Shown here piece by piece: positions 1 through 64,000 of a stretch of DNA of 64,000 nt. The notes below the pieces were generated by a model. It saw only the letters and a list, made by a program, of their open reading frames with translations. It made no database searches and had not been told where the DNA came from. The number at the start of each line of letters is the position of its first letter. Positions within the stretch are counted from its first letter, which is position 1. The stretch is taken from contig CAIOAT010000016.1 of NCBI GenBank assembly GCA_903856085.1, positions 8,581-72,580 of the forward strand, read 5' to 3'. The stretch is from Candidatus Omnitrophota bacterium. Lineage in GTDB: Bacteria; Omnitrophota; Omnitrophia; Omnitrophales; Aquincolibacteriaceae. The position numbers and the translations under genes were made by a program.

Positions 1-23
1 TCAGCAAGAGAGCTTCGGACATA

Positions 24-965
24 TTACATCCTCAATTTCTGGCGCATTTTATTCAGGACAATCTCGGAAACAAGGTTCAGGACAAACGTAAAAGTAAAAA
101 GCACGGCTCCGACTAGAAAAAGCGCGTAGTAGTGTTCGCTGCCCTGGGCTACGGAACCGAGCTCCGCAGCAATATTGGCGGTCATAGTCCGGACACTTGA
201 AAAAATATTACCTGTTACAAGTGCGGCATTGCCGGTCGCCATAAGCACGATCATCGTTTCCCCGAGCGCTCGCCCGAATCCAAGAATGATCGCCGCCGAG
301 ATCCCCGAAACTGCGGCCGGTACGACCGTTCCCCACACTGTCTGCCACTTCGTGGCACCTAAGGCATACGAGGCGTCCCGCAAGTCTTTGGGTACTGCCC
401 GCATCGCGTCCTCCGCAATGGTAATCATGATCGGCAGAACAGCCAGGGCTACCCCGCAAGCACCGACAAAAGCATTCAAGCGGAACTTGGTATGGAAAGT
501 ATTCTGAATAAAGGTCGCGATAAAAGCCAGCATCACAAATCCGATCACAACCGAGGGGATACCAGCCAAAAGCTCCAGTGTTGGCTTCAGAATTTCACGA
601 ACTTTGGAGGGGGCAAGTTCTGAAAGATAGATTGCACAGCCGAGTCCGAGAACGCCGGCAATGACCGTAGCGGGAAAAGCCACAAGAAGGCTGCCGCAAA
701 TAAGCGGAATGAGGGAATACTTTGGGACTTCGGATATCGATTGCCACATCATCTTGAAAACATAGTGTCCTTCCCAATCGTCGTACACCCATTTCCCAAT
801 CAGGTCAAATGGATTGGCCGTAAAAAAGAACCGCACAGCTTCTTTGAAAAGAAAAACAAAAATCAAGGCCATAATAAGCATCGACGAGATCCCTGCCAAA
901 AGCAAAAGCTTCTGGATCAGCCACTCTGAGAAATTCCCGCTTTTTTTCGTCAGTCGATGTCTCAT
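24..965 (-). CDS. pstC: Phosphate ABC transporter permease PstC
   Basis: 313-aa polytopic permease with ABC-transporter permease signature (EAA-like loop '...AIAEDAMRAVPKDLRDASYALGATKWQ...'); immediately downstream of pstS in the same orientation; next gene (pstA) appears to begin at window edge. Confidence 0.85.
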   Translation of the reverse strand: MRHRLTKKSGNFSEWLIQKLLLLAGISSMLIMALIFVFLFKEAVRFFFTANPFDLIGKWVYDDWEGHYVFKMMWQSISEVPKYSLIPLICGSLLVAFPATVIAGVLGLGCAIYLSELAPSKVREILKPTLELLAGIPSVVIGFVMLAFIATFIQNTFHTKFRLNAFVGACGVALAVLPIMITIAEDAMRAVPKDLRDASYALGATKWQTVWGTVVPAAVSGISAAIILGFGRALGETMIVLMATGNAALVTGNIFSSVRTMTANIAAELGSVAQGSEHYYALFLVGAVLFTFTFVLNLVSEIVLNKMRQKLRM

Positions 966-1048
966 TTTCCCCAGCTCATCTTAAAGGAAACAAGCGCCCC
1001 CAATGCGAGGGCGCCTGTTTCCCTTAATAATTTGGTTTCTTTACGATT

Positions 1049-1924
1049 CTACTTCTTCAGTTTCAATGGAACATACCCGATTTCTTCGACGATCTTCTGA
1101 CCTTCCGGACTCATGATCCAGTCCAGATAAGCTTTGATCTCGCCCTTGGGCTTAAAACCGGTGTACATATACAAATAGCGCCAAATAGGATACGTCCCGC
1201 TCCAGGCTGCTTCATAGTCAAGCGTTCCATCAGCCTTAACCGGGTTGATGGCCGGGGACTTATCATCCCTCTTCACGGAAAGGATCTTCACTCCCGGCTG
1301 CTTAATGTAATAAGCTGCGCCCCCGTAACCAATACCATTGGGATCCTTGGAAACCGCATTGGCAATCGCCGAGGTTCCGGGCATGGTCTGACAATCCGCC
1401 GCATAATCTTTGTTCTTGAGAACTTCTTCTTTGAGGAATGTATAGGTCCCGCTTGACGACTCACGGCAATACCGGAGGATGGGTTGATTGGGCCCGCCAA
1501 TTTCATTCCAGTTATTGATATTACCCATATAGATCCCCTGAATCTGTTTCAAGGAAAGTTCCTTGATAGGATTTGAAGCATTTACCACGATGGCCAAACT
1601 ATCCATCGCGACCTTGAATTCTTCAGGATAGTAACCGGCGGCTTTCGCTTTATCCATCTCGCTGGCCTTGATCTTGCGGCTGGCGTTCGCGATATCGGTA
1701 GTCCCATTGATCAGGGCTGCAATTCCGACACCTGAACCACCTCCGGTCACCTGGATCGCGGCTTCAGGGTGCTTCTGCATGTAGACTTCGGCCCACTTCT
1801 GCCCCATGACCACGATCGTGTCGGAACCCTTGACAGTGATGTTCTTCGCGGCGAAGGCTGACGGAATTATGGCCGCCAAAGCCATCACCAAAACACCCCT
1901 TATAACCCAACGCGTTGTTTTCAT
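1049..1924 (-). CDS. pstS: Phosphate-binding periplasmic protein PstS
   Basis: PBP-type protein with signal peptide (MKTTRWVIRGVLVMALAAIIPSAFA), 'GSDT' and 'GGGSGVG' motifs typical of PstS; start moved to ATG at 1924 preceded by GGAGAAG SD. Confidence 0.85.
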   Translation of the reverse strand: MKTTRWVIRGVLVMALAAIIPSAFAAKNITVKGSDTIVVMGQKWAEVYMQKHPEAAIQVTGGGSGVGIAALINGTTDIANASRKIKASEMDKAKAAGYYPEEFKVAMDSLAIVVNASNPIKELSLKQIQGIYMGNINNWNEIGGPNQPILRYCRESSSGTYTFLKEEVLKNKDYAADCQTMPGTSAIANAVSKDPNGIGYGGAAYYIKQPGVKILSVKRDDKSPAINPVKADGTLDYEAAWSGTYPIWRYLYMYTGFKPKGEIKAYLDWIMSPEGQKIVEEIGYVPLKLKK

Positions 1925-1996
1925 TTTAGCTTCTCCTTTTGACGCCTTCAGTTTAAATGAAAGCATCCTGGTTAGATGTAAAATTCCTGTAAACTC

Positions 1997-3583
1997 TTAG
2001 AACTTATACGTCATATCGAGCTGAAACCGGCGAACCGATTGATCCGTTTGCATACCCGTCGTATAAATGGAGTTTCTCTGAGTGATCGGTCGAACGAGGT
2101 AACACGCGCCATTCACGGTCAGATAATCGGTGAGGTTGTATCCCAACTTGATGACACTGCCATCTTTGTCAGCACCACCATAGTTATACCCGCCAAAGTC
2201 GCTATCATTAAAAGCGCCAGGTACAGAGTTTGCACCGATATACTTGTATTGGTAGCTCGTCTGCCAATCCCCCTTTTTCACGAGCTTCCCGAGCGTGAGA
2301 CCTAGCGACCAGGCATACTCGCCACCCTGCATCGTGTAATTTTGGGCCGCTCCAGTCTGAGCACCAATTCCAGATGTGTTGCTCATATTCCGCGCAAATT
2401 CAGCGAATGGTTTTACGGGAACACCGTAAGGATAGAGATTAACCTCCTGATACAAGCTCAGAACATTAAACTTTCCTGCCGCCAACCTAGATCCGTCAAT
2501 CGGATTTCCATTAGCGAAACTCGTAGCAGGAGTGCTTCCATTATAGGCATTCCAATTGGAGTTCTCGGCGTAATGCTGATAATTGTAAACAGAAAGTGCC
2601 GTAAGCGCATCCACAGGCCTTTCCATTCCGGGAACATAGAAAACGGGATTCAACCCAACTTGATAAGCGAACAGGTTGGCGTCTTTTCCCTGGGAAGGTT
2701 GATTTGCCACGCCATTAGCGGTGGCATAGGTAGCTGTATTCCCATTCTCCTGGAGGATGAATTGGCCCAAGGTAGCGTAGGCTTTAAGATCCAGGTTATC
2801 GGTCTTTAAGAGCCGCGCATCGATCTTTTCATAGGCACCTTCCGGTTTCAGGTCCCGGTCCCAGATCATATCGGTAGAACCTTTTTCGAAAGGATTGTTG
2901 AATTTACCGCCAGTAACCTCCAAACCCGAGACTGCCAAATCCCCGACGGGATTGATCTTGGCCCATTCCGGAGTGTAGGTTGCGTAAGCCTTTTCGATCC
3001 AGATGTTTTTGAAGGTGAAATCATTACCAAGGGTTTGATTCGTAGAGATGGGGTCGGTGTTACCGTTGGCCGAAGTCGAACCGCCGCTGGCCATCGAAAA
3101 ACCGACTTTCATTTCCGGATTGAATGTTTTTTCAAATCCATAGCGCAGGCGGATACGAAACCGGTTTCTGTCCGGCTGGTAAGTATTAACGCCCGCAGGA
3201 GCTGTCGTTCCATTCCAGCGATTACCGGTTAGGCCAAACGCCTCATATCTCAAACGAAGATCTCCGCTGAACTTGAGGTCCTTGAGCCACTTGTTGGCAC
3301 CGCCGGTCGAATCGCTCAAGCGCTGATTGAATTCGGCTTCACTCATCGGAGGAGTTGCTTCCACGCCGCTAGGAGCCACAGCGATCTTCCCGCCGTTACC
3401 TGCCTTGAGCGCCTGGATCTCTGATTTCTGCGCCATGACGGTCGACTGCAGATCGTTCATCTGTTTCTGCATGTTCTTGACCATATCCATGAGCTGCGCT
3501 TCATCCGCGAACGCCGCAGACGAAAAAGTCATAAGGCAAACGACTAAAATGCTCGCCAGTTTTGTGAAAGGGTGGTATTTCAT
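1997..3583 (-). CDS. Outer-membrane porin, probably phosphate-selective (OprO/OprP-like), with N-terminal coiled coil
   Basis: Signal peptide (MKYHPFTKLASILVVCLMTFSSAAFA), N-terminal coiled-coil segment, long alternating beta-strand region rich in G/Y/N, C-terminal '...YKF' aromatic terminus typical of beta-barrel OMPs; sits directly upstream of pstSC; start set to ATG 3583 with GGAGGAG SD (ORF track start is further upstream). Confidence 0.6.
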   Translation of the reverse strand: MKYHPFTKLASILVVCLMTFSSAAFADEAQLMDMVKNMQKQMNDLQSTVMAQKSEIQALKAGNGGKIAVAPSGVEATPPMSEAEFNQRLSDSTGGANKWLKDLKFSGDLRLRYEAFGLTGNRWNGTTAPAGVNTYQPDRNRFRIRLRYGFEKTFNPEMKVGFSMASGGSTSANGNTDPISTNQTLGNDFTFKNIWIEKAYATYTPEWAKINPVGDLAVSGLEVTGGKFNNPFEKGSTDMIWDRDLKPEGAYEKIDARLLKTDNLDLKAYATLGQFILQENGNTATYATANGVANQPSQGKDANLFAYQVGLNPVFYVPGMERPVDALTALSVYNYQHYAENSNWNAYNGSTPATSFANGNPIDGSRLAAGKFNVLSLYQEVNLYPYGVPVKPFAEFARNMSNTSGIGAQTGAAQNYTMQGGEYAWSLGLTLGKLVKKGDWQTSYQYKYIGANSVPGAFNDSDFGGYNYGGADKDGSVIKLGYNLTDYLTVNGACYLVRPITQRNSIYTTGMQTDQSVRRFQLDMTYKF

Positions 3584-3699
3584 AAGATTGGATCTCCTCC
3601 GGTTGAATGGGAATGGGGCAGAATTCTTTTCTGTCCGTTTGATTTTCATGCCGGAAGTATAGAAAACCCGTGTCAGGTCTCCATGATGGAAATGTAAAG

Positions 3700-3732
3700 A
3701 AATTGTAAGGAAAAAAGTGACGGCTTTCGGAT
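3700..3732 (-). promoter_or_regulatory. Candidate Pho-box-like direct repeats upstream of porin-pstSC operon
   Basis: TGTAAAG / TGTAAGG direct repeats with 11-bp periodicity (TTACA-type half-sites on the coding strand) ~120 bp upstream of porin start; pattern resembles PhoB/PhoP boxes; unverified. Confidence 0.2.
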
Positions 3733-3918
3733 GGAGCAAGGAACAACTTGCTAACAACCTGCTAGGAGCTAACATTGTGGACAAGATTCAGAAAAGCTCC
3801 CCCTCCCTGCAGGAAGAGGACTGGAATGGAGGCGTGGGATCACCTGAAGACTTCCCATTGGTAGCGCAGTTTCACCTCGACGCAATTACTTAGAGGGGAC
3901 CCCGTTTTTCAGGGCTTC

Positions 3919-4776
3919 TTAGTAAACCGCCTGCACAAATCTCTGTTTGTTGAGAGGCGGGCGTTTGTAACCTTTATCTTTCTGGCGCTTTGGAATGACG
4001 AGTTTCTTTTGGGTCACATCTCTATAGGGGATCTGAGCCAATAGATGTGTCATGCAATTCAGGCGGGAACGTTTTTTGTCGTTCGAGTCCACCACATGCC
4101 AGGGAGAATCCTTGGTGTCCGTATGTTCAAACATGACATCCTTGGCTTTTGAATATTCCACCCAGCGAGCGCGGGCTTCTAAATCCATCGGGCTGAGTTT
4201 CCAGCGCCGGGCGGGATCCTTGAGCCTTTCCTGAAAGCGCGCTTCCTGCACGGCATCGCTGACCGAAAACCAGTATTTAATGAGAATAGTTCCGGAACGG
4301 ATCAGTTCTTTCTCGAATTGCGGGCAAAAATCCAAAAAATCCCGGTACTCCGCATCCGTGCAAAAGCCCATCACGCGTTCGACGCCCGCACGGTTGTACC
4401 AACTGCGATCAAAAAGCACCACCTCCCCGGCGGCCGGCAAATACGCGGCATACCGCTGGAAATACCACTGTGTTTTTTCCCGCTCCGTAGGAGTTCCCAA
4501 CGCCGCGATCCGGACAATGCGCGGGTTCGTGAGTCCCGTTATCCGTTTGATCACGCCCCCCTTACCGGCCGCATCACGCCCCTCAAAAAGCACCACGACC
4601 TTGAGCCCCTTAAACTTGACCCACTCTTCCAATTTGACCATCTCGGTTTGCAGCCGCTCGATTTCCCGGTCGTAAATCTTGTTTTTAAGTTTCTTGGGCA
4701 GGCCGTCGAGCTTTCCGGATTTTTTCTTCAGGATCTTCCTTATTTCTTCTTTCACATGTTGATCCTTCTTGCCCAT
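3919..4776 (-). CDS. ppk2: Polyphosphate kinase 2 (PPK2 family polyP:NDP/AMP phosphotransferase)
   Basis: Walker A 'FEGRDAAGKGG', Walker B and PPK2 lid motifs; ~285 aa single-domain PPK2. Confidence 0.85.
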   Translation of the reverse strand: MGKKDQHVKEEIRKILKKKSGKLDGLPKKLKNKIYDREIERLQTEMVKLEEWVKFKGLKVVVLFEGRDAAGKGGVIKRITGLTNPRIVRIAALGTPTEREKTQWYFQRYAAYLPAAGEVVLFDRSWYNRAGVERVMGFCTDAEYRDFLDFCPQFEKELIRSGTILIKYWFSVSDAVQEARFQERLKDPARRWKLSPMDLEARARWVEYSKAKDVMFEHTDTKDSPWHVVDSNDKKRSRLNCMTHLLAQIPYRDVTQKKLVIPKRQKDKGYKRPPLNKQRFVQAVY

Positions 4777-4840
4777 AAGAATCCTCCGATCGTCTAAAGC
4801 CTTTTTACTTCTTTGAATGTTCCTGCCGCAAAACAGAGGT

Positions 4841-5398
4841 TCAGATCTTCACTTCGTTGGGGTAAGCGAGTTTCTTAAGCTCTTCTATCATTTGCTCGAC
4901 ATTTTTTGTTTCAGCGCTATCAGGGCCTATTTTTTTCAGACGAATATTCAGCGCCTTGTTGAGAATATCGATGGCGGCCGTGTATTTTTTTTGCATGGCA
5001 TAAGCAACACCAAGGTTAAAATAAATCGCCGCCATTTCCACGCCTTCTTTGTCCAACTTTTTAAGATCGATCAGGACAGCCAGCTTGTAGAGCTGCTCGG
5101 CTTCCGACGCACGCTTCAGGTACAAATAAAGATTTGCCAGATTATTCATGGTATCTGCGGCTTCCAGGCTGTCTTTCCCGTACTCCTCTTTCGCCACCTG
5201 AACGGCTTTTTCTGCGGCTTGAAGCGCTGCCGGCAAGTCCCTCGCTTCATTTGCGGCAACGAGCTGATCGTTCAAAGCTTGTATCTTTGCCGCACCTGCA
5301 CTGTGATCCTTCGCGAGCACAGGCTCCGCCTGCGCAGTAAGACAGATGAGAGCACTCAGAGTAAGCATTGAAATATAGCGGCATTTTTTCATCATCAT
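4841..5398 (-). CDS. TPR-repeat secreted/lipoprotein
   Basis: N-terminal signal peptide (MMMKKCRYISMLTLSALICLTAQA), three TPR-like helical repeats (…NNLANLYLYLKRASEAEQLYKLAV…, …YFNLGVAYAMQKKYTAAIDILNKAL…). Confidence 0.6.
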   Translation of the reverse strand: MMMKKCRYISMLTLSALICLTAQAEPVLAKDHSAGAAKIQALNDQLVAANEARDLPAALQAAEKAVQVAKEEYGKDSLEAADTMNNLANLYLYLKRASEAEQLYKLAVLIDLKKLDKEGVEMAAIYFNLGVAYAMQKKYTAAIDILNKALNIRLKKIGPDSAETKNVEQMIEELKKLAYPNEVKI

Positions 5399-5901
5399 TT
5401 TAAATCTCCGGATTCCTGAAACTATTTCTCTCCTTAAGACGCAGGATTGTAGTCCTTTGGAAAGCGGAAATCAAATCTTCCGAAGCTTTCTGATAGTTTT
5501 TACACATATTTATCATCACCGTCATGGGGTATTTACATAGAAATGCGAGACTTGGGTCAGAATAAAGAATAAAACAAGCTTGCGAAAGGGGATCAACCAT
5601 GATCAGCCAATTAGACTGCCTCGAAGACTTGATGGATTGGAATTCTTGCACCGAAATCAAATCGGCGCCTACCGCACGCGTGGGAAAGAGTTTTTTCCCT
5701 GTTTTTATGATCGAGTCCGCAACGACATCACCGGCCGGCAAAGAAATGGACTCGTGGCTTATCCGGTCCGGGCTTTCTCCCCAAGCAAGCCTTGCCTTCA
5801 GCCGGATCGGGATCTACACGGATTTTTCTTAGCCCTAATCCAAAAAGATCGCGAATCTTGCCTCTTATTTTGAACTTCACGGAACGTTCGGGGATCTGTG
5901 A

Positions 5902-6717
5902 TCAAGAGACGGGAACAAACTGGGCCTGAGCGGCTTCCCAGAGCTGACGGGCCAGATCTTTCCGCTGACCCGCTCTTATCGGCCTGTCGCCAAAAACAAA
6001 ACGCGCCTTGAAGGTCCTCATCCGAAGCAGGTCCTTCAAGTGCGGCATGAATTCCATATCGCCCCACCAGCAAACAGACCGGCTGGCCGGGGTTTCTTCC
6101 CGGGGCGTTCGATAGAAGATCGTAACAAAATGGACAGGATAGAGCCTGTCGGCGGCCGATCTAAAAAGCGCCGCATTAAAAGGAAGGATCCCGCTTCCTG
6201 CGCTGCTGGTTCCTTCCGGAAAAAACAAGACACCTTTCCGTCCCTCGAACGCCTCTTCGATCTCCCGGTTGACGCGGATCGCATCCCGGGCATTGTCCCG
6301 GTCCACAAAGATACAATCGAAAGCTTTGATCACGCTTCCAAGAAAAGGCCATTCCTCGACTTCCCTTTTTGCAATAAAAACAGCGTCAAGCTGGGTCGCT
6401 AGGGCGATGATATCGACATAGCTTAGATGATTGCTAATAATAACATAGGGGGACTCCGGCGGCGTCCCGCGAACAGTGATGCGCATTCCAAGCACGGCAG
6501 CTGAGGCACGGGCCCAGAATCTGAAAACGATCTTCCTCCAGCGCCAGCCGGCCGCAGGAAGAAGGAACCTTCTGAAAAAAATAAGAAGGTAGGTCAATAC
6601 AAGCACCGAAAAAATCAAAAAGATGCGGACCCGGGCTCGGATCGAACCCCGGAGGCTCTCTACGAAACCGGCTATTTCAGTTATGAAAGAAGTCAAAGGT
6701 CTTTTCATCGAGATCAT
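5902..6717 (-). CDS. olsA: Lysophospholipid/lyso-ornithine-lipid O-acyltransferase (PlsC/OlsA-like LPLAT)
   Basis: HX4D acyltransferase motif 'NHLSYVDI', 'FPEGT' motif, N-terminal TM anchor; overlaps the upstream GNAT gene (olsB-like) by tens of bp; exact start uncertain (ATG 6717/6708 or TTG 6795). Confidence 0.6.
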   Translation of the reverse strand: MISMKRPLTSFITEIAGFVESLRGSIRARVRIFLIFSVLVLTYLLIFFRRFLLPAAGWRWRKIVFRFWARASAAVLGMRITVRGTPPESPYVIISNHLSYVDIIALATQLDAVFIAKREVEEWPFLGSVIKAFDCIFVDRDNARDAIRVNREIEEAFEGRKGVLFFPEGTSSAGSGILPFNAALFRSAADRLYPVHFVTIFYRTPREETPASRSVCWWGDMEFMPHLKDLLRMRTFKARFVFGDRPIRAGQRKDLARQLWEAAQAQFVPVS

Positions 6718-7474
6718 CAATGTCGAGAAGTGTAAGAAAATCAATAGTGCCGAACGCGCGGTCCACGGCAGGTTCACTGCAGATCCGCGCCCCAAAATTC
6801 AGATAGGCCTTCAGCAAGCGAGGGATCGTCTTTTTTTTCAAGGGATACGGTGCCTCGAGAGGCTCCCCACATTCAAAATCAGGACAAACGCCAAGAAAAA
6901 TCTCCGGATGCAAATAGCCATGGGTGGATAAATAATCAAACGCATGCCAACCCTCACGGGGGTCCTGTTCCGTCAAAGAGGTGCAGCCGAAGAGGTACCG
7001 CTTCCCTTTCATCTCGAGATATTTCACAAGCCCCTTCCACAAGAGGAAAAGAACTTTGACGTTCCGATGCTCCTTTGCAATGCACGCGCGACCGATCTCG
7101 ATCCCGTTCTTCAAGTATGCGTTCGGGAACCTAGTAAAATCGAATTCCGCGGCAGAATAAAAACCAATATTCGCCTGCGCCATTTCGAAGGTTTGAAGAC
7201 GATAGGTCCCGACGGGCACCCCCGTCCTGTTCTCGCAGATAACAAGATGATCGCAATAGCGGTCAAAACCATCCTCGTCCTTACCGGACAAGTGCGACCG
7301 GAGAAGTCCCTCCTGCAGCTCCAGGTTAAAAACCCGATATCTTAAGCGGAGTACAGCATCCAGATCCGGTGAATCCCCTTTGAGAAAACGAATGTGGAAC
7401 CCTTTGTCCGGAGGAGCAGAGACAAGGTCCGAACGGACCTCCTGGCTTGCGCCTTTTTCCTGAACGGCGCTCAT
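6677..7474 (-). CDS. olsB: GNAT-family N-acyltransferase of the OlsB/hemolysin-like family (ornithine N-acyltransferase candidate)
   Basis: Sequence features of the PF13444-type GNAT ('...LRLRYRVFNLELQEG...', 'YLFGCTSL') and pairing with a PlsC-like gene downstream; start ATG at 7474 overlaps stop of PHP gene (ATGA). Confidence 0.55.
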   Translation of the reverse strand: MSAVQEKGASQEVRSDLVSAPPDKGFHIRFLKGDSPDLDAVLRLRYRVFNLELQEGLLRSHLSGKDEDGFDRYCDHLVICENRTGVPVGTYRLQTFEMAQANIGFYSAAEFDFTRFPNAYLKNGIEIGRACIAKEHRNVKVLFLLWKGLVKYLEMKGKRYLFGCTSLTEQDPREGWHAFDYLSTHGYLHPEIFLGVCPDFECGEPLEAPYPLKKKTIPRLLKAYLNFGARICSEPAVDRAFGTIDFLTLLDIDDLDEKTFDFFHN

Positions 7475-9231
7475 AAGCACCTCACCACAGATGGATTTTC
7501 AAAAAGTTCATTCCGCCGCTTAAAAAGAATCTTTTCTTGAGACTCATCCCCGCGATACTCCCCATCTGCGAGGTTGCAGAGATACTTCAGATATTTTTCA
7601 ACAGCCTCAAAAGTACCGTCTTCGGTATCGGGGAGATCGGCGCGGGAAACTTCCGGAGAAAACGTCACAAGACATTTGACATCCAGCATACGGGCCGCAA
7701 TAAACCCAAGCAATCCGATCGGCCCCGGCGTATCGATCACGATACGATCGGGATTCCATTTCTCGATCACCGAGAGCGCCCCGAGAACCGATGGAATCCT
7801 GAGCGAGAAACAACCGAAAAATCGTCTTCGAAGGAGCCCGATCATCGGCAGGTCGAGCGCCCCGGAACAACCCAGCGGCCTTCGCGGACGGGAACAGACA
7901 GCCACTCTGACAGACTGACCTCTGGCGAGGTTCCGCTTGGAGCGGAATTCTTCGAGATCCCTCAGCGACCTTACGGCATCCGAGAACCAGAGACTCCTTT
8001 CCGGGATTTTCGCCGACCTGGCCGGACATTCTTCATGGAACTCAAGGTCTTCCAACAGCCTCTTGTTATGGTTCAACAAACGGAGTGCAGCAAAGAACGG
8101 CGCACCGAGGAATGTGGTCGCAATAATGCCTTTTTTCAGCCAGCGGGCCTTTCCGGCACGCCCCTGCTTCGGCCCAAGAGCCTGGATCATGTTCCGGACG
8201 ATCTCATCGAGCAATATTGTCAGTTGTTTGTAAACAAGATCGATCCTCTGGACGGAGGAGAGGGAGCTATTCGAGGCATACCCTCGGAAAATACCAGAAA
8301 AGAATTTCCCGAGAACCTTATGAAAATTCCGTGGACTTCGTACAAGAAAAAATGAGAGGACGCGAAGTAATCCACCGTGGGATTTATTCCCCCGAAGCAT
8401 CCCGCCAATTTCGCGGGAGATGAACGCGGGGCTCTTTTTCCCAGCGAGATCACCATAAACGTGCCCCCCGATCAAGATAAAGCTCAAAGCCATGGACTTA
8501 TAATCGTGGTTACGGCCAAACCCGAATGTCTTTTTATCACGAAGAGATTGCAGAAAATCTTGCTTTGTCCTGCCAGAGGCCACCGTGAAGGTATCCCCGA
8601 TAAAAAGACCAGCATGATCATCCGACCCGCCTGTCAGTCCCTTAATCCAGCTGTCTTCCGAGAAAGGTTCGATCCGATGCTTGGCATGCAACCGTTCGAT
8701 ATCTTCGTGGGTCAAATGCTCGATGGCCTCGGTCCATTCCTGGTTATGACGGGTGGCATGAGCACCGTTCACACTTTCAAAAACATCGAAAAGCAAAATA
8801 AGCTTTTCAAGGCCGTCGCGATCAATCTTGCGATTCACGCTGAGCGTTGCGTGAGCAACCGAATAGGCGAGCCTTTCTGCACGGATATAATCCCTGAAAG
8901 CATAAATGTTCGAACGGAGCCCCAGGAGCTTCGCGAACTGTTTTTCTGTAAGATCGAAAACAAGGATGTGAACCTTGCAATGGTTCTCCGGGAAAACAAC
9001 CGAAAACTCACAACTAACAAAGGCTTCGGCGGGATACTTGTGGGCCAGACGGAGCGCTCCCTCAATAGAATTGTGGTCGGTCACCGTAACAAAATCCATT
9101 TTCTTGAATTTTGCAACGCGATAAATATGCTCGAGCTCCGTATAGGATTCACGGACCCCGAGCGCTTTCAACGTCCACTCATCTCCATCCAGAGAATACT
9201 TCGAATGCAAATGCAGATCGGCTCTAGCCAT
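7471..9231 (-). CDS. PHP-domain metal-dependent phosphoesterase with long C-terminal domain of unknown function
   Basis: N-terminus 'MARADLHLHSKYSLDG…VTDHN' is the PHP (polymerase/histidinol-phosphatase) metal-binding signature; start re-assigned to ATG 9231 with AGGAAAGGAA SD; stop overlaps olsB start. Confidence 0.6.
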   Translation of the reverse strand: MARADLHLHSKYSLDGDEWTLKALGVRESYTELEHIYRVAKFKKMDFVTVTDHNSIEGALRLAHKYPAEAFVSCEFSVVFPENHCKVHILVFDLTEKQFAKLLGLRSNIYAFRDYIRAERLAYSVAHATLSVNRKIDRDGLEKLILLFDVFESVNGAHATRHNQEWTEAIEHLTHEDIERLHAKHRIEPFSEDSWIKGLTGGSDDHAGLFIGDTFTVASGRTKQDFLQSLRDKKTFGFGRNHDYKSMALSFILIGGHVYGDLAGKKSPAFISREIGGMLRGNKSHGGLLRVLSFFLVRSPRNFHKVLGKFFSGIFRGYASNSSLSSVQRIDLVYKQLTILLDEIVRNMIQALGPKQGRAGKARWLKKGIIATTFLGAPFFAALRLLNHNKRLLEDLEFHEECPARSAKIPERSLWFSDAVRSLRDLEEFRSKRNLARGQSVRVAVCSRPRRPLGCSGALDLPMIGLLRRRFFGCFSLRIPSVLGALSVIEKWNPDRIVIDTPGPIGLLGFIAARMLDVKCLVTFSPEVSRADLPDTEDGTFEAVEKYLKYLCNLADGEYRGDESQEKILFKRRNELFENPSVVRCL

Positions 9232-9385
9232 AAATGATTCCTTTCCTGGACTCAAGATCTACCCAGAATCATTATCGACGATCAACATGATGGGAGTGTT
9301 TGGCGGAGGAAAATTCCGTGTAAAATCATTTTGAAACGACGTAATCAGCTCTGGGGAAACAGGTTAAAGAAACCCTGCCGAACGC

Positions 9386-11455
9386 TCACTGCAGATTTTT
9401 ATTGGCCTTGGGACGCTGAGGCTTGAGATCAAGGGGAAGCTGTTTGTCATGCAAAGCTTCGTTCTCAAGCGCTTTTTGGCAAAGGTACTCTTGAACACGG
9501 AATTTCTTTTCGCCCGCAGGATCCTTTTTTTGATAGGTCCCATCGGGAGAAAGCCCCCAAGCCTTCTGGTTATCCTTGAAATAATGATGGAGGAGCTGAA
9601 TGAGTTCTTTTTTGTTTTTTCTATCCTCCACAGGAAACATGAGCTCAAGACGCTTATCAAAATTCCTCGGCATCCAATCTGCGCTGGAAAGATAAACTTC
9701 GTCGTCCCCTGCGTTCGAAAAATAAAAAATCCGACTGTGTTCCAGGAACATATCGACAATACTCACCACCTCGATATTTTCACTCAGGCCTTTGACTCCT
9801 GGCCGGAGGCAACAGATCCCGCGAACATTCAGTTTTATCTGAACCCCTTTTTGCGAAGCGCGATAGAGAGCATCAATGATCTCCTTATCCACCAAAGAGT
9901 TCATCTTCGCAATTATGAGGCCGGAGCGTTCGGGGGAACTCTGCGCAGACTCCCGAAAGATCAACCGTAAAAGCTTCCGGCGTAACCCATAGGGTGCCAT
10001 TTCGAGCTTGGAAAAATGACCGGGGCTTGAGAACCCCGTCATGAGATTGAAGAAGGAACTGACATCCGCGGCAAACTCATCATGACTCGTAAAAAGATTA
10101 AGGTCCGAATAGATCTGAGCGGTTTTTTCATTGTAATTCCCGGTTCCAAGATGCAGATACCGCTTGATCCCTGCGGCTTCACGACGAACAACCAAGCAAA
10201 CTTTGGAATGTGTTTTCAGACCAACCACCCCATAAAGGATCGTAGCCCCCGCTCTCTCCAAACGTTTGGCCTCTTCGATATTCCGCTCTTCATCAAAGCG
10301 CGCCTTCAGCTCAACTAAGACGGTAACCTGTTTTCCCTTTTCCACTGCTTTTTCAAGAGCATTAATGACCGGCGAATGATTCCCAGTCCTGTAAAGCGTC
10401 TGTTTGATAGCTAAAACATCCGGATCTTCTGCGGCAGTCGAAACAAACCGAAGAAAAGCACTGAAAGAATCGTAGGGATAATGCACCAACAGATCTTTTT
10501 CCCTGAGCAATCCCCAAAGGTCACCGGCTTCCGTCATTTCCAGAACGGGTCGCGGTATCCATGCGAGCCGCTTGAACCTTTCGAACCCGGGCTGGAATGC
10601 TAGCTGAGAAATGCTTTTAAGATCAAGCCATCCCTCACTTTTAAAGATCTCATGTCCCTCAATGCCCATTTTCTGTTTCAAATGGTCGATCATGTCATCG
10701 GACGCATCGATCTCAAGACGCACGACCCGGCTTTCCTTTCTAGACCGCAGAGCCTCACTCATAAGTTTTGCTAGGTCTTCGTCCTTTTCTTCATCGATCG
10801 TAAATTCCGCGCAACGCGTCACCCTAAGGGACCCCTGACGCCCGATCATAAACCCGAGAAAAAGCTCCTGCGCAAAAAGACCGATCACGTCTTCGATCAG
10901 AATGAACGCATGGCTAGATTCCGAGGGAAGCATGATCATGCGCGGACAATTTTTAGGGATCTCAACCAAGGCGTAACGTGCGGCTGCGAGATTGGTGGAT
11001 TCTGTGAGTTCAAAAATACGGTAAAGACTCAGGTTTGCGAGGCTCGGGAAAGGCTGTTCTTCATGAACCGCGAGCGGTGTGAGGAGCGGCAAGAACTCCG
11101 TCAAAAAAAGGTTTTTAATGAACAGGAACTGTTTCTCGTTCAGGGCTTGCGGAAGGACTCGCACAATACCGTCCCCTTCCATTTCATGGACAAGAAGTTC
11201 CTTGAAATAAAGCTGCTGCTTATGGATCAAGGAAGACGCCTGCTGATAGATCTCCAGCAGAAGTGGGTCTGTTTCAGGGACGCTGGCAACGCGAACCATA
11301 AAAAATTCGTCGAAATTGGAGCTGACGATCCCGACAAACTTCAAGCGCTCCAGAACAGGATTCGAGATATCCATTGCCTCTGCCAGAACGCGGGCATTGA
11401 ACCGAATCCATGATAATTCCCGATCAAAATATTTTTCTTGAGGGATATTTTCCAT
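9386..11455 (-). CDS. ppk: Polyphosphate kinase 1
   Basis: N-terminal 'YFDRELSWIRFNARVLAEA' PPK1 signature, ~690 aa four-domain length, PLD-like C-terminal regions. Confidence 0.9.
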   Translation of the reverse strand: MENIPQEKYFDRELSWIRFNARVLAEAMDISNPVLERLKFVGIVSSNFDEFFMVRVASVPETDPLLLEIYQQASSLIHKQQLYFKELLVHEMEGDGIVRVLPQALNEKQFLFIKNLFLTEFLPLLTPLAVHEEQPFPSLANLSLYRIFELTESTNLAAARYALVEIPKNCPRMIMLPSESSHAFILIEDVIGLFAQELFLGFMIGRQGSLRVTRCAEFTIDEEKDEDLAKLMSEALRSRKESRVVRLEIDASDDMIDHLKQKMGIEGHEIFKSEGWLDLKSISQLAFQPGFERFKRLAWIPRPVLEMTEAGDLWGLLREKDLLVHYPYDSFSAFLRFVSTAAEDPDVLAIKQTLYRTGNHSPVINALEKAVEKGKQVTVLVELKARFDEERNIEEAKRLERAGATILYGVVGLKTHSKVCLVVRREAAGIKRYLHLGTGNYNEKTAQIYSDLNLFTSHDEFAADVSSFFNLMTGFSSPGHFSKLEMAPYGLRRKLLRLIFRESAQSSPERSGLIIAKMNSLVDKEIIDALYRASQKGVQIKLNVRGICCLRPGVKGLSENIEVVSIVDMFLEHSRIFYFSNAGDDEVYLSSADWMPRNFDKRLELMFPVEDRKNKKELIQLLHHYFKDNQKAWGLSPDGTYQKKDPAGEKKFRVQEYLCQKALENEALHDKQLPLDLKPQRPKANKNLQ

Positions 11456-11467
11456 AGTTTTGAAACT

Positions 11468-13030
11468 CTAAAGCGACGGGCCCGCGCCTTGCTTCAGATC
11501 GAGGGGTGCTCCAAAAACATCGGCGAACATGTCCCCTTTCCGTCGCAGGCTTTCCCGTTCAAGCGAAATATCCCCGATCTCTTTCGGCACCCAGATCGCA
11601 TAAGTGTCTTCCGAACGTTCCAGAGTAAACGACCGGATCTTCTGCTGGTGGCCGGTGTCCAAAGCGTCTGCAATGCGCAGGATGGAAGCAAGTTTTGAGA
11701 CGATTGCCCGGTCCGATTTCGCAAGAGACATGTAAGGTACGTGCGTTTCGCGCGGCGGCACACGGCGATGATACCGGACAACATTAGCGACAATATTCTT
11801 GTCGGTCCTCCTCAGCCCGAAGATCTCGGCGGCATCCACTAAATAATACGAATGCTTGTGGTGTCCCGAAGGAGAAACGTAGGTTCCAATATCATGTAAG
11901 ATACCGGAAACCTCGAGCAAAAGACGCTCGCGGGACCCCATGCCATGATCTCCCGCAAGCAGGTCATAAAGTTTCAATGAGAGTGAGGCCACGCAAACCG
12001 CATGCCCCTTGTCGTACATATATTTTGCCCCAAGGTGGTGGGCGGAATTAAGGACCTGCTTCGAGACGTCCGTTCTTCGGTAACCCGAAAAAAGCTGGGC
12101 CATTTCGAGCAAAAGACCGTCCCGAATACTTAATTTTGGGATAATGACCTCCTCCGCCTTGGTTTCATTTAAAAAATTCAAATAAAAAAGAAGCGCGGGG
12201 TAAAGGGACTCCGCATGCCCATAATCGAGAGAGTATTGCGCGGCAATCTCTTCGGGCGTCATTTTCCCCACCCGCCCCATAAAACTCACAAATTCTTTCT
12301 TTTCAAGAATGGTGAAACGGTCGAGAGTCTCCGGAAGAAGCTGCTGCGATACGAATCGCATATCTCCACCCAGAGCAACGAACGTATCGATCTGCTCCAT
12401 ACGAACTTCACGCGCCACGTTCTGTGCGATATCCCGGATACTCTTCTTCAGAACACGCTGTATGAGTCCCGCATCTTCTTTCCCGGCTACGGCCTGCTCG
12501 GGAAGCCTTACTGATCCTATCGGCAGGGTCCGCGTAACGCTCACCCGACCTTGATCCATGATGATCATTTCCGTACTGCCAGAGCCTACTTCGACGATCA
12601 GGCAATTCTTTTTTTCGAGATCGATCCTCCCCTCCAGCGCATGCTCGACCGCGATCAATTCGAGACGGTTTTCTTCCGGGCCCTCCAAGATCTCCACTTC
12701 GATGCCAGCGCGCACATAGATTTGATCGATGAAATTATCCCGATTCTGGGCCTCCCGGACAGCGCTCGTGGCGATCGCTTGGACTTTTTTGATTCCATAC
12801 GTATCGATCACAGACTTGAAGTCTCGGAGAATGTTCACACCCTGGCGCATGGAAGCACTGCTCAACCTGCCCGTTTTAAAAACATCTTTGCCGAAACGAA
12901 CCGGCTTTTGAAGCTGCTCCAAATAACGAATCTCGTTTTTGGCTCCAACCTCCGCAATCACCATGCGGATTGCAATGGTTCCGATGTCAATAACGGCGGC
13001 GATATGTTTTTGAATTTCTTGTTCAGGCAT
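11468..13030 (-). CDS. ppx: Exopolyphosphatase/guanosine pentaphosphate phosphohydrolase (Ppx/GppA) with C-terminal HD domain
   Basis: ASKHA-fold N-terminus 'AAVIDIGTIAIRMVIAEV', C-terminal HD motif 'ILHDIG'; immediately downstream of ppk1 as in canonical ppk-ppx operons. Confidence 0.85.
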   Translation of the reverse strand: MPEQEIQKHIAAVIDIGTIAIRMVIAEVGAKNEIRYLEQLQKPVRFGKDVFKTGRLSSASMRQGVNILRDFKSVIDTYGIKKVQAIATSAVREAQNRDNFIDQIYVRAGIEVEILEGPEENRLELIAVEHALEGRIDLEKKNCLIVEVGSGSTEMIIMDQGRVSVTRTLPIGSVRLPEQAVAGKEDAGLIQRVLKKSIRDIAQNVAREVRMEQIDTFVALGGDMRFVSQQLLPETLDRFTILEKKEFVSFMGRVGKMTPEEIAAQYSLDYGHAESLYPALLFYLNFLNETKAEEVIIPKLSIRDGLLLEMAQLFSGYRRTDVSKQVLNSAHHLGAKYMYDKGHAVCVASLSLKLYDLLAGDHGMGSRERLLLEVSGILHDIGTYVSPSGHHKHSYYLVDAAEIFGLRRTDKNIVANVVRYHRRVPPRETHVPYMSLAKSDRAIVSKLASILRIADALDTGHQQKIRSFTLERSEDTYAIWVPKEIGDISLERESLRRKGDMFADVFGAPLDLKQGAGPSL

Positions 13031-13038
13031 GCTGTTCC

Positions 13039-14031
13039 CTACTTTTTGGCCGCTTTAAAAACTTCATGGGCCATTTTGGCGGCTCCTAAAATAACCGCAT
13101 TATCCTTCAGTTTGGACGGGACGATTTTCACCACTTTGGCGAGGGGCTTAAGCGCGTAAGCTTCCATCTCACGTCTGACCTCAGGAAGAATGATCTTTCC
13201 CATCGCCTCCATCATTCCTCCTCCCAAGAGGATCAATTCCGGATTCAAAATGTTCACCACATTCGCTAGCGCAACCCCGAGCCACCGGGAACGGCTCCGG
13301 ATCAGCTCCTCTAACGCGATATCCCCCGCTTTGATAGCGCGGGACAAAGCACCGCTGCGGATTTTTTTTACGTTATAACCGATCTCTTCGAGAAGATGCG
13401 GGCACTTCTGCCGCAGCAAGAGGAACCCCGCCTCCGATGCAATAGCATTCCTGCCGACCAAAGCTCCGACTTTTTGGCGCGACGTTTCAAAATCAGAAAA
13501 AGAAGGAAGTGACAGAAATGTCTGGCCGATCTCACCAGCTCCTCCAGAAGCGCCACGGTAAAGATGTCCGTTGATGATGAGCGCCCCGCCGATACCCGTT
13601 CCTAGGAAAACCCCCACGACTTCCCGATAACCCCGCGCTGCGCCGAATTGCTGTTCTCCGAAAAGCCCCGCATTGGCATCGTTTTCAATAAAGACCGGTG
13701 TTTTCAGCTTCGCTTTCAGTTTTTCAGCAAGTGAATAATTCTTAAAAAAAGATACGTTGGAGGAGACTTTGACGATCCCTTTATAGATATCAATGATTCC
13801 AGGACAACCCACACCGATGGTTACAAGATCACTCAGGTCCGACCCGGTTTCTTCCAGAACTTCCTCGATCCCGTCAATGAGCTTGTTGAAAAAGAACCTC
13901 TCGCCGCGATTACCGTCCATCTCAAGTTTGACGGTCTTTTTTAAACTAAATTTCCTGTCAAAAAGACCTATCAGAATCTTGGTCCCGCCCAGATCGATGC
14001 CAAGGATGAACTTCTTTTTCTTGCCCGCCAT
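13039..14031 (-). CDS. ROK-family sugar kinase (glucokinase; possible polyphosphate-glucokinase)
   Basis: 'ILGIDLGGTKI' ASKHA phosphate-1 motif, ROK family Cys/His-containing middle region; start re-set to MAGKKKK (ATG ~14031, GGAGAG SD). PolyP specificity only inferred from ppk/ppx neighbourhood. Confidence 0.7.
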   Translation of the reverse strand: MAGKKKKFILGIDLGGTKILIGLFDRKFSLKKTVKLEMDGNRGERFFFNKLIDGIEEVLEETGSDLSDLVTIGVGCPGIIDIYKGIVKVSSNVSFFKNYSLAEKLKAKLKTPVFIENDANAGLFGEQQFGAARGYREVVGVFLGTGIGGALIINGHLYRGASGGAGEIGQTFLSLPSFSDFETSRQKVGALVGRNAIASEAGFLLLRQKCPHLLEEIGYNVKKIRSGALSRAIKAGDIALEELIRSRSRWLGVALANVVNILNPELILLGGGMMEAMGKIILPEVRREMEAYALKPLAKVVKIVPSKLKDNAVILGAAKMAHEVFKAAKK

Positions 14032-14279
14032 AGACTCTCCCCTTTCAAAATTGATTTCCATTATAATGGCTCAGGGAAGTTTTTATGTAAAGCATTTGTA
14101 AAGTCTTGGTGGCTCTATCCATTCAGACCACCTAAAAAGCCCTTCCAGAAATTCCGTAGAGAAATCCACAGGCCCCTATCTTCACACAAAACACAGGGTA
14201 TTCCTCGCGATCTTTTAACGCAAACAAGCCATCACATAAACCTCTGTGCGAATGAACACGTTTTTCACAGGAACTGTTT

Positions 14280-17200
14280 TTATGCCGCTACTTTAACAGC
14301 CTTTGCATTTCTCCAGGAAGCAGCAAGGAACTCTGTGACAAGCATCAAGGCATCTTTCATGCCCCAAAGATCCCGTTTTCTTCCTAGCTCAAAAAGTTGC
14401 CGACTTGTGACAAGATACCAGAGAAGAGAAAAAAGAACCTCCGGGTCAGAGCTCTTCAACTCCTTATCGTAATAAACAAGATTCCCAACGCAACTCTTCA
14501 CCTTTTGGACTTCGCGGCGATCGATTCCGACATAAGCATAATCCAAGCGTTGATATTGAGGTCCGGTGACTAAGGGACGCAGGAATTTCAAAATGGAAGC
14601 ACTAATGCTATCAGATATCTCTACTAGCTGAAAATGTCCGGTAGGAAGCTCCATTTTCTTTATCTTTTGTTCGATTGCCTCTTTCCCGGGAAATCGACTC
14701 CTCTCGAACAGGATAATGACACGGAACGGCAGCCGCGAAAGCAGCAAAAGATGCTCATCGCGAATTCCGATCCTCGCGTCCAGGAAAAGGGTGTTCAAGG
14801 CATTGGCCCGCTGCGGAAGAGCGCGGAACATTCCCATTCCTTTTTGGAAGGCTAAAAAATCGTCCCCTGATAGCGCTAAAAGCTCCTTCAGATCCGGTCC
14901 TGTGCTTTCTGAAAGAAAACTCGCGTCACCCAAAAGAGATTTTAAGCGCGGTAAAAGTTTTACATCCTCCGGTCCTAGGATCCATTCCGTGATCTTGATG
15001 GCAACCAGAAGACGGACTTTCTCCGAAACAACCGGCGTCACGTCTTCTTGCAAGGAAATCTCACGCGTAACCTCTTTGGGATTGAGTTCTAACGCTGGGG
15101 GTTTTTCGGAAGTTCTGTCTTCTCTCAATTCGGAACGCAGCACCCCACCAGGGCCCACAGCAGCCAACGCGGTTGCAATCGCCGAAAAGTGCGTCGTTAG
15201 AATCTTGTAAGTACGCGGCGTAAAGACACCTCGTTTTTCACGCAACATCGTAGAAACATCCTCGGGGGAGAGGGCCACGATCTCAACGGCATCATCTCCC
15301 GGTCTAAATTCTTTCCAATTGAACTCTCCATTGAGCGAAAAATGAAACAACTTTACATCCTCTTTTCTTGTGGTGGGAACTTGCCTTCGCCCCTCATGAT
15401 GAACTTCATAGGAAAGAGGAGGGAGCTCCCGAACTGGTAATGAGGTTAAGGCCGCGGGAAGAGGGCGGCCATCACGGAGTTCTTCAAGGAACCCCCTCTG
15501 GATTGCGGCTTCCGGACTTTCTCCGGGCTCCAGATGCTCAAAAACGGGAAGATCCAATAGACCCGGATTACTGGAAGTTAAATTACTGCGCCGCTGAAAA
15601 ACAACTTTTCCATCCTTGGTCACAAATGCGGCAACCTTTAAGGCCGCCAGACCTCTTGCATGCCCCTGTTTTCTTGGCAAGTGTACGATTTGATCGCCTC
15701 GCGTATCACGAAACATAAAAATCTGCCGATCCGCGAGCAATGAACCTTCCCCCTCCAATCGCTCGACGGCTGTACGGTTCGCCAGCTCCGGAAAAGATAC
15801 CTCGAGGCGCTTCATCCGCTCCAAAATCCCAGCCCGATTGCTCCCAGATATAAAAAAATGATCGGAAGGCGCCGGAACAAAAGCCTCCACTTCAGGAGGC
15901 TTCTGCGCAGTCGCACGAAAGGTCTCCCACAGTTTTTTCCCCATCGTGCTATAAATCTTCGCATATGGATTGGCGGCATCTTGTCCATCCGAAAACGTTT
16001 TTTGATTATGAGCGAGCCTCTGAAGATTAGGCGACACCGAAGTATTCCCTCGAAGCTGAAGATCGAACTCAGCAACCACTCTCGCAAAATCCTCTACGAG
16101 ATCCACCACAAAAGCTCCATATTTTGAGATCAAGCTTTCTGTTTTTTTACGAAATACGTCTATCAATCCTTCCATCTGTTGACGTTCCTCCTCCGTCCTT
16201 GAAACAAGAGCCATGGGCCCTTTGGGAACTGCAAATTGAGGCGTGATCGCATTATCCAATGTCAGACCGGTCCCGAACAAATGCCCATACTGACCTAAGG
16301 CACCTTTCAATTCTTCTGGGCGACGAACCACATGCTCCACATCATGCCTCGGAGAACCGTTACGCCCCAACAACACGGGATGCCGATCTGTTTCAACTTC
16401 TTCCAGAGAAGCAAGCCGTGCGTCAATAACGATCTGACTTCCCTGGTTGTTATAGCTGATCACATTCGAGCTCAGGTCGCCTCCAGGGAAAATGATCTCT
16501 CCATGCTTCACGCCTTGCTCCCTGAAGTCGCCTGCCATCCGCAAAGCTTCGGCAAGATTCATCTTAAAGACCGCCATAGCAACCGCCAAAGGAATACCTG
16601 GCTGCGGGAACCAATAGATCTGTAATTTTTTACCCAACGACTCCGCCAGATCGCGAGCGGCAAAAAATTGTCCGGCATTCCCCGGGAAAAGGCCGTCGGA
16701 TTCCGCTACTTTGAAACGGAAATGTTTCAGAACATGATCCTGCGCTACCATTGTTTCAAAAAAATTCCGATTCTCTCCGTTTTTAGGCGGGAGCAAAATG
16801 ATCACCTCGACGTCCTCCCTCAAATTTTCATCCAAAAGCGCCCGGCTCATCTTTGCCATCATAAGATTTTCTCCGGCGACATCGTCCATCTGGGAAAGGG
16901 CAACTTCCCTCCTGGGTTCTGAGGCCGGTCGTGACATTTCATATTGTTTGTTTCTCATACGTTTCGCGGACGCCCGTAAGGATTGGATCTCACGTTTGAA
17001 AGTCCCGTAACCATTTCCACTAAGATTCCTCAACATCGGCCCCACATGCCTCCAAACTGAGAAAAGGGTCCACAAAACACCAAAGATTGTCGGAACTGTA
17101 ATCAACAACTGGTGCAAACCAAATATAAGGTTCAGGATGGGTACAATAAAAAGAATCGCCACTCCGGCCACCGCCAATGCCCGGCCAAGCCATCGTCCAT

Positions 17201-20200
17201 AAAAATGGTCTAGCTTGTTTCCTTCCAGCTCATCAAGTTCGGCTGTGGGATGGAACGCTTTATGGAGTCCTGCTTTTGCCACGCGCATGGCCTCACGTTC
17301 ATTTTCAAATCCGGATATTCCCAGTTTTTGCATATTGGCCGTCACGCGTCTAAAGCTGTTCAGCGTCACCCACCGATTGATCGCCACCATCAGCGTCACC
17401 CCGAGGCAAAGACGCCATATGGAAAAGGTCCAGAGAACCTTCCGATTGTGCAGGATCTTCTGCCAATCCGAGAACTTCATTCCGTCTTGAAGCAATAACT
17501 TGGGAGGATAAAGATCGATTACCTGGGAAAGGGCAATGAGCCGATTCGACAGATTGAATCCTTCATTAAAATTCTCTGCAAAATCGGCTGATTTTTCAAG
17601 AAACCTCAAAACCTCCTGCTCTTCGATATCATTCCCAGTCCCCCGAGTCGCCTGAAATTGACGGGAAGCCGTCTGAGCGGTCAGGATCGATAAGCGGGCC
17701 AAAATCCCACGGATCTTGACCAGAGAATGCGTGTCGGGTTTCCACATTTCAGAAAGGTCCTCAAAATGTTCCCGGGAAAATCTAAGCAGCGGATGCTGCG
17801 CCAACTCGCTGGCCTTTGTGGTGATCATATCCCTTTCGCCCGAACCCAAGTGCTCATTTTCTAAAAGAAGTCGAGTCCAAGCCTGAAGCGGCTCAACGAT
17901 TTCCTGGAACACCCGCATATCCACGTCATCACCGCGGACCGCTCTTTGTTTATTAGCGTTTCTTTTTAAACGCATCCCGATTTTTCCCGCCTCGTCAAAG
18001 AGAATCTCTAGAGATTCCACGGAATCTCTCCGGAAAAACTTCTCATGCCCTCTTTTTTTCATCAATGCGAAAAAAAGTTTTGGAAGATTCCAGACAAGTA
18101 GAACCAAAGCAAGAACCGGGAAAAAACGCCAACTGATGTAACGAGCCCCAAAAGGGTTCATGAAATACCTCAAGAGAGCCGCTCGCTGCGTGGGATTTTG
18201 TTCTTCCCTTACTAGCTCCAAAAGTCCCAGAACCCCGATCTTTTGTCCGGGATGCATTTGAAATTGTTCCTGAACGGATGCGGGAATCGAATCTATTAAG
18301 CGAAGAGGTGGCGACTTTCTTTCGACAAGATCGCCTTTCTTCTTCGCCCAGGCTGAGGCTTTGGCGGACCCATCGAAAGCAATATCCGCAACACTACCCT
18401 CGCCAAGAATTCCCTCCGTATCGTCGCTGCGGATCACAACTCCCTCCCGTTCACCCAAAAGCCATTGGCTGCTGTTCGCGAGAGGGATCACTGCATACAC
18501 TGTCCCCATCAAAACGCCGCGGGATGTCACGACAGAGACTTTATCTCCTGTTTTAACGCTTCCCGTTTCGACAGGGAGCAGAAAAGGATCCTCATTGGAA
18601 AGACGGCCTGTCCATTCTGCAGAACGGGGGTCAACGCTCGTTCCCAAAAAAACCTCTTTGTTTACAATGCCGGCTTTCGTCACCTGCCCCGCCGCCAACG
18701 TTTGTCCATCTAAAGCAGTAACGCCCAGAACACGACCCCCCACGGGAGCTTTGAGCAGGATGGGCAATCCGCTCCGCTGGATCCCTGCAACGGCCCGCTG
18801 AGCTCTTTTTTCATAGTCCTGGAGAGAGCTTTCGGGAAGAGTCCTAAAGTCCTGGTTCGCCTTACGCATTGTCCGTGCAAGAGTCTCAAGCTGTCTGGCA
18901 ATCTTGAGCTGCCCACCTTGCCCCACAGGGATCCATTCCCCCAAGGAGTCCCCGGCCTTAACCGTTTGTCCATCCCGAACTGTAGCTCGAAAAATTCCGG
19001 CGTCGATCCCGGGAACGGGAGGAACACCGACCGGGATGAACTGTGAAGATGGAATAGTGGTGTGAAATCCGGCATTGTGATGCAATCCTAACGATTCGAC
19101 GCTCGGAGTATTATCTTTTATCAGCTTAATATCATATGCACAACTCGCCCCATGGGCCGGAAGAGATGTGGAAGATGGGAAGCTGAAATGAACTGTTAAA
19201 ATAAATTCGCCGTCCACTCCTTTCGCAAGGTCAAAATGACTTGCTTCCCAATCCAACACATTCACGGAATGCCCATTGACGGAAAGTTCGATATCATCGG
19301 CTCCGGAATATCCCGGAGGAAGAGCAATCTTTATGACCCCCTCATCCAGAGGAACGATCCCCACGGCATAACTACCAGCCGTTGCCGGCCCCTGATCCAG
19401 TGTTTGAACGATTGCCGGGCGGGGCGAAACCAGGATGTCGGCTTCTGCTTCCGCCTTCAGTTGAGCGAGCTCCAGTTGATGTTCGATCCTCTCAAATTGA
19501 TATTGAAATATTGTGTCCCGGTCGAGAGTCCCCGCATCTTTTTCTCCTCTGGCCACCAACCCGCCAAGTTCTCGGATCCTATCTTCCAGAAATTGAGTCC
19601 TGTTATCGCGTTCTGTATCCTCTCCTCTCGCAAGCAGGTCGCCTTTTTTGACAACATCTCCAGGTTTAACGGCATAAGTCATCTTATCTGCCGTCAATGG
19701 GGCTTTGAGCATGACCGCACCGGGAGGATTCACGATTGCTTGTCCTTTGCCTGTATACAAGACAGTTGCTGTGTTTGCGACAGAGTGTTGCTCTTCAAAC
19801 ACTGGTTTGACCTCTGTCCTATCAGAAACAAGGGAGGCTGATGCGACGGAAGACGGCTCTTTCACGGAAGCCTCCTCGTTCGTGACATTCAAAGCATTGG
19901 CAGTCCCGGCTGGGCTTTGAAATGGTATCCCGGAAAAATCTTTCTTCGTGAGTTTCTCCTTTGCGCCTGACGAAGTCATTACCTGTTCTCCTTGAGAAAC
20001 CGCATCGGCCAAGGTTTCGCGCCCATCCACGTTGCCTACACCAAGAATTTCGATGACGGAACTATCCGGAGAGACCGATTGGGGGTTGGATGTCGCATGA
20101 TCGGCTTCAGAAATTTTTGGGCTCTCCGCGGTGGTTGGAAGTGCGGAAGATGGCCCATCCGCAGAAACCCTGTCGGAGAGGACCGATGATGCCGCTGCAA

Positions 20201-23200
20201 CCGGAGAAATATACGCTCTCGATACTTTTGAAGAATGCCCGTTCTCTGGAACGGAAGACGCTCCCTCCAAAGAAACAATTCGGAAATAGCCTTGGTGTTG
20301 GGGCACCACCACGAATGTTGCTTCATAAGGATTCTTGGTTTCCTTGCGTAATGTCCAGATCCCCTTTCTTTCCGTTTTAAGAAATTTCGCACCCTGCAGG
20401 TCTTTTCCTAAAAAAGTCACTGTAGAGGAGGGAACGCCCCGCTGCATTAAAAGCTGCGCTCCTTTCATGTTTTCGGTGATCATTTGTTTGCCCACCAATT
20501 TCTGAATCGCCAATTCATTGGTTTGAGCCAAGGCTGACGAAGCCATGAGAAAAGCCCCCAGCAAAAATCCTCCCATTATTTTTAACAAGAAATGGATTCC
20601 CAGCTTTCGGCGAACTTCTGAACGCTGTGGTGCAATTCCTAGCCCGAAGAAATTTGCCCCGGTGATAACATTCAAAGGTTCTACCCACGTTTCGGATGCG
20701 CGCAGATCTGTAAAACCCTTCGTAGTCCATACTTTTTCGGATACAACTTGAGCATTCAACCAATCTCTTAGTTCGTCCGGGATAGTTTTTGATCCCACCA
20801 GTCTCCACGAGAAAACCTTCCGGGAAAAACCTAAGACGATTTGGATATCAGCAATGGGTGGGGCGTTTTGATTCGTCTTCACGTGAAATAGGGTGCCATT
20901 TATGCCAAGCTTGTGCCCTCGTCTTAAAAATCCCTGCAATTCTGGAGACATCTCCAAAACAATTTTGCCAAGATCAACCCTGTAAACCAACCCCGCAACC
21001 TTTGTCTCTGGCCCAAAAGCTTCAATGTGCTTCGCCGAAAGAGAGGCTGCGCTCCGCATTTCGAATCTTGTCACACCCTTCTTGAAAGACCGATAAGCCT
21101 GCATCAAAAGGCCTGCGGCGATTGCTGACGCTTCCTCTTTTTCTTCAGCCCTTAGCTTTGATTCCCGCGTGTTCAATTCGATATATTCACGAATTCGAAC
21201 GTTAAGTCCAGATAGCGCAGAGGAGGTAAAATTCATCTCGAAAGATTCGATCGCTTTAGCGGCTAGCGCGTAAGGAACCAAGGTATCCGGCAGATCCTTG
21301 GCCTGTCCAAGATCGTTTCTAACCGATTCCAAATCGGCAAAAGTAACCCCGCCATTCCGTTCTTTTCCATAAATGAGTCCCCACGCAAGCGCCCAAGCCG
21401 CCATCGCCTGCTCAGCAGGGATTCGAATGGCCCCCTTAGCCGACGTCATAAGCTCGAGTGACACGGCGAGCATAGACGTCGGGATCATTGCATCCGCATC
21501 ATCCAACAACCCGCCATCGATCAAGCTCACGATCGCATGATGGGCAAGAGCACGCACGGTTCCGCAATCACTGAGATTAAGTTGCAAAAGCACTTCTGCA
21601 CGCTTCAAAGCTTCCCCAAGGATTTCCTTATTCATAACGGGATCAAGATAATTTGAACGCGCCTCCGAACGAACGACGATTTGCGCTTTCACCGATCCCG
21701 GTTCAGAACGGCCAGACGCTGCCTTTTCGCGAGAAAACCGATGGCGAGAGAGTTTCGAATCAACATTGGAACGCCGAAAGGCCTCTGAAATCAAAACACC
21801 CAGATGAATTTTTTTAATCATTTTCAAAGCCACCCAGGAAAAGGCAATATCCCCCGTAAGGATGACGAGCTCTGAAAGGTAGGGGCTTACAAGCTTGTTG
21901 ATAATCATCGCCATCCCCTCAACAGGAAGGAACCATAACAACAATTGACGGCGACTCTCCTTAAAAGATCCGTGGCTTTTGAAGAGTCGTAGAGATTCGA
22001 AGTTATTTTCAGGATAGATGTTTGTATAATATTTCCAGAGCATAAGTGGATAAAAAATATAAAAATTGATCAAAGCATCCCCCATGGTTTTAAGGACGAT
22101 CTCAGACCACACATCAAGCCATGGGGAAAGATTTAATTTCCCGATTAAGGCATAATAAACGGTAAAAAATAAAGCGAACAAGCTAGCTGGAGCTGCGGCT
22201 TTCCTGGAGTCTTTCCAGAATGTTTTCATGAACACTCCTCGAAAGCCATGGCGAAGATAATCCTGCATCCAGACACAATATGCCGCAATCATGCCAGCCC
22301 AGGCGATACTCACGCCAAGTGAAAGAACTAAAGAATGCCATGACGCGTTCTGAAGATGCGGTTTAAGGATAAACGCCAGCCCCAGAGTGGCGGCTGAAAA
22401 TCCAGCTGTCCCCATCGCGGCAGGTGTGATTTGTTTGAGATGAGCGAGTTTGGATCTCTGGTTCCTTATTTCGGACCGGCCGAGCAAGACTTGGGGCAAT
22501 CCCTTTACGTCCCGAGTAAGCACTTGCAGCTCTTTGGCTGCCAATGTGGCCGCCTTGCGAGAGAATAGGATTTGGATCTGATTACTGGGGATCTTTAAAG
22601 CGTCCACAATAAGCCGGTCCTCGGTAACGCCAGCCCCACGAGCCTTTTTCAGATAGCCATCAATCCTTGCATTCTCGGCCTCCGCAATCCGTATCGTCTC
22701 ATTTTCAGCCACAATCGTTTGAAGAAGACCTGCAATCTTCTCTTCGATTTTGTCATGAACTGTCAAGAGCTCGGCTTCCGCTACACGAGTCTCCAGAAGA
22801 GCTATTTCCCGATTGGCTCGCTCAGCGCCCCCGAAAGTCACCTTCCCGCCGAGACCTACGGCCTGCTGATCCTCCGTGCGTTGTTTTGCCTCCGGAACAA
22901 CTCTTGTATTGAACACATCCGGAACTTTTGTCCCATAGGAATCGAAATAGTTGAATCCCTTAAGACCGATCGAGTAACCGTTCTCTCTTGCAGCCAATCT
23001 CGCGGCCGTTGCGGCAGTCAAACGGGCCTCATAAGCCAACGCAAGTTCACGGTTTGCCGGAAGTTTGACGCCTTCTTTGGAGGTTGCTTTAAGACCAAGC
23101 GCTATTCGTTGATCGGTTGTGATCGTCCACCCTTCCGGAAATCGCACATAATTCAAGGCATTGGAAAAAGTCGCACATCCTAAGATGTTTTGGCCATAGA

Positions 23201-25985
23201 GTGTCCTCAAAGGCAATGCCGCCTTCTCCAACTTGGAACGATGCTCATTAAGACGTAAAAGCCACTCCGCCTTAAGATCTCCGATCGCCTGGCGTTTTGC
23301 GGCTGTTGACTGCGAGTTCTTGCCGGCGACTTCGCTAGCATGATCGATCGCCTCAAGGGCTGCTTCAATAATTGGGCCTTGTGATTCAAGCGTTTTCATT
23401 TCGTAGGCGGCCCCCAAGAAATCGAGGTATCGTTCACCCGCCACCTGCTGAAGTTCCAGTCCGGCTGTTTCAACCATCTGCTGCGCCAGTTCTCGCGCCA
23501 GGATATCCTGACCTTTCCAGTATTTGCTAATCTCCGCTGCAAGGGATAACACCGCACTGGCCGCCGAATCCAAACCGATCCCCGTTAATTGTATCTGCCC
23601 AAGATTCGGCAAAGTTCCTTCGACGCCAAGCCCAAGCACCGGTTTCCCATCTGCGAGACCTAGGGTAGGCATGAGAGAAATGCTCCCGGACAAACTTCTT
23701 TTTTTGGATTCCCGGATACTCACCTCAAAACGGTGTCTCAGAATGACCGGATCGCGAGTAACCAATGCTTCAGCCAGGGAGCTTTCATTCACCAGAATCG
23801 GACCGGACAGAGAAATTTCTTTTTGCGGCAAAATGTACTGACGATCCGATTCGATCTGTTGTCTCGCATGGTCACGGCCCAAATTCGCACAACCGCTGAG
23901 AATGCCTGCCATTACAACCCAAAGAACCGCCTTCATGAACGAGGAGGGCTTCCATCGGATCTCGGCGCGCGAGAACAAATTGTTTTTTCCCTGGATCGCG
24001 TCGGGGAGCAATGCCAAAAGTCCCTTCTCCGCCCCGGGAGATAGCAAGGGAGTCGGATCTAAAATGAATCCGACATGGGTATTCATTCTCTGAAATAAGA
24101 AGCTCAAAACGTGTTGCTCTAATGCTTGACGAACTTCATGCATCCCTTTGTAAAATTTCTCCGGAATGGCTGCGAATATCCGTTGTCCCTCCCCATCCAT
24201 GAATGCCGACTTTCCCGTCTGGGATCTTTGGGCCAACACGCTGTGTTCTCCCTCGGAAACATCGACCACCGCCACTTGATGTTTTTTAAGTGATCTTTCG
24301 ATCTGTCCCATAGCCGCTTCAAAATGGTCAAATGCTGGCTCTCCGACCATCTGCCTCGCCTCGGAGTGTTCCATCACGGGGAGCTGCGCGGGAGCGATCG
24401 TAGACGTCCCGGGATACCGCCCCATCAAGAGATCACTATAGGGAAGCATCTTTTCTTCCGGGTTGAAATACGGCGTCACAAGATTGAACGGTATCCCAAG
24501 CGCTTCTGTTCGCCTGAGTAGTCCTTCCTTATGGTAGCCTCCGGCAACAATCACAATGTTTCTGGTTTTATTCCCCTGTCCATTCAAAAAAAGAGGATCT
24601 TGAATCCTTTTTTTGATGATATCAAAAAAAACATCTTCGCGAGCTTCTGCCTGAGCATAAAAATCCAAAACAAGGTCGACAAGGGGCGCTATCGTCTCTT
24701 CGTGAGGGAGTGATGGCTCCCGGAGAAAGCGCTTGTAAGCCTGCACCCAGTTCTTGCGAAAATGGTCGCGAAACCGGGCCACGCACTCCCTTTTAAGTTC
24801 AAGGGAAAGCGCCTGTTTCAGGAGGAAAAAATCCTGGTAAAAGGCAAGCCATCGTCCAGCTACCGGATCACTGCGACGGAGGGTCTCATACAACCTGTTC
24901 TCGAGCGTCTGGATTTCGTCAAAAAGTCTTTCGGCTATAAGTTCGCTTTCAAATACCTGCAAAGCAAGAAACTTCCGAATCATCGGATAACGTCCCCAAG
25001 AAAGCTCCCGTGCCAAAAATTTCTCCATGATGCGTTCCGCCATAACGCGAGAAGTCACGCTTCCAGTCTGAAGTGCGCGTGACCGGAAAGTTGCATTCGA
25101 AGCGGCGCTCTCGAGCCATTCGATTTCCGATCGAGAATCCGGACCAAGCACCCGTTTAAGCTGTCCGATTTCTTTCGTGACTGCGCTACAATCCGGTGCT
25201 GTTTCCGTATTCAAAACACGGAAAAACCGAACTAGCTGAGGCCAATCTTTTTGCGTCGAAAGATCCCGCCAATCGATTCCCAAATGCTTCGAAGAGCAAT
25301 CAAAAAGAAACTTCATGTACTCGCTTAAATCATTTTGGCTTTCCTGATGAGATCTCCACATTTTCAAGAAATGGAATACCTGCGGATCAATAACTTTTTT
25401 GATATCTTGAATTAATGATGCCTCCACCTGATCAAGAAACTCTCGAATCTCACCATGGTTGCGCATAACGGCCCGGTAAGTTTCGAGGTTCTTTCGGTAA
25501 AGCCCTGCCTCCTCAATCCCGTACACGCGTATGCCGGAGTGATTTGCAAAGAATTGAGTGGCGCCATTAACGAATCCCGCTTGGAAAAGGCTTCCCAAAA
25601 AGATCCTGTTCTTTTCATCATCCTGGAAAGGCTTCAGAGCCTCGGGAGACAGAGGGCCTGATGCACCTTCAATAAAAAGCATATCGAGTTTCTTTTGCTC
25701 TAGAAGGGACTCTAGTATCTTCGTAATATTCTTTTGAGCCTCTTCCGAAGCATGCGCATCTTGGATATGGTAGAAACTGAAAGGCACGGACCTTTCCGGG
25801 GGCGGGGACTTTTCAAGGCTTCCTACTTTGGGGGATAAAAAAACGGGGGCTTCGGCAACAGCGCCGGTATAAAAATATGCCGTCACAGCACGCACTTCTT
25901 GGGAAGGAAAAATGGTTTCAAAAACAAAAATGGCCACAACAGCAAATGCTACGATCCGGATCAATTTGCTTTTCTTGGCTTTCAT
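14280..25985 (-). CDS. Giant (~3,900 aa) multidomain envelope protein: N-terminal module of unknown function, lipobox + TolC-like OMF repeats, polytopic TM block, internal signal-peptide-like segment, S/P/A-rich linker, two HlyD-like membrane-fusion modules, further TM blocks, C-terminal cytoplasmic region with Nudix-like domain
   Basis: Single ORF with no in-frame stop over 11.7 kb (impossible by chance at ~50% GC). TolC-like coiled-coil/beta repeats (aa ~720-1230), MFP lipoyl/beta-barrel motifs ('AVKPGDVVKKGDLL…', '…TVKAGDSLGEW…LKAPVGGRVLGV'), hydrophobic helix clusters, Nudix-box-like 'GESPEAAIQRGFLEELRDG'. ATG at 25985 (GGAAAAGGG SD) or TTG at 26015. Confidence 0.8.
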   Translation of the reverse strand: MKAKKSKLIRIVAFAVVAIFVFETIFPSQEVRAVTAYFYTGAVAEAPVFLSPKVGSLEKSPPPERSVPFSFYHIQDAHASEEAQKNITKILESLLEQKKLDMLFIEGASGPLSPEALKPFQDDEKNRIFLGSLFQAGFVNGATQFFANHSGIRVYGIEEAGLYRKNLETYRAVMRNHGEIREFLDQVEASLIQDIKKVIDPQVFHFLKMWRSHQESQNDLSEYMKFLFDCSSKHLGIDWRDLSTQKDWPQLVRFFRVLNTETAPDCSAVTKEIGQLKRVLGPDSRSEIEWLESAASNATFRSRALQTGSVTSRVMAERIMEKFLARELSWGRYPMIRKFLALQVFESELIAERLFDEIQTLENRLYETLRRSDPVAGRWLAFYQDFFLLKQALSLELKRECVARFRDHFRKNWVQAYKRFLREPSLPHEETIAPLVDLVLDFYAQAEAREDVFFDIIKKRIQDPLFLNGQGNKTRNIVIVAGGYHKEGLLRRTEALGIPFNLVTPYFNPEEKMLPYSDLLMGRYPGTSTIAPAQLPVMEHSEARQMVGEPAFDHFEAAMGQIERSLKKHQVAVVDVSEGEHSVLAQRSQTGKSAFMDGEGQRIFAAIPEKFYKGMHEVRQALEQHVLSFLFQRMNTHVGFILDPTPLLSPGAEKGLLALLPDAIQGKNNLFSRAEIRWKPSSFMKAVLWVVMAGILSGCANLGRDHARQQIESDRQYILPQKEISLSGPILVNESSLAEALVTRDPVILRHRFEVSIRESKKRSLSGSISLMPTLGLADGKPVLGLGVEGTLPNLGQIQLTGIGLDSAASAVLSLAAEISKYWKGQDILARELAQQMVETAGLELQQVAGERYLDFLGAAYEMKTLESQGPIIEAALEAIDHASEVAGKNSQSTAAKRQAIGDLKAEWLLRLNEHRSKLEKAALPLRTLYGQNILGCATFSNALNYVRFPEGWTITTDQRIALGLKATSKEGVKLPANRELALAYEARLTAATAARLAARENGYSIGLKGFNYFDSYGTKVPDVFNTRVVPEAKQRTEDQQAVGLGGKVTFGGAERANREIALLETRVAEAELLTVHDKIEEKIAGLLQTIVAENETIRIAEAENARIDGYLKKARGAGVTEDRLIVDALKIPSNQIQILFSRKAATLAAKELQVLTRDVKGLPQVLLGRSEIRNQRSKLAHLKQITPAAMGTAGFSAATLGLAFILKPHLQNASWHSLVLSLGVSIAWAGMIAAYCVWMQDYLRHGFRGVFMKTFWKDSRKAAAPASLFALFFTVYYALIGKLNLSPWLDVWSEIVLKTMGDALINFYIFYPLMLWKYYTNIYPENNFESLRLFKSHGSFKESRRQLLLWFLPVEGMAMIINKLVSPYLSELVILTGDIAFSWVALKMIKKIHLGVLISEAFRRSNVDSKLSRHRFSREKAASGRSEPGSVKAQIVVRSEARSNYLDPVMNKEILGEALKRAEVLLQLNLSDCGTVRALAHHAIVSLIDGGLLDDADAMIPTSMLAVSLELMTSAKGAIRIPAEQAMAAWALAWGLIYGKERNGGVTFADLESVRNDLGQAKDLPDTLVPYALAAKAIESFEMNFTSSALSGLNVRIREYIELNTRESKLRAEEKEEASAIAAGLLMQAYRSFKKGVTRFEMRSAASLSAKHIEAFGPETKVAGLVYRVDLGKIVLEMSPELQGFLRRGHKLGINGTLFHVKTNQNAPPIADIQIVLGFSRKVFSWRLVGSKTIPDELRDWLNAQVVSEKVWTTKGFTDLRASETWVEPLNVITGANFFGLGIAPQRSEVRRKLGIHFLLKIMGGFLLGAFLMASSALAQTNELAIQKLVGKQMITENMKGAQLLMQRGVPSSTVTFLGKDLQGAKFLKTERKGIWTLRKETKNPYEATFVVVPQHQGYFRIVSLEGASSVPENGHSSKVSRAYISPVAAASSVLSDRVSADGPSSALPTTAESPKISEADHATSNPQSVSPDSSVIEILGVGNVDGRETLADAVSQGEQVMTSSGAKEKLTKKDFSGIPFQSPAGTANALNVTNEEASVKEPSSVASASLVSDRTEVKPVFEEQHSVANTATVLYTGKGQAIVNPPGAVMLKAPLTADKMTYAVKPGDVVKKGDLLARGEDTERDNRTQFLEDRIRELGGLVARGEKDAGTLDRDTIFQYQFERIEHQLELAQLKAEAEADILVSPRPAIVQTLDQGPATAGSYAVGIVPLDEGVIKIALPPGYSGADDIELSVNGHSVNVLDWEASHFDLAKGVDGEFILTVHFSFPSSTSLPAHGASCAYDIKLIKDNTPSVESLGLHHNAGFHTTIPSSQFIPVGVPPVPGIDAGIFRATVRDGQTVKAGDSLGEWIPVGQGGQLKIARQLETLARTMRKANQDFRTLPESSLQDYEKRAQRAVAGIQRSGLPILLKAPVGGRVLGVTALDGQTLAAGQVTKAGIVNKEVFLGTSVDPRSAEWTGRLSNEDPFLLPVETGSVKTGDKVSVVTSRGVLMGTVYAVIPLANSSQWLLGEREGVVIRSDDTEGILGEGSVADIAFDGSAKASAWAKKKGDLVERKSPPLRLIDSIPASVQEQFQMHPGQKIGVLGLLELVREEQNPTQRAALLRYFMNPFGARYISWRFFPVLALVLLVWNLPKLFFALMKKRGHEKFFRRDSVESLEILFDEAGKIGMRLKRNANKQRAVRGDDVDMRVFQEIVEPLQAWTRLLLENEHLGSGERDMITTKASELAQHPLLRFSREHFEDLSEMWKPDTHSLVKIRGILARLSILTAQTASRQFQATRGTGNDIEEQEVLRFLEKSADFAENFNEGFNLSNRLIALSQVIDLYPPKLLLQDGMKFSDWQKILHNRKVLWTFSIWRLCLGVTLMVAINRWVTLNSFRRVTANMQKLGISGFENEREAMRVAKAGLHKAFHPTAELDELEGNKLDHFYGRWLGRALAVAGVAILFIVPILNLIFGLHQLLITVPTIFGVLWTLFSVWRHVGPMLRNLSGNGYGTFKREIQSLRASAKRMRNKQYEMSRPASEPRREVALSQMDDVAGENLMMAKMSRALLDENLREDVEVIILLPPKNGENRNFFETMVAQDHVLKHFRFKVAESDGLFPGNAGQFFAARDLAESLGKKLQIYWFPQPGIPLAVAMAVFKMNLAEALRMAGDFREQGVKHGEIIFPGGDLSSNVISYNNQGSQIVIDARLASLEEVETDRHPVLLGRNGSPRHDVEHVVRRPEELKGALGQYGHLFGTGLTLDNAITPQFAVPKGPMALVSRTEEERQQMEGLIDVFRKKTESLISKYGAFVVDLVEDFARVVAEFDLQLRGNTSVSPNLQRLAHNQKTFSDGQDAANPYAKIYSTMGKKLWETFRATAQKPPEVEAFVPAPSDHFFISGSNRAGILERMKRLEVSFPELANRTAVERLEGEGSLLADRQIFMFRDTRGDQIVHLPRKQGHARGLAALKVAAFVTKDGKVVFQRRSNLTSSNPGLLDLPVFEHLEPGESPEAAIQRGFLEELRDGRPLPAALTSLPVRELPPLSYEVHHEGRRQVPTTRKEDVKLFHFSLNGEFNWKEFRPGDDAVEIVALSPEDVSTMLREKRGVFTPRTYKILTTHFSAIATALAAVGPGGVLRSELREDRTSEKPPALELNPKEVTREISLQEDVTPVVSEKVRLLVAIKITEWILGPEDVKLLPRLKSLLGDASFLSESTGPDLKELLALSGDDFLAFQKGMGMFRALPQRANALNTLFLDARIGIRDEHLLLLSRLPFRVIILFERSRFPGKEAIEQKIKKMELPTGHFQLVEISDSISASILKFLRPLVTGPQYQRLDYAYVGIDRREVQKVKSCVGNLVYYDKELKSSDPEVLFSLLWYLVTSRQLFELGRKRDLWGMKDALMLVTEFLAASWRNAKAVKVAA

Positions 25986-26119
25986 TTTTTGCCCTTTTCC
26001 AATGGTGGAAGACAACTCTTTAAGGTTTTATAAAAGTTTTTCCTTCTGATCTCACGGAAAGCTTAACTTCGTTGTGAAAACTCTGCATCACATCCCGGTA
26101 AAGATAATGTAAAAACAAT

Positions 26120-26177
26120 ATTTCCGGGGGGTTAGGACCTTTTATCGTTTGATAGCTTTTGCTATCCCCCGGGAAAT
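26120..26177. promoter_or_regulatory. Nested inverted repeat in divergent intergenic region (outer 12-nt arms ATTTCCGGGGGG/CCCCCGGGAAAT, inner GATAGC-tttt-GCTATC)
   Basis: Read directly from sequence; lies ~105-160 nt upstream of the giant gene start and ~260 nt upstream of the response-regulator start. Confidence 0.3.
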
Positions 26178-26391
26178 CCTTAACGACGAAATGCTCGAAC
26201 AGGAATCTGGGGCGCAAAGTCTGAATCTCTCTATTTGCTCTTCACTGTGCTTTTGAAATGCTCGCAGCAAGGCACATCTCTCCATTTCAAAAATTTCTTG
26301 GAAACCTTCCTTTCAGAAGTGTAAAGAGTTGGTAAAGCTTCTATCTGTTACGCTGAAACAGGTTATGTCCGATTTGAAACTCCTCCGATTT

Positions 26392-26419
26392 TTCAACCTG
26401 TAACGAACTGTGGTACAAT
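26392..26419 (+). promoter_or_regulatory. Sigma70-type promoter for the response regulator gene (TTCAAC-16 nt-TGgTACAAT, extended -10)
   Basis: -35 TTCAAC (26392-26397), 16-nt spacer, TG-extended -10 TACAAT (26414-26419); GGAG SD 6 nt upstream of ATG 26440. Confidence 0.45.
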
Positions 26420-26439
26420 GAACTAACTTTGGAGTTCAT

Positions 26440-27129
26440 ATGGCAAGCGAAACGATTCTCCTCATTGAAGACGAAAAGAACATCCTTGAGCTTGTGAAAT
26501 ACAACCTCGAGCAGGAGGGTTTTCGCGTCCTCACCGCGACCAAAGGCAACGCAGGTCTTGAGACAGCGCTTAAAGAAAAACCAGCCCTTGTGCTCCTCGA
26601 CCTCATGCTCCCGGAAATCAATGGCCTCGAGATTTGCAAAACCCTAAAACAGACCGAAAAAACACGCAGGATCCCTATCATCATGCTTACGGCCAAAGGC
26701 ACCGAGTCCGATAAAGTCGTCGGCCTCGAACTCGGCGCCGATGATTACATCACCAAACCTTTCAGCCCCCGGGAACTCGTAGCTCGCATCAAAGCCGTCC
26801 TTAGACGCTCTCAGGAAAAAGCCCCGGAAGAGATCTTGAGATCCGGAACGATCGAGCTTGACGTGACAAAGCATGAGCTGCGATTAAAAGGAAAGCCCGC
26901 CGAAATTACCGCCAAAGAATTCGAACTCTTGCGCGTACTCATGAGTTCCAAGGAACGGGTCCTGACGCGCGAGGTTCTCTTATCAAAAGTTTGGGGTTAT
27001 GAGAATTCTGTGAATATCGAAACGCGGACTGTCGACATGCACGTCGGACAGCTACGAAAAAAACTTGGCAAAGAAGCGGATCGGATCGTCACGGTTAAAA
27101 GCGTCGGCTACCGTTTCGACGGAGAATAA
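26440..27129 (+). CDS. phoB: OmpR/PhoB-family response regulator
   Basis: REC domain with D at 'LLDLMLP', winged-helix output '…VWGYENSVNIETRTVDMHVGQLRKKL…TVKSVGYRF'; adjacent to PhoR-like kinase and in a Pho-gene neighbourhood (symbol is inferred). Confidence 0.85.
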   Translation: MASETILLIEDEKNILELVKYNLEQEGFRVLTATKGNAGLETALKEKPALVLLDLMLPEINGLEICKTLKQTEKTRRIPIIMLTAKGTESDKVVGLELGADDYITKPFSPRELVARIKAVLRRSQEKAPEEILRSGTIELDVTKHELRLKGKPAEITAKEFELLRVLMSSKERVLTREVLLSKVWGYENSVNIETRTVDMHVGQLRKKLGKEADRIVTVKSVGYRFDGE

Positions 27130-27130
27130 G

Positions 27131-28903
27131 ATGGGCTTTCCAAAGATCGGTTTCGCCAAACGTCTCCTCGTGCTGTATGGCATTATTTTCATCCTCGTCC
27201 TGCTCGTAACCGATTGGACGCTTTCTCATTTCCTCCAAAAGCGTGACCTCCAACAGCTTCAGAGCTCTCTTTCGCGTCAGTCGACCCTGATCCGCGAGAT
27301 TGCGACTCCTCTATTAAAGGAGGCTCCCAAGCTCCAATCCAAAGTCAAAAAGCTAGCCGAGGGGACCGATCTTCGCATCACGATCATCGATCCCGAAGGC
27401 GCGATCCTTGCCGATTCCAGTGAAACCAGCGAGGCTCTCGCGAAAATGGACAATCACGCGACCCGGCCCGAGGTTGCGTCCGCACTGAGAAAAGAAACGG
27501 GCATGAGCATCCGTTACAGCATGACTGTTCAGACCAAAATGCTTTATATCGCTATCCCCATCCTGGAACACTCCCAGATCCTAGGGGTCGTTCGCACCGC
27601 GATGCCGATCACACGCGTCGATGAGATCCTGGCCTCGGTCCGCCGACCCGTGATGCTCGCAGCGGTCCTCGGCATTTTGATCGTCCTCGTTGCCGGCATT
27701 CTCTTCGGCGGTCGCCTCACCCAACGCATAGGACGCATCACCTCCGTAGCCGAACGTTATGCCCGCGAGGACTGGTCTGAAAAAATCCTGATGGACGGCC
27801 GCGACGAGCTCAAAATGCTCGCAGATACCATGAATCAAATGGCCACATCCCTGCGCTCAAGGATCGAAGACCTGGAAAGTGAGAAAGGTAAGATTTCCGT
27901 CATTTTGAGCAATATGAACGAAGGGGTGATCGCGATTAGCCGGCGCAAACAGTTTGTTATGGCAAATCCCGCAGCGGAAAAAATCTTTGGATTCACTGCC
28001 GCCCATACGCAGGAGAAAAGTCTGATCGAAATCACACGCCACCCTCAACTCGAAAGGATCGTGGACCACGCCTTCCAGGAGCAAAAAAACGCCTCCTCCG
28101 AAATCCAGATCTCCGGCAAGATAAAAAAGACACTTCTTGCAAATGTGATCGTTCTCGATGCCCACGCCCGCGATATCGGCGGCATCCTTGTTTTTCATGA
28201 CATGACGGAGCTCCGTCGACTCGAGAATATCCGGAAGGAATTCGTAGCCAATGTTTCCCACGAACTCCGCACGCCCCTCACCTCGATTAAGGGATTCATT
28301 GAAACGTTGCTGGGCGGCGCCTTAAAAGATCCCCCGACCAGCGAACGGTTCCTGAAAATTGTTTCGGAGGAGACGGATCGACTCGGAAGGCTGGTGGAAG
28401 ATATTCTGACGCTTGGCGAGATCGAACAGGGCGCGGCTCTGGTCAGGAAAGAAAAGATCGATCTTGCCTCTGAACTCCCGGCCATCCTGGAACGATTTAA
28501 GACCCAGCTCCAAGAAAAAAAGATCGCGGTCGAAAACCGCATCTCCGGGAAACCTCTCCCGCTATCTGGAGACAGGGACAAAGTCCATCAGGTCTTCGTC
28601 AATCTCATCGACAATGCGATCAAATTCAATAAGCCTGAAGGGATGATCGTCCTGTCTGCCGATCAAAGTCCGAAAGGCGTGGTGATTACCATCGAGGATA
28701 CGGGGATCGGTATTCCTGAAGAGTCCCTAGGACGGATTTTTGAGCGGTTCTTTCGTGTGGATAAAGCACGTTCAAAGGAGCTTGGAGGAACCGGATTGGG
28801 CCTAGCCATCGTTAAACACATCATGGAAGCGCATGGCGGCCACGCCACATGCCAAAGCACCCCCGGCCAGGGTTCCCGCTTTTCGGTTTTTTTTCCCGCC
28901 TGA
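27131..28903 (+). CDS. phoR: Sensor histidine kinase (PhoR-like; two TM helices flanking ~150-aa periplasmic domain, HAMP, PAS, HisKA, HATPase_c)
   Basis: H-box 'VSHELRTPLTSIKGF', N/G1/G2 boxes 'LIDNAIKFN…DTGIGIP…GGTGLGLAIVK'; start set to ATG 27131 (GGAGAA SD, 1 nt after RR stop). Confidence 0.85.
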   Translation: MGFPKIGFAKRLLVLYGIIFILVLLVTDWTLSHFLQKRDLQQLQSSLSRQSTLIREIATPLLKEAPKLQSKVKKLAEGTDLRITIIDPEGAILADSSETSEALAKMDNHATRPEVASALRKETGMSIRYSMTVQTKMLYIAIPILEHSQILGVVRTAMPITRVDEILASVRRPVMLAAVLGILIVLVAGILFGGRLTQRIGRITSVAERYAREDWSEKILMDGRDELKMLADTMNQMATSLRSRIEDLESEKGKISVILSNMNEGVIAISRRKQFVMANPAAEKIFGFTAAHTQEKSLIEITRHPQLERIVDHAFQEQKNASSEIQISGKIKKTLLANVIVLDAHARDIGGILVFHDMTELRRLENIRKEFVANVSHELRTPLTSIKGFIETLLGGALKDPPTSERFLKIVSEETDRLGRLVEDILTLGEIEQGAALVRKEKIDLASELPAILERFKTQLQEKKIAVENRISGKPLPLSGDRDKVHQVFVNLIDNAIKFNKPEGMIVLSADQSPKGVVITIEDTGIGIPEESLGRIFERFFRVDKARSKELGGTGLGLAIVKHIMEAHGGHATCQSTPGQGSRFSVFFPA

Positions 28904-28918
28904 TCCACCCTTACGTTT

Positions 28919-30373
28919 CTAGTTAAAATTGAGAACGATGGCCTTGCAACGCGTCATAGCCTCGATCGAATAGCGGATCCCCTGGGTCCCCATTCCTGAA
29001 CTTTTAACCCCGATGAACGGAAAATGATCCGGGCCGCGTTCTGTTTTTCCATTGACCTGAATCGTCCCTACCTCTAGACGCGCCGCAACTCTGAATGCCT
29101 CATCCATGCTCTTCGTGAAGACGGAAGCTTGCAGGCCATATTCGGAATCGTTTGTAATCTTGATCGCTTCGTCGATCGTTTTCACGCGCAAGATCGGGAG
29201 TACCGGCCCAAAAGGCTCTTCCCAAGCAATTCGCATATCCACCGTCACCCGGTCAAAGAGGGTCGGGAAAATAATATTCTTTTCGCGTTTATTTCCGGTC
29301 AAAAGTTTGGCGCCTTTTTGGACTGCATCATCGATAAGCTCCTGAACAAAATCCGCGGCTTCTTTTGAGATCAGCGGGGTAATATCCGCATCATCCTCCG
29401 GTAAACCCACGCTCAATTTTTGCACAAGCGGCAAAATCTTTTCGATCAGTTTGTCGGCCACGGACTCCAACACGAGGATCCGTTTCACCGCTGTACACCG
29501 CTGTCCGGAAAAAGAGAAGGCCCCGCCGACGATATGTTGGGCGGCTAACGAAAGATCGGCATCTTCCAAAACGATCGCCGCATCCTTGCCGCCGAGCTCC
29601 AAAAGTAGCGGCTTCATACCGACAAGAGAAGCGATATGTTTTCCGACCTTGCTGCTTCCCGTAAAGGCGACCATGTTGACGAGCGGATGGCTGACCAAAT
29701 AATCCCCGATCGCACGGCCTTGCCCCGTAATGACATTAAGAACGCCCGCCGGCAGCCCTGCTTCGCAGAAGACACGCGCCAAATAAAGGGCGCTGATGGC
29801 TCCCTGCGTCGGAGGTTTGAAGACCACCGAGTTTCCCGCCACAAGAGCCGGCGTGATCTTGGAAGCGGCTAGATTGATGGGATAATTGAATGGAGCGATC
29901 GCAAGCACGACCCCCAGCGGAACACGATTTACGATCGAAAGTTTCGTTTCATGAAAGCCGGGGAACGCTCCCGACGAAAGACTTTCGCCCGTGACGCGCT
30001 TCCCTTCTTCCGCCGTAAAATGGATCAGGTCCGCAGTCCGGGTCACCTCGGAAAGAGAGGATTTTTTATTCTTGGCGATCTCGCGCATCAGGACATCTGC
30101 GATCGCATCCTTCTCGCGAACAAGGATCTCGGCCGCCTTGTGGAGAACGGCGGCACGCTCGCTCACCGGGACCGCGGCCCAGGACTTTTGCGCCGCAGCC
30201 GAACATTTTAAAAATTCATCGGCCTCTTCTTGGCTCATCGCGGGCACTTCCCCGACAAGCGACCCGTCGGTGGGTGAGAAAATCTTATCCCGCTTCCCGG
30301 AGCGCGAAGTCACCCATTGACCATTAAGAAGATTCTTATATTTTTGCCCTTCACTAAAAATACAACGGAACAT
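28919..30373 (-). CDS. gapN: Non-phosphorylating NADP-dependent glyceraldehyde-3-phosphate dehydrogenase (GapN, ALDH family)
   Basis: Near full-length collinearity with characterised GapN ('LELGGKDAAIVLEDADL', 'GQRCTAVKRILV', 'EEPFGPVLPI', catalytic Cys/Glu). Confidence 0.85.
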   Translation of the reverse strand: MFRCIFSEGQKYKNLLNGQWVTSRSGKRDKIFSPTDGSLVGEVPAMSQEEADEFLKCSAAAQKSWAAVPVSERAAVLHKAAEILVREKDAIADVLMREIAKNKKSSLSEVTRTADLIHFTAEEGKRVTGESLSSGAFPGFHETKLSIVNRVPLGVVLAIAPFNYPINLAASKITPALVAGNSVVFKPPTQGAISALYLARVFCEAGLPAGVLNVITGQGRAIGDYLVSHPLVNMVAFTGSSKVGKHIASLVGMKPLLLELGGKDAAIVLEDADLSLAAQHIVGGAFSFSGQRCTAVKRILVLESVADKLIEKILPLVQKLSVGLPEDDADITPLISKEAADFVQELIDDAVQKGAKLLTGNKREKNIIFPTLFDRVTVDMRIAWEEPFGPVLPILRVKTIDEAIKITNDSEYGLQASVFTKSMDEAFRVAARLEVGTIQVNGKTERGPDHFPFIGVKSSGMGTQGIRYSIEAMTRCKAIVLNFN

Positions 30374-30397
30374 TTTGACCTGCCCTTTCGTGGAACT

Positions 30398-30850
30398 TTA
30401 TTTACTTCGCTTTTTTGTCGCGGCTTTTTGGGTGAGAGGAACACGCTCGTGGGCTTTTTTCCCAAGCGGACGGTAATAACAAACACTGGGCTCACCGAGC
30501 TGCCAGGAAAAATAAACCTCCTGGCCCTCATGTGTACCAAAGAATTCGACATGGCCTTTTTCGATATTACGGAGAAGACAGCCCCTCGCAAAGATCGCTT
30601 CAATATCTTTGGCCAGGTCCTCGATCGCATCTTCAAGCGCGTGAATGCCGTCTTCCAGATCATCTTTTTCTTCTAAAAGCCCGTGTGTCCGCTCGGCCGT
30701 GCAAACAAGCTCATGCATAAAAAGAAGATCGTGAGTGCGGCTGTAGGCTTCTTTCTTGGTCTGGAGAAGTTTAAGGCATTTTTCAAGTTCGGGAAGTAAA
30801 GCATCGGCTTCTTCTTTCGAAAAAATGCGTTTCTTCTTCAAAGGCTTCAC
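30398..30850 (-). CDS. Hypothetical protein (coiled-coil N-half, conserved C-half 'VYFSWQLGEPSVCYYR')
   Basis: 150-aa ORF tightly packed between gapN and the ATP-grasp-like gene; no confident family assignment. Confidence 0.4.
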   Translation of the reverse strand: MKPLKKKRIFSKEEADALLPELEKCLKLLQTKKEAYSRTHDLLFMHELVCTAERTHGLLEEKDDLEDGIHALEDAIEDLAKDIEAIFARGCLLRNIEKGHVEFFGTHEGQEVYFSWQLGEPSVCYYRPLGKKAHERVPLTQKAATKKRSK

Positions 30851-30902
30851 AGTCTCCTCCGGGTCACAAGTTTCATTAAGCTACACCTCGCTTGCTTCCA
30901 CT

Positions 30903-32267
30903 TCAAGCTCCAAAATGCTCCGGTGCGACATCCGACCAAAGGGCGGGCATCAGACCGCCGCCCGTCGCCACATTGATCACGCTCTCATCGCTCAAACGGA
31001 CAAACCCTCCGGCGTATTTTCCTCCAAACACCAGCATATTGAAATTGTATTTCTTGTAAATAAAGTCCAGCTTCTGGTTCACAACATCGGGAACGGTCAT
31101 CGCCGGGACCGAAACTTGTTCCTGAATCACCCAATCTTCTTCTTTAAGCGCTTTATCCACCACCGCATTCCAGTCGCCATCCGGCGTCTCGCGGCCAATA
31201 TGAACCCGCCGGGCACCGTGGCTTGAGCCCGAGGGTTTTAGAACGATGGTATCCTTCTCATCTTTCAAAAAATCGATCAGAAAGACCTTCCGGTGACCGT
31301 AGAAATCTTCGGCGTCCGAAAGGCATCGCGTCCACGGAAGGTGCTGACGCTTCATCGCGTTTTCGTTCTCCGTAAAGAAACGATCAAACTCCGGGGTGGT
31401 CAAAAGCGAGAAGATCGATTTGCTTGCGGCAAGCCTTGAACGCAACGGATTGACGACGCAGACGGCTTTGTCCTTATAGGCTCGCAGCAGGTCCTGAACC
31501 TCATCGAGCCGTTCCAGCAACTCATCAAAGATCACGCGCCGGTAAATCAGGTGTACGCGAAAACCTTTGTGATAAAGTTTGCCGCCTTTGTACTGAAGTT
31601 CACGCGGATCGGCGATCGTGGTTTTATAGCCCTTGGACTCGAAATGACTTTTCATGTGTTCGAATTCCGCGGCAGTCCTCGCATGCCGCCAATCTACGAT
31701 CGCGATCTGAGGCGTTTCATAGCCCCCGAACTCTTCATAGACCGAAAGGAGCGTTGAGAGAATGCTTTGAACGCGTTCGCTGGCGGCCAAATGGTGCTCC
31801 TCAGCAAACGGCCAGACAAGTTCTTCGGAAAGGAATGCGGCCTCCATCTGATCCGCGTAGGCGGCGCCGGCCGGAGCATCGCAATTAAACTCCAAAAGCT
31901 TCAGGCTCTCGCCTTCCAGAAGCGCGTCGAAGCGGCTGAAGACGACATGCTGGGAATAACCCGGATCGATCTGCACGAGCTCTTCGGCTTCGGGAGAAAG
32001 GCGGAAATGGGACCTCAGCTGCGTTTCTTCAAAATAAAGACGTGCGGTCTTGTTGAGAATCTGGGAAAAAGTCGCGGCAGCACGCTTGAGAAGATGCTGC
32101 TGCTTGGGGGTGACAAAATAAGCTTTGTAGAAAGCCGGGACTGTGAAGCGGCCGTACGCGAACGATGAGTTTTTGAGCTTTTCCTTGAACCGGCCAATGG
32201 CGGGAACAGCGCGGGCCTCATGGATCTTCAGGTATTGGTCGTACGCGTAATCAAGATTCGCGGCCAT
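30903..32267 (-). CDS. ATP-grasp-like protein (circularly permuted ATP-grasp / glutathionylspermidine-synthase-like family)
   Basis: 454 aa; C-terminal '…MLVFGGKYAGGFVRLS…INVATGGG' resembles nucleotide-binding loop of CP-ATP-grasp proteins; assignment from memory, moderate. Confidence 0.4.
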   Translation of the reverse strand: MAANLDYAYDQYLKIHEARAVPAIGRFKEKLKNSSFAYGRFTVPAFYKAYFVTPKQQHLLKRAAATFSQILNKTARLYFEETQLRSHFRLSPEAEELVQIDPGYSQHVVFSRFDALLEGESLKLLEFNCDAPAGAAYADQMEAAFLSEELVWPFAEEHHLAASERVQSILSTLLSVYEEFGGYETPQIAIVDWRHARTAAEFEHMKSHFESKGYKTTIADPRELQYKGGKLYHKGFRVHLIYRRVIFDELLERLDEVQDLLRAYKDKAVCVVNPLRSRLAASKSIFSLLTTPEFDRFFTENENAMKRQHLPWTRCLSDAEDFYGHRKVFLIDFLKDEKDTIVLKPSGSSHGARRVHIGRETPDGDWNAVVDKALKEEDWVIQEQVSVPAMTVPDVVNQKLDFIYKKYNFNMLVFGGKYAGGFVRLSDESVINVATGGGLMPALWSDVAPEHFGA

Positions 32268-32350
32268 GAACCGTCCAAACTTTTGACTTTATTTCTTCAA
32301 AGGTAGCCAGTGCTGCCAGGTTGCCGATGACAACAAAAAACGCTCTCGAA

Positions 32351-33505
32351 TTACTTACGCTCTTCGTGCGGAATGTAATACTGTTCCTGCGGACCGATGT
32401 ATTCAGCGAGCGGCCGTATAAGACGGTTGTCCAACTGCTGCTCGATGATGTGACCACTCCAGCCAGCGACGCGACTTGCCGCAAAAACAGTTGTGAAAAA
32501 ATCCGGAGGGAATCCGAGCACATAAAGCACGGGGGCTGAGAAAAAATCCACATTGCAGGGGATCTTTTTTCTTTCCATCATCACTTTCTCGACATGCGTC
32601 CCGATCTCCAACCAGTCCATTTTTCCCGCTTTGATGCATAGGTCATGCGCGATCTGGCGAAACGCTTCGGCGCGCGGGTCGCGGGTCTTATAAATCCGGT
32701 GCCCGAAACCCATAACCTTCTTTTTCTCGTCCAAGAGTTTATTCACATAAGCAACCGCGTTCGCAGGCGTTCCGATCTCCAGGATCATTTCCATCGCATA
32801 CTGGTTCGCCGCGCCGTGGAGTTCGCCGGCTAAGGTCCCGACCGCGGAAGTGACCGCCGAATAAAGGTTCGACAAAGTCCCCGTCGTGACACGCGCCGCA
32901 AAAGTCGAGGCATTGAGCCCGTGGTCCGCCAGGAGGATCAGGTACGCGTCTAGCGCCTTCTCCATTTCCGGCGTCGGTTTCTTGCCGCTCATCATATAAA
33001 GAAAATTCGCCGCGTGGGAAAGGCTCATGTCAGGCTGAAGGGGCTCTTTGCCTTCGCGAAGCCTGTGAAAAGCCGCAATAATGGTCGGAAAAACACCCGT
33101 CAGATGATAGGCCTTCCGCTGGGATTCCTCGGGATTGACGATGTGGGCCCTGGGATCCAGACTCCCCATGAGCGAACACATGGTTCGGAGAGCGCTCATA
33201 GGATGGGTGGTGGTCGGAATAAGCCTGAGAACCGCAAGCGCCAGCTCGGAGAGAGGTCTCTGCGCCTTCAAAGTTTCTTTGAAAGTCTTGAGTTCTTCCG
33301 TGTTGGGAAGTTTCGCGTACCAAAGATGATAGGTCACTTCTTCAAAATGGGATTTTTCAACAAGCTCGCTGATCGGAATGCCGCGATAAAAAAGCCGTCC
33401 GTTCTCACCATCCACATCACTTAGAGACGTCTGAGCGGCGACGACGCCTTCCAAGCCCTTGATCAGTTTTGATGCGCTTGAAGGTTCCTTTTTCCTGTTG
33501 GGCAT
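32351..33505 (-). CDS. gltA: Citrate synthase (short, archaeal/Gram-positive-type, or 2-methylcitrate synthase)
   Basis: 'GFGHRIYKTRDPRA' catalytic His motif, 'HGGAN' motif as 'LHGAANQ', ~384 aa; AAAGGAGATG SD. Confidence 0.9.
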   Translation of the reverse strand: MPNRKKEPSSASKLIKGLEGVVAAQTSLSDVDGENGRLFYRGIPISELVEKSHFEEVTYHLWYAKLPNTEELKTFKETLKAQRPLSELALAVLRLIPTTTHPMSALRTMCSLMGSLDPRAHIVNPEESQRKAYHLTGVFPTIIAAFHRLREGKEPLQPDMSLSHAANFLYMMSGKKPTPEMEKALDAYLILLADHGLNASTFAARVTTGTLSNLYSAVTSAVGTLAGELHGAANQYAMEMILEIGTPANAVAYVNKLLDEKKKVMGFGHRIYKTRDPRAEAFRQIAHDLCIKAGKMDWLEIGTHVEKVMMERKKIPCNVDFFSAPVLYVLGFPPDFFTTVFAASRVAGWSGHIIEQQLDNRLIRPLAEYIGPQEQYYIPHEERK

Positions 33506-33607
33506 TTTCTGTCATCTCCTTTAAAGAAATTCACAAAGCAGGGTTATTATACTCAAAGCCGTAAAAACAGGAACTGCTCTTTTGAGAAAATCCTACCAAA
33601 CATACGG

Positions 33608-33631
33608 TCTGAGGCAGAACTCAGATTTTTT
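33608..33631 (+). terminator. Plus-strand intrinsic-terminator-like hairpin (TCTGAG-gcagaa-CTCAGA + TTTTTT)
   Basis: Perfect 6-bp stem, 6-nt loop, 6-T run; oriented for plus-strand transcription although flanking genes are minus-strand. Confidence 0.3.
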
Positions 33632-33647
33632 CGCTCCTTCGACCCGC

Positions 33648-34346
33648 TTAGACGGGTTTTGTGATCTTCCAAAGCCGGATCAGAAATATCCGGCGAGGAT
33701 CAATCAGCCGGTCGACGAGAAGCTGCGCATCCCTTTCAAAGAATGCTCTGGCATCCGGGTCCGCGAAATCCTTCATTCTTAGTTTCAGGGAAGAAAATAA
33801 AAAATTGGTCTTATAAGACACGATCCCGAGCCTCCTCACCCGTTCCTCAAAATAGCGAACGTTGATGTCCTTTTCATCCGGCGAATCGGTCTTTTCAAAA
33901 GCAATGATGAAAAAGGCTTCGCGAAAAAACCCGGTGTTTTCCTTATAAATCGTTTCTCCAGGCTTGTCAAAATAAACGGAGGCGGGCATGCTCAAGTAGC
34001 GGGAACCGTCCTGTTCGTGCAAGATCTTATAAAGCGTCACGCGCATCCCCGGCAAAGGCGCCGACAGTTCGAGCCGAAGATCCTCCCCTTCGCGCGCTCC
34101 GAGGGCATAAACCTGGATGCGTTCATCACCATGCGCCCGGTTATTCCTTTCAACCAACAACCGCAACGGCCGGGTGCCAAAGCCCGATAAATCCTGAATC
34201 GTCAGAGCTATCGGTTTGCCGTTCAAATAAAACTTGGGCAATGGGGGGACGCCCTCTTCCGCCCTGAGCGGGCTCGAGAACAAGCCGGATTGAGAAAGAA
34301 GGAATGCTACCGCGAATACGATTAAAACGCGTCTCATTGGTTTCAT
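33648..34346 (-). CDS. Exported hypothetical protein
   Basis: Signal peptide MKPMRRVLIVFAVAFLLSQSGLFSSPLRA; start re-set to ATG 34346; no family recognised. Confidence 0.5.
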   Translation of the reverse strand: MKPMRRVLIVFAVAFLLSQSGLFSSPLRAEEGVPPLPKFYLNGKPIALTIQDLSGFGTRPLRLLVERNNRAHGDERIQVYALGAREGEDLRLELSAPLPGMRVTLYKILHEQDGSRYLSMPASVYFDKPGETIYKENTGFFREAFFIIAFEKTDSPDEKDINVRYFEERVRRLGIVSYKTNFLFSSLKLRMKDFADPDARAFFERDAQLLVDRLIDPRRIFLIRLWKITKPV

Positions 34347-34351
34347 TTTTG

Positions 34352-34642
34352 TCAGCATTTCTGCCAAAATTTTGGTATAAAAAACGGCGTCTTTTTTTTG
34401 TAATCGCAATAGGCATCCCCGAAGCGTTGCTTGAGCTCTTTTTCCTCGATAAGCTTGATCTCGAGAATGAGAAGGATCATCAGGATAACAGCTCCCTTTT
34501 CCCCGAGTCCTAAAATCCAGACTAGCACTGGCCATCCAGCGATAAAAAGTATCACGCCAAGCACCGTTGCCACCGTCCTGTAGCCCGCGGAGTATTCCTG
34601 GCCCACCCTCGCTACCAAATATCCGATTAATTGATCGAACAT
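34352..34642 (-). CDS. Small membrane protein resembling the C-terminal part of ICMT/PEMT-family methyltransferases
   Basis: Two TM helices then '…EEKELKQRFGDAYCDYKKKTPFFIP' (EE..L..FG..Y..Y…P motif of isoprenylcysteine/phospholipid methyltransferases) but only 96 aa. Confidence 0.4.
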   Translation of the reverse strand: MFDQLIGYLVARVGQEYSAGYRTVATVLGVILFIAGWPVLVWILGLGEKGAVILMILLILEIKLIEEKELKQRFGDAYCDYKKKTPFFIPKFWQKC

Positions 34643-34713
34643 AAATTCCTCCTCATTTCAAAAACCACCGGACCAGCGCCAATAATGACCGCTCTTTTTT
34701 TGCTCAGAGCGGC

Positions 34714-36279
34714 CTATCCCCCTCCGTCATCGACCTTGATATGCTGCTCCCGAACAAGCTGTCCCCGATTGTTAAAAGCCATGAGAACACCCCTCTTGGC
34801 CCCTGTCCGCTTTAGAAATTTCAGAGCGTCCAGCTTACTCTTCCAGAGAGCGATATTCCTATGGGCGTAAAAAACAATCTGAGGGAGGATCAACGCGCCC
34901 GGACGCTCCGGCTTGAGGAAGATCACCTCTCCTTTATCCGCCACCCGGGCGATCTCTTTGCCGACGGCCTCGAAGTTCCCCGCGACAATATCTTTATTGG
35001 CTTCTAAATAGCCGCCTACGGACAATACCGTCATGAAACAAAAGCAGAGAATCAATCCCCCCGTTCTTAAAACTTGAGAAAGGCCCGAACCCCATTTTTG
35101 AAAAAAATAACCATCGATCTTCGAATAGATCAGGCCTGTAAGAAGCGCTATCAAAAAGCCGGTTTTCAGAACCGAGAAATCATGGAGAGTCGTGAAATCC
35201 CATAAAACCAGGTGGTGCATAAGAACGGGCCAAAGACACAAGAAAAGCAGGATTCTTTCAAGCCTTCCGTTTCGGCTCTCCTCCACAAAACATTTTTTGA
35301 TGAAATAAATATATATTAGATTTATAAAGAACCCCCCATAACCCAGAATATAATAATTCGTGATGGCCTGCCATGCCGTCAGATCCCAGATGTTTTGTCC
35401 TGGATGAATTTTTTGAAAAACCCCAGATCTCTCAAGATATTTTTCAGACAATGTCCGCATCAAGCTCTGAACCCCGGCTATCTGGGAATAGTGCCAAAGG
35501 AGCAGCGCAAGCGCGACCAACGAAGAAACGCTCACGACTCCAAAAACAATCCTCATCGATCTTTTTCGGAAATTGAATAGGCAATAAATGAGCAGCGTTA
35601 AAGAAAAGAATGCCCCGAGCCACTCAGTAAAAATCATCAAAAAGACCGAAAGCCCAAGAAGTGCATAGTAAATGCCTTTGTGAGACGCGGTCATCAATCT
35701 CAAAAAGACATAGACCCCGGCGATAAAGAACACCTGGACAAACATTTCGCTGAAATAAACATTGGAGTGGTTCCATAATGCGACGGGTGAGAATAAATAG
35801 ACGGCAAGTCCCATCAAGGCCGGAATGTTCGAACGGCCCCGGCAATTTTTCCGGGTCAATGCGGAAACGATCAGGTAGACAAGCAGACAGCAGGAAAAAT
35901 GTACCGCCAATCCAAAGATCTGGAGGGCTGTGACATCGGGGTAAACGTGGAGGGCCTTAAAGATTAAATAGGGGACCATGTGGGCAAGCGGCCCGTAGCT
36001 CACATAATAATAATTCCCCTCCTGATCTTTGATCCGTCCTTGATTTTTAATGTTTTTATCATTTGGATTGTCATAGGTCATGATCGGTAAAAATTTATGG
36101 TTTAAAGCGCCGCCCTCATACCAGATCTGCTGAATGCGGAGAGTGTGTGCCGTCAAGTACTCATGCCCCTCTCCCAGGGGCCTGCTCATATAAGACAATC
36201 GGATGCCAGTACTTAAAGCGAACAATGCGACAATAATCAGCGCGCTCTTCAACTGATGGGATGCCAAGCTGCTACGCAA
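34714..36279 (-). CDS. Polytopic GT-C-type membrane glycosyltransferase (ArnT/PMT-like)
   Basis: >10 predicted TM helices, N-terminal periplasmic loop with conserved acidic/aromatic residues, soluble C-terminal domain; TTG start preceded by GGGAGG. Confidence 0.5.
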   Translation of the reverse strand: MRSSLASHQLKSALIIVALFALSTGIRLSYMSRPLGEGHEYLTAHTLRIQQIWYEGGALNHKFLPIMTYDNPNDKNIKNQGRIKDQEGNYYYVSYGPLAHMVPYLIFKALHVYPDVTALQIFGLAVHFSCCLLVYLIVSALTRKNCRGRSNIPALMGLAVYLFSPVALWNHSNVYFSEMFVQVFFIAGVYVFLRLMTASHKGIYYALLGLSVFLMIFTEWLGAFFSLTLLIYCLFNFRKRSMRIVFGVVSVSSLVALALLLWHYSQIAGVQSLMRTLSEKYLERSGVFQKIHPGQNIWDLTAWQAITNYYILGYGGFFINLIYIYFIKKCFVEESRNGRLERILLFLCLWPVLMHHLVLWDFTTLHDFSVLKTGFLIALLTGLIYSKIDGYFFQKWGSGLSQVLRTGGLILCFCFMTVLSVGGYLEANKDIVAGNFEAVGKEIARVADKGEVIFLKPERPGALILPQIVFYAHRNIALWKSKLDALKFLKRTGAKRGVLMAFNNRGQLVREQHIKVDDGGG

Positions 36280-36392
36280 CGCTCTTCCTCCCTTTTGTTA
36301 GACACCCAGGACTGCCTTGCAACCGATTTTGCGGGTTCGCAGTACTGCTGAAGTCTTTATTTTTATTCAGAGGATCGAGGAACATTTTTCTA

Positions 36393-36575
36393 TTATCTTT
36401 GTTTTCTCTTCCAATGTTTGCAGCCTTTTTCCACCAAGGTGGGAGGAATGCCCTTATTCGGACCTTTCCCGTGAGCCTCGAACCAAACGCAAACACCCAG
36501 AAAAGAATCCCCGAGGTCCCTGCGAAAGTCACAATCCCAGCAAGCGGTCATCACTGCCTTTTTTGAATCAGTCAT
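36393..36575 (-). CDS. Small Cys-containing protein (60 aa; CWDC…C…C)
   Basis: ORF preceded by strong SD (AAGGAG, 8 nt spacer) in an otherwise unassigned 380-bp gap; four cysteines arranged CxxC + 2 C. Confidence 0.3.
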   Translation of the reverse strand: MTDSKKAVMTACWDCDFRRDLGDSFLGVCVWFEAHGKGPNKGIPPTLVEKGCKHWKRKQR

Positions 36576-36663
36576 TTTGCAACTCCTTATTTTCTACTGT
36601 CCGGCCGTTGACCGCTCCTGCGTTCGATGAGAAGCGCAAAAGCCGCGCCCCTCTAACAACAAT

Positions 36664-37884
36664 TTACCCCTTCATTTCCAAAGCCTTATACTTATGCCAA
36701 ATAGCTTTTTCTTTGCGCTCGGAAAGAACGGTTTTCTCAAAACCCAAGTCAGGAAACCATTCCTTGCCGAAAGCTGAATAATACTCAAAGAGCCTCTGCT
36801 TCACCCACTCATCACTTCGATGTGTTATTCCCAGCTTAACTTCCAGATCACGATATAAAAAATAAGCTGCGAGCATATTGGCGTATTCATTCCAATGGCC
36901 TTCATGTTGGAATCTCAAACGGGACGGGGGAAAAAGGTGGGAACCGCTAAAGAGTTTGTAAAGATTAAGAGAGTCGATCCCCTCAGGGATTAAAGACTCG
37001 TCCTTCCCTTCGGTATGAAAAGGAAGAAGAACAACAGAAAATCGAGCGTTCTGAGCAGCCGCCCGCTTCGACCATGCCTGAAGTATCGTTTGATAGACTT
37101 TGATGGTCTGATCAACTTCAGGGGAAGGTTTTCCTGATAAATGATCGTTTTGAAAACGCTTGACCGCTGACGAATGGCGCTCTTTGTGAAAATGTTTTTT
37201 GGGCTGCAGATTAAGCCAAGAAACGAATTTTGTTTTGGCGTCTAAAAATAAGTAGGTTATGTAAAACCTAGAAACGACTCTGTTCCAAAAGGAAGAACCT
37301 TTCTTTTTTCGGGGAAAAATTAAGTGTCCCTCTCTATCCACGGAAATCAGCTTGTTTTCATAAATATTCATAAGATCATTGTCGCAATAAACATAAAACA
37401 CAAACTGCAGACCCCTGGCCACGGGCCGCTCAAGAAAGGACAAATAGGCATCATCCGTTCCATAACCATTCATCCCAAAATTAATTACTTCAAACTTGTC
37501 TTTGTTACTGTTAAGCAAATAATCGAGAACATTCACAAAGCCGTATTCGATGCTCAAGCCCGTATTTTCCACGAAAGAATCCCCGAAGAAACCGATGCGG
37601 AGCCGGCGAGCACTGGACGCCCGATCAACATCCCAACTCTGTCGCAAACCGAGATTATTATAAACCGCTAAATGCTGCTTCCCTGTATCCGGATGCTTTC
37701 GAAGAGAGCGGGTATTGGGAACCCGCTTAAGAAAATCCTCACGCGTTAATCTAGACTCAGCAGCTTCCTGGTATTTTGGAAGAAAGATTCTAAGACCTAT
37801 CTCTGCGATCATCAGCGAAATGAATACCGCGCCCAATACCAAAAGACCCTTTTGGATAAATTCTTTTGTATTTTGTTTCAGCAT
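36664..37884 (-). CDS. Membrane-anchored SGNH/GDSL-family hydrolase (AlgJ/DltD-like O-acyl transfer partner)
   Basis: N-terminal TM helix, 'IGFFGDSFVEN' block I GDS(L) motif, C-terminal Asp/His block. Confidence 0.6.
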   Translation of the reverse strand: MLKQNTKEFIQKGLLVLGAVFISLMIAEIGLRIFLPKYQEAAESRLTREDFLKRVPNTRSLRKHPDTGKQHLAVYNNLGLRQSWDVDRASSARRLRIGFFGDSFVENTGLSIEYGFVNVLDYLLNSNKDKFEVINFGMNGYGTDDAYLSFLERPVARGLQFVFYVYCDNDLMNIYENKLISVDREGHLIFPRKKKGSSFWNRVVSRFYITYLFLDAKTKFVSWLNLQPKKHFHKERHSSAVKRFQNDHLSGKPSPEVDQTIKVYQTILQAWSKRAAAQNARFSVVLLPFHTEGKDESLIPEGIDSLNLYKLFSGSHLFPPSRLRFQHEGHWNEYANMLAAYFLYRDLEVKLGITHRSDEWVKQRLFEYYSAFGKEWFPDLGFEKTVLSERKEKAIWHKYKALEMKG

Positions 37885-37992
37885 GATTTCAACACATCCT
37901 TAGGCGCTTGGAAAATCCTAGGTTCGCTAGAACAAACGAAAGAAAATGGACGCGATAACAACAACGGTCGGCCCCGACAACGGAAAGTGACA

Positions 37993-38181
37993 TTATTTAA
38001 TCAGCCCCGCATCATAAATCGCTTCTGCCAAAAGCGCTGAATGGATTTCCCTTCCCCGCCTATTGTTGTGCATCTTATCACTGTAGAGCAACCCGTCATT
38101 TAATTCTTCAAACTGATTCATGTCCAGAACCCTCACCCCTTTCAGCCGAACATAGTTTGTAAATTCATTATAGGTAGGCAT
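37993..38181 (-). pseudogene. C-terminal remnant (block V DxxH) of an SGNH hydrolase
   Basis: 62-aa ORF '…SDKMHNNRRGREIHSALLAEAI…' matches SGNH block V (DGxHP…G…A) but lacks the rest of the domain. Confidence 0.35.
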
Positions 38182-38630
38182 TCCTTTTCAGGCTCGATTT
38201 CGCCCCGATAGACATCCACCACACAACTTATCGCTTGAAAGGTATGAAAAGACATCCCGATAGGAAGAATAATGGATAGATGAAGGCTGTCGACACTGAC
38301 ATGCAACGGGCTGAGAAGCGCGTTTAAGCTGCCTAGGAAAAAACCAAAGTATTTGAAAAATCCAAGAATAACCAAGTTGACGCTTATGCTTAGAATAAGA
38401 AGTGCTTTTCTATATTTTGGATCCTTCGACCGAGTGATGGCCTTGGCCGAGAAAAAATCTATAGAGGTCGAAGAAAGGATGAGAAAAAGAAATCTCCAAT
38501 TCCAGCTACCATAAAAAAACAGGCTAGCCACCAGAAGGATGCGATTCTGTGTGTTTTTTGGAGAAATCCAATAGAGGGATGTTACGACGAACAAAAAAGC
38601 GATGTATTGCCAAGAGTTAAAAAGGATCAT
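38142..38630 (-). pseudogene. Truncated MBOAT (AlgI/DltB-like) O-acyltransferase – N-terminal 162 aa only
   Basis: 'FNSWQYIAFLFVVTSLYW…LLVASLFFYGSWNWRF…GMSFHTFQ' are MBOAT N-terminal signatures, but full-length MBOATs are ~450-500 aa; only ~85 codons of space remain before the next gene. Confidence 0.55.
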
Positions 38631-38640
38631 TTTTTGGATT

Positions 38641-41580
38641 TTATCTTACGCAAATGGATCGAAAAAGTTCCTTATATTTACCCCCGATAGCACTGATACC
38701 ATACTCGCCAAGGATTTTATCGCGATCGCAAAGACCGACCTGCTGGCGCACCTTGACATCTCTGAGCGCGAGGAGGGCCTCGACCCATTCATCAACGGTC
38801 CTGGCCAAATAGGCATTCCTCCGGTGATCGATCAGTTTTTCATACGAAGGGATAGGAGAACATACCATCGGAATCCCAAGCGACTTGAACAGGGTGAACC
38901 GATTGGTCGATTTCCCGAGATGCTGTGAAGAGTCCATATTAAACGGAACGACCGCTATATCGCTGGCAAGAATTTCTTTCCACACAGCCTTCAGGTCCCA
39001 TTTGACGGCCTTATCGTTTTTTGTGATCGCGGTCAGACGATAATTTTTCAACGCGGGAGTCCGCAGGGCTTTCTCAACAAGCGTAAGGTTCGTTAAACTA
39101 TCGGGGTTCCCAACACAAATAATGCGAATATCCGTCTTTTCGACGTTCACGTCATAATGCTTACACAGACTGGGAGGTGTTTCGATGGCATCATCAATCA
39201 CGCTAACACGTAAAGGATCTATGCCGCAGATAATCAGCTCTTCCGCCAAACGTTCAGAAACGACCACCAGGTGATCATAGGTTTCCGACATCCTTAATTC
39301 ATCCTTACTCCTCGGGAGATCGGCCAATAACAAGACCGTCTTGATGCCCTTTGCCCTGCACTTTTTAGAAAGACTGGGAGCGCCCCCCCAATAGACTTTC
39401 TGAAAAATTAGAATATCCAACCCGGAATGAAGGATAATCCAACGGAAGAACCTTGAGAGCAACAACCGGGGGGAATAGACCAAAGGCTTATAAAGAATGA
39501 CCGAATGCCACCCTTCGCCTTTCAAATAGGAATGGATGTTGATGCCCTGAATGCGACTGCTGGCATTGTTCTCATCGCCAAAAAGTACCCACCCAACGGA
39601 CGGTCGTTTAGCGGAAAAAAATCGCTTTAAAAAAAAAGCTCCTAGATTCCCTATTTTAAAAGTTCCTGATGGAAATCGAAATTTCTTTTTGGCCTCTTTT
39701 TTCATCAGGGTATTTCCAAGGGTTTTGGAACGAAAATAAGAGGGGCGATTCACGTCCCGATGGTTAACCCACTTGAAGTAAGGGTTGATCCTATAGTTTC
39801 CGGGAATCACTGCACATTTCACACGGTTCCTATAAAGAACGGGGGTTAAACTGACCTGGTCCCGCCAGCTATTTTCTTGAAACTCTCGCCACCAATCCTC
39901 CATGGCCTTGATAACAACGCTTTCGTGATGCTTCCGCAAAAGAATAGCGCCGGCAAACAAACCATTTCCGGCAGGATACCGCTCCGCTTGATACTTTTCG
40001 ATCTGTTTCTGAATGATCGCGACATCATCGAGCTCACTTTGAATGCATTTATCCGCTTCTTGGTAAATGCAATTCCTTTCCGGATGCTGAAAGCAAGCCA
40101 TGTCATCATTCGCCAGGTTTTCAGTTAAAAACCTGGATATGCTTCCAATGGGATGATAGGTGGCATCTACCCAAATGCTTTGCTCGTGGTGCGGGAAGAG
40201 CTTATGCGGGTTCATTTTGTAATAACGGGAGGTCAGAATCGGATTATCGTCGATCAGGCCGACTTTTCTGATCTGCCACGCCGGAGAAAAAGGAATGTCC
40301 TTATTTGTAAAACACACATAATCCACATCCGCCTCAAGCGCCAGCGCGGAGGGAGCTTTGAGTGTATCGGTCCCCCCGAAGATTGCCGTATAAACCACGA
40401 TCTTCCTTTGCCGCTTCGAGTTTCTCTGCCACGCATACCACAAGGAGGCCAGGAGATCACTGAGAGGATTCAGGCTAGCCTTCCTCGGGAGACGGCGCCA
40501 TAAACGCCCCTCCTTCCATCCGCTATTCCTCCAGTGCCTTATTGCGGCCTTCTCATCCTTGACCCCTTTTTCCAAAAGATCCGGATACTTGGCGAGATAG
40601 TATTCCCAATCAAAATCAGCTGGCGTTTTCTGTATCACCCAGCCCACTTTGTAGCTCCGACATTCTTTTTTCCCATAAATGACCCAATGACGCTTGGCCG
40701 CCGCTTCGGTCACGATGCCGGCACGCGAAAGATCCGGATGCTTGGCAAGATAATATTTCCAATCAAAATCCAAAGGGACATCCGAAAAAGACACCTGCCC
40801 CACCGACCTGCTCGGCACATTCCTCCGACAGGACTTCACGGCATCCTTCACTCGTGGAACATACTTCAGCATTTCCGTATCTTCTACCGCATTCGAGGGA
40901 AGATTCCTCATGGACCAAACCTCTTTCAGTTTTTTCAACCGGATGTCCGCCATTTTCCCCATCGAATCGCCCCGGTCTACACGCCCCATAAAAGTTTGAT
41001 AAGAGCGGGCAAAATAATGATTCACATGAGCTTTTTCAGAACTCACCCACTGCGTCTCTCCGGAAACACGGAATTGATGAGGAGACGGGATATCGATAAC
41101 TTTGGCAGGCCTGACAATCGCCTTCGTTTGGTTGAACCATTTTTCCGTGACCGCATCGTGATCAGCTCGCCTCGTAAGCTTTTCTAATATGAACTCGGGA
41201 TCTTGGATATGCCCATTATTCCCAAAAACGCGCCAATTCAGCATAATTTGCGAGTACGGCTCATAGTTTTTCAAGAAAGCCTTAACATCGTCATGCTCTT
41301 TTAAAACGATAAATTCATCGCCATCCACGAAGGCCATCCATTCGCACTGTCTGAATTCCTGGCAAAGGTGACGATACGCCTTAATTTGCAACGGCTGTCC
41401 CTTGCTATCAGGCCAATTGATGACGGTCACGTAATCCAAATGGCCGAAGATCTTGCGCAAAGGTAAAGCCGGATCGTTGTCGCACAAAAAGAAATGATCG
41501 AACCCGATCATCCTGTGATAAGCCAACCACTCCCTGACAAAGCGATCCTCTTCCTTCAACATCGCCGCTAAAGCAATCAT
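38641..41580 (-). CDS. Multidomain glycosyltransferase (N-terminal GT-A-like/GT92-like, duplicated 'DW.YYLAK.PDL' motif repeats, TOD1/MUCI70 (DUF616)-like domain 'VVYTAIFGGTD', C-terminal GT4-like domain)
   Basis: 979 aa; motif-level recognition of each module; start ATG overlaps sulfotransferase stop (ATGA). Confidence 0.65.
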   Translation of the reverse strand: MIALAAMLKEEDRFVREWLAYHRMIGFDHFFLCDNDPALPLRKIFGHLDYVTVINWPDSKGQPLQIKAYRHLCQEFRQCEWMAFVDGDEFIVLKEHDDVKAFLKNYEPYSQIMLNWRVFGNNGHIQDPEFILEKLTRRADHDAVTEKWFNQTKAIVRPAKVIDIPSPHQFRVSGETQWVSSEKAHVNHYFARSYQTFMGRVDRGDSMGKMADIRLKKLKEVWSMRNLPSNAVEDTEMLKYVPRVKDAVKSCRRNVPSRSVGQVSFSDVPLDFDWKYYLAKHPDLSRAGIVTEAAAKRHWVIYGKKECRSYKVGWVIQKTPADFDWEYYLAKYPDLLEKGVKDEKAAIRHWRNSGWKEGRLWRRLPRKASLNPLSDLLASLWYAWQRNSKRQRKIVVYTAIFGGTDTLKAPSALALEADVDYVCFTNKDIPFSPAWQIRKVGLIDDNPILTSRYYKMNPHKLFPHHEQSIWVDATYHPIGSISRFLTENLANDDMACFQHPERNCIYQEADKCIQSELDDVAIIQKQIEKYQAERYPAGNGLFAGAILLRKHHESVVIKAMEDWWREFQENSWRDQVSLTPVLYRNRVKCAVIPGNYRINPYFKWVNHRDVNRPSYFRSKTLGNTLMKKEAKKKFRFPSGTFKIGNLGAFFLKRFFSAKRPSVGWVLFGDENNASSRIQGINIHSYLKGEGWHSVILYKPLVYSPRLLLSRFFRWIILHSGLDILIFQKVYWGGAPSLSKKCRAKGIKTVLLLADLPRSKDELRMSETYDHLVVVSERLAEELIICGIDPLRVSVIDDAIETPPSLCKHYDVNVEKTDIRIICVGNPDSLTNLTLVEKALRTPALKNYRLTAITKNDKAVKWDLKAVWKEILASDIAVVPFNMDSSQHLGKSTNRFTLFKSLGIPMVCSPIPSYEKLIDHRRNAYLARTVDEWVEALLALRDVKVRQQVGLCDRDKILGEYGISAIGGKYKELFRSICVR

Positions 41581-42218
41581 GAGCCATATTCCTTCGTGGT
41601 TTTCCGAAGGATCGTATCCGGTTTTATATATTTTGTATAAAGCGGTATGCCCGACTTTGGGAGTCCTAAAAAAGATAGAATGCGAACCTGGATATCCTGA
41701 TCCAGGATGGAGATGCTTCTCCCCGGATGCACAAAATCCTCATAATGCAACTCCAGATGAGGGACCCCTTTCAACACTTCTTTGTATTTCACCTGCTCTT
41801 GTTCGATAGAGCGCGCCAGATCCTCTAGGCCCGACAGATCGGGAATTCCTCCTTGAGGCAAAGTTTCGCCTTCATAATAATGAGCCCGATACTGTTTTCT
41901 AAGAACCTTTTTGTCCGCTTGTACCTGCAATCGACTTTGGGCAACGGCCTTCGGGTCTCTCAATAAATGGATGATCTTCTGTTGCAAGAGAGTCCCCCCC
42001 AAGCTTTCCATGGTAAGAACTTGGTTGTACATCAGTATCCCCATATTTAATTTTCCGGGGATGTTCTCCGTGATTGTTCCCGTTCTTTCATACCGGAGGA
42101 ACGCCTCTCCTCGGACATGGATCTGGGGGTGCTGCTCGAAAAAGGATGCCAACAAATGCGTCCCGCTTCTTTGCGTGCTAAAGATCAAAACCTGCGGAAT
42201 AATATCCTTCATTTCCAT
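41577..42218 (-). CDS. Sulfotransferase-family protein
   Basis: PAPS 5'-phosphosulfate-binding loop-like 'STQRSGTHLL' near N-terminus, ~210 aa size typical of Stf0-like sulfotransferases. Confidence 0.55.
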   Translation of the reverse strand: MEMKDIIPQVLIFSTQRSGTHLLASFFEQHPQIHVRGEAFLRYERTGTITENIPGKLNMGILMYNQVLTMESLGGTLLQQKIIHLLRDPKAVAQSRLQVQADKKVLRKQYRAHYYEGETLPQGGIPDLSGLEDLARSIEQEQVKYKEVLKGVPHLELHYEDFVHPGRSISILDQDIQVRILSFLGLPKSGIPLYTKYIKPDTILRKTTKEYGS

Positions 42219-42317
42219 AACCCCTCACTCTCACTCCCTAAAAAACATTAACTCTCTTAGAACATTAAAAAATTTCCGCGATACGTTTTGAGATACGGGT
42301 TCTCTTAATATCCTTGC

Positions 42318-43067
42318 CTAGATTATGAACTGCTGCTCCGTATTTAAGAATGAATCGAAACAGCGCGGGATCGCCGAAGTAAATTTTACAAGCTCTTCCG
42401 TCCAAGGATGACGAAATTGTAATCGGGATGCATGCAAAAGAAGACGTTCGGCCTTCACGATGGGCCGCATCTCCTCCAGCCATCCCTCGTGGATGTAACG
42501 TTCGAAGATCCGCGGATCAATGTAGATCTTGTCGCCCACGATGGGATGTCCCAAAAAGGAGAGGTGTGCGCGAATCTGATGCGTGCGGCCTGTCCGCGGC
42601 ATCACCTTTAAAAGCGAATACTCTCCTGCGTTGCTTAAAACCTGATAATCCGTTTGGGCCTTCTCTCCGTGGGGATCTGATGTGCGGATATTGTGACCAC
42701 TTTGAATGTCGAGCCCAAGCGATTCCGAGATCGTCCCCTCTTGAGCCTTAGGCGCTCCAAAGACAATAGCGTGATATTCTTTCGTCACCTGTCTGTTTTC
42801 AAAAAGGATCCCGAGCTTCCCGGCCGCCAGGGCCGATTTCGCAACCAGCACGATCCCGCTTGTCTCCGAATCAAGCCGGTTCACGATCCGGAGTCCCTCG
42901 GAACCCGAACCTACGTCCCGGATCAAAAGACTCAGCAGGTTTTTTTCCTTGAAGCGCCCCACGGGATGGACCGGAAGCGGGGCCGGCTTATCCACCACGA
43001 GAAAAAACTCATCCTCGTAAAGGATCTTGTAGTCTGTCTCCACATAAAGATCTTCTTCGGCGCGCAT
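42318..43067 (-). CDS. RluA-family pseudouridine synthase
   Basis: 'VNRLDSETSGIVLVAK' catalytic Asp motif, 'GRTHQIRAHL' motif; ATG 43067 chosen. Confidence 0.85.
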   Translation of the reverse strand: MRAEEDLYVETDYKILYEDEFFLVVDKPAPLPVHPVGRFKEKNLLSLLIRDVGSGSEGLRIVNRLDSETSGIVLVAKSALAAGKLGILFENRQVTKEYHAIVFGAPKAQEGTISESLGLDIQSGHNIRTSDPHGEKAQTDYQVLSNAGEYSLLKVMPRTGRTHQIRAHLSFLGHPIVGDKIYIDPRIFERYIHEGWLEEMRPIVKAERLLLHASRLQFRHPWTEELVKFTSAIPRCFDSFLNTEQQFII

Positions 43068-43138
43068 GGAACAACCTTCCACTTTTTATAAAAAAAGTTT
43101 GCTTGATTGCCGCCCACTGGCTTTTTGCAGGATTCTCA

Positions 43139-45829
43139 TTATTTCAATAACTGTCGCAGGACGTAGTGCAGGATACCGCTATGGCGGTAGTATTCGATTT
43201 CGACGGGAGTGTCAATGCGGCAAACCGCTTCAAAGACCTTGGTTTTCCCCGCGCCCAAGGCCTTGACTGTGAGGATCTTGCCAGGCTTCAACCCCTTGGC
43301 GACCCCTTCGATCGCGTAGACCTCTTCACCGGTCAGTTTGAACGAAGCGGCGTTCTGACCTTGGAAGAATTGCAGCGGCAAAATACCCATCCCGATCAAA
43401 TTGCTGCGATGGATCCTTTCATAGCTTTCCGCGATCACGGCACGGACCCCTAGAAGCGCGGGACCTTTGGCTGCCCAGTCGCGCGAAGACCCGGAACCGT
43501 ATTCTTTCCCAGCAAGGATCACAAGCGGCCGGTTCTCTTCGCCATACTTCATAGCGGCGTCAAAGATCGGCATCGCCACGCTCTTTCCCTTTTCTGAAAA
43601 ATACTTCGTCATCCCACCTTCCACGCCCGGAACCAGCAAGTTTTTCAGGCGAATGTTCGCGAACGTGCCGCGCATCATCACTTCGTGATTACCGCGCCGC
43701 GCTCCGTAAGAATTAAAATCCTTGGGTTCGATCCCCTGTTCAATCAGATATTTCCCGGCAGGACTCGCCGGCGCGATGGAGCCCGCAGGAGAAATATGGT
43801 CGGTCGTGATCGAATCCCCGAGCACGGCCAACACGCGGGCGTTCTTGATATCCTTAAGGTCGGAGGGGAAAGCCGGCATTCTCTTGAAATAGGGCGGAGA
43901 TTTTACATAAAGAGACTTTTTATCCCAAACGAAGGTGTCGCCCCCTGGAGCGTTCAACGCGCGCCATGACTCGTTCCCCTCAAAAACATTTTTATAGCGA
44001 TTTCTGAACATCGACGGGTCCACACTCTTCAAAGCTTCCCGGATCTCCGCGGAGCTTGGCCAGATATCCCGCAGATAAACGGGTTTACCGTTTTTTCCGA
44101 GTCCAAGAGGATCCTTTTCAAGGTCGATCATGACGGTTCCCGCGATCGCGTAGGCAACGACCAGCGGCGGAGACGCGAGATAATTCGCGCGAACCTGCGA
44201 ATGTACCCGCCCTTCGAAATTCCGGTTCCCGGAAAGAACAGACGCCACGACCAGGTCTTTTTCCTTGATCGCTTTGGACACGGGTTCCGGCAATGGCCCC
44301 GAGTTCCCAATACATGTCATGCATCCATACCCCACAAGATTGAATTTCAACACTTCAAGGCAGGACAGAAGTCCGCTTGCCGCAAGATAATCCGTCACGA
44401 CCTGAGAGCCGGGCGCAAGACTCGTTTTTACCCAGGGCTTCACGGTCAGACCTTTTTGAAGCGCTTTTTTTGCGAGGATCCCGGCCGCCAGCATCACGGA
44501 AGGGCTGGAGGTGTTAGTGCAACTTGTGATAGACGCGATCACGACTGCCCCTTGCTGTAAGTCGCATTTTTCGCCCGCGATCTCGATTACGGCTTTTTTC
44601 GCAAGATCGGCCTTGTTTTTCACCGTCTCCGCGAGGGCCTTCTTGAAGGAAAGCTTTACTTCCTTGAGCGCGACTCGGTCTTGAGGCCGCTTCGGGCCGG
44701 CAAGGCTCGGAACTACGCTGGCAAGATCGAGCTCCAGAGTTTCGGAATAAACGATTTTTTCCTCCCCGCCTTCGCGGAAAAGGCCCTGCTCTTTCAGATA
44801 AGTTTCTGCGAGCTTGATCTGCTCCTCACTCCTTCCGGTCAGCCTGAGAAAATATAGCGTTTCCTGGTCGACCGGGAAAAATCCGGCCGTAGCGCCGTAC
44901 TCGGGAGCCATATTCGCGACCACCGCTCGGTCCGCGAGCGATAATTCGCTGACACCGTGTCCAAAAAATTCCACGAATTTTCCGACCACACCCTTTTTAC
45001 GAAGCATTTGTGTTGCAGTCAGCACCAAGTCTGTGGCCGTCACACCTTCGGATAATTTTCCGGAGAACTTAAAACCCACCACCTCAGGGATCAACATGGA
45101 GATCGGCTGACCAAGCATCGCGGCCTCCGCCTCAATCCCTCCAACCCCCCAGCCCAGCACCCCGAGACCGTTGATCATGGTGGTGTGTGAGTCCGTTCCG
45201 ACCAGCGTATCCGGATAAAGGAAGGTCTTCCCACCTTCTTTTCTGCTGAAGATCACGGGGGAAAGGTATTCAAGGTTCACTTGGTGGATGATCCCCGTAG
45301 CGGGAGGGACGACGCGGAAATTATGGAAAGCCTGCTGGCCCCATTTGAGGAATTGATAGCGTTCCTGATTGCGCTCGAATTCTTTCGCGATATTTTTCGC
45401 GAAGGCCTCGGAGGTCCCCGAAAAATCCGTTTGCACCGAGTGGTCGATGACGAGATCCACGGGCTGAAGCGGATTGATCTTCTTGGGATCGCCGCCCATC
45501 TTGACCATGGCTTCACGCATGGCCGCAAGATCCACAACCGCCGGAACGCCTGTAAAATCTTGCAACAAAACACGCGCCGGCGTGAAAGCGATCTCGTGCT
45601 CGCCTTTCCGCGTCGGGTCCCAGGTCGCAAGCCTCTCGATGTCTTTCCGCGTGACGTTCTTGCCGTCTTCATTGCGAAGCAGGTTCTCAAGAAGCACCCG
45701 TATGGAATAGGGAAGCTTCAGGACCTTGGCAATGCCGCATTCCTGAAGCGCGCGCAGCCGGTAGATCGTGTAGTCCTTGCCCGCAATCTTGAGCGTGACC
45801 TTACTTCCAAAGCTGTTCAAAAGACTCAT
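43139..45829 (-). CDS. acnA: Aconitate hydratase A
   Basis: 896 aa, AcnA/IRP collinearity, Fe-S ligand Cys motifs ('SCTNTS', '[10 protein letters not shown]'), SER/ARG substrate motifs. Confidence 0.9.
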
Positions 45830-46236
45830 CAGCGAATCCCTTTTTCATTCAGAAACGCGCTATATTCCTTGTCGACAGTTAAGATGTGATGACTGAGCCA
45901 GCTCATCAAGAAATGCACTATATCGATAGAAAGCGTTGTCTTGTCTTTTTCAAGATCTCGTTGAAAAATCGCGACCTTGGACCTGAAGACTTCGTGTTCT
46001 TTTTTGTGCTGTTCGTAGCCGGGGAAATAATACTCACTCAGAAGCAGTTCTTCCGCGTCAAAGTGCCCCGTGGCATAGCGAGCAAGCTCCCACACATCCA
46101 CACCGAGGGCCTCTCGATCGTCTTTTTTTCCCATTCTGTCAAAAATATTCCCAAAAATCTCGAAAAGCCTTTTATGCTGTTCGTCGATCATCTTGATATT
46201 CACGCTGTATTTTTCTTCCCAGATGATATGCGGCAC
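45829..46236 (-). CDS. Hemerythrin-like (bacteriohemerythrin) protein 1
   Basis: '[22 protein letters not shown]…HFDAEELLL…EHKKEHEVF…HILTVDKEY' His/Glu diiron ligand pattern; likely GTG start at ~46236 after GGGGGG; stop overlaps acnA ATG (TGATG). Confidence 0.6.
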
Positions 46237-46253
46237 GACACCCCCCCGTCTTA

Positions 46254-46661
46254 TTAGAAAACCCCGCGTGCGTTCAGGAAAGGGGCGTATTTTTTGTCCG
46301 CTTTCATCACATGCTCTGCGATCCAATGTGTCATGAACTGGACGACGTCACCGGTAAGCGTCTCCCTGCCTTCCTGAAAATTCTTCTGAAACCCCAGGAT
46401 CTTGTTACGAAAGACCTCGTGCTCCTTATGATGTTCTCCGAACTCTGGATAGTGATGCTTGATCATCAGCTGCTCTTCGGCATCGAAGTGATAGCCTGCA
46501 TACGCGACTAATTCCCGCAAGATCTCGGAAAGCGCGCTTTGCGGACGCCCCGCTTCGATGGCTTCAAAGAGCATGTCGAGCATAGCCGTGAACTTTTGAT
46601 GTTGCTGGTCAATCTCAGCAATATGAACGCTGTAGGTCTCGTCCCAAATAATGTCTAACAC
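46254..46661 (-). CDS. Hemerythrin-like (bacteriohemerythrin) protein 2
   Basis: 'MLDIIWDETYSVHIAEIDQQHQKF…HFDAEEQLM…EHHKEHEVF…HVMKADKKY'; 135 aa. Confidence 0.7.
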   Translation of the reverse strand: MLDIIWDETYSVHIAEIDQQHQKFTAMLDMLFEAIEAGRPQSALSEILRELVAYAGYHFDAEEQLMIKHHYPEFGEHHKEHEVFRNKILGFQKNFQEGRETLTGDVVQFMTHWIAEHVMKADKKYAPFLNARGVF

Positions 46662-46726
46662 AAAACCTCCGCGGAAAACGTTTCTCGGGGAACGAAAAAC
46701 AGAAAAGGTTTTTCGCTCATTTACCG

Positions 46727-47824
46727 TTAACGGCCGCCCGTAACCCGCAGCTTTCTAATGATCGCCTCGCCCATTTCCCGGGTCCCAACAGCCGTGGGAT
46801 CGTTGCGGTCTTCTTTTAGATCGTAAGTCACATCTTTGCCTTCACGGATCACATCAGCCACAGCTTTTTCTAAACGCTTCGCGGCCTCGTTCTCTCCGAG
46901 ATGCTGAAGCATCAGAACACCCGAGAGGATCATCGCGACGGGATTCACTTTATTGAGTCCTTTATACTTCGGGGCAGAACCATGGGTCGCTTCGAAAAGA
47001 GCGCCATTCATTCCGATGTTGGCACCGGGTGCCACGCCCAGCCCGCCGACAAGTCCCGCGCAAAGATCCGAGAGAATATCGCCATACAGGTTCGGAAGGA
47101 CCAGCACGTCATAAAGCTCGGGCTTTTGCACAAGCTGCATGCACATATTATCCACGATGCGGTCCTCGAATTGGATGTCGGGATACTTTTTCGCCACTTC
47201 GCGCGCAACCTCGAGGAAAAGCCCGTCTGAGAATTTCATGATATTGGCCTTATGGACGGCCGTAACTTTTTTCCGTTTGTACTTCCGCGCATAATCGAAC
47301 GCGAATTTTACAATGCGTTCGCTTCCGGTCACAGAGATCGGCTTGATGCTCACGCCGGAATCCGGGCGGATTTTTTTTTGGGAAAGTCTTTCGATGTGAG
47401 CGATCAATTCCGTCACCTCGGGCGTCCCTTTCTGGAACTCAATGCCGGCATAAAGGTCTTCGGTGTTCTCACGCACAATCACAAGATCGATATGCTTGTA
47501 GCGGGAACGGACGCCGTCGTAGGATTTGCAGGGCCGGAGACATGCGTAAAGATCGAGCTCCTTACGAAGCGCCACATTCACAGAACGAAATCCTGTGCCA
47601 ACGGGTGTCGTCAGAGGGGCTTTGATGGCGACCTTGTTCTTGCGAATGGACTCCAAGACACGCTCCGGGAGCGGCGTTCCTTCGCTTGCCATAACATCCA
47701 TTCCGGCGGTCTGGATGTCCCAGTCAAATGGAACGCCTGTAGCTTCAAGACACGCCTTGGTTGCTTCCGCCAGTTCAGGTCCGACTCCGTCGCCGGGAAT
47801 AAGTGTCACGCGATAGGATTTCAT
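46727..47824 (-). CDS. icd: Isocitrate dehydrogenase (NAD-type, beta-decarboxylating dehydrogenase family; alternatively isopropylmalate DH)
   Basis: '[10 protein letters not shown]' and 'GSAPKY' family motifs, ~365 aa; neighbourhood of aconitase/citrate synthase favours IDH. Confidence 0.7.
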
Positions 47825-48026
47825 GAAATTCCTCGTTTTTTAGGGTTTTCGCGTTCCCGTGAGAACGCTGCGGTCCAAAACGCCTCCGGCTATCCTTGTC
47901 TATGCTTTGATTTCTAAATAGTGACAAGGACAGCCCCAATTTCAACTTCGTTGAAATTGATAGGTATTGGGACTAGAATGCTTCGTTCCAAAAAGACCAG
48001 CCTCATCAAAAGAGTCCATATTTTAT

Positions 48027-48827
48027 ATGAAGAACACTAAAATTAAAAGAACGCTCTTGGATGCCCTTGCGACGGCCGGAAAGATCATCCGTTCGAATTT
48101 CGGCAAGGAACAGACGATCACAAAAAAAGGCCGGTTCAACCTTGTAACCGAGATCGATAAAGCCTCGGAAAAAGCCGTGGTCGGGCTTATTTTGAAACGT
48201 TTTCCGGATCATTCGATCCTGGCCGAGGAATCCCCTGCCATACTGGGCTCCGAATACCGCTGGATCATCGATCCAATCGACGGCACCACGAACTTCGCGC
48301 ACGGCTTCCCGATCGTTTCAGTCTCGATCGGGCTGGAGAGGGATGGCCGACTTGAAATGGGCGGCGTTTTCGATCCCTTTCGTAAGGAGCTTTTTTTCGC
48401 TGAGCGCAGCCAAGGTGCAACCCTGAACGGCAAGCGCATCCATGTCTCCAAAGCAAAAACCCTCGAGGACTCGCTCCTTGCGACCGGTTTCCCCTACGAT
48501 CGCAACATAAAGCCGGATGATTATCTCGGAATGCTCCGCGTCTTTCTGCCCCGGATCCAGGGCATACGCCGCGGCGGATCTGCAGCGATCGATCTTTGCT
48601 ACGTAGCCTGCGGCCGTTTTGACGGTTATTATGAAATGAAACTCGCGCCGTGGGACAAGGCGGCAGGCATGATGATCGTCGAGGAAGCAGGCGGAAGGCT
48701 TACGGATTTTTCAGGAGCTTCTTTAACTCTTGAGGGATTGCAGAATCTCGCCACCAATGGTTTGATTCATGCCGAAATGCTGGCGGCCCTTGAACCGTTC
48801 AAACATCTGGGGCGATCTTTTTCTTAG
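48027..48827 (+). CDS. suhB: Inositol-monophosphatase family protein (SuhB-like)
   Basis: 'WIIDPIDGTTNFAHGFP' and 'AAGMMIVEEAGG' IMPase motifs; start moved to ATG 48027. Confidence 0.8.
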   Translation: MKNTKIKRTLLDALATAGKIIRSNFGKEQTITKKGRFNLVTEIDKASEKAVVGLILKRFPDHSILAEESPAILGSEYRWIIDPIDGTTNFAHGFPIVSVSIGLERDGRLEMGGVFDPFRKELFFAERSQGATLNGKRIHVSKAKTLEDSLLATGFPYDRNIKPDDYLGMLRVFLPRIQGIRRGGSAAIDLCYVACGRFDGYYEMKLAPWDKAAGMMIVEEAGGRLTDFSGASLTLEGLQNLATNGLIHAEMLAALEPFKHLGRSFS

Positions 48828-49010
48828 GAAAAGTTTGAATGCCACAGAAAAAAATCTCGAAGACCCCCAGGCCTCGTCACGGCTGGACCATCCATCCCAA
48901 AACACGCCTTAAACCTTCGGAGAAAAGTTGCCCCCGGAAAACCGCGAAAAAGGCTGAAAAGCATTGGGTGGACGAACTTTTTGATTGAGCAGACAGGCGC
49001 TAAAAACAAA

Positions 49011-49040
49011 AAGCGCCGGGTTTTGAGGCCCGGCGCTTTT
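49011..49040. terminator. Intrinsic terminator hairpin between convergent genes (AGCGCCGGG-ttttgagg-CCCGGCGCT flanked by A/T runs)
   Basis: Perfect 9-bp GC-rich stem; T-run on minus-strand reading (ttttgttttt), short T-run on plus. Confidence 0.5.
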
Positions 49041-49058
49041 GAAAATCCGAAATTCTTT

Positions 49059-49400
49059 TTACTTCTTTGCTCCGCCGCTGAGATCCACACCATTTTGCGG
49101 GAGCGGAAGATCCGCAGGAATCGGGAAGGTAACGAGCTGGAGCGCGCCGCCGACCGTATCCACAGTTGCTTCAACTAAGCCCTGACCAATGCCGGACCAA
49201 ACATTCTTTCCTGCGCTGGCATATTGGTTAGGAACAGCGAAGAGCTGAATCCAGCCGAGCAGCGTGTTCTGGAGACCGAACACCAGCTTGCCGGTAACCC
49301 TGTCACCGTATGTTTTCTCTTCCGTCCACGGACTCGCCGCGAAAGCCAACGGTGCGAGAATCATGGAAAGTATCACTACGAGACTCATGATCTTCTTCAT
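49059..49400 (-). CDS. Small secreted protein, paralog family A (resembles exosortase-system-associated TIGR04073-type proteins)
   Basis: Signal peptide MKKIMSLVVILSMILAPLAFA, then '…GKLVFGLQNTLLGWIQLFAVP…G…G…VTFPIP'; GGGAGGAAA SD before ATG ~49400. Confidence 0.5.
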   Translation of the reverse strand: MKKIMSLVVILSMILAPLAFAASPWTEEKTYGDRVTGKLVFGLQNTLLGWIQLFAVPNQYASAGKNVWSGIGQGLVEATVDTVGGALQLVTFPIPADLPLPQNGVDLSGGAKK

Positions 49401-49590
49401 TGTATTTCCTCCCTTGGTTTTTAAAGCCTTGGTATGGCACCACCTTCGAATTTTATTCTGCCACAACTTGGCAACCTCTACAACCTTAATATTCCCAAAA
49501 GTTATCGTCCTCCCACGCATTTCCTTTATCTTTTTTATCACCTTTTATCCTCCCCTTGTCGACCCGCCCCTGACCCGATATGATACTCCC

Positions 49591-50706
49591 ATGCATAAAA
49601 TTCACTTTCCGCCAGAAAAACTCCGCCGAACGCTTCTTCGGTGGTATTCCCTGCATAAAAGGAACCTTCCTTGGCGCCATACTTGCGATCCTTACAAGAT
49701 CTGGGTTTCTGAGATCATGCTGCAGCAGACTCAGGTCGCGACGGTCATTCCATACTATGAACGCTGGTTCAAAAGCTTCCCTTCTCTCTCCGCGCTGGCG
49801 GAGGCTCCTTTGTCAAAGACTTTAGAGCTTTGGGCTGGCTTGGGTTATTACAGACGGGTCCGAATGCTCCATCAAGCCGCATGCTACATTCAAGAAAAGC
49901 TTCAGGGAAAGATTCCCGAGACTGCGGAAGAGTTGAGAAAACTACCCGGAATCGGCCGCTATACCGCCGGCGCGATCGCCAGCATCGCGTGGGGCGAAAA
50001 AACGCCGGTCCTGGACGGGAATGTGATCCGCATTTTCACAAGGATCTTCGCTGTCGCGCAAAGCGTAGATCGACCCGCGACCCTGGAAAGACTTTGGTCG
50101 ATCGCGGCTTCGTTCGTCGCGGGCAAAAACCCCGGCGACCTTAATCAAGCACTTATGGAATTGGGCGCAACAGTATGCTTCCCCTCAAATCCGCACTGCG
50201 CTCGCTGTCCGGTGAAAAAAAGTTGCGCGGCCCATCGAAAAGGAAGAGAACTCTTTTATCCCGTTCGTTCTCAAAAAGACCGCTATGAAAAACTAACGAC
50301 AGCAGCGCTAGTATTGAAAAACAAGAAAAATGAGGTCTGGCTAGAAAAACAACCTGAGCAGGGCCGTTGGGGCGGGCTTTGGATGTTCCCGTTTTGGACA
50401 CATAAAAAAGAGATGCTGGAAGAGCTCTCGCCTTCCTGCTCAAAACCCGTCCTTTTTTTAATCGTCCCACACGCTTTTACAAAATACAGGATCACCCTTG
50501 AGGTTTTTGGATCGTTGGCTAAAACGAGAGTGTCTTGGAAGCGGCCATGCGGAAGATGGTTTCCGATTGGGAAATTGGCCCGGATCGCTTTCCCATCTCC
50601 ACACAGGAAAATTGCTCAAGCGCTTATAGCTCGAAATGGGCTGTTAAATCCTCTTTTCCCCGGAAGAGGCCTTGCAGAAAGAAAACCCAGGGCCCGACGC
50701 ACCTAA
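49591..50706 (+). CDS. mutY: A/G-specific adenine DNA glycosylase MutY (HhH-GPD + [4Fe-4S] + C-terminal Nudix-like domain)
   Basis: 'SEIMLQQTQV', 'LPGIGRYTAGAIASIAWG', Cys cluster 'CFPSNPHCARCPVKKSC'; start moved to ATG 49591 (track ORF includes spurious 5' extension overlapping minus-strand gene). Confidence 0.85.
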   Translation: MHKIHFPPEKLRRTLLRWYSLHKRNLPWRHTCDPYKIWVSEIMLQQTQVATVIPYYERWFKSFPSLSALAEAPLSKTLELWAGLGYYRRVRMLHQAACYIQEKLQGKIPETAEELRKLPGIGRYTAGAIASIAWGEKTPVLDGNVIRIFTRIFAVAQSVDRPATLERLWSIAASFVAGKNPGDLNQALMELGATVCFPSNPHCARCPVKKSCAAHRKGRELFYPVRSQKDRYEKLTTAALVLKNKKNEVWLEKQPEQGRWGGLWMFPFWTHKKEMLEELSPSCSKPVLFLIVPHAFTKYRITLEVFGSLAKTRVSWKRPCGRWFPIGKLARIAFPSPHRKIAQALIARNGLLNPLFPGRGLAERKPRARRT

Positions 50707-50749
50707 AAATCGTTATCGTAATGATAGCCGTCGTAAGCCCGGGAATTCC

Positions 50750-50971
50750 TTATTGGGTCATGCGGTCGGTCAACCAAGCATCCAGGACGTCTTTTTTGAA
50801 ACGCCACTGCCCGCCGATCTTCGTCGCCGGAACTTCACCCTTCTTCAGCAAGCGATAGATCGTCACGAGATGGAATCCAAGATATTTCGCCGCTTCCTTT
50901 GGCGTCATAATCTGGGTTCGCTCTTTCCTGGGATATTGGAATTCTGGCCCCTGCTCTTTTGTTTGTTCCAT
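50750..50971 (-). CDS. Excisionase/Xis-family (MerR-like) helix-turn-helix DNA-binding protein
   Basis: 'MTPKEAAKYLGFHLVTIYRLLKKGEVPATKIGGQWRFKKDVLDAWL' matches the excisionase-type HTH; AAGGAGAA SD before ATG 50971. Confidence 0.6.
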   Translation of the reverse strand: MEQTKEQGPEFQYPRKERTQIMTPKEAAKYLGFHLVTIYRLLKKGEVPATKIGGQWRFKKDVLDAWLTDRMTQ

Positions 50972-50989
50972 TTTGGTTCTCCTTGTACA

Positions 50990-51095
50990 GCATTGCTACT
51001 TTTGATTTTACTATAGCTATATGCTACAACATAACCTATCCTACATACTATAAATTGTCAACAGTTGCTAGTTTTTACGCTTTTTGCTACTTCTT
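50990..51095. promoter_or_regulatory. AT-rich region with four TTGCTAC/TGCTAC direct-repeat copies
   Basis: Copies at ~50993, 51022, 51065, 51084 in a 340-bp non-coding gap between the HTH gene and a secreted-protein gene. Confidence 0.2.
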
Positions 51096-51204
51096 GTAAC
51101 CTATTGTCGTGACTCCTCTTACAAAAAATCAGCCTCAAAAATAAAAATATTATTGCTTGTTATTTTTATTCATTGTAGTATCTGTGCCTGTCCGCTTCTC
51201 AGGA

Positions 51205-51252
51205 AATGTTTCTAGTACCGTTTTCCATTTGATTCTAAGGGGTTAACGGTAC
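51205..51252. promoter_or_regulatory. Inverted repeat GTACCGTT-(loop)-AACGGTAC in 5' leader of secreted-protein gene
   Basis: Perfect 8-nt arms separated by a ~30-nt spacer, ~70 nt upstream of ATG 51321. Confidence 0.25.
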
Positions 51253-51320
51253 AGTACTGCAAACCAATAACAGCAGTGCTAGCCTGTCAGCCATTTTCAA
51301 AAAATCATTAAAAAGGGAGG

Positions 51321-51842
51321 TTGTTCATGAAGAAAGCAAAGGTATTGCTAGCTCTTGTGGTCTGCGCTTTTTTGCTGGTCCCGATGAGCTTCGCGAAAGA
51401 TGTTTGGGAAATGGCTAAATCGGATGTCTATAAGGAAAAGACCGGCGGAATGTTGGGTCGCGGTCTCGTAAACGCGGCGACAAGCCCCGTTGATATCTTT
51501 GTCCAAACCGTCAACAAAACGAAGACGGAAACTCCCTTGATCGGAACTCTGACTGGTATGGCGGGCGGTCTCGGTTGCACAGCGCTTCGCGCCGGCTCGG
51601 GCATTGTAGACGTTGCTCTCTTCTGGGTCCCAGGATTTAACGGCTTCCCCGTGTCACGTTCTTATGACAACTGCTTGGAAGAATCTTCCGAGGTCGCACA
51701 ACCCATCCAAGCGCCCGTTCAGCCGGTTGCTGTGGCAAGCGCGCCTCAAGAGCCCCTCGTAACGGTCACGGAAGCACAACCTGCTGCTGTCCACAAACAT
51801 GTGATCAAAAAACATAACGCTTACGATTACGTGAAGAAATAA
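51321..51842 (+). CDS. Small secreted protein, paralog family B (TIGR04073-like N-half plus ~70-aa C-terminal extension)
   Basis: Signal peptide MKKAKVLLALVVCAFLLVPMSFA; '…GRGLVNAATSPVDIFVQT…'; GGGAGG SD 8 nt upstream. Confidence 0.5.
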   Translation: MFMKKAKVLLALVVCAFLLVPMSFAKDVWEMAKSDVYKEKTGGMLGRGLVNAATSPVDIFVQTVNKTKTETPLIGTLTGMAGGLGCTALRAGSGIVDVALFWVPGFNGFPVSRSYDNCLEESSEVAQPIQAPVQPVAVASAPQEPLVTVTEAQPAAVHKHVIKKHNAYDYVKK

Positions 51843-51870
51843 AATAGACTTTCGGAACGGAAAATAAAAA

Positions 51871-51907
51871 AAGCGCAGGACGGGTTATCGTCTTGCGCTT
51901 TTTTTAT
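51871..51907. terminator. Bidirectional intrinsic terminator (AAGCGCAGGACG-ggttat-CGTCTTGCGCTT + T-run)
   Basis: 12-bp stem (1 mismatch), flanked by A-run upstream and TTTTTTTATT downstream; between convergent genes. Confidence 0.6.
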
Positions 51908-51918
51908 TGTTTGAAGGA

Positions 51919-52464
51919 TTACAGTCCCAAATCGCTCAGCGTGAAAATCGGTGCGTAGTGGTAACTGGCGAGCATTTCCGAAGCCCCTTCGTTGCGATCC
52001 ACGAGACAAATTGTTTTAACGATTTTTGCCCCGAGTGCTTCCACCTCCTTGATCGCCTTCAGAACTGAACCTCCGGTTGTGATCACATCTTCAAGCATGA
52101 CCACTTTGTCGCCCGGCGCCAGGGCAGGCCCTTCGATCATTTTCTGCATCCCGTGATCTTTAGCCTCTTTGCGAACGATAAACGCCTTGAGAGGCTTCCC
52201 GCTCTGAGAACTCAAAACTGACACGGCGGCTGCGAGAGGATCCGCACCAAGCGTTGGTCCGCCCACAGCATCGGCTCCTACCGCTTGAGCCATGTGAAGA
52301 ATCACCTTCGCCGCAAGAAAGAGTCCTTGCGCATCCAGTGTCACCTGCTTGCCATCGATGTAGTACTGCGAGATCTTCCCGGAGGCCAGCTTCCGCTCCC
52401 CGCGAACCACAGCCTTCTCTTGGATCTGCTTCAACAGTTCTTGTTTCAGCGCTTGTTCATCCAT
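51919..52464 (-). CDS. pyrE: Orotate phosphoribosyltransferase
   Basis: PRPP-binding 'VVMLEDVITTGGSV' motif, 181 aa. Confidence 0.9.
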   Translation of the reverse strand: MDEQALKQELLKQIQEKAVVRGERKLASGKISQYYIDGKQVTLDAQGLFLAAKVILHMAQAVGADAVGGPTLGADPLAAAVSVLSSQSGKPLKAFIVRKEAKDHGMQKMIEGPALAPGDKVVMLEDVITTGGSVLKAIKEVEALGAKIVKTICLVDRNEGASEMLASYHYAPIFTLSDLGL

Positions 52465-52595
52465 GATCTTATGACTCCTTTTGAGTTATTCTATGCTGTA
52501 TGGCTCCGGAAAACACCTCGCTAGCGGCCCAGCGCCCTTTTCGAGATTATACTCCACAGGGACCGCTGAAGAAACTTGCATAAAAAATCAAACCT

Positions 52596-53363
52596 TTAAC
52601 CGGGCGAGCCCATCTTTTCTCGAATCTTTCGTGAAAGACCTTTGATCATTTGTGCTTCAGGCTCCAAAAGCCCGCTTCGTTTGATGAGCCCCCGCAGAGT
52701 CCGAAGGATTCTCGGCAAAAGATCCGCCCCGCCTTTTTTGTATCCCAACGCCTTCAGAGCTTTCTCAAAATGTTCGATCGTGACCTCAATCTCTTTTTTA
52801 TCCAAAACTCTCGCATGCACGGCCGCTTCTTTTGCGCTTGGGTCTTCACACCGATCAAGCGGAGCGCGACAGGAACTTGAACCATCCCAGGAAAGAGCAA
52901 ACAGCGTGACCATCACGGCTTGCGCCAGATTAAGCGACGGATAGGAAGGCCCCGTGGGAATCGTCACCAAGTGATCGCATAAGGCACTGTCCTCATTTTC
53001 AAGGCCTTTGGATTCGCGGCCAAAAACAATCCCGATCTTCTGCTGGCGTGAACTCCCTCGAATCTTTGCAACCGTCTTATCGAAAGAAAGAAAAGTCCCC
53101 CGATGCCCGCCCAAGCGCCGCGTCGTCCCGATCACAACCCCCAAGTCCTGGATCGCGTCCTGAAGAGAAGCGTAAGCCTTCCCTTTTTTCAGGATGTCCG
53201 ATGCCGACATGGCCATCTTTTTGGCTTTCGCCCGCCAGGCTCTCGGCGGGCTCACAAGACGCAGATCCGCGAACCCCATGTTCTTGACAGCTCGGGCTAC
53301 CGCTCCGATATTGTCCGGGTTTTCAGGAGAAACAAGAATGATCGCTATCTTTTCTTTTTTCAT
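52596..53363 (-). CDS. SpoU/TrmH-family RNA 2'-O-methyltransferase (TrmJ-like)
   Basis: SPOUT motifs 'NIGAVARAVKNMGF', 'GRESKGL', 'SLNLAQAVMV'. Confidence 0.8.
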   Translation of the reverse strand: MKKEKIAIILVSPENPDNIGAVARAVKNMGFADLRLVSPPRAWRAKAKKMAMSASDILKKGKAYASLQDAIQDLGVVIGTTRRLGGHRGTFLSFDKTVAKIRGSSRQQKIGIVFGRESKGLENEDSALCDHLVTIPTGPSYPSLNLAQAVMVTLFALSWDGSSSCRAPLDRCEDPSAKEAAVHARVLDKKEIEVTIEHFEKALKALGYKKGGADLLPRILRTLRGLIKRSGLLEPEAQMIKGLSRKIREKMGSPG

Positions 53364-53397
53364 CGAAAGAGTTTTTCAGCTGCAGAATGCCGCGTGT

Positions 53398-53760
53398 CTA
53401 TTCTTTTTGCCAGACATAATCCGGCAGATCGAATTGCCGCGTCAGAGGCGCAGCGTCACTCCCCACCGCATACCAGGGGAGAACAAAAACATCATTCACG
53501 CTGGATCCCCACCGTACCGCGGTATCCGTAAAGACACGCGGGATATAGGTTAACGGCCAGGCTCTGGGATGGTCTTTTCTTTCTTCTTTAAATGCATACA
53601 CGACTTCCCCGGGCGAAGTGAGAAAGCTCACCCACCCGCGCTTCTCGATGGAAACGATCTGTTTCAAAGCGCTTTCTTTTTTTCCGGTTTCCATCGCGAA
53701 AAGAGAGCTTGTCCCAAGCAATAAAACCCCGGCAAGCATCCACGCTATCTTTTTTTCCAT
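53398..53760 (-). CDS. Small secreted protein, paralog family C (TIGR04073-like)
   Basis: Signal peptide MEKKIAWMLAGVLLLGTSSLFA; '…KRGWVSFLTSPGEVVYAF…'; start overlaps rsmB stop. Confidence 0.45.
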   Translation of the reverse strand: MEKKIAWMLAGVLLLGTSSLFAMETGKKESALKQIVSIEKRGWVSFLTSPGEVVYAFKEERKDHPRAWPLTYIPRVFTDTAVRWGSSVNDVFVLPWYAVGSDAAPLTRQFDLPDYVWQKE

Positions 53761-55076
53761 GTTTTTTTCCCTTCCGTTGGGCCTTCATTGATTTTTTTAA
53801 AAACTGCAAGAAAAAAACCATCCGTCCCACTCTCCGGCGGCCATAGCTTGAAGAATGTCGCCCCCGCTTCCCCGCAAGGGACAATCTCCAACTCGGGATG
53901 CGCCACGAGGAACGTCTTGACCACATTTTCGTTCTCCGCAGCCTCTACCGAACAAGTCGCGTAATAGAGCCTGCCGTTTTCCGCAAGATAAGGTAATGTT
54001 TTTTCCAGGATCGCGAGCTGCTCTTTCGGAAGCGCTTCGAACCAGGATGGCGCGAGCTTCCATTTCGCGTCGGGGTTCCGGCCAAGCGTCCCGGTCCCGG
54101 AACACGGCGCGTCCACCAAAATCCTGTCAAATCCTCTCTGCGCAAGCTTAAGGTCTGCCATGCGGTCCAACTCCGCCGGAAAAATATTAAAAACCCCGGC
54201 CCGCTTGGCTCTCTTTTTAAGTTCCTCCAGCTTATAGGATCGCAGGTCTGTTGCTACGATTCGCCCTTTATTCTCCATCATCGCCGCCAAAAGCAAACTT
54301 TTCCCGCCGCCGCCCGCGCAAACGTCCCAAATGCTTTCTCCGGGCTGGGGATCCATTTTTTGACAGACCATTTGACTGCCTTCATCCTGAACCTCGAACC
54401 ATCCGTCGCGAAAGGCTGGCGTATCGAATACATTGCGCCGCTCCTGAAGGATCAAGCCGAAATAAGACATCACGGTCTGGTTGGCCTCGACGCCGAAGCG
54501 CCGGAACATATCCACGAGCTTTTTGCGGCTGATCTTAAGCGTATTGGCGCGCAGCACAAGAAGCGGCCTCTGCTGGAAGAATGCCACCAAGCGTTCTGTT
54601 TCATGCACGCCAAACATCTCAGCCCATCGCTGGATAAGCCACAAGGGGAAGGAATAAAGGAGCGCCATCATTTCTTCTTTGGATTTCGGGCCTTCTCCTT
54701 CAGGGAGAAGATGTTCCTGCAGGGCGGCATAGACCCTTTCGCTTTGCTTGAAAAATTCGCGAAAATCTTCTTTGCTGACAAGTCCTTCCTTTGCGGCAGC
54801 ATAAAGGCAAAGGCATTCTGCCTTTTCGAGAGCGCTCATGATCGGTCGCGGTTTGGCCTTTTCGACCCAAGCCTCCAGGAAACTTTTGTGACGAAAGATC
54901 GCAAAGATCGTTTCGGAGAGGAACTTGCGATCGCGGGAACCGACTTTTTTCCGGTTTTGATAAAAGTAGCGCGCGAGCCAACGGTCCGACGGCATCGGGT
55001 CTTTCTCAACGCCTTGCCAAACCTCCGTGACCATGCGAAGCTGCGAAAAAATGAGCCTTCTTTGACTGTCTTTCAT
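53745..55076 (-). CDS. rsmB: 16S rRNA m5C methyltransferase (RsmB/Sun, NOL1/NOP2 family)
   Basis: SAM motif 'DVCAGGGGKS', catalytic 'ILVDAPCSGTGTL…' and 'TCS' Cys motifs, N-terminal NusB-like region. Confidence 0.8.
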   Translation of the reverse strand: MKDSQRRLIFSQLRMVTEVWQGVEKDPMPSDRWLARYFYQNRKKVGSRDRKFLSETIFAIFRHKSFLEAWVEKAKPRPIMSALEKAECLCLYAAAKEGLVSKEDFREFFKQSERVYAALQEHLLPEGEGPKSKEEMMALLYSFPLWLIQRWAEMFGVHETERLVAFFQQRPLLVLRANTLKISRKKLVDMFRRFGVEANQTVMSYFGLILQERRNVFDTPAFRDGWFEVQDEGSQMVCQKMDPQPGESIWDVCAGGGGKSLLLAAMMENKGRIVATDLRSYKLEELKKRAKRAGVFNIFPAELDRMADLKLAQRGFDRILVDAPCSGTGTLGRNPDAKWKLAPSWFEALPKEQLAILEKTLPYLAENGRLYYATCSVEAAENENVVKTFLVAHPELEIVPCGEAGATFFKLWPPESGTDGFFLAVFKKINEGPTEGKKTWKKR

Positions 55077-55243
55077 GAAATCCTTTGGGTTAGAAAAAAA
55101 AGGCCTGATCGCATGGACCAGGCCTGTCCGAACATCAAAAAATCAAAGAGCAACTTTGTTAATTCCGCCCAAGCCTTCCTTTTTATTTCTTTTATGCGAC
55201 TTGGACTGCCCTGATTCCCCTTTGATTTTCGAATGAATGAGAA

Positions 55244-55684
55244 TCAGGACTGTTCGCCTGCGTTCAGGATCCTCTGGCGAATATCGGATTCCCGGTCAAA
55301 ACGGTTCTGCCGGGACACGTCCAGGGTCCTTTGCGCCGAAGAAAGTTGCTGCTGGATATACGGATCGTTGTTGTTGCCGCTACGTGCCGTCTTGAAAGCG
55401 TCCGTGGCACTCCACGCATGGTTGGCAATAAGGGGCCCCAGACCGACCCAAAAAAGACCTCCGGTGGTCAATGTAGCAAGAAGGATTGTGGTAGTCACGG
55501 CGGCTACTTCAATACCTGCCATGATCTTGGTTTTGGTGGCCCCGATCTCGCCGTTCATGGCCTGACCCGTGGTCGGCAAAAGCAGCGAAGCTCCAAATTG
55601 CTTGCCGCCCATTGCAAAAGCCGAAGGAGACAAGGACGCGAAAATCATCAAAAAAACAATAAGATAAGAGAGTGTTTTTTTCAT
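55244..55684 (-). CDS. Hypothetical secreted/membrane protein with Gly/Thr-rich hydrophobic core
   Basis: Signal peptide MKKTLSYLIVFLMIFASLSPSAFA; AAGGAGAA SD before ATG 55684. Confidence 0.4.
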   Translation of the reverse strand: MKKTLSYLIVFLMIFASLSPSAFAMGGKQFGASLLLPTTGQAMNGEIGATKTKIMAGIEVAAVTTTILLATLTTGGLFWVGLGPLIANHAWSATDAFKTARSGNNNDPYIQQQLSSAQRTLDVSRQNRFDRESDIRQRILNAGEQS

Positions 55685-55757
55685 AGGCGTTCTCCTTAAA
55701 TTGGTAATTCTCTCACCCGTAATCAACGGCTTCCCGAGGAAAATCTTTACCTTTTCC

Positions 55758-57281
55758 CTACTTCTTGGAAACGTTCCCGGAGCTCCAGTTCGAAAGAACT
55801 TCGGTAAAAAGCCGCACGCCAAAACCGTTCGCGCCTTTCGGACAATCGAAACGATTCGCCGTACAGTTCGCAGTTCCCGCGATATCTAAATGTACCCAGG
55901 GTGTTTTTTCCGGCACGAATTCTTTAAGGAACATCGCTGCCGTGATCGTCCCGGCATAGCCATCGCCTACATTCTGAAGGTCCGAGTGATGTGACTTGAT
56001 GCACTCTCCGTATTCTTCCCAGAGCGGAAGCTGCCAGCATCGTTCGCCGACCGTTTCTCCAGCTTTTTGAACAGCTTCGATCAATTTTTGATCCGTCCCA
56101 AGGATCCCGCAGGTCTTGTCCCCAAAGGTGTGGTGACACATCCCCGTCAGCGTGGCTGCATCGATAATAGCCATCGGTTTAAACTCCGCACAATAAGACA
56201 AAGCATCCGCAAGGATAAGGCGTCCTTCGGCGTCAGTATTCATCACTTCCACCGTCTTTCCATTGTACATCCGGATGATATCCCCGGGACGTTGGGGGTC
56301 TGCAGCGACATTATTTTCTACGGAAGGCGCAAGACCGACAATATGAAGCGGCAGTTTCAGATCCGCCACAAGCCCCATTGTTGCGATCACTGCGATCGCG
56401 CCGGATTTGTCATATTTCATTTCTTCCATCCCTTTCGAAGGCTTGATGGAAATACCTCCCGTGTCGAAAGTCACGCCCTTACCGACAAGGCAAACGGTTC
56501 CTTGGTCTTTGTATTCTTTTCCGTATTCCAGGATGATCAGGGCCGGAGGCGTTACGCTCCCCTGGTTCACGGCCAGGATCCCGTTCATGCCCATTTTCTT
56601 GAGTTCGTTAAGCCCAAAAACCTTACACTCGAGTTTCTTTTCAGCCGCAAGTTTCTTGGCCTCGCTGGCAAGCCGCGGCGCGTTCATCACATTTCCAGGC
56701 TCATTGTTAAGATCCCGGGCAAAAAGAACAGCACGGGCGATCTTCTCGGAACGAACCAGGGCCGGCCGGAGAGAAGAAACCCACTCCTTTTTTTCCGTAA
56801 CAAGTTCTACGGATTCCGGAGCTTTCGGCGGATCGTCTTTTTTCTTCGTTTTATACTGCGTAAAACGGTAGGCTGCCAAAAAAGATATCTCTGTGAAGAT
56901 CTTCACCGCTTCTCCGGCGGGAACAGTTTCCGTCAGGAAAGAATCGAAAGCGATGCGAACCTTCATGGCTTTGCGCCCGTTCGCAAGTCCGATCAAAGCT
57001 CCGATGGATTTTCTTAAAGAAGCGGGTTTAAGATCTTTTTTTTCGCCCAGCCCTAAAAGTATCATTTCCGGCGCTTGGCGGTATCCGGCCTGGTAGGAGC
57101 TAAAAGTTTCGCCCGCTTTTCCCGCAAAGCGTTTTTTTGAAATGGCCGCTTCTGCTGTTTTCGCGAACGCAGGATCGATCCTCTTAAGCGCTTTCAGATC
57201 CTTTTCGCCTTTAAAAAAACCCGCCACAAAAAGATCCGCCTTGGCCCCAGATCTTTTTACTCCCGCTAATGAGACTTTCAT
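55758..57281 (-). CDS. pepA: Leucyl aminopeptidase (M17)
   Basis: 'NTDAEGRLILADAL' M17 signature, metal ligands; AAGGAGGA SD. Confidence 0.9.
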   Translation of the reverse strand: MKVSLAGVKRSGAKADLFVAGFFKGEKDLKALKRIDPAFAKTAEAAISKKRFAGKAGETFSSYQAGYRQAPEMILLGLGEKKDLKPASLRKSIGALIGLANGRKAMKVRIAFDSFLTETVPAGEAVKIFTEISFLAAYRFTQYKTKKKDDPPKAPESVELVTEKKEWVSSLRPALVRSEKIARAVLFARDLNNEPGNVMNAPRLASEAKKLAAEKKLECKVFGLNELKKMGMNGILAVNQGSVTPPALIILEYGKEYKDQGTVCLVGKGVTFDTGGISIKPSKGMEEMKYDKSGAIAVIATMGLVADLKLPLHIVGLAPSVENNVAADPQRPGDIIRMYNGKTVEVMNTDAEGRLILADALSYCAEFKPMAIIDAATLTGMCHHTFGDKTCGILGTDQKLIEAVQKAGETVGERCWQLPLWEEYGECIKSHHSDLQNVGDGYAGTITAAMFLKEFVPEKTPWVHLDIAGTANCTANRFDCPKGANGFGVRLFTEVLSNWSSGNVSKK

Positions 57282-57508
57282 GGATTCCTCCTTTGAGATA
57301 TTAAGATTGCTTGAAGAAAACGCGTTTGAGTGACATCTGGGTCCCGCGCCAAATACCCATCATGCTAAAAATTCAAGAAACTACCGCCGCTCTTGCTCAA
57401 TCCATAGCTTTTCTCTGGCGGAAAGAGTAAAGCATCCAGAGCACGGCAAAAGCAAACTGCCTTCTCTGCACGCGCCTCCGCATGTCTGGCGTCGTACGTA
57501 TCAGTGTT

Positions 57509-57922
57509 TCAGTGTCCCGCGTGATCGAGCGCCAGATTCACGAGCCGGTCAACATGCTTGATCTTCGGATGCTCACGCGGCACGTGAAAATAAGTGACGC
57601 GCTTGAATTTCTTCTCGAGATCTTTGACCTGGATAAAGAACGGCTTGAGATGCTCGGCCTTGAGCCTATAAATGCCGGAGAGTTGGCGCGCAACAAGCTC
57701 GCTGTCTAAAAAATAATCCGCTTCGGAGATGCCAAGCTCTGCGGCGAGCGTCAGCCCTCGGACCACGGCCGTATATTCCGCTACGTTGTTGGTGGTCTCG
57801 CCGATCGTTTCGCCATGATCGGCCAGTTTATTGTCCTTCTCGTCACAAACCAACACACCGATCGCCGCAGGCCCCGGGTTTCCGCGAGCTCCGCCGTCCG
57901 AATAGATTTTGGCTTTTTTCAT
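57509..57922 (-). CDS. rnhA: Ribonuclease HI
   Basis: 'KIYSDGGARGNPGPAAIGVLV' with DEDD residues, ~137 aa; start set to MKKAKIY. Confidence 0.75.
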   Translation of the reverse strand: MKKAKIYSDGGARGNPGPAAIGVLVCDEKDNKLADHGETIGETTNNVAEYTAVVRGLTLAAELGISEADYFLDSELVARQLSGIYRLKAEHLKPFFIQVKDLEKKFKRVTYFHVPREHPKIKHVDRLVNLALDHAGH

Positions 57923-57941
57923 AAAACCAGCTAGGCGAACG

Positions 57942-58616
57942 CTAGTCCTTTTTAAGGTTCTGACCCTTGTGATGAGCTTCGAGGGATTCGACTTCTTTTT
58001 GAAGTTCGCGAACGCGATTTTTGAGCTCTCGGACCGGATCCGGAAGATCCCCATGATCGAGATCGACCTCTTCGATTTTTTTTCCGTCAATGCGAACGAT
58101 CTCGGCCGGTACGCCAACCACGGTGCAATGATCCGGCACAGAGTGGATCACGACCGATCCGCCGCCGATCTTCACGTGATCCCCGATCTTGATATTTCCG
58201 AGCACCTTCGCCCCCACGCCGACCACCACATTATGTCCGAGTGTCGGATGCCGCTTCCCTCGTTCTTTCCCCGTTCCGCCGAGCGTCACACCCTGATAGA
58301 TCGTTACATTCTCCCCGATCTCAGTCGTTTCCCCGATTACCACGCCCATGCCGTGGTCAATGAAAAATCCGGGCGCGATCTGCGCGCCGGGATGGATCTC
58401 GACGCCCGTCAGAAATCGCGCGATCTGGGAAATAAGTCGCGGGACAAAAGGAATACGCCATGTGTAAAGAATGTGCGCGAAACGATAGAAAAGTACGGCG
58501 TGAAGTCCCGAGTAGAGAAAAATGACCTCGAGCGCGCCAAACGGCGTGCGCGCAGCCGGATCACGCTCAAAACAGGCCTTGAAGTCCCGATAAATGGAAT
58601 AGAAGGGGTTTCTCAT
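57942..58616 (-). CDS. cysE: Serine O-acetyltransferase with C-terminal coiled-coil tail
   Basis: N-terminal SATase helical domain, left-handed beta-helix hexapeptide repeats 'GAQIAPGFFIDHGMGVVIGETTEIGENVTIYQGVTLGG'. Confidence 0.85.
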   Translation of the reverse strand: MRNPFYSIYRDFKACFERDPAARTPFGALEVIFLYSGLHAVLFYRFAHILYTWRIPFVPRLISQIARFLTGVEIHPGAQIAPGFFIDHGMGVVIGETTEIGENVTIYQGVTLGGTGKERGKRHPTLGHNVVVGVGAKVLGNIKIGDHVKIGGGSVVIHSVPDHCTVVGVPAEIVRIDGKKIEEVDLDHGDLPDPVRELKNRVRELQKEVESLEAHHKGQNLKKD

Positions 58617-58729
58617 GGGAGCATTATATACGGGAAATGGAGAACGTGGAACGGGGAACGCAAAATTTTTTGCACAAACATCGGGCGTTCGTTTGCCGTT
58701 CCCTGAGAAATGTTCCCCGATTTTTCGCT

Positions 58730-59824
58730 TTAGACGCTGAACCTGAAAAGCATGACGTCGCCGTCCTGGGTCACGTATTCCTTGCCTTCAGAGCGAAGCA
58801 GGCCTTTTTCCCTGACGGCGAGTTGGGAACCATATTTCATAAGATCTTCGTAGCGCATGACTTCGGCACGAATGAACCCGCGTTCAAAATCCGAATGGAT
58901 CACGCCCGCGGCCTGCGGCGCCTTGGATCCTTTGCGAACGGTCCAGGCGCGGACTTCTTTTTCGCCCGCCGTGAAGTAGGTGATGAGCTGAAGGGCCTTA
59001 TAGCCGGTCCGGATCAGCGAATTGAGGCCCGGTTCTTCCAGGCCTAGGTCTTTAAGAAAAACCTGCTGATCCTCTTCCGAAAGATCGATAAGTTCGGATT
59101 CCACCTTGCCAGAGATCACCACGACTTCAGCGCCTTCTTTGGCTGCACGCTGACGCAAAAGATCAACAAAAGGCCCACCGCCCGGTAAATCCTTTTCCGC
59201 TACGTTCGCACAATAAAGCACGGTCTTAAGCGTAAGGAACGCCATATCCTTCACAAGCAGCCGCTCTTCTTCCGTGAGCCCGATATTGCGAAGAGGCGTG
59301 CCCTCTTCAAGCGCTTTTTTCACTTTTTCATAGACCGGCATTCTTTCCTTGGATTCTTTATCGCCGGTTTTTGAAAGTTTTTCGGTCTTACTGTAGCGCG
59401 TATTAATGGTGTCAAGATCCTTAAGGCAAAGCTCGGTGTCAATCACGTCAATATCTCGCGCAGGATCAATCGTTCCCGACACATGAACAATATTCGAATC
59501 CTCAAAGCAACGAACCACATGAAGAATGGCTTCGACTTCTTTGATGTGTCCGAGAAATTGGTTGCCGAGCCCTTCGCCTTTGGATGCTCCGGCGACAAGA
59601 CCGGCGATATCATAGAATTCGACCGTGGTCGGTGTTGTTTTCTGAGGATTATAAAGCTTACTCAGTTCCCAGAGCCGCGGATCGGGCACAGGGACCATGC
59701 CCACATTCGGCTCGATCGTGCAGAAGGGATAGTTTGACGCCGCGGCGTGCGCCTTGGCGATCGCGTTGAAAATGGTGGATTTGCCTACATTCGGCAGGCC
59801 AACGATACCGCATTTGAAACCCAT
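58730..59824 (-). CDS. ychF: Ribosome-binding ATPase YchF (Obg-family GTPase)
   Basis: G1 'GIVGLPNVGKST', TGS C-terminal domain, 364 aa. Confidence 0.9.
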   Translation of the reverse strand: MGFKCGIVGLPNVGKSTIFNAIAKAHAAASNYPFCTIEPNVGMVPVPDPRLWELSKLYNPQKTTPTTVEFYDIAGLVAGASKGEGLGNQFLGHIKEVEAILHVVRCFEDSNIVHVSGTIDPARDIDVIDTELCLKDLDTINTRYSKTEKLSKTGDKESKERMPVYEKVKKALEEGTPLRNIGLTEEERLLVKDMAFLTLKTVLYCANVAEKDLPGGGPFVDLLRQRAAKEGAEVVVISGKVESELIDLSEEDQQVFLKDLGLEEPGLNSLIRTGYKALQLITYFTAGEKEVRAWTVRKGSKAPQAAGVIHSDFERGFIRAEVMRYEDLMKYGSQLAVREKGLLRSEGKEYVTQDGDVMLFRFSV

Positions 59825-59888
59825 AGTTCTAATGCCTTTCCATTTTTACAGGCGGTCCCAGTACTTTTCAATTATCGCAAAGCGTTAA

Positions 59889-59903
59889 TTGGGACCGTCC
59901 CAA
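59889..59903. promoter_or_regulatory. Perfect palindrome TTGGGAC-c-GTCCCAA with additional TGGGAC half-sites nearby
   Basis: Half-site copies at ~59855 (reverse) and ~59931; located in divergent ychF / BNR-protein intergenic region. Confidence 0.25.
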
Positions 59904-60145
59904 CTACCCTGTCGTGAACAAAATTTTAAGTTGGGACAGTGTGCGGCACTATATCAAAAAAGCTCTCCCCGCACAATGTGAACCTCCGCCTCAGGCAACG
60001 AACACTAAGAAACAGTTGTTCCCAAAGGCTTAAGTAGCCATCCCCGGACTTTTAAAATGGTTATTTTTAGACCTTATTGGGCTACTAAGCGATCAGCTAA
60101 AGTTCTTTTCTTCCCTGCAGATTATTAAAAAACAGCAACTGGGTA

Positions 60146-60174
60146 TTGACTTATTTGAATAATATGAATATATT
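60146..60174 (+). promoter_or_regulatory. Sigma70-type promoter TTGACT-17 nt-TATATT for BNR-repeat protein gene
   Basis: Near-consensus -35 and -10 with 17-nt spacer ~30 nt upstream of AAGGAGG SD and ATG 60207. Confidence 0.45.
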
Positions 60175-60206
60175 ATATGATAATAGTTAATATTAAGGAG
60201 GTTCCC

Positions 60207-61898
60207 ATGTTAAAAACGAATAAGAAAGTAGCGGGAATATTTGCGGCGCTTTTACTTTGCTGCGTTCTAGGCTTCCAATTACCGGCTCCGGCTGAATGGC
60301 AACGGCCTATTCAGCCCTCGCTGGTAGGCGGAGCCCTCACCTGCCTTGCTTCCCATCCGCTCGACGGAACTAAGTTCCTGGTTGCTTCCGGACAACAGGT
60401 TTTCGAGGCCGGAAAAGAAAGCGCCTGGCAGCCACTCTGGTCCCAAGCCGACGCGAGCGCGCCGATCAAGCGGTTATTTTCCTTCGGTGTGTTGCCGGAC
60501 ATTATTTTCGCGATCACCAACCGAAGCGTTTTTATGGGAAACTTGAAAGACCGTTCCTGGCACGTGGTCTACAAAGACTCGGAAAAAACGCCTCTCTCTT
60601 TCGCGATCGACCCCAAAGATCCCAACCGCTGGTTCCTGGGAACCCAAAAAGGTCTTTTGGAAACAGAAGATGCCGGAAAAACATGGTCGCCCTCCAGGAT
60701 CTTTGGCGGCTCTGGTGCCGTGCCCCTTATTTTTTTTGTTGAGAACCGGCTATTTGTCGGAAGCGAAAATGCTCTTTTCCTTTCGCTTGCTGGAGGCGCC
60801 GCACAGCAGGTCTTTACCCTTCCCGGAACCGAAGGCGAACCCGCGGAAGCGACAAGTGACGATGCGCCCAGCGACGCGTCTTCTTATCTTTTCAAGCTCC
60901 ACGATTTGATCGCCTCGAAGCGCAACCCGCAAGAGCTGTTCCTCGGAACCACAAACGGCGTCTTCCAAAGCCATGACGGCGGGCACCGCTGGGAACCTTT
61001 ATCCAAAAGTGGTCTTCAAAGCACAACGGTGTTTCAGCTGGCTTATTCGTCAAAAGGAAACCGTCTTTATGCGGCAACACCCCGCGGTGTTTATGCGTAT
61101 GATCCTCACTCGCAGCGGTGGACCGGTCTTTTTGAAGGGTTGGCCCGTGATCGTGCGCAGAGCATCGCGGTACTTAATGAGGAAAAATTGCTCGCGATCA
61201 CGGAAGAAGGTTTCGTTCAATACCCGCTGGGACCTTTCACGCCGGAGGCTGGACCCGCGCTGACGATCTATCAGCCGCAGGAGGAAACACTTACTCTTTT
61301 AAAAGAATTGATTGCTCGGGAGCCTTCCGCCCGCGAAATTCATAAACGCGTCATTCAATACGCCGACGTCGCAAACGGCAAGATCAAGCGATGGCAAGCG
61401 TTGTCTCGGATCGCCGGAGCCCTTCCAACCTTTTCGTTTGGCAAAAACCTGGATCGAGGCACTTCTATCAGCACCTACAGCGGCAAGTACATTACGGGCC
61501 CTGAAGATGTAAGCAAAGGATGGGATGCAGATGTTAGTTGGGATTTTGGCGACATGCTCTACAGCTCCGACCAAACCTCGATCGATTCGAGAGAAAAAAT
61601 GATGGTGGAACTTCGAAACGATCTGCTGTCGGAGGCCACACGTATCTACTATGAGCGGCGGCGGCTCCAGATCGCACTCGTCTTCACGCCGCCCGTCTCG
61701 GAACAAGAACATCTTGAAAACCTCTTGCGCATGGACGAGCTCACCGCGCTTCTGGACGGAATGACAGACGGATTCTTTTCGAAGCGATTAGAACGGATTT
61801 ATGAGGATCGGCCGGAGTTTAATAAGTTGTGGGGTTTTAACCCGGAAAGTGTGCGGAGCGCGGCGTACGGCAACAGCCCACAAGAAAAGGGGGAATAA
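60207..61898 (+). CDS. Exported BNR/Asp-box-repeat protein (Ycf48/sortilin-like beta-propeller) with C-terminal coiled-coil region
   Basis: Signal peptide; repeated 'S.DGG.TW' Asp-box-like motifs ('TEDAGKTWSP', 'SHDGGHRWEP'); start set to ATG 60207. Confidence 0.55.
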   Translation: MLKTNKKVAGIFAALLLCCVLGFQLPAPAEWQRPIQPSLVGGALTCLASHPLDGTKFLVASGQQVFEAGKESAWQPLWSQADASAPIKRLFSFGVLPDIIFAITNRSVFMGNLKDRSWHVVYKDSEKTPLSFAIDPKDPNRWFLGTQKGLLETEDAGKTWSPSRIFGGSGAVPLIFFVENRLFVGSENALFLSLAGGAAQQVFTLPGTEGEPAEATSDDAPSDASSYLFKLHDLIASKRNPQELFLGTTNGVFQSHDGGHRWEPLSKSGLQSTTVFQLAYSSKGNRLYAATPRGVYAYDPHSQRWTGLFEGLARDRAQSIAVLNEEKLLAITEEGFVQYPLGPFTPEAGPALTIYQPQEETLTLLKELIAREPSAREIHKRVIQYADVANGKIKRWQALSRIAGALPTFSFGKNLDRGTSISTYSGKYITGPEDVSKGWDADVSWDFGDMLYSSDQTSIDSREKMMVELRNDLLSEATRIYYERRRLQIALVFTPPVSEQEHLENLLRMDELTALLDGMTDGFFSKRLERIYEDRPEFNKLWGFNPESVRSAAYGNSPQEKGE

Positions 61899-61952
61899 CA
61901 TGAACGCTCAAAAATGTTTCCGCCCCACAAGCCAGGGGCCACGCCCCACGAA

Positions 61953-63065
61953 TCAGTCTTGCCGCCTCATTCGGTCAAGCCTGAGCTGCCCGCACGCCGC
62001 ATCGATTTCCCGGCCCTCAGTCCGGCGGAGCGTGACCCGGAGACCGCGCCGTTCGAGCTGGTCACAAAAGCGTTCCGTTGCTTCAGGCGTGGGTGCTTTG
62101 TGCGGAAACTCTGCGATCGGGTTGTAAGGAATGACATTGATCTTGGCCCGGAGCGGTTTTGCGATCATGGAAACACCCTCGGCTTCCTCTTCCGAATCGT
62201 TCACGCCGGCGATCAACGTATATTCAAACGTGATCTCTCGCTTCAGGTCCTGATTGATCTTCCTCAGGGCGCTCACAAGCTCTTTAAGCGGGTAACGGCG
62301 GTTGATCGGAACAAGGCTGCTGCGAACCTCATCGATCGAGGAGTGGAGCGACACGGAAAGCCGGACGCGTCCGTCCACGGCTTTTACAAATTCCAGGATC
62401 TTCGGGGTGATCCCGGAAGTCGAGATCGTCACTCTTCGCGCCCCAAAGGCGAAACCCCAAGGTTCGATCAAAATACGGACCGCCTTCAGAGTGGCGTCAT
62501 AATTATCGAGCGGTTCTCCCATCCCCATAAAAACAACGTTCGTGATCTTTTTTCCCGTCATGCGGCTGATCCGCGCAACTTGCTCGACGATCTCGCCGGC
62601 CGTAAGATTGCGTGTGAATTTCCCCTGCCCGCTCGCGCAAAACGCACATTGGATCTTGCATCCCAACTGCGTCGAAACACATACTGTTTCTCGCCGTCCC
62701 CGGATGTTTACGTCCTCGCCCTCCTCGTCCTCAATGGAATCCTTTTGCGAAATGAGAACGCTTTCAAGAAAATGTCCGTCTGCGGTTTTGAAAAGGAACT
62801 TTGTCGGCCCCCCGGTCACAGCTTTTTTTTCCTCACCGGGTTCAAGTGCGGTAAGGCGGATCTCCCCGGAAAGTTTTTGGAGCATGTCTTGGGCCAGGTT
62901 CCTGATCTCTTCCCAAGCGAGAACATTCTTTTGATAGATCCAATCCAGGAGTTGGGCCGCACGATATTTGGGAAGGCCTTGGGCCGTGACAAAATTCTCT
63001 ATTTCTTCAGGAGTGGAGCCATAGAGGGTTTTCATGGGCTGTTTTTTGTCCGTCTCTGCGCTCAT
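61953..63065 (-). CDS. rlmN: 23S rRNA/tRNA (adenine-C2)-methyltransferase RlmN (radical SAM)
   Basis: Radical-SAM 'CKIQCAFCASG' CxxxCxxC, 'MGMGEP' motif, C-terminal catalytic Cys. Confidence 0.85.
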   Translation of the reverse strand: MSAETDKKQPMKTLYGSTPEEIENFVTAQGLPKYRAAQLLDWIYQKNVLAWEEIRNLAQDMLQKLSGEIRLTALEPGEEKKAVTGGPTKFLFKTADGHFLESVLISQKDSIEDEEGEDVNIRGRRETVCVSTQLGCKIQCAFCASGQGKFTRNLTAGEIVEQVARISRMTGKKITNVVFMGMGEPLDNYDATLKAVRILIEPWGFAFGARRVTISTSGITPKILEFVKAVDGRVRLSVSLHSSIDEVRSSLVPINRRYPLKELVSALRKINQDLKREITFEYTLIAGVNDSEEEAEGVSMIAKPLRAKINVIPYNPIAEFPHKAPTPEATERFCDQLERRGLRVTLRRTEGREIDAACGQLRLDRMRRQD

Positions 63066-63087
63066 AGCGCCGTACGCCTTGTAACCA

Positions 63088-64000
63088 TTAGATCCATTTC
63101 TTGAACTTCATCCAGACAAGCGTGGCCAAAGAGGAAAGCACGCAAAGGCCGATGGCGAACGGATAGCCCATCGCCCATTCCAATTCGGGAAAATGCTTGA
63201 AGTTCATTCCGTAAATGCTTGCGATGATGACAGGCGGCATGGTAACCGTGGCCAGGACTGTAAGATGTTTTAGAACTTCGTTCAGCTTGAAAGAGGAGTA
63301 GGAAAAATAGACCTGGAGAATGTTGTTCAGATTCTCATGATATGCTTCGGCCATACCATAGATCCTGAAAAGGTGATCATAGATATCACGAAAATACATC
63401 AGATGCTCTGCCTTGATAAAGACGCTGGAATCACGGGTCAGAGAATAAAGCGTGTCGCGTTGGGGGCCGACAATCCGCCGCAGATGAAAAACGTCTTGTT
63501 TGAGCTGCAACAGGGTTTTTAGAAAATCCTTCGAGGTGTGACGGAACATTTCTTTTTCAAGGGCGTCGATTTTCTCGTCATATTTATCCAACACAGGAAG
63601 ATACCGATCCACCAAATGATCCAGCAGAGAATGCGCGAGCATATCGGAACCGCTTGCCATTAGCGTCGAGGTCTTCCTTTGCACAAGCTCGCGAACCTGG
63701 GTTACGCTCCCCAGCGGTTCTTTATGAACCGTCACGACAAAATTCTCCCCCATGAAAAGATTAAGCTCTATGGTTCGAAGTTCTCTTTTCGAACCCTTTT
63801 CGCGCAGGGTCATCGCATGGACGACCATGAAAAGATACTCTCCGTAGTCGTCAAGCTTGGGTTGCGATTGGTCGGTCATACAGTCTTCGACTGCCAGAGG
63901 ATGAAAGTTAAAGATCTCTACCAACAAATCGCTCTCAGATTCGGTGGGCTCTTCGAGATCAACCCATAGAAGACCGTCTTTTTCGTCCAAAACGGAAAGA
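63088..64000 (-). CDS. corA: Magnesium/cobalt transporter CorA (5' end runs off window)
   Basis: 'YGMNF' GMN motif and two C-terminal TM helices; reading frame stays open to the window edge, so true start lies beyond 64000. Confidence 0.8.
   Translation of the reverse strand, partial: LSVLDEKDGLLWVDLEEPTESESDLLVEIFNFHPLAVEDCMTDQSQPKLDDYGEYLFMVVHAMTLREKGSKRELRTIELNLFMGENFVVTVHKEPLGSVTQVRELVQRKTSTLMASGSDMLAHSLLDHLVDRYLPVLDKYDEKIDALEKEMFRHTSKDFLKTLLQLKQDVFHLRRIVGPQRDTLYSLTRDSSVFIKAEHLMYFRDIYDHLFRIYGMAEAYHENLNNILQVYFSYSSFKLNEVLKHLTVLATVTMPPVIIASIYGMNFKHFPELEWAMGYPFAIGLCVLSSLATLVWMKFKKWI

Follow-up and report, generated by a model that had tools for sequence, protein, structure and literature searches.

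The Pho regulon of Escherichia coli is scattered, with ppk-ppx as a separate locus, and to our knowledge the olsBA and ppk2 genes are absent from this organism. In marine picocyanobacteria and SAR11, Pho-regulated functions are gathered together with phoBR in one region, the phosphate-acquisition islands, which are hypervariable and thought to be horizontally exchanged. At the level of regulation, direct repeats with an 11-bp periodicity, which replace the -35 element, control pstSCAB-phoU and other genes in the E. coli PhoBR system (PMC11870197). The Bacillus subtilis PhoPR system relies on TT(A/T/C)ACA repeats with an 11-bp periodicity (PMC11870197), four hexamers being reported as needed in work that this paper cites, and in Streptococcus pneumoniae a putative PnpR box, TTTACACAATCTTTACA, lies 92 bp upstream of pstS1 (PMC4913102).

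The window analyzed here, a stretch of 64,000 nucleotides (64 kb) from an uncultivated Omnitrophota genome, brings together phosphate-uptake, polyphosphate and phosphorus-free-lipid genes within about 30 kb. This block is probably the core Pho regulon of the Omnitrophota bacterium, in which neighbouring transcription units follow one another in a row. Families were assigned with Pfam and NCBIfam models, bit scores being compared with the NCBIfam cut-offs, and several over-long starts of the mechanically derived open reading frames were revised. The genes and hairpins are as follows.

1..22, minus strand: first 7 codons of pstA (ATG at 22-20), read from the sequence
24..965, minus strand: pstC, phosphate ABC transporter permease (TIGR02138, 244.7 bits, cut-off 196.45; Pfam BPD_transp_1)
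971..1035, minus strand: GC-rich hairpin in the pstS-pstC spacer, 20 uninterrupted base pairs
1049..1924, minus strand: pstS, periplasmic phosphate-binding protein, 291 aa, signal peptide (TIGR02136, 248.9 bits, cut-off 206.6)
1997..3583, minus strand: outer-membrane porin of the Porin_5 family, 528 aa (Pfam PF16930, E 2e-40 to 3e-40)
3788..3820, minus strand: terminator-like hairpin with T-tract 3' of ppk2, 10 base pairs, tail GCTTTTCTGA
3919..4776, minus strand: ppk2, polyphosphate kinase 2, single-domain type (TIGR03707, 353.6 bits, cut-off 301.8; Pfam PPK2, E 3e-99)
4841..5398, minus strand: periplasmic TPR protein, 185 aa, signal peptide (Pfam TPR_12 and related families)
5599..5832, plus strand: orf77, 77 aa, with a AAAGGGGA ribosome-binding site and a hexamer array upstream
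5902..6708, minus strand: OlsA-like O-acyltransferase, 268 aa, one N-terminal membrane helix (Pfam Acyltransferase, PlsC-type)
6677..7474, minus strand: OlsB-like N-acyltransferase, 265 aa (Pfam Acetyltransf_5, E 7e-27)
7471..9231, minus strand: PHP protein, 586 aa (Pfam, AlphaFold model, Foldseek)
9386..11455, minus strand: ppk1, polyphosphate kinase 1 (TIGR03705, 785.7 bits, cut-off 465.85; four PPK1 Pfam domains)
11468..13030, minus strand: Ppx/GppA-family phosphatase with C-terminal HD domain (Pfam Ppx-GppA, Ppx-GppA_III, HD)
13039..14031, minus strand: ROK-family sugar kinase, 330 aa (Pfam ROK, E 2e-54)
14280..25985, minus strand: giant gene, 3901-aa membrane protein (start revised; same as the call on contig L085)
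26440..27129, plus strand: OmpR/PhoB-family response regulator (Pfam), divergent from the giant gene
27131..28903, plus strand: sensor histidine kinase (Pfam HAMP, PAS, HisKA, HATPase), two membrane helices flanking a Cache-like periplasmic domain

The family models recovered every gene that the first-pass annotation had named within 1-14061, all encoded by the minus strand, with transcription running toward lower coordinates, and with the qualification that only pstS and pstC of its pstSC(A) are whole; pstA is represented in the window by 7 codons, and the gene (323 aa) is followed by pstB and phoU past the left end, on the identical JGI contig L085. The order of transcription is the giant 3901-aa protein, ROK kinase-Ppx-PPK1, PHP-OlsB-OlsA, TPR-PPK2, the Porin_5 porin, PstS-PstC and PstA/B-PhoU. 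The shared orientation is weaker evidence than it appears because the minus strand carries most genes of the entire window and GC skew is negative throughout. A conserved cluster member encoding a secreted 178-aa protein lies just outside the window on L085.

The revised starts of the porin, PHP, OlsA, OlsB and giant genes coincide with independent gene calls on L085 and the relatives. For pstS, moved from 1966 to the ATG at 1924 preceded by AAGGAG, the relatives and one of the two gene calls for the window's contig agree on 291 aa, the other call giving 305 aa, and the ROK start at ATG 14031, after GGGGAG, is matched by relatives only (the L003 reading frame begins at the equivalent ATG). The porin start at ATG 3583, after GGAGGAG, yields a signal peptide and the 528-aa length also found on L085. 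The spacer hairpin at 971..1035 folds as RNA at -39.8 kcal/mol (z = -6.7; 0 of 200 shuffles equally stable) and is probably an intra-operon attenuator or mRNA stabiliser, and that at 3788..3820 divides TPR-ppk2 from the porin/pst unit. The TPR gene, situated between olsA and ppk2, occurs in one or two copies at the same position in all relatives. Orf77 is called as a gene in public assemblies, and a search for diverged homologues returned identical copies only; a 113-aa minus-strand reading frame at 5400-5741 is unsupported as a gene.

Closer scrutiny of the individual families altered several of the initial labels. The porin had been termed OprP-like, but it shows no match to the Porin_O_P (OprO/P) family even at E<=10 with Pfam and belongs to Porin_5, leaving the name as a guess about function. 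The Ppx/GppA protein scores 174.8 bits against the exopolyphosphatase model, below the cut-off of 307. The ROK kinase, the first gene of the ROK-ppx-ppk1 operon, had been proposed to utilise polyphosphate, a property of which its sequence gives no sign: the closest solved structures are ATP-dependent glucokinases, the polyphosphate-glucose phosphotransferase model gives 54 bits against a cut-off of 250, and the CxCGxxGC zinc motif is absent from the sequence. The one point favoring polyphosphate use is its conserved operon with ppx-ppk1.

The protein labeled PHP does contain a PHP phosphoesterase domain (residues 1-240), in which the histidine, aspartate and glutamate at the metal-binding motif positions are invariant or nearly so, but the label misses a helical linker (244-395) and a GT4 glycosyltransferase part (413-555) comprising the N-terminal Rossmann half only. 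Its AlphaFold model (pLDDT 80.8) retrieved RNase AM/TrpH (7ug9, E 3e-6) in Foldseek, along with the N-terminal halves of BshA/PglA-type GT-B enzymes. A 4-nt overlap joins the olsB ATG to the PHP stop codon, coupling PHP translationally to olsBA. The pairing recalls marine bacteria, in which the phosphoesterase PlcP and a GT4 glycosyltransferase swap phospholipid for phosphorus-free lipid (PMC4796936), though here the phosphoesterase may differ from PlcP in its PHP fold and is joined to half a glycosyltransferase only. Phosphate control of ornithine-lipid genes is likewise known in other organisms: lipid remodelling is PhoB-dependent in Sinorhizobium meliloti, and Serratia proteamaculans olsF has a pho box upstream (PMC12971839). 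The present N- and O-acyltransferase pair, located behind a predicted Pho box, resembles S. meliloti OlsBA and Serratia OlsF; however, both proteins fall well under the NCBIfam equivalog cut-offs of their top models, namely ornithine N-acyltransferase for the OlsB-like protein (122 bits, cut-off 350) and lyso-ornithine lipid O-acyltransferase for the OlsA-like protein (141 bits, cut-off 300), and the amino acid carried by the predicted aminolipid is presumptive.

A scan for shared Pho-box-like repeats, which the first-pass annotation had proposed as a check, uncovered a repeat far above chance expectation. TTTACA-N5-TTTACA with at most one mismatch occurs five times in the 64-kb window against 0.12 expected, a count reached in 0 of 100 shuffles, and with at most two mismatches 14 times against 3.5 expected. 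All five closest matches (pstS, porin, ROK and two for the giant gene) share the strand of their genes and precede the start codons by 52-334 nt, with none past 26.4 kb. Further, a weight matrix made from the relatives' sites alone and scanned over 128,000 window positions placed the ROK, pstS, PHP and porin sites within the top 5, with 17 positions at 12 bits or more against 3.2 expected. Judged by its sequence, the repeat is a Pho box of the Firmicutes type. The predicted sites and promoter elements are as follows.

1977..1993, minus strand: predicted Pho box of pstS, TTTACAGGAATTTTACA, exact match, preceding the pstS ATG by 52 nt
3656..3661, minus strand: candidate porin -10 hexamer, TATACT, 31 nt past the box
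3693..3709, minus strand: predicted Pho box of the porin, CTTACAATTTCTTTACA, 1 mismatch
5499..5537, plus strand: four-hexamer array in 11-bp phase (TTTACA, TTATCA, GTCATG, TTTACA), 17.4 bits
9271..9276, minus strand: candidate PHP-olsBA -10 hexamer, GATAAT, 31 nt past the final hexamer of the box
9308..9335, minus strand: predicted three-hexamer Pho box of PHP-olsB-olsA, TTCAAA-N5-TTTACA-N5-TTTTCC, 17.3 bits
14060..14065, minus strand: ROK-ppx-ppk1 -10 hexamer, TATAAT, 20 nt past the box
14086..14102, minus strand: predicted Pho box of ROK, TTTACAAATGCTTTACA, exact match, the window's top site (22.0 bits)
26097..26113, minus strand: predicted proximal Pho box of the giant gene, TTTACATTATCTTTACC, 1 mismatch, 111 nt upstream of the ATG
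26320..26336, minus strand: predicted distal Pho box of the giant gene, TTTACCAACTCTTTACA, 1 mismatch

The ROK promoter has no -35 match at the normal 17-nt distance, and the ATG at 14061 falls within its -10 hexamer. The pstS box scores 17.7 bits on the relatives-only matrix, but it has no convincing -10 hexamer and is absent in the relative L004. The distal giant-gene box lies in the divergent region 104 nt from the regulator ATG, in the orientation opposite to the regulator. The array at 5499..5537 is located between the divergent TPR gene and orf77, with CAGAAT 20 nt further on; TPR-ppk2 has no forward-orientation box, only a sigma-70-like promoter (TTGATT-17-TACAAT at 5474-5446) beside this inverted array. 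A sixth box is found outside the window, upstream of the 178-aa gene on L085. Compared with B. subtilis, where four are reported as needed, most of the predicted sites have two or three hexamers. The E. coli system is similar in combining a two-component system, 11-bp direct repeats and pstSCAB-phoU, but its repeat is CTGTCAT rather than TTTACA, and in the present cluster one or two additional helical turns separate the boxes from the -10 hexamer.

Comparison with about six related genomes of one clade indicates that the boxes and -10 hexamers are kept in relatives at 42-82% protein identity, whereas the spacers between them have diverged. The ROK TATAAT is identical in the window, L003, L083 and L086, whereas the spacer agrees at only 5 of its 20 positions when the window is compared with L003 and L083; the box itself is identical or one base off in L003, L083 and L086 and degenerate in L084. 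The PHP box is conserved in four genomes (window, L004, L003 and L083), with GATAAT as the -10 hexamer in the first three and GATACT in L083. The porin box with TATACT is conserved in two (window and L004), the latter having TTTACAATTTCTTTACA at the same place, while the flank upstream of it has diverged. Both giant-gene boxes are conserved in L086, although the giant proteins are only 40-46% identical over well-aligning regions: the proximal box, TTTACGGTTTCTTTACA, again lies 111 nt ahead of the ATG and is followed by TAGTCT at 31 nt, and an exact distal box, TTTACAGATTCTTTACA, is at the aligned position. A third genome, L084, has one giant-gene box, TTTACATAGATTTTACC, with TAGCAT at 31 nt; these two hexamers, like the TAAGCT 31 nt downstream of the proximal box in the window, are weak -10 candidates. 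This shared, conserved repeat supports the earlier reading of the block as one predicted Pho-type regulon.

The presence of a PhoBR-like pair nearby, also pointed out at first pass, is borne out. For the regulator the best NCBIfam model is PhoB (TIGR02154, 265.3 bits, below the cut-off of 296.2), the YycF/WalR model scoring 58 bits lower, and the kinase passes the PnpS equivalog (NF046044, 413.3 bits, cut-off 400) while reaching 412 bits on WalK (cut-off 725) and 309 on PhoR (cut-off 334). The regulator is 90% identical to the one in the same position in L086 and is preceded by a sigma-70-like promoter, TTCAAC-16-(TG)TACAAT at 26392-26419. The pair invites comparison with PnpRS and PhoPR: the binding motif and its 11-bp periodicity are the same, the kinase shares their architecture (two membrane helices, extracytoplasmic domain, HAMP, PAS), and the genes for kinase and regulator lie beside those predicted to be regulated. 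In contrast to the Firmicutes systems, the host belongs to a candidate phylum of Gram-negative type, its predicted regulon includes an outer-membrane porin, and the members of this regulon lie together in a single region.

The same scores bear on the possibility that the genes are clustered by function without phosphate co-regulation, TTTACA representing -35-like elements or sites of a WalR-like regulator. TTTACA differs by one base from the -35 consensus TTGACA, TTTACA-17-CATTAT is an alternative reading of the ROK promoter, and the 412 bits of the kinase on WalK and the regulator's score under the PhoB cut-off lend this some appeal. The reverse complement of the motif additionally fits what we take to be the WalR-type consensus, TGTWAH-N5-TGTWAH, which counts against the Pho-regulon reading. 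However, the hexamers are always paired or tripled in 11-bp phase, and those of the porin, PHP and giant genes, 31 nt from the -10, are too distant for a -35 role; the matches with at most one mismatch in 64 kb are confined to upstream regions of the cluster, and the kinase misses the WalK cut-off by 313 bits while passing PnpS, with PhoB the regulator's best model. Such an arrangement is thus regarded as unlikely.

Even with genuine boxes, the polyphosphate units might respond in the opposite sense, being repressed on starvation or primed for polyphosphate 'overplus' when phosphate returns, in which case the cluster would no longer form a single regulon with uniform induction. Starvation induction of ppk1 is not universal, since in Methanosarcina mazei the ppk1 transcripts decrease under starvation and increase once the cells are re-fed (PMC6864096); polyphosphate synthesis during starvation seems paradoxical, and the distance from box to -10 varies among the units (20 versus 31 nt). 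Against this, the ROK box is the best conserved of all and precedes a perfect -10 without a -35, the layout of an activator-dependent promoter, and spacings of 20 and 31 nt place the regulator on the same helix face. An inverted response of these units is accordingly given little credence.

The block had also been described as island-like, and the compact layout and single direction could be those of a horizontally acquired genomic island with a ready-made phosphate-scavenging module. In addition, PPK2 is missing from the 48%-identity relatives, L004 lacks both ROK-ppx-ppk1 and PPK2, and the 178/179-aa gene is placed differently in different genomes. Nevertheless, GC content across the cluster is flat (0.48-0.53) and equal to the flanks, the window contains no tRNA, the scanned proteins include no integrase or transposase, and the cluster is flanked by housekeeping genes of the TCA cycle (citrate synthase, aconitase, isocitrate dehydrogenase), DNA repair (MutY) and rRNA modification (RsmB), together with PepA. 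Gene order is kept among the Omnitrophota relatives from 82% to 42% PHP-protein identity, consistent with vertical inheritance modified by local gains and losses. The locus comparison called for at first pass hence points to an arrangement inherited within an Omnitrophota clade, and horizontal acquisition as an island is very improbable. Unlike the picocyanobacterial and SAR11 islands, the cluster lacks an island signature and is a conserved feature of its clade.

The embedded giant gene had been predicted to be Pho-regulated as well, a suggestion strengthened by the two putative boxes upstream, both kept in L086. Its product is anchored at the N-terminus, contains about 8-10 hydrophobic segments and carries, close to the C-terminus, a weak, degenerate NUDIX domain; no glycosyl hydrolase, peptidase or methyltransferase domains were detected in it by Pfam. 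Relatives carry homologous giant genes at the same position, and the C-terminal 1199 aa have 13 relatives only among 1.84 billion representative proteins. In being very long, membrane-anchored and from the same phylum it is comparable to the Omnitrophota giant proteins termed 'Archaeovorins', among which NUDIX domains recur (bioRxiv 10.1101/2023.11.21.568195). At 3901 aa, however, it falls far short of the very long proteins on which that study focuses and forms a very narrow family of 13 relatives; it also lies behind predicted Pho boxes, a link not mentioned in the same preprint under the terms looked up.

Taken together, the cluster appears to be a compact but basically ordinary phosphate-starvation regulon rather than 'essentially the whole' one first envisaged, given that alkaline phosphatase, phosphonate and ugp genes are not part of it. 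In the proposed scheme, the PhoR/PnpS-type kinase and PhoB-type regulator (26440-28903), divergent from the giant gene, would sense low phosphate, and we infer phosphate limitation to be the signal. When phosphate is scarce, the phosphorylated regulator, as the presumed box-binding protein, would bind the tandem TTTACA hexamers at 11-bp spacing and thereby probably activate transcription, the boxes being 20 or 31 nt upstream of the -10 hexamers, i.e., one helical turn apart, and the clearest promoter, that of ROK, having no normally placed -35 partner. The units switched on would be the giant gene, ROK-ppx-ppk1, PHP-olsB-olsA and the porin with pstSCAB-phoU, within which pstS has its own additional box, as well as the gene for the secreted 178-aa protein. 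As a consequence, phosphate influx would rise through the outer-membrane channel and the Pst transporter, polyphosphate would be made and mobilised, and a phosphorus-free aminolipid may replace membrane phospholipid.

The first-pass annotation had named a row of phosphate, polyphosphate and lipid genes at the left end of the window, and a six-frame ORF listing together with Pfam and NCBIfam searches shows that these genes are present and all on the minus strand, with corrections to individual identities discussed below. According to the same listing, minus-strand genes run unbroken from 26015 to 24; since most genes of the window lie on this strand, co-orientation by itself says little. Sequence-revised start codons match the gene calls on L085, a JGI metagenome contig overlapping the left end of the window, and on contigs of related genomes, with the qualification that for PstS the revised start agrees with one of two available calls on this contig, and for the ROK kinase with the relatives only.

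Genes of the cluster and of the divergent regulatory pair
24-965, minus strand: PstC, above the NCBIfam equivalog cut-off
1049-1924, minus strand: PstS, above the NCBIfam family-model cut-off
1997-3583, minus strand: porin, Porin_5
3919-4776, minus strand: PPK2, 353.6 bits against a cut-off of 301.8
4841-5398, minus strand: periplasmic TPR protein, TPR families
5902-6708, minus strand: OlsA-like protein, PlsC-type acyltransferase
6677-7474, minus strand: OlsB-like protein, Acetyltransf_5
7471-9231, minus strand: PHP-domain protein, weak PHP match
9386-11455, minus strand: PPK1, 785.7 bits against a cut-off of 465.85
11468-13030, minus strand: Ppx/GppA with HD, assigned at family level only
13039-14031, minus strand: ROK kinase, ROK family
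14280-25985, minus strand: giant gene, 3901 aa, upstream of the ROK gene
26440-27129, plus strand: OmpR/PhoB-type regulator, divergent from the giant gene
27131-28903, plus strand: histidine kinase, divergent from the giant gene

L085 is 100% identical to window positions 1-15832 and runs on leftward with pstA, pstB and phoU, such that PstSCAB and PhoU are encoded together (PstS and PstC pass NCBIfam cut-offs; PstA, PstB as ABC_tran and PhoU with a Pfam E-value of 3e-45 lie on L085). In both its components and its logic the cluster corresponds to a Pho regulon, all regulatory conclusions being drawn from sequence and comparison.

Reading of the intergenic regions revealed TTTACA hexamers repeated at 11 bp, and the shared Pho-box-like repeats that a co-regulated cluster would call for are indeed present upstream of member operons, above chance. 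The direct repeat TTTACA-N5-TTTACA has 14 matches in the window with at most two mismatches against 3.5 expected, and five with at most one mismatch against 0.12 expected, a number reached by none of the shuffles; the other 37 kb of the window contain zero matches at the one-mismatch level.

Putative Pho boxes of the window
1977-1993, minus strand: box upstream of pstS, at most one mismatch
3693-3709, minus strand: box upstream of the porin gene, at most one mismatch
9308-9335: three-hexamer site upstream of the PHP gene, TTCAAA/TTTACA/TTTTCC
14086-14102, minus strand: box upstream of the ROK gene, at most one mismatch
26097-26113 and 26320-26336, minus strand: two boxes upstream of the giant gene, at most one mismatch each

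A weight matrix built from sites of the relatives only places the ROK, pstS, PHP and porin sites within the top five positions of the window, and yields 17 sites of at least 12 bits where 3.2 are expected. The ROK promoter has TTTACAAATG(C/T)TTTACA and TATAAT in identical form in the window and in the contigs L003 and L083 of related genomes, while the spacer between them keeps 5 of 20 bases among the three; a further relative, L086, has both elements too. The PHP box with its GATAAT is kept in four genomes and the porin box with its TATACT in two. L086 retains both giant-gene boxes at the aligned positions; in either genome the proximal one is 111 nt from the ATG, although the encoded giant proteins are only 40-46% identical over well-aligning regions. 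Another relative (L084) also carries, upstream of its giant gene, a box with one mismatch. Between the two boxes of the giant gene in the window, at ~26150-26170 on the minus strand, there is a palindrome, GATAGCAAAAGCTATC; it is partly conserved in L086 and may be the site of another regulator.

The last hexamer of the box is separated from the -10 hexamer by 20 nt at the ROK promoter and by 31 nt at the PHP, porin and giant-gene promoters. These two spacings are one helical turn apart, and hence the regulator would occupy the same DNA face in both arrangements. At the ROK promoter, the sequence where a -35 element would usually lie (17 nt before the -10 element) bears no resemblance to TTGACA, which is the architecture of activator-dependent promoters. 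The possibility that the second TTTACA is a plain -35 element was also considered and was rejected, since three promoters have the 31-nt spacing. In sequence the motif agrees with the putative PnpR box of S. pneumoniae, TTTACACAATCTTTACA (PMC4913102), and fits the TT(A/T/C)ACA repeats of 11-bp periodicity in B. subtilis (PMC11870197). On these grounds the central idea of the first-pass annotation, that of a co-regulated cluster, holds, with shared boxes far above chance and conserved in relatives. Its further statement that essentially the whole Pho regulon is gathered here is not supported, the cluster having no genes for alkaline phosphatase, phosphonate or ugp functions.

The divergently encoded pair provides a candidate regulator and its kinase. 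PhoB (TIGR02154) is the best of the 71 models that match the regulator, with 265.3 bits, below the cut-off of 296.2. The kinase, with an extracytoplasmic domain/HAMP/PAS layout, passes the NCBIfam equivalog for PnpS, the pneumococcal counterpart of PhoR (413.3 bits, cut-off 400), and stays below the cut-off of the proteobacterial PhoR model (308.7 against 334.2 bits). In the related contigs L086/L087, the regulator and the kinase are 90% and 78% identical to those of the window, respectively, and are again divergent from a homologue of the giant gene.

Beneath the shared orientation, the row resolves into several predicted transcription units. The giant gene forms one by itself, and ROK-ppx-ppk1, whose genes are 8 and 12 nt apart, another. 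PHP-olsB-olsA is a third, with overlaps of 4 and 32 nt, olsB starting 4 nt before the PHP stop codon. TPR-ppk2 is preceded by a sigma-70-like promoter (5474-5446) and followed by a terminator-like hairpin (3820-3788), and the last unit comprises the porin gene, pstS and the genes after it, pstS having an additional box upstream. A very stable hairpin at 971-1035 (minus strand) in the pstS-pstC spacer (-39.8 kcal/mol, z = -6.7) probably sets the ratio of binding-protein to permease transcript. Opposing the cluster on the plus strand is a candidate gene of 77 aa, orf77 (5599-5832), for which a homologue search of the protein collection returned identical copies only. Upstream of it is a four-hexamer TTTACA-type array (5499-5537) in 11-bp phase, with CAGAAT 20 nt downstream; it could act at the divergent promoter of TPR-ppk2 as well. 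At 5813-5829 the plus strand has a second site, TCTACACGGATTTTTCT, which is similar to the PHP box. A 113-aa minus-strand ORF at 5400-5741 was set aside: it has no family match and is antisense to orf77, which the gene callers picked.

The closest genomic relatives of the PHP protein are found in Candidatus Omnitrophota MAGs (L003 and L004, 80-82% identity), and the row as a whole is traceable beyond these. A relative at 79% identity has the same succession of giant gene (3836 aa), ROK, Ppx, PPK1, PHP, OlsB, OlsA, TPR, PPK2, Porin_5, PstSCAB and PhoU. In the row at 48% identity, a giant gene with NUDIX is followed by a small gene, ROK, Ppx, PPK1, a 179-aa gene, PHP, OlsB, OlsA, two TPR genes, Porin_5, PstSCAB and PhoU, without PPK2. 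L004 is without both ROK-ppx-ppk1 and PPK2, a histidine phosphatase replaces the giant gene on one relative contig, and in L084, a more distant relative, a gene for a CHAD-domain protein (6650-7528), a kind of protein associated with polyphosphate granules, lies directly upstream of PHP and divergent from ROK-ppx-ppk1. This conserved row with its variants indicates that the cluster is inherited within the lineage, with genes gained and lost locally. The suggestion of an island-like module finds no counterpart in the DNA itself: GC remains at 0.48-0.53 across the cluster, the window has no tRNA, and no integrase or transposase occurs among the scanned proteins. An Rfam scan of the window gave no matches, and the flanks encode aldehyde dehydrogenase, citrate synthase, aconitase, isocitrate dehydrogenase, MutY, RsmB and PepA. 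Elsewhere in the window, at 36000-40000, GC falls to 0.44-0.45 and there are ORFs without family match; this stretch adjoins a 979-aa multi-domain glycosyltransferase (GT92, GT2, TOD1/MUCI70; 38641-41580) and a sulfotransferase (41577-42218), and may represent a region for glycan modification with another origin.

Several assignments within the row require narrower wording than the first-pass annotation gave them. The porin had been described as OprP-like; Porin_O_P gives no match even at E<=10 and Porin_5 is the only family-level match, with the result that a role in phosphate uptake is suggested by its fixed place upstream of pstS and its Pho box only. A polyphosphate-utilising sugar kinase is likewise not borne out: the ROK protein scores 54 bits against a cut-off of 250 with the corresponding model (NF045942), over the N-terminal half only, its nearest solved structures are the ATP-dependent ROK glucokinases 3vov, 2qm1 and 3vgk, and it lacks the zinc motif CxCGxxGC. 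Its phosphate donor is not readable from sequence, and the sole argument for a polyphosphate link is the operon with ppx-ppk1, conserved in Omnitrophota and Victivallales. Ppx reaches 133 bits with Pfam Ppx-GppA and 174.8 with the exopolyphosphatase model (cut-off 307), scores at which Ppx and GppA activity are not separable. The OlsB-like and OlsA-like proteins score 122 and 141 bits against equivalog cut-offs of 350 and 300, respectively; gene pairing and Pfam families fit, and the predicted function is that of an aminolipid synthase pair whose head group is not established as ornithine.

The PHP protein preceding this pair belongs to a wider family. Its alignment with proteins of ~820 aa covers 94-96% of its own length and their first ~530 residues; these proteins continue into a complete GT4 glycosyltransferase, whereas the window form and all its close relatives (586-588 aa) end after the first Rossmann half. 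Glyco_transf_4 is matched weakly at residues 444-532 of the 594-aa ORF and the C-terminal donor-binding domain, Glycos_transf_1, is absent; of the two Rossmann halves of a GT4 glycosyltransferase (GT-B fold), the protein has just the N-terminal one. The conservation of the 586-588-aa form down to 48% identity argues against a recent pseudogene. An AlphaFold model (pLDDT 80.8) comprises a PHP barrel, with pLDDT above 90 over most of residues 1-240, a helical middle with one hydrophobic helix, and half a GT-B domain. Foldseek relates the PHP part to 7ug9 (E 3e-6) and 3e0f (E 9e-4), the best matches being RNase AM/TrpH and BAD_1165, and the C-terminal part to the N-terminal halves of BshA, PglA and UDP-GlcNAc 2-epimerases. 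Pfam PHP by itself is sub-threshold (23 bits, cut-off 26.4) and a PDB sequence search with the PHP profile gave no match; the metal-ligand positions HxH, DH, E, H and DxH are invariant or nearly so in 40 homologues. The modelled domain is a PHP fold with His, Asp and Glu metal ligands.

About 25 of 80 PHP-GT4 loci, in a dozen phyla, adjoin PhoB-like regulators, pst, ROK-ppx-ppk1 or olsBA. In three Victivallales genomes ROK-ppx-ppk1 is divergent from a full-length PHP-GT4 gene, in Denitrovibrio olsBA is so placed, and pstS or pstC is near PHP-GT4 in several loci. An OmpR-type regulator is found within 10 kb in 12 of the 80, a lead and not a measured enrichment given that these regulators were chosen by similarity to that of the window; in NCBIfam, all ten of those tested score highest with a PhoB model (197-257 bits). 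TTTACA boxes upstream of the PHP-GT4 genes of other phyla are inconsistent, with good matches at two loci only (L050 and L053). In the ROK-ppx-ppk1/PHP-GT4 intergenic region of the Victivallales, at ~9880-9965 of L006 and likewise in L009 and L078, there are conserved TTACA/TAACA-like hexamers at offsets 0, 33 and 55; these fit an 11-bp phase and may represent a Pho-type box in another phylum.

In marine bacteria, PlcP and Agt carry out phosphate-sparing lipid remodelling (PMC4796936), and Dde_3613 of Desulfovibrio alaskensis, an Agt homologue, is needed for glycolipids under phosphate limitation. PHP-GT4 would by analogy correspond to PlcP plus Agt, with OlsBA replacing the lost glycosyltransferase half in the present lineage. 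Put together, this gives a reading which we consider speculative and, taken whole, rather unlikely: the PHP protein would act, under Pho induction, as a membrane-associated phosphoesterase removing the phosphate head groups of phospholipids, the job of PlcP done by another fold, with its glycosyltransferase half lost and the translationally coupled OlsBA in the place of that half; in the ~820-aa PHP-GT4 proteins, anaerobes would have a lipid-remodelling enzyme on a single polypeptide, so far unrecognised as part of the Pho regulon; and the giant NUDIX and 178-aa proteins would be starvation-induced envelope components. Were this the case, an aminolipid, rather than a glycolipid, would replace phospholipid in this clade.

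The giant protein has an N-terminal anchor and ~8-10 hydrophobic segments, and no further domain is recognisable in it besides NUDIX, reported as a regular component of the giant proteins of Omnitrophota (bioRxiv 10.1101/2023.11.21.568195). The NUDIX match is weak and, on reading the sequence, the Nudix box at residues ~3500-3525 is degenerate (E-x5-E-x7-RGFLEEL as against G-x5-E-x7-REUxEExGU), by which the domain may be inactive or of different activity. Its C-terminal 1199 residues have only 13 relatives in 1.84 billion representative proteins; for the N-terminus a metagenome scan found nothing and a word-indexed homologue search gave two weak matches, and a PDB sequence search with the giant protein returned a marginal NUDIX match only. 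Between the giant gene and ROK or PHP, the relatives have small conserved ORFs (L003 3210-3416; L004 8138-8359 and 8472-8666; L083 4155-4561; L086 18165-18782), one of ~74 aa with a YAYCExCTDEV motif and a second of ~59-68 aa with PY.(L/F)REGR...FSG. Both occur in most relatives, L003 showing only the second; tblastn with the L003 and L004 versions found no copy in the window, where a faint remnant is seen by eye at ~14130-14270.

The secreted 178-aa protein is encoded at 1094-1750 of L085, ~2.2 kb past the left end of the window, beyond phoU and convergent with it. It has no Pfam family, and its gene has its own one-mismatch Pho box, TTTACACGCTCTTTACG, with TATAAT 22 nt downstream. The protein is 48% identical to the product of the 179-aa gene between ppk1 and PHP in L083 and L003, which marks it as a conserved cluster member that changed position.

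Phosphate control of pst is standard, and that of ppk genes is known from some bacteria. For ornithine-lipid genes it has been described elsewhere (PMC12971839), and for ppk1 it is not universal (PMC6864096). A literature search found no description of a phosphate response in Omnitrophota. What is new here is a Firmicutes-type Pho box in a lineage of this phylum, and the physical consolidation of the system over ~33 kb, with the 178-aa gene at one end and the kinase at the other, and with three members to which no function attaches.

The Omnitrophota are an uncultivated group that occurs widely in sediments and groundwater. For these organisms the locus offers a testable regulon, with a candidate regulator pair and a motif for genome and metatranscriptome scans, and its gene set predicts polyphosphate turnover and phosphorus-free membrane lipids. 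It further marks the PHP/half-glycosyltransferase, giant and 178-aa proteins as probable phosphate-starvation proteins. Beyond the phylum, the recurrence of PHP-GT4 with Pho genes is a lead to a possibly overlooked lipid-remodelling enzyme of anaerobes.

Follow-up and report, generated by a model that had tools for sequence, protein, structure and literature searches.

The locus analysed here raises the question of why a gene for a PHP-family (polymerase and histidinol phosphatase) phosphoesterase should be tied to a pair of genes encoding OlsB- and OlsA-like acyltransferases. The three genes form one operon within a 64,000-nucleotide stretch of a Candidatus Omnitrophota contig, referred to below as the window (Table 1). 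Our preferred reading, held with moderate confidence, is that the operon serves membrane-lipid remodelling under the control of PhoB.

Table 1. Features of the PHP-olsB-olsA operon and its surroundings, with positions in the window.
Feature	Position	Strand	Details
PHP gene	9231..7471	minus	ATG 9231, TGA 7471-7473; 586 aa; Shine-Dalgarno AGGAAAGGA
PHP domain	8512..9231	minus	aa 1-240 of 586
Helical middle domain	8017..8511	minus	aa 241-405, all-helical (AlphaFold2 secondary structure)
GT4 (GT-B) N-terminal Rossmann half	7471..8016, including stop codon	minus	aa 406-586
OlsB-like amino-acid N-acyltransferase	6677..7474	minus	ATG 7474, TGA 6677-6679; 265 aa
OlsA-like lyso-aminolipid O-acyltransferase	5902..6708	minus	268 aa; N-terminal transmembrane helix, NHLSYVD (HX4D)
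Pho-box-like array before PHP gene	9308..9334	minus	-77 to -103 from ATG; three 11-bp units
-10-like element CGATAAT	9271..9277	minus	~40 nt upstream of PHP start; second invariant spacer block
Polyphosphate kinase 1 (ppk1)	11455..9386	minus	upstream of PHP gene; Pfam
Exopolyphosphatase Ppx/GppA	13030..11468	minus	upstream of PHP gene; Pfam
ROK-family kinase	14061..13039	minus	upstream of PHP gene; Pfam
Perfect Pho-box-like repeat TTACAAATGCTTTACA	14086..14101	minus	upstream of ROK-ppx-ppk1
Secreted TPR protein	5398..4841	minus	downstream of olsA; Pfam
PPK2	4776..3919	minus	downstream; Pfam
Porin_5 porin	about 3583..1997	minus	downstream; Pfam
PstS	1966..1049	minus	downstream; Pfam
PstC	965..24	minus	downstream; Pfam
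Perfect Pho-box-like repeats	3693-3708, 1977-1992	minus	before porin, pstS
Pho-box-like repeats	26097-26112, 26320-26335	minus	divergent promoter region at phoBR
phoB-type response regulator	26440-27129	plus	NCBIfam PhoB TIGR02154, 265 bits (cut-off 296)
PhoR/PnpS-type histidine kinase	27065-28903	plus	PnpS NF046044, 413 bits (cut-off 400)

The phosphate-starvation context of the operon is clear. It is flanked by ROK-ppx-ppk1 on one side and PPK2-porin-pstSC on the other, and together with phoBR, which lies 17 kb away inside the window, these genes make up a Pho island of 29 kb. Defining a Pho box by its pattern only, as TTACA-N5-TTTACA with at most one mismatch, we found five copies in the 64 kb against 0.45 expected (11-fold), all of them intergenic and on the gene strand: before pstS, the porin gene, ROK-ppx-ppk1 and a giant ORF beside phoBR. 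The array before the PHP gene (units TCAAAatgat, TTTACAcggaa and TTTTCCtccgc) is a degenerate copy consisting of two overlapping matches with two mismatches each. Its core, TTACA..GA.TTT.C, is nevertheless invariant in an alignment of the ppk1-PHP spacer from six Omnitrophota loci, where the sole other invariant block is the -10-like element, which is probably a promoter element. These features suggest that PhoB regulates the PHP-olsB-olsA operon. With polyphosphate, porin, pst and phoBR genes and Pho-box-like repeats across the island, the link to phosphate limitation is much stronger than the preliminary description could show.

The two overlaps reported for the operon were both borne out. 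The PHP stop and the olsB start share the sequence ATGA (7474/7471), with GGTGAGG just before it, and this arrangement recurs in the Omnitrophota loci L008, L009 and L010; the more distant L011 and L001 (48% identity) have a spacer in its place, of 57 nt in the gene calls of the P0010 contig. The olsB/olsA overlap, put at tens of base pairs, measures 32 nt and has the identical length in the P0010 contig. The olsA start was assigned to the ATG at 6708, where L008, L010 and L011 share the residues M-K/I-K/R-P; starts at 6717 and 6795 were rejected on the strength of these shared residues and of an in-frame stop upstream of the conserved start in L011. The order ppk1-PHP-olsB-olsA is found in every Omnitrophota relative examined whose contig extends far enough, namely L008-L011 (olsA lying beyond the end of L009) and the P0010 contig, and since it recurs down to 48% protein identity it is no chance juxtaposition. 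The upstream order ROK-ppx-ppk1 is also present in L009, L011 and the P0010 contig, and the downstream order (TPR, PPK2, porin, PstS, PstC) is repeated in L008, L010 and the P0010 contig.

The 586-aa protein is, as initially proposed, a PHP-family metal-dependent phosphoesterase by its motifs and fold. It preserves the canonical motifs (DLHLHS, TDHN, E75, H88, H127, DDH204-206), and structure comparison recovers the distorted (beta/alpha)7 barrel of the PHP superfamily. In 54 family members the residues D5-L-H7-L-H9, D52-H53, E75, H88, H127 and D204-D205-H206, assigned to the metal site by motif pattern, are invariant or at least 90% conserved, and the window protein keeps 78 of the 88 PHP columns that are conserved in long forms. 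It reaches 23.0 bits against PF02811, under the gathering cut-off of 26.4, and shows no detectable sequence similarity to PDB chains; judged by its sequence, the domain is a divergent PHP subfamily. The closest solved PHP structures are RNase AM, EndoQ, PsfC, TM0559 and BAD_1165, whose known substrates are nucleic acids, nucleotides or small molecules and some of which are uncharacterised, and our literature search found no PHP-family enzyme reported as hydrolysing lipids. The fold also differs from that of PlcP, as had been claimed: PlcP is a calcineurin-like metallophosphoesterase, and we reject membership of the PlcP family for the window protein, which is at most a functional analogue.

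The rest of the protein, previously described as a C-terminal domain of ~350 aa without characterisation, is in fact a helical linker followed by the N-terminal half of a GT4 glycosyltransferase. Structure comparison confirms the folds, and the region is neither of PolX type nor a nucleic-acid-binding domain, which had been named as a possible refutation. The helical domain gave no informative match to solved structures. Its most hydrophobic helix, GIIATTFLGAPFFAALRLL (aa 368-386), reaches a KD19 of 1.66, which is the borderline maximum of a protein whose hydropathy reveals no clear transmembrane helix; this helix could possibly serve as an interfacial membrane anchor.

Homologues with E values down to 1e-120 are proteins of ~785-875 aa that combine PHP, Glyco_transf_4 and Glycos_transf_1. 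Homology spans the PHP domain, the helical domain and the GT4 N-half (E values of 1e-105 to 1e-123, 35-41% identity over 85-100% of the query), and the family comprises 356 clusters at 50% identity (E<=1e-30). The window protein aligns to the long homologues over residues 1-560, ending at a domain boundary; the long relatives run on for another ~230 aa with PF00534, whereas the window protein stops after the N-terminal Rossmann domain and is missing the nucleotide-sugar-binding C-half (Glycos_transf_1, EX7E). The GT4 motifs D-x2-NGV and HTDF, present in 96-100% of long forms, are found in 0-10% of Omnitrophota short forms, the window protein having S..RDL and SPEV at these positions. The 586-aa protein thus belongs, as a stably truncated version, to a widespread family of PHP–GT4 fusions of ~800 aa, and we reject the idea of a free-standing PHP enzyme recruited to olsBA. 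The family tree shows at least three origins of short forms, so the combination of PHP domain, helical domain and GT4 N-half works as a stand-alone unit.

Could the truncated gene simply be decaying? Compared with relatives at a dS of about 1, dN/dS is 0.06-0.075 in the PHP domain, 0.08-0.10 in the helical domain and 0.155-0.17 in the GT4 N-half, so that all three domains are under purifying selection and the PHP domain is under the strongest. This effectively refutes the idea that the PHP gene is a functionless remnant of a PHP-GT4 gene truncated by insertion of olsBA, which we regard as most improbable even though the protein lacks its catalytic C-terminal half together with the GT motifs: lineages at 48% identity still share the length and the gene order, every PHP metal-ligand residue is in place, a promoter/operator-like block upstream is conserved, and comparable truncations occurred independently elsewhere in the family. 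Only slightly better, and still very unlikely, is the suggestion that the short protein remains a glycosyltransferase with its C-half supplied in trans, the operon making a glycolipid as well as an aminolipid. One relative, L058, has a GT4 C-half match 110 nt downstream of a 564-aa ORF, which suggests a split gene, and a complete MJ1255-family GT is encoded close to the short forms of the Moduliflexus type. In the 64-kb window, however, there is no GT4 C-half anywhere and the next gene is olsB with its ATGA overlap; the two GT4 motifs are replaced in the Omnitrophota short clade, and the length of 586-588 aa is stable down to 48% identity.

The neighbourhoods of the wider family show an association with pst/phoU, polyphosphate and phosphorus-free-lipid genes. 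At 23 of 85 related loci, pst/phoU or polyphosphate genes lie within about 16 kb, against an expectation of roughly one locus. olsB is near the family gene in eight of the 85 (in Deferribacterota divergently adjacent to a long-form PHP-GT4 gene), phosphatidylserine decarboxylase (PSD) in seven and BtaA/BtaB-like betaine-lipid genes in two, and an LGT/lipase pair is also among the neighbours.

We propose that low phosphate induces the operon along with the pst, porin and polyphosphate genes around it. OlsB would acylate an amino acid, of which ornithine is the likeliest, with a 3-hydroxy fatty acid, and OlsA would add the second acyl chain to give a phosphorus-free aminolipid. In this reading the PHP-GT4N protein is a derivative of the PHP-GT4 ‘Agt-type’ glycolipid synthases. 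Without the half that binds the sugar nucleotide and without the GT4 motifs, it can no longer be a glycosyltransferase, but it still has the helical domain, the lipid-acceptor N-half of the GT and a PHP metal-phosphoesterase domain whose catalytic residues are intact. At the cytoplasmic membrane face it may cleave the phosphate head group of glycerophospholipids, in a phospholipase-C-like manner, or phosphatidate, freeing phosphorus for the cell while OlsBA provide the replacement lipid. In full-length relatives the PHP domain would pass diacylglycerol straight to the fused glycosyltransferase. This would parallel the separate PlcP and Agt proteins of Alphaproteobacteria. That phospholipid head groups are cleaved as by PlcP is an inference.

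The identity of the acyltransferases bears on what this replacement lipid might be. The OlsB-like protein scores 94.5 bits against PF13444 (Acetyltransf_5; cut-off 22.4) and the OlsA-like protein 80.2 bits against PF01553 (cut-off 23), so that two of the three Pfam assignments offered earlier passed, PF02811 being the one that fell short. The two NCBIfam models that fit the OlsB-like protein best are both OlsB models (E 4.5e-35 and 1.7e-34), with nearly full-length alignments: residues 24-263 align to positions 6-253 of the 256 in NF052554 (E 4.5e-35). This agrees with the original naming of the pair and gives no sign of the clustering with non-OlsB GNATs that had been named as a refutation. 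For the OlsA-like protein the OlsA models likewise score best, ahead of PlsC, again with full-length alignments; it also matches the PlsC structure 5kym (E 1.7e-12) and its N-terminal transmembrane helix has a KD of 2.58. All four scores lie below the equivalog cut-offs, however, at 121.6 bits against 350 and 119.6 against 320 for OlsB and 141.5 and 137.7 against 300 for OlsA. Such scores, roughly between one third and one half of the cut-offs, leave some room for another acyloxyacyl aminolipid, built on glycine, lysine, glutamine or serine-glycine, or for an N-acyl amino acid that is secreted, the more so as OlsB and OlsF homologues can take other amino acids and Omnitrophota is not among the orders given as having OlsB in a 2026 review (PMC12971839). 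We nevertheless consider a product of this kind doubtful, though worth keeping in mind, given that two OlsB and two OlsA equivalogs rank ahead of OlsF and PlsC and that OlsBA pairs classically consist of overlapping N- and O-acyltransferase genes. Homology to aminolipid synthases is established, and the product is probably ornithine lipid.

A somewhat weaker contender concerns the substrate of the PHP domain. The operon might belong to the Pho regulon with the PHP protein scavenging phosphate from a soluble substrate (nucleotides, pAp, oligoribonucleotides as for RNase AM/TrpH, sugar phosphates or polyphosphate ends) with the GT4 remnant as a scaffold or oligomerisation module and olsBA merely in the same regulon. 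Ornithine-lipid synthesis needs neither a phosphoesterase nor diacylglycerol, so the coupling to olsB may be mere co-regulation. The nearest solved PHP structures, with RNase AM (nucleotides, RNA) and uncharacterised phosphoesterases among them, are consistent with this, as are the 12 of 85 related loci that adjoin ppk1, ppx, PPK2 or CHAD, a number about equal to that with lipid-gene neighbours, and the short-form relative L002, which lies beside CHAD-ROK-ppx-ppk1 without ols genes. The substrates of those structures and the lack of a clear transmembrane helix tell against a lipid role. Yet the family is nearly always fused to a lipid-type GT4, in an order (PHP then GT) that mirrors plcP-agt, and its neighbours include olsBA, BtaAB-like genes, PSD and the LGT/lipase pair; in Desulfovibrio alaskensis, MGDG and GADG synthesis depends on a protein whose annotation lists the same pair of domains (PMC5193443). 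Moreover, the GT4 N-half, which is the lipid-acceptor/membrane-binding half in PimA-like enzymes, has stayed under purifying selection after loss of the sugar-binding half, and the ATGA coupling to olsB is conserved. On balance we regard a soluble substrate as unlikely and favour membrane-lipid remodelling.

Several known systems resemble parts of this operon. Stand-alone PHP proteins of the TrpH/RNase AM, TM0559 and BAD_1165 types differ from the window protein, which has helical and GT4 domains and another genomic context, and whose PHP domain is too divergent for the Pfam model or for PDB-chain similarity. With the OlsBA pathway of Sinorhizobium meliloti, Pseudomonas aeruginosa and Burkholderia the operon shares a PF13444 N-acyltransferase followed by a PlsC-type PF01553 O-acyltransferase with HX4D, and in S. 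meliloti and P. aeruginosa olsB or olsBA is induced by low phosphate. The window pair differs in scoring far below the equivalog cut-offs and in being translationally coupled to a PHP-GT4N gene, a coupling not described for olsBA.

Closer to the PHP protein is Dde_3613 (‘Agt’) of Desulfovibrio (Oleidesulfovibrio) alaskensis G20, which we liken to it through automatic annotation in a supplement, not through sequence alignment. Its mutant has no MGDG or GADG and more phospholipid at phosphate limitation, and the gene is needed for synthesis of these lipids and for fitness under phosphate limitation only; it was published purely as a glycosyltransferase, its PHP domain undiscussed (PMC5193443). 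Unlike the window protein, which is without the sugar-nucleotide half, Dde_3613 is presumably full length, and D. alaskensis G20 uses OlsF where the window uses OlsBA. Dde_3613 is the only family member for which genetic evidence ties the gene to glycolipid synthesis under phosphate limitation; with the GT half absent, such a role is unlikely for the window protein.

Collectively, our results suggest that the operon points to a candidate enzyme type for removing phosphate from membrane lipids, whose closest parallel is the PlcP-Agt module (S. meliloti SMc00171 PlcP; Agrobacterium tumefaciens and SAR11 Agt). There, a Pho-regulated phosphoesterase gene directly precedes that of a glycolipid synthase of GT4 type; in the commonest arrangement agt follows plcP immediately and a Pho box is present (PMC4796936). 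The module swaps phospholipids for phosphorus-free lipids, often alongside OlsBA or BtaAB, and its gene order is the PHP-then-GT4 order inside the fusion family. PlcP and Agt are separate proteins in Alphaproteobacteria, however, whereas PHP and GT are fused in the PHP-GT4 family, and the Omnitrophota phosphoesterase has a PHP (TIM-barrel-like) fold. In the window operon, where the lipid activity of the PHP domain is putative, the glycosyltransferase half has been removed, and the genes that come next are olsBA.

The preliminary description had proposed a translationally coupled operon consisting of a PHP-family phosphoesterase gene, olsB and olsA, and the three minus-strand genes were found exactly where it placed them, in an arrangement that is conserved in relatives. 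The ATGA junction was confirmed, with the start codon of the olsB-like gene overlapping the PHP stop codon 6 nt past GGTGAGG; both the junction and the Shine-Dalgarno sequence are also present at three loci surrounding relatives of the PHP protein (L008, L009 and L010). The olsA-like gene starts with an ATG whose position is kept in three relatives, and at the related locus L011 an in-frame stop codon excludes a start upstream of the matching position. The overlap between olsB and olsA, described as tens of base pairs, therefore measures 32 nt, and the same overlap recurs in the related P0010 contig, where the PHP protein is only 48% identical. The nearest genomic loci belong to Candidatus Omnitrophota MAGs (80–82% protein identity, with another at 49%).

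The genes that diverge from the giant ORF encode a response regulator of PhoB type, which matches TIGR02154 at 265 bits, and a histidine kinase of PhoR/PnpS type (413 bits, over the cut-off), and thus window positions 24-28903 form one contiguous Pho-regulon island.

Features of the Pho-regulon island (window positions) and domains of the PHP protein (residues)
Feature	Position	Strand	Remarks
PhoB-type response regulator and PhoR/PnpS-type histidine kinase	26440-28903	plus	divergent from giant ORF
Giant ORF	14280-26015	minus	3911 aa; heads same-strand gene row
ROK kinase	13039-14061	minus	follows giant ORF
Ppx/GppA		minus	follows giant ORF
Ppk1	9386-11455	minus	follows giant ORF
PHP gene	7471-9231	minus	ATG 9231, TGA 7473-7471; 586 aa; the three operon genes lie between ppk1 and TPR gene
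olsB-like gene	6677-7474	minus	ATG 7474, stop 6679-6677
olsA-like gene	5902-6708	minus	ATG 6708
olsA-TPR gap	5399-5901		503 nt; sole ORF a doubtful 113-aa TTG ORF
Sigma-70-like promoter match	5474-5446	minus	~50 nt ahead of TPR start
Secreted TPR protein		minus	after olsA
PPK2	3919-4776	minus	after olsA
Porin_5 porin		minus	after olsA
PstS, PstC		minus	end of same-strand row
Pho-box-like copy	1977-1992	minus	pattern match
Pho-box-like copy	3693-3708	minus	pattern match
Pho-box-like copy	14086-14101	minus	pattern match
Pho-box-like copy	26097-26112	minus	pattern match
Pho-box-like copy	26320-26335	minus	pattern match
PHP barrel	residues 1-240		AlphaFold2 model
All-helical domain	residues 244-394		AlphaFold2 model
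Single Rossmann domain	residues 413-555		AlphaFold2 model

The sole Pfam match of the giant ORF is a NUDIX domain (aa 3461-3597), and a giant ORF of 2582 aa also adjoins the PHP gene at L002, a locus with a short PHP protein of 42% identity. One cluster encodes PPK1, PPK2 and, directly 5′ of ppx, a ROK-family kinase, which may be a polyphosphate glucokinase. No Rfam family was found in window positions 1-30000, which include the gap between olsA and the TPR gene.

The direct repeat TTACA-N5-TTTACA occurs in five copies with at most one mismatch, compared to 0.45 expected, and five copies were reached in no shuffle. All five are intergenic and lie on the gene strand, preceding pstS, the porin gene, ROK-ppx-ppk1 and, twice, the giant ORF beside phoBR; the pstS copy is the one at 1977-1992, and the giant ORF has those at 26097-26112 and 26320-26335. 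The 11-bp period of the repeat is typical of PhoB/PhoP boxes, and the repeat is a candidate Omnitrophota Pho box. Perfect or near-perfect copies are also found at L009, L010 and L011. The 155-nt spacer 5′ of the PHP gene contains a degenerate three-unit version of the repeat, and in an alignment of this spacer from six Omnitrophota loci, apart from the Shine-Dalgarno region, invariance is confined to two blocks, TTACA..GA.TTT.C and the −10-like CGATA(A/C)T. We infer that the PHP gene would have its own PhoB-dependent promoter. A consensus terminator scan detected no terminator-like site in the ppk1-PHP spacer or, on the gene strand, in the olsA-TPR spacer, and minus-strand matches within the operon were no more frequent than by chance; since the ppk1-PHP spacer is blank, the PHP gene might also be transcribed by read-through from ppk1.

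The AlphaFold2 model of the PHP protein (pLDDT 81.4, pTM 0.79) has three parts. The PHP assignment stands in that the first of these is a PHP barrel, but the PF02811 match reaches only 23 bits, under the cut-off of 26.4 bits. Homology searches placed the protein in a large family of ~785-875-aa proteins (the long form) in which an N-terminal PHP region is followed by Glyco_transf_4 and then Glycos_transf_1 domains. The window protein aligns with these relatives to residue ~560, ending where their nucleotide-sugar-binding half begins. This alignment and the three-part model therefore identify the C-terminal portion, previously described as an uncharacterised domain of ~350 aa, as a helical linker followed by one half of a GT4 glycosyltransferase (the short form, PHP-GT4N) and not as the nucleic-acid-binding, PolX-like C-terminus that had been considered as a counter-argument. 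Sequence searches of PDB chains with the PHP protein and a 54-sequence profile gave no useful match, and fold comparison alone was informative. The most hydrophobic segment of the PHP-GT4N protein spans aa 368-386, and no true transmembrane helix was found in the protein. Ten relatives of atypical length were searched for other fusions (e.g. to BtaA or PlsC): six contain only GT4-type domains, and for the other four no Pfam match passed the threshold applied. PADLOC, run on the three operon proteins and one long-form relative, returned no defence-system match, a result that weighs against taking the Pfam GT4-conflict matches as the sign of a 'conflict system'.

Members of the family occur in 460 GTDB species. 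To assess the family context, reference proteins were searched by tblastn against 85 related, non-redundant loci averaging 16 kb in length. Neighbouring pstS, pstC or phoU genes were found at 12 loci, ppk1, ppx, PPK2 or CHAD genes at 12, and either class at 23, while random gene placement in a 4-Mb genome predicts a Pho-type neighbour at about one locus. Other neighbours were an MJ1255-family glycosyltransferase and a radical-SAM enzyme (19 loci each), olsB (8), phosphatidylserine decarboxylase (7) and a BtaA (DUF3419)/BtaB-like betaine-lipid pair (2). The olsB loci comprise Omnitrophota short forms (co-directional), three Deferribacterota long forms (divergently adjacent) and one Lentisphaerae locus. 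At L076, L082 (Denitrovibrio) and L086 (Deferribacterales), olsB-olsA homologues with 33-36% identity to those of the window diverge from the long-form gene, which is followed by a radical-SAM gene; this arrangement ties the family to olsBA independently. The D. toluolica long form is located close to pstB-phoU and to genes for phosphonate transport. Desulfobacterota long forms (L004, L006, L026, L031, L033 and others) share a recurring cluster encoding an MJ1255/VC2487-family glycosyltransferase, a radical-SAM (SPASM/twitch-type) enzyme, a DksA-like protein, an 824-aa protein without a family match and phosphatidylserine decarboxylase. Short-form genes encoding 640-644 aa at L003 (10117-14225) and L007 (10005-14278) are convergent with a radical-SAM gene, an MJ1255 glycosyltransferase gene, a methyltransferase gene and a DUF3419 gene. 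The latter two look like BtaB/BtaA betaine-lipid genes, in which case a third type of phosphorus-free lipid would be tied to the PHP-GT4 family.

Is the short form a functional protein? Short forms of 586-588 aa include proteins that are 80%, 48% and 42% identical to that of the window, and when 80 family members were placed in a neighbour-joining tree, the short forms among them fell into at least three separate places (the clade of Omnitrophota, one of Moduliflexus type and several singletons). Among long forms, 88 PHP-domain columns reach a conservation of at least 90%, and the window protein retains 78 of them, whereas the D-x2-NGV and HTDF motifs of the GT4 N-half, present in 96-100% of long forms, persist in 0-10% of Omnitrophota short forms. 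Against relatives with dS ~1, dN/dS was 0.06-0.075 for the PHP, 0.08-0.10 for the helical and 0.155-0.17 for the GT4 N-half region, showing that all three are under selection; these low values rule out a pseudogene, a reading to which we attach practically no weight. Completion of glycosyl transfer in trans by a separate C-half is also highly improbable, because the N-half motifs are lost and no GT4 C-half was found anywhere within the 64-kb window. Taken together, stable lengths, recurrent truncation, PHP retention, motif loss, dN/dS and the missing C-half argue for a maintained enzyme that has apparently lost glycosyl transfer and retained an intact PHP site and the lipid-acceptor half of the glycosyltransferase. 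At L058 (10001-11695) a GT4 C-half match lies only 110 nt downstream of a 564-aa short form, and a split gene, frameshift or misassembly may explain this short form instead of a real truncation.

The operon is very probably a Pho-regulated aminolipid operon. The family assignments of the two acyltransferase-side genes held in HMM searches (PF13444, 94.5 bits; PF01553, 80.2 bits), and the OlsA-like protein has an HX4D motif and a predicted N-terminal transmembrane helix. That the head group is an amino acid other than ornithine is unlikely but deserves consideration, since the proteins score far under the NCBIfam equivalog cut-offs (122 bits versus 350/320 for OlsB; 141.5 versus 300 for OlsA) and since OlsB-type homologues can use other amino acids, in a 2026 review that does not list Omnitrophota (PMC12971839). 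A literature search combining Omnitrophota and ornithine lipid yielded one unrelated review. Our full proposal, which we hold with even confidence, is that low phosphate would lead PhoB to switch the operon on, OlsB and OlsA would produce a phosphorus-free acyloxyacyl aminolipid, the helical domain and GT4 acceptor half would hold the PHP-GT4N protein at the membrane, and the PHP domain would remove the phospho-head groups of glycerophospholipids or phosphatidate, recycling phosphorus. The regulatory setting, the architecture and the selection are established here; this substrate we infer from the logic of the fusion and the neighbourhoods. Scavenging of phosphate from soluble esters, nucleotides or polyphosphate has the nearest solved structures in its favour, as well as polyphosphate neighbours, including the L002 short form beside CHAD-ROK-ppx-ppk1 without ols genes; however, it would explain neither the near-universal fusion to a lipid glycosyltransferase nor the retained acceptor half, and we consider it rather improbable. 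More tentatively than the proposal for the operon, the PHP domain of the whole family may form a new class of lipid phosphoesterases that work inside the cell, as phospholipase C or phosphatidate phosphatase, and feed diacylglycerol directly to the fused Agt-type glycolipid synthase; in one Omnitrophota clade the domain may have been uncoupled from glycosylation and tied to aminolipid synthesis, with phospholipid breakdown as its only task. This reading spans Desulfobacterota, Lentisphaerota, Omnitrophota, Spirochaetota, Planctomycetota, Deferribacterota and other lineages (hundreds, mostly anaerobic).

Swapping phospholipids for phosphorus-free lipids is a major microbial answer to scarce phosphate, and glycolipids and aminolipids serve as environmental markers of phosphate stress. 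To our knowledge, removal of head-group phosphate is known for PlcP-type enzymes only. If the PHP domain removes head groups, the phosphate-releasing step would be identified for a broad set of anaerobes, the PHP superfamily would gain a new reaction type and its first lipid-active enzyme, and the fusion would be the PlcP-Agt counterpart of these lineages. The Omnitrophota short form would be a natural separation-of-function allele, with predicted PHP activity minus glycosyltransfer, so E. coli offers a direct test of the hypothesis. Aminolipids and a defined Pho box are further predictions for Omnitrophota, a phylum with, as far as we know, almost no experimental physiology.

Pho-regulated OlsBA and PlcP-Agt remodelling are both well known. 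What seems to be new, judging from the sequences, is that a broad Agt-type family carries an intact PHP domain in PlcP's position, that the PHP-GT4 module has apparently shed its glycosyltransferase half repeatedly, and that in Omnitrophota one such short form has predicted translational coupling to olsBA and a definable putative Pho box. Our literature search found nothing linking PHP domains with glycosyltransferase, phospholipase activity, glycolipids or Agt. D. alaskensis G20 depends on Dde_3613 ('agt', glycosyltransferase group I) to make MGDG and GADG and, only at phosphate limitation, for its fitness, and the Dde_3613 mutant keeps more phospholipid; that study neither discusses the PHP domain nor names a phospholipase (PMC5193443). 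By domain annotation, this sole genetically characterised sulfate-reducer 'Agt' appears to be a PHP-GT fusion like those described here, and would in truth be a two-enzyme fusion if the PHP domain removes head groups. In marine Alphaproteobacteria plcP is most often located immediately 5′ of agt, with a Pho box (PMC4796936), and this gene order, plcP then agt, is mirrored here by PHP then GT4 within a single polypeptide.

Follow-up and report, generated by a model that had tools for sequence, protein, structure and literature searches.

A giant Omnitrophota gene, apparently phosphate-responsive, encodes outer-membrane-factor and adaptor modules bordered by a recurrent RSExR motif

Giant multi-module proteins of Omnitrophota have been described as 'Archaeovorins' and as 'multi-enzyme metabolic clusters'; their cleavage has been proposed, with 'cleavage points' not established (bioRxiv 10.1101/2023.11.21.568195; 10.64898/2026.06.07.730766). 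The cut-offs in those papers are at least 10 kaa or more than 20 kb, and the 3.9-kaa protein analysed here falls below them. Though roughly a tenth of the size of those giants, it comes from the same phylum and is likewise a chain of many modules, with signal peptides, TM segments and domains of the NUDIX or sugar-metabolism kind. TolC, HlyD, TraB, linkers and motifs go unmentioned in both papers, and neither describes the delimiters, the N-domain common to the family or the OMF and MFP modules reported below. Viral polyproteins and MARTX toxins offer a second comparison – a mechanistic analogy only – in that here too a short conserved site recurs between units about the length of a protein; MARTX CPD, C39 and S8 domains are absent.

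The gene lies in a window of 64,000 nucleotides (the whole stretch of DNA that was analysed: GCA_903856085.1 CAIOAT010000016.1:8581-72580), whose proteins cluster at 90% identity or more with proteins named Candidatus Omnitrophota. An uninterrupted frame occupies 14280..26015 of the minus strand, 3911 codons counted from a TTG, although the likely start is the ATG at 25985, with an 'AAGGG' ahead of it, which gives the 3901-aa protein P0001 (Table 1). Some 3900 stop-free codons at 49% GC are beyond chance. Could the frame nonetheless be an assembly chimera, or reflect a lost stop codon or a pseudogene? A frame change in one orthologue (L006) might be read in this way, but it is the sole exception: the other orthologues, in Omnitrophota MAGs at 30–53% identity, are single open frames, the uninterrupted frame is kept across at least 8 genomes, and architecture and synteny are retained even at 30% identity. 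Moreover, at least 18 contigs, drawn independently from ENA, NCBI, JGI and Logan, encode the identical protein. The chance of an artefact is close to negligible; the giant ORF is real. The single 11.7-kb ORF of the first-pass annotation thus survives comparison with the independent assemblies in which that annotation had suggested looking for internal stops or joins. Its assignment to the giant genes of Omnitrophota also holds: the origin, the great length of the ORF, its many modules, the signal peptide and the TM segments all fit the giant multi-module proteins.

Table 1. Features of the giant gene and its surroundings, in window coordinates
Feature	Position	Strand	Basis or remark
Giant CDS	14280..25985	-	3901 aa from ATG; frame reaches up to TTG 26015
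Predicted N-terminal signal peptide or signal anchor, aa 18-36, MKAKKSK ahead	25908..25964	-	hydropathy
Family-defining N-domain, aa 38-575	24291..25904	-	putative ChaN/EreA/TraB-like alpha/beta core with helical insert
Delimiter 1, RAEIR, aa 683-687	23955..23969	-	motif scan
Internal lipoprotein signal WKPSSFMKAVLWVVMAGILSGC	23889..23954	-	invariant lipobox Cys709
OMF (TolC/OprM-like) module, aa 709-1179, size of mature OMF	22479..23891	-	AF2 and Foldseek
Delimiter 2, RSEIR, aa 1180-1184	22464..22478	-	motif scan
Polytopic membrane module, conserved, 4-6 TM	21672..22463	-	hydropathy; no family matched
Delimiter 3, RSEAR, aa 1449-1453	21657..21671	-	motif scan
Soluble module, aa 1454-1797	20625..21656	-	no Pfam or PDB match
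Delimiter 4, RSEVR, aa 1798-1802	20610..20624	-	motif scan
Sec-type signal RKLGIHFLLKIMGGFLLGAFLMASSALA, followed by QTN	20517..20609	-	read by eye
First, weak MFP-like unit (lipoyl half and coiled coil)	19116..19718	-	Biotin_lipoyl_2, hhalign
Second MFP unit: lipoyl, hairpin, lipoyl, beta-barrel	18372..19016	-	MexA match, hhalign
TM 2626-2652, ~290-aa loop, TM hairpin 2947-2988	17052..18140	-	hydropathy and flanking charges; topology inferred
Conserved tail domain, AESDGxFPG and ILGRNG motifs	15636..17033	-	no fold assigned
NUDIX domain, aa 3461-3597	15225..15635	-	Pfam, above gathering score
Delimiter 5, RSELR, aa 3627-3631	15123..15137	-	motif scan
C-terminal 280-aa module	14283..15122	-	no fold assigned
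Pho-box-like direct repeat TTTACATTATCTTTAC, 113-128 nt upstream of ATG	26098..26113	-	motif search
Second Pho-box-like repeat, regulator side of divergent intergenic region	26321..26336	-	motif search
Divergent PhoB-like response regulator and PnpS/PhoR-like histidine kinase	26440..28903	+	domain scan
Downstream ROK kinase, PPX, PPK1; own box 14087-14102	9386..14102	-	domain scan and box search

The surroundings point to phosphate. Four copies of TTTAC-N6-TTTAC were found where 0.03 are expected – upstream of pstS, of the ROK operon and of the giant gene, and near the regulator – and the repeats are conserved in orthologous intergenic regions. The divergent kinase scores above the cutoff for PnpS, and PhoB, the best match of the regulator, stays below its own; in L007-L009 the regulator keeps its position and ROK again lies downstream. 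The Pho island and divergent PhoBR-like pair claimed in the first-pass annotation are therefore both present in the window, and the phosphate-responsive expression that it suggested gains from the conserved boxes common to the gene and pstS. Membership of the Pho regulon, with phosphate-responsive control, is well supported by these sequence features, and the gene is apparently switched on by phosphate starvation.

The ~670-aa region ahead of the lipobox, comprising the signal and the N-domain, was absent from the first-pass list of modules, yet an N-terminal signal with a ChaN/TraB/EreA-like domain is what ~77 giant proteins have in common. The N-domain carries invariant H, E and R residues and a GGxH; it differs from the ChaN/EreA/TraB-PrgY-GumN/Tiki superfamily in a helical insertion of ~300 aa within the alpha/beta core, in having no Pfam match and in Foldseek matches that are not significant. 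Its putative fold resembles that of the effectors RRSP and HopBA1, which raises the question of whether the whole chain is exported and cut outside the cell or in a host, in the manner of MARTX toxins, with the OMF/MFP-like folds serving for attachment or channel formation in a partner cell and not for the producer's own efflux. A classical signal peptide opens almost every member of the family; many members lack any other TM segment and yet contain cytoplasmic-type enzymes; and Omnitrophota have been proposed to live as symbionts or predators (PMC10066038). An exported effector is nevertheless improbable: Tat, Sec and lipoprotein signals inside the chain would be meaningful only if read from the cytoplasm of the producer, Pho-regulon membership alongside pstS and polyphosphate genes speaks for a role in the cell's own physiology, and the genome surroundings encode TCA-cycle and housekeeping genes.

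Evidence for an outer-membrane factor within the chain came from its predicted structure. The lipobox 'ILSGC' and the TolC-like module that had been noticed in the sequence are both there: the lipobox, internal to the ORF, occupies aa 705-709, its cysteine is invariant in all ten homologues, positive charges precede the lipoprotein signal, and at the equivalent site the orthologues carry Tat or Sec signals with a lipobox. In the AF2 model of the module that follows, the helices have pLDDT above 90 and the beta-barrel segments below 50, leaving the barrel of low confidence; the protomer shows duplicated long antiparallel helices and beta-hairpins. Foldseek's top 44 matches to this model are OMFs without exception (~480 columns, E to 3.8e-9, TM-score 0.5-0.64). 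At the sequence level, Pfam OEP (PF02321) scores 16.3 bits against a gathering score of 22, though it matches 5 of 10 homologues (E<=0.05; best 4.1e-5), and the module's profile found nothing but coiled-coil noise among PDB sequences. On the strength of the model, the module beginning at Cys709 is an OMF of the TolC/OprM type. With TolC and the lipoprotein OMFs (OprM, CusC, NodT family) it shares the twofold helix/beta-hairpin/long-helix repeat of the predicted protomer and the mature size (476 aa), and with the NodT/OprM subclass the N-terminal lipobox cysteine; it differs from known OMFs in its embedding in a 3901-aa ORF and in a divergence that leaves it beneath the Pfam threshold. A representative set of 1.84 billion proteins contains only 28 relatives, almost all of which are parts of giant proteins.

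The adaptor is best seen in the second MFP unit, which matches MexA (E 3.3e-4) and aligns by hhalign with E. coli AcrA/MacA/EmrA/MdtA over 203 columns (95.6%, E 1.2e-8); it alone has the order lipoyl, alpha-hairpin, lipoyl, beta-barrel. One AcrA/MexA-type unit is thus solidly indicated by profile comparison. Of the two MFP-like modules originally proposed, the first is much the weaker, with an hhalign probability of 33% (P 4.5e-4) and 17.3 bits against the Biotin_lipoyl_2 cutoff of 29.8. P0007 has a precomputed PF25917 match. As in AcrA, MexA, MacA and EmrA, the domain order is recovered by profile-profile alignment and the unit stands behind an N-terminal signal or anchor, but here the hairpin is short, the unit may be a tandem duplicate, TM segments join it to ~1200 aa of predicted cytoplasmic sequence including NUDIX, and the search for a matching ABC, RND or MFS transporter came up empty. 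The other membrane parts were correctly anticipated – a polytopic block at about aa 1199-1400 and further TM segments at aa 2626-2988, all signal and TM calls being made from hydropathy and inspection by eye – as was the ~900-aa tail, which measures ~920 aa. With PF00293 scoring 25.6 and 31.8 bits where Pfam requires 21.1, the domain in the tail is identified as NUDIX; five of ten homologues have it. Set by eye against the Nudix box GX5EX7REUXEEXGU, 'LEPGESPEAAIQRGFLEELRDG' keeps E-x7-R-x-U-x-E-E and lacks both the first and the last G as well as the E of 'RE'.

An OMF-like and an MFP-like module are thus encoded in one frame, as the first-pass annotation had it, and the two co-occur, in two different orders, in almost every OMF-bearing giant protein. 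The further claim that they belong to a tripartite efflux or type I secretion set fares less well. Pfam-type scans (E<=1-5) detected no ABC, RND, MFS or MacB transporter in the ORF, and among the window genes scanned no energised partner was found, only PstC being present. With no energised inner-membrane transporter detectable in either the ORF or the window, the set is not a complete system of either kind. The HMM searches advocated earlier therefore gave a divided answer: NUDIX above cutoff, OEP and Biotin_lipoyl_2 sub-threshold, and nothing for ABC, RND or MacB.

A further feature of the chain is the pentapeptide R[SA]E[VILA]R, present in five copies at module borders against 0.1 expected, with no copy in the 15,351 aa of other window ORFs. 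An export or insertion element comes immediately after three of the five: a lipoprotein signal after one, a Sec signal after another and a membrane-spanning block after the third. The motifs are flanked by small residues, and their median spacing (324 aa) is about the size of one protein; orthologues conserve them at four of five positions, with codons that vary synonymously. Comparison of these sequences indicates that the motif is selected at the protein level. Relatives have up to 18 copies per protein, whereas 41 of the 77 N-domain proteins have fewer than three recognisable delimiters. Signal-like hydrophobic segments follow delimiters 3–4 times as often as random positions, and Tat-like RR motifs about 11 times as often. 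Seven other N-domain-bearing relatives have a delimiter, a signal and a lipobox ahead of the OMF (the signal of P0099 being of AxA type), and five of the seven have another delimiter at the end of the OMF; the arrangement ahead of the OMF spans three classes, RSExR, AASLG and GARLA. In P0012 Pfam domains sit between the motifs, and in P0012 and P0016 native-like enzyme N-termini start ~10 aa past a motif. The five RSExR junctions had been missed in the first-pass annotation.

Does the protein act as one chain? An unprocessed ~430-kDa polypeptide working as one covalent machine from the outer membrane through the periplasm to the inner membrane, as first envisaged, would accord with a frame kept open across at least 8 genomes and with the true MFP-OMF fusions of relatives P0096 and P0103-P0108, in which neither signal nor delimiter separates the modules and a covalent link is evidently tolerated. 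These fusions keep the idea from being absurd, yet this gene is better explained otherwise. The N-terminal signal (N-in) would place the N-domain outside, while the lipobox signal and the next TM block need a cytoplasmic N-side by the positive-inside rule. An uncut chain is thus topologically inconsistent at both ends of the OMF: at the front an exported domain already stands ahead of the conserved lipobox and Tat signals, and at the back a C-terminus in the periplasm would run into a positive-inside TM block. Further in favour of cutting, 17 members of the family lack any later TM segment, among them some with cytoplasmic-type enzymes. Furthermore, Lol would be unable to sort a lipoprotein OMF tethered to the inner membrane by its C-terminus. 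We consider a single covalent machine unlikely: with the OMF's own lipoprotein signal and conserved RSExR at each junction, separate products fit the layout better.

We favour instead, with confidence evenly balanced, a polyprotein-like precursor whose OMF and adaptor would form an envelope duct under phosphate starvation. For this proposal we infer cleavage and a protease responsible for it, the topology, the assembly and a cargo for the duct. Weighing against this reading are the 41 N-domain proteins with few recognisable delimiters, the poorly modelled barrel segments, the failure to find an energised transporter partner, signal and TM calls based on hydropathy, and the direct MFP-OMF fusions of relatives. 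The delimiters would mark the borders, three of them followed by modules with export or insertion signals of their own, and cutting at or near them, together with signal peptidases II and I, would yield six products: an exported N-domain protein; a 476-aa OprM/NodT-type OMF lipoprotein; a small polytopic inner-membrane protein; a soluble protein; an inner-membrane-anchored, periplasmic AcrA-like adaptor, possibly tandem, with a cytoplasmic tail including NUDIX; and a C-terminal soluble protein. Once released, OMF and adaptor would build a duct of the TolC-adaptor type through the envelope, its parts made in fixed stoichiometry when phosphate runs short.

Translation that starts internally, or ribosomes that skip at the junctions, might also give separate products. 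Seven codons past RAEIR there is an in-frame Met, and 'MKAVLWVVMAGILSGC' would, if translation began there, be a perfect lipoprotein precursor. This Met, however, is not conserved in orthologues, the DNA of the motif is not Shine-Dalgarno-like and varies in its codons, and with no stop codons ribosomes from upstream would still read through, making this route a very improbable one. As to how a precursor might be cut, MARTX-type self-processing offers a possible parallel, in that the putative fold superfamily of the N-domain includes proteases (Tiki, RRSP).

The giant, uninterrupted gene claimed by the first-pass annotation is borne out by the sequence record. On the minus strand of the window a single open frame covers 14280..26015, or 3911 codons counted from a TTG; translation probably begins at the ATG at 25985, with AAGGG ahead of it, and the protein from that ATG, P0001, comprises 3901 aa and matches the query at 100%. 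At least 18 contigs in ENA, NCBI, JGI and Logan assemblies, up to 414 kb long, carry exactly this protein. Orthologues in other Omnitrophota MAGs (30-53% identity) are likewise single open frames of 3.2-3.8 kaa, with the exception of that from Omnitrophica RIFOXYB12_FULL_50_7, where one frame change at ~7618-7684 of its locus L006, away from any delimiter, takes a frame of 1951 aa into one of 629 aa; either a sequencing error or a genuine frameshift may account for this. Because the same protein recurs on so many contigs and orthologous frames are open, an assembly chimera and a chance ORF can both be dismissed. The window's housekeeping proteins cluster at 90% identity or more with proteins named 'Candidatus Omnitrophota bacterium', a phylum from which giant genes are already known (PMC10066038).

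Layout of the giant protein (aa, ORF numbering from the TTG; transmembrane (TM) calls from Kyte-Doolittle hydropathy plus flanking charges) and copies of the TTTAC-N6-TTTAC repeat (nt, window)
Feature	Position	Strand	Basis
Signal-like segment, positively charged	aa 18-36		
N-domain (perhaps ChaN/TraB/EreA/Tiki-like), conserved	aa 38-575		
RAEIR delimiter	aa 683-687		
Lipoprotein signal, ILSGC end	aa 688-709		
OMF-like module	aa 709-1179		
RSEIR delimiter	aa 1180-1184		
Polytopic TM module, conserved	aa 1185-1448		hydropathy
RSEAR delimiter	aa 1449-1453		
Soluble module	aa 1454-1797		
RSEVR delimiter	aa 1798-1802		
Sec-type signal, AxA end	aa 1803-1833		
S/P/T-rich stretch	aa 1834-2075		
MFP-like region	aa 2076-2620		
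TM segment, then ~290-aa loop	aa 2626-2652		hydropathy
TM hairpin	aa 2947-2988		hydropathy
Conserved domain, no match in sequence searches	aa 2995-3460		
NUDIX	aa 3461-3597		Pfam
RSELR delimiter	aa 3627-3631		
C-terminal module	aa 3632-3911		
TTTAC-N6-TTTAC	1978-1993	-	
TTTAC-N6-TTTAC	14087-14102	-	
TTTAC-N6-TTTAC	26098-26113	-	
TTTAC-N6-TTTAC	26321-26336	-	

Evidence that one module is an outer-membrane factor (OMF; TolC/OprM type) came from its predicted fold. Pfam OEP scores 16.3 on P0001, below the threshold of 22 (it matches in five of ten homologues), and a profile of the module returned coiled-coil noise only from PDB sequences, so that structure prediction was needed. The AF2 model, built on a nine-sequence alignment, has a mean pLDDT of 72, with long helices above 90 and beta segments below 50. 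Foldseek against the PDB gave 44 consecutive matches, every one an OMF – TolC, ST50, OprM, CusC, VceC, CmeC, MtrE, OprN and SilC among them – with E down to 3.8e-9, TM-scores up to 0.64 and ~480 aligned columns. The TolC-like module is thus confirmed; in mature length (476 aa) and in its lipobox it resembles the OprM/NodT lipoprotein subclass. Among 1.84 billion representative proteins its profile picked out no more than 28 relatives, nearly every one embedded in a protein of 1.3-4 kaa.

The second envelope component is a membrane fusion protein (MFP; periplasmic adaptor of AcrA/MexA type). The profile of aa 2070-2620 matches MexA (E 3.3e-4), and hhalign against an alignment of E. coli AcrA, MacA, EmrA and MdtA gives 95.6% probability (E 1.2e-8, 203 columns) across lipoyl, hairpin, lipoyl and beta-barrel. 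Two such modules had been proposed. Splitting the region shows that the 95.6% signal comes from the second unit, which stands, whereas the first (33%, P 4.5e-4) is a possible unit only. NUDIX scores above the Pfam gathering score, with a Nudix box that is, by eye, partly degenerate. Beyond OMF, MFP and NUDIX the ORF has no match in Pfam, NCBIfam or PDB sequences; the TM block, the tail domain, the soluble module 1454-1797 and the C-terminal 280 aa gave none in Pfam and/or PDB sequences. The module calls were largely right. Searches of the ORF against the same three collections detected no ABC, RND, MFS or MacB module. The ~200-aa loop behind the first of the four TM segments towards the C-terminus suggested a MacB/FtsX-like protein; this was rejected, there being no Pfam match and no NBD, and the flanking charges placing the loop in the cytoplasm.

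A further feature of the chain is the pentapeptide that stands at its module borders. R[SAPT]E[VILMAS]R occurs five times in P0001 (0.1 expected) and up to 18 times in relatives (0.15 expected), and is absent from the 15,351 aa of 40 other ORFs in the window. Four of the five positions are conserved among orthologues and the flanks are not; small residues surround the motif, at a median spacing of 324 aa. Its codons vary synonymously, indicating that selection acts on the peptide; this variation, and the lack of purine richness, led us to reject an in-frame Shine-Dalgarno or other nucleotide element, just as an internal Met start for the OMF was rejected on finding that the Met is not conserved. 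Evidence that the motif delimits protein-sized units is found in the relatives: in P0012 Pfam domains sit between motifs, and in P0012 and P0016 native-like enzyme N-termini begin ~10 aa behind one. Signal-like hydrophobic segments are 3-4 times commoner behind the motif than behind random positions, and Tat-like RR ~11 times (8/341 vs 0.2%). Delimiter, signal and lipobox precede the OMF in seven other relatives bearing the N-domain – P0099 has an AxA-type signal in place of the lipobox – and in five of those seven a delimiter also closes it. Other family members use GARLA/AARLS or AASLG likewise. Repeats of GARLA/GARLS, AARLS and [AG][AS]SLG were seen in P0059, P0038, P0023, P0027 and P0031, and in P0059 two of them directly precede twin-arginine signals (SRRNFLKG, SRRDFLRRG).

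The first-pass annotation envisaged one chain spanning outer membrane, periplasm and inner membrane. Topology, argued from the positive-inside rule and the mechanism of lipoprotein signals, makes this the weaker reading. The N-terminal signal should lie N-in, placing the N-domain outside the cytoplasm; the lipobox signal would require its N-side RAEIRWK within the cytoplasm. At the far end the OMF would finish in the periplasm, and RSEIRNQRSK...K, which precedes the next TM block, should again be cytoplasmic. An uncut chain thus runs into a contradiction at either end of the OMF. Moreover, 17 family members have no TM segment behind the signal peptide, and some carry cytoplasmic-type enzymes. 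Cutting at the delimiters would remove every conflict and leave a mature OMF of the usual length. We favour instead a polyprotein-like precursor under Pho control, from which an OMF-adaptor duct would be made, within a family that its delimiter motifs set apart; the processing, the protease and the cargo are presumed.

The wider family consists of 77 giant homologues of 2-6.5 kaa; the few with named sources come from Omnitrophota, Auribacterota, Elusimicrobia and Endomicrobiaceae. They share with the query only the N-terminal ~450 aa, and their enzyme domains are highly variable. That the N-domain is an obligatory partner of the delimiters is weakened by the 41 of 77 members with fewer than three recognisable delimiters and no other repeated 4-mers. 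In another genome a stand-alone N-domain homologue of 531 aa (related locus L015, 10001-11596), with an N-terminal TM segment, adjoins glmS; its stop codon abuts the glmS ATG (MCGIIGY...), and dnaA, dnaN, gyrB and gyrA are nearby. In relatives lacking the N-domain the MFP is fused straight to the OMF, with neither signal nor delimiter between them. Giant proteins of this form (P0096, P0098, P0100, P0102-P0106 and P0108) begin with a signal peptide and, behind it, look like true fusions of adaptor and channel in a single chain.

We tentatively propose – as an idea with rather less than an even chance of proving correct – that the giants of this family, from Omnitrophota and neighbouring phyla, are true bacterial polyproteins. 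Cleavage at lineage-specific pentapeptides (RSExR, GARLA/AARLS, AASLG) would free protein-sized units, each either sent to its destination by a Sec, Tat or lipoprotein signal of its own or kept in the cytoplasm; the N-domain might form part of the processing system; and, in phosphate starvation, the gene described here would furnish OMF and adaptor stoichiometrically for an envelope duct. The Omnitrophota giant-protein literature asks whether these proteins are cleaved and gives the cleavage points as unknown, and a 2026 preprint notes that signal-peptide-plus-TM topology conflicts with metabolic domains (10.64898/2026.06.07.730766). Term searches found no TolC, HlyD or efflux in PMC10066038 or either Omnitrophota giant-protein preprint, no TraB in the 2023 preprint and no linker or motif in that of 2026; a literature search for junction motifs or polyproteins in Omnitrophota returned nothing relevant. 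The delimiters, with the export signals behind them, offer concrete residues at which cleavage can be tested and, if the proposal holds, could supply the missing cleavage map for Omnitrophota giants of 10-150 kaa. For efflux and secretion, the point of interest is an OMF and an MFP in one frame, even directly fused in relatives, which together make up a divergent clade that hardly occurs outside giant proteins. A 2021 Chem Rev review of tripartite systems, in the part of its text available, treats OMF, MFP and transporter as the three principal components, and a two-term search of that part found no OMF-MFP fusion.

The annotated Pho island and its predicted phosphate-responsive control are retained. 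The phosphate-island genes of the window are pstC, pstS, a porin, PPK2, PPK1, PPX, a ROK kinase and the giant gene, beside which lies a divergent regulator-kinase pair: the regulator's best NCBIfam match is PhoB, below cutoff, and the kinase passes the PnpS cutoff. The island is unusually complete; PstC, PstS, the Porin_5 porin, PPK2, PPK1 and PPX (24-4776 and 9386-13030) are all on the minus strand. TTTAC-N6-TTTAC occurs four times in the 64 kb (0.03 expected), upstream of pstS, ROK-PPX-PPK1 and the giant gene, with one copy near the phoB-like gene; one box lies 113-128 nt 5' of the giant-gene ATG. The same box is present in the orthologous intergenic regions of three related loci (L007, L008, L009), and regulator, giant gene and ROK follow one another in conserved order at ~30% identity. 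The repeat is a candidate Pho box of this lineage, and boxes in common with pstS link the giant gene to a defined regulon with a defined stimulus.

Between the two Pho-like boxes of the divergent intergenic region lies an inverted repeat, TTTTGAAATG / CATTTCAAAA (26251-26292), whose 10-nt arms match perfectly across a spacer of 22 nt. The mechanically called kinase ORF (27065-28903, plus strand; 612 aa) opens with TTG and shares 65 nt with the regulator gene; the 590 aa assigned by gene callers on another contig make a start further downstream probable. A PHP-domain protein in the window has a weak, sub-threshold match. At 5902-7480 (minus strand) a PlsC-type acyltransferase (PF01553) adjoins a GNAT-type PF13444 gene, the pairing of OlsA/OlsB in the synthesis of ornithine lipids, which are phosphorus-free; such a pair would fit a phosphate-starvation island. 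Elsewhere, three successive ORFs of lower GC (44-48%) and without Pfam match (295, 521 and 406 aa; 33648-37884, minus strand) adjoin a 979-aa multi-glycosyltransferase protein (38641-41580) and a sulfotransferase-like ORF.
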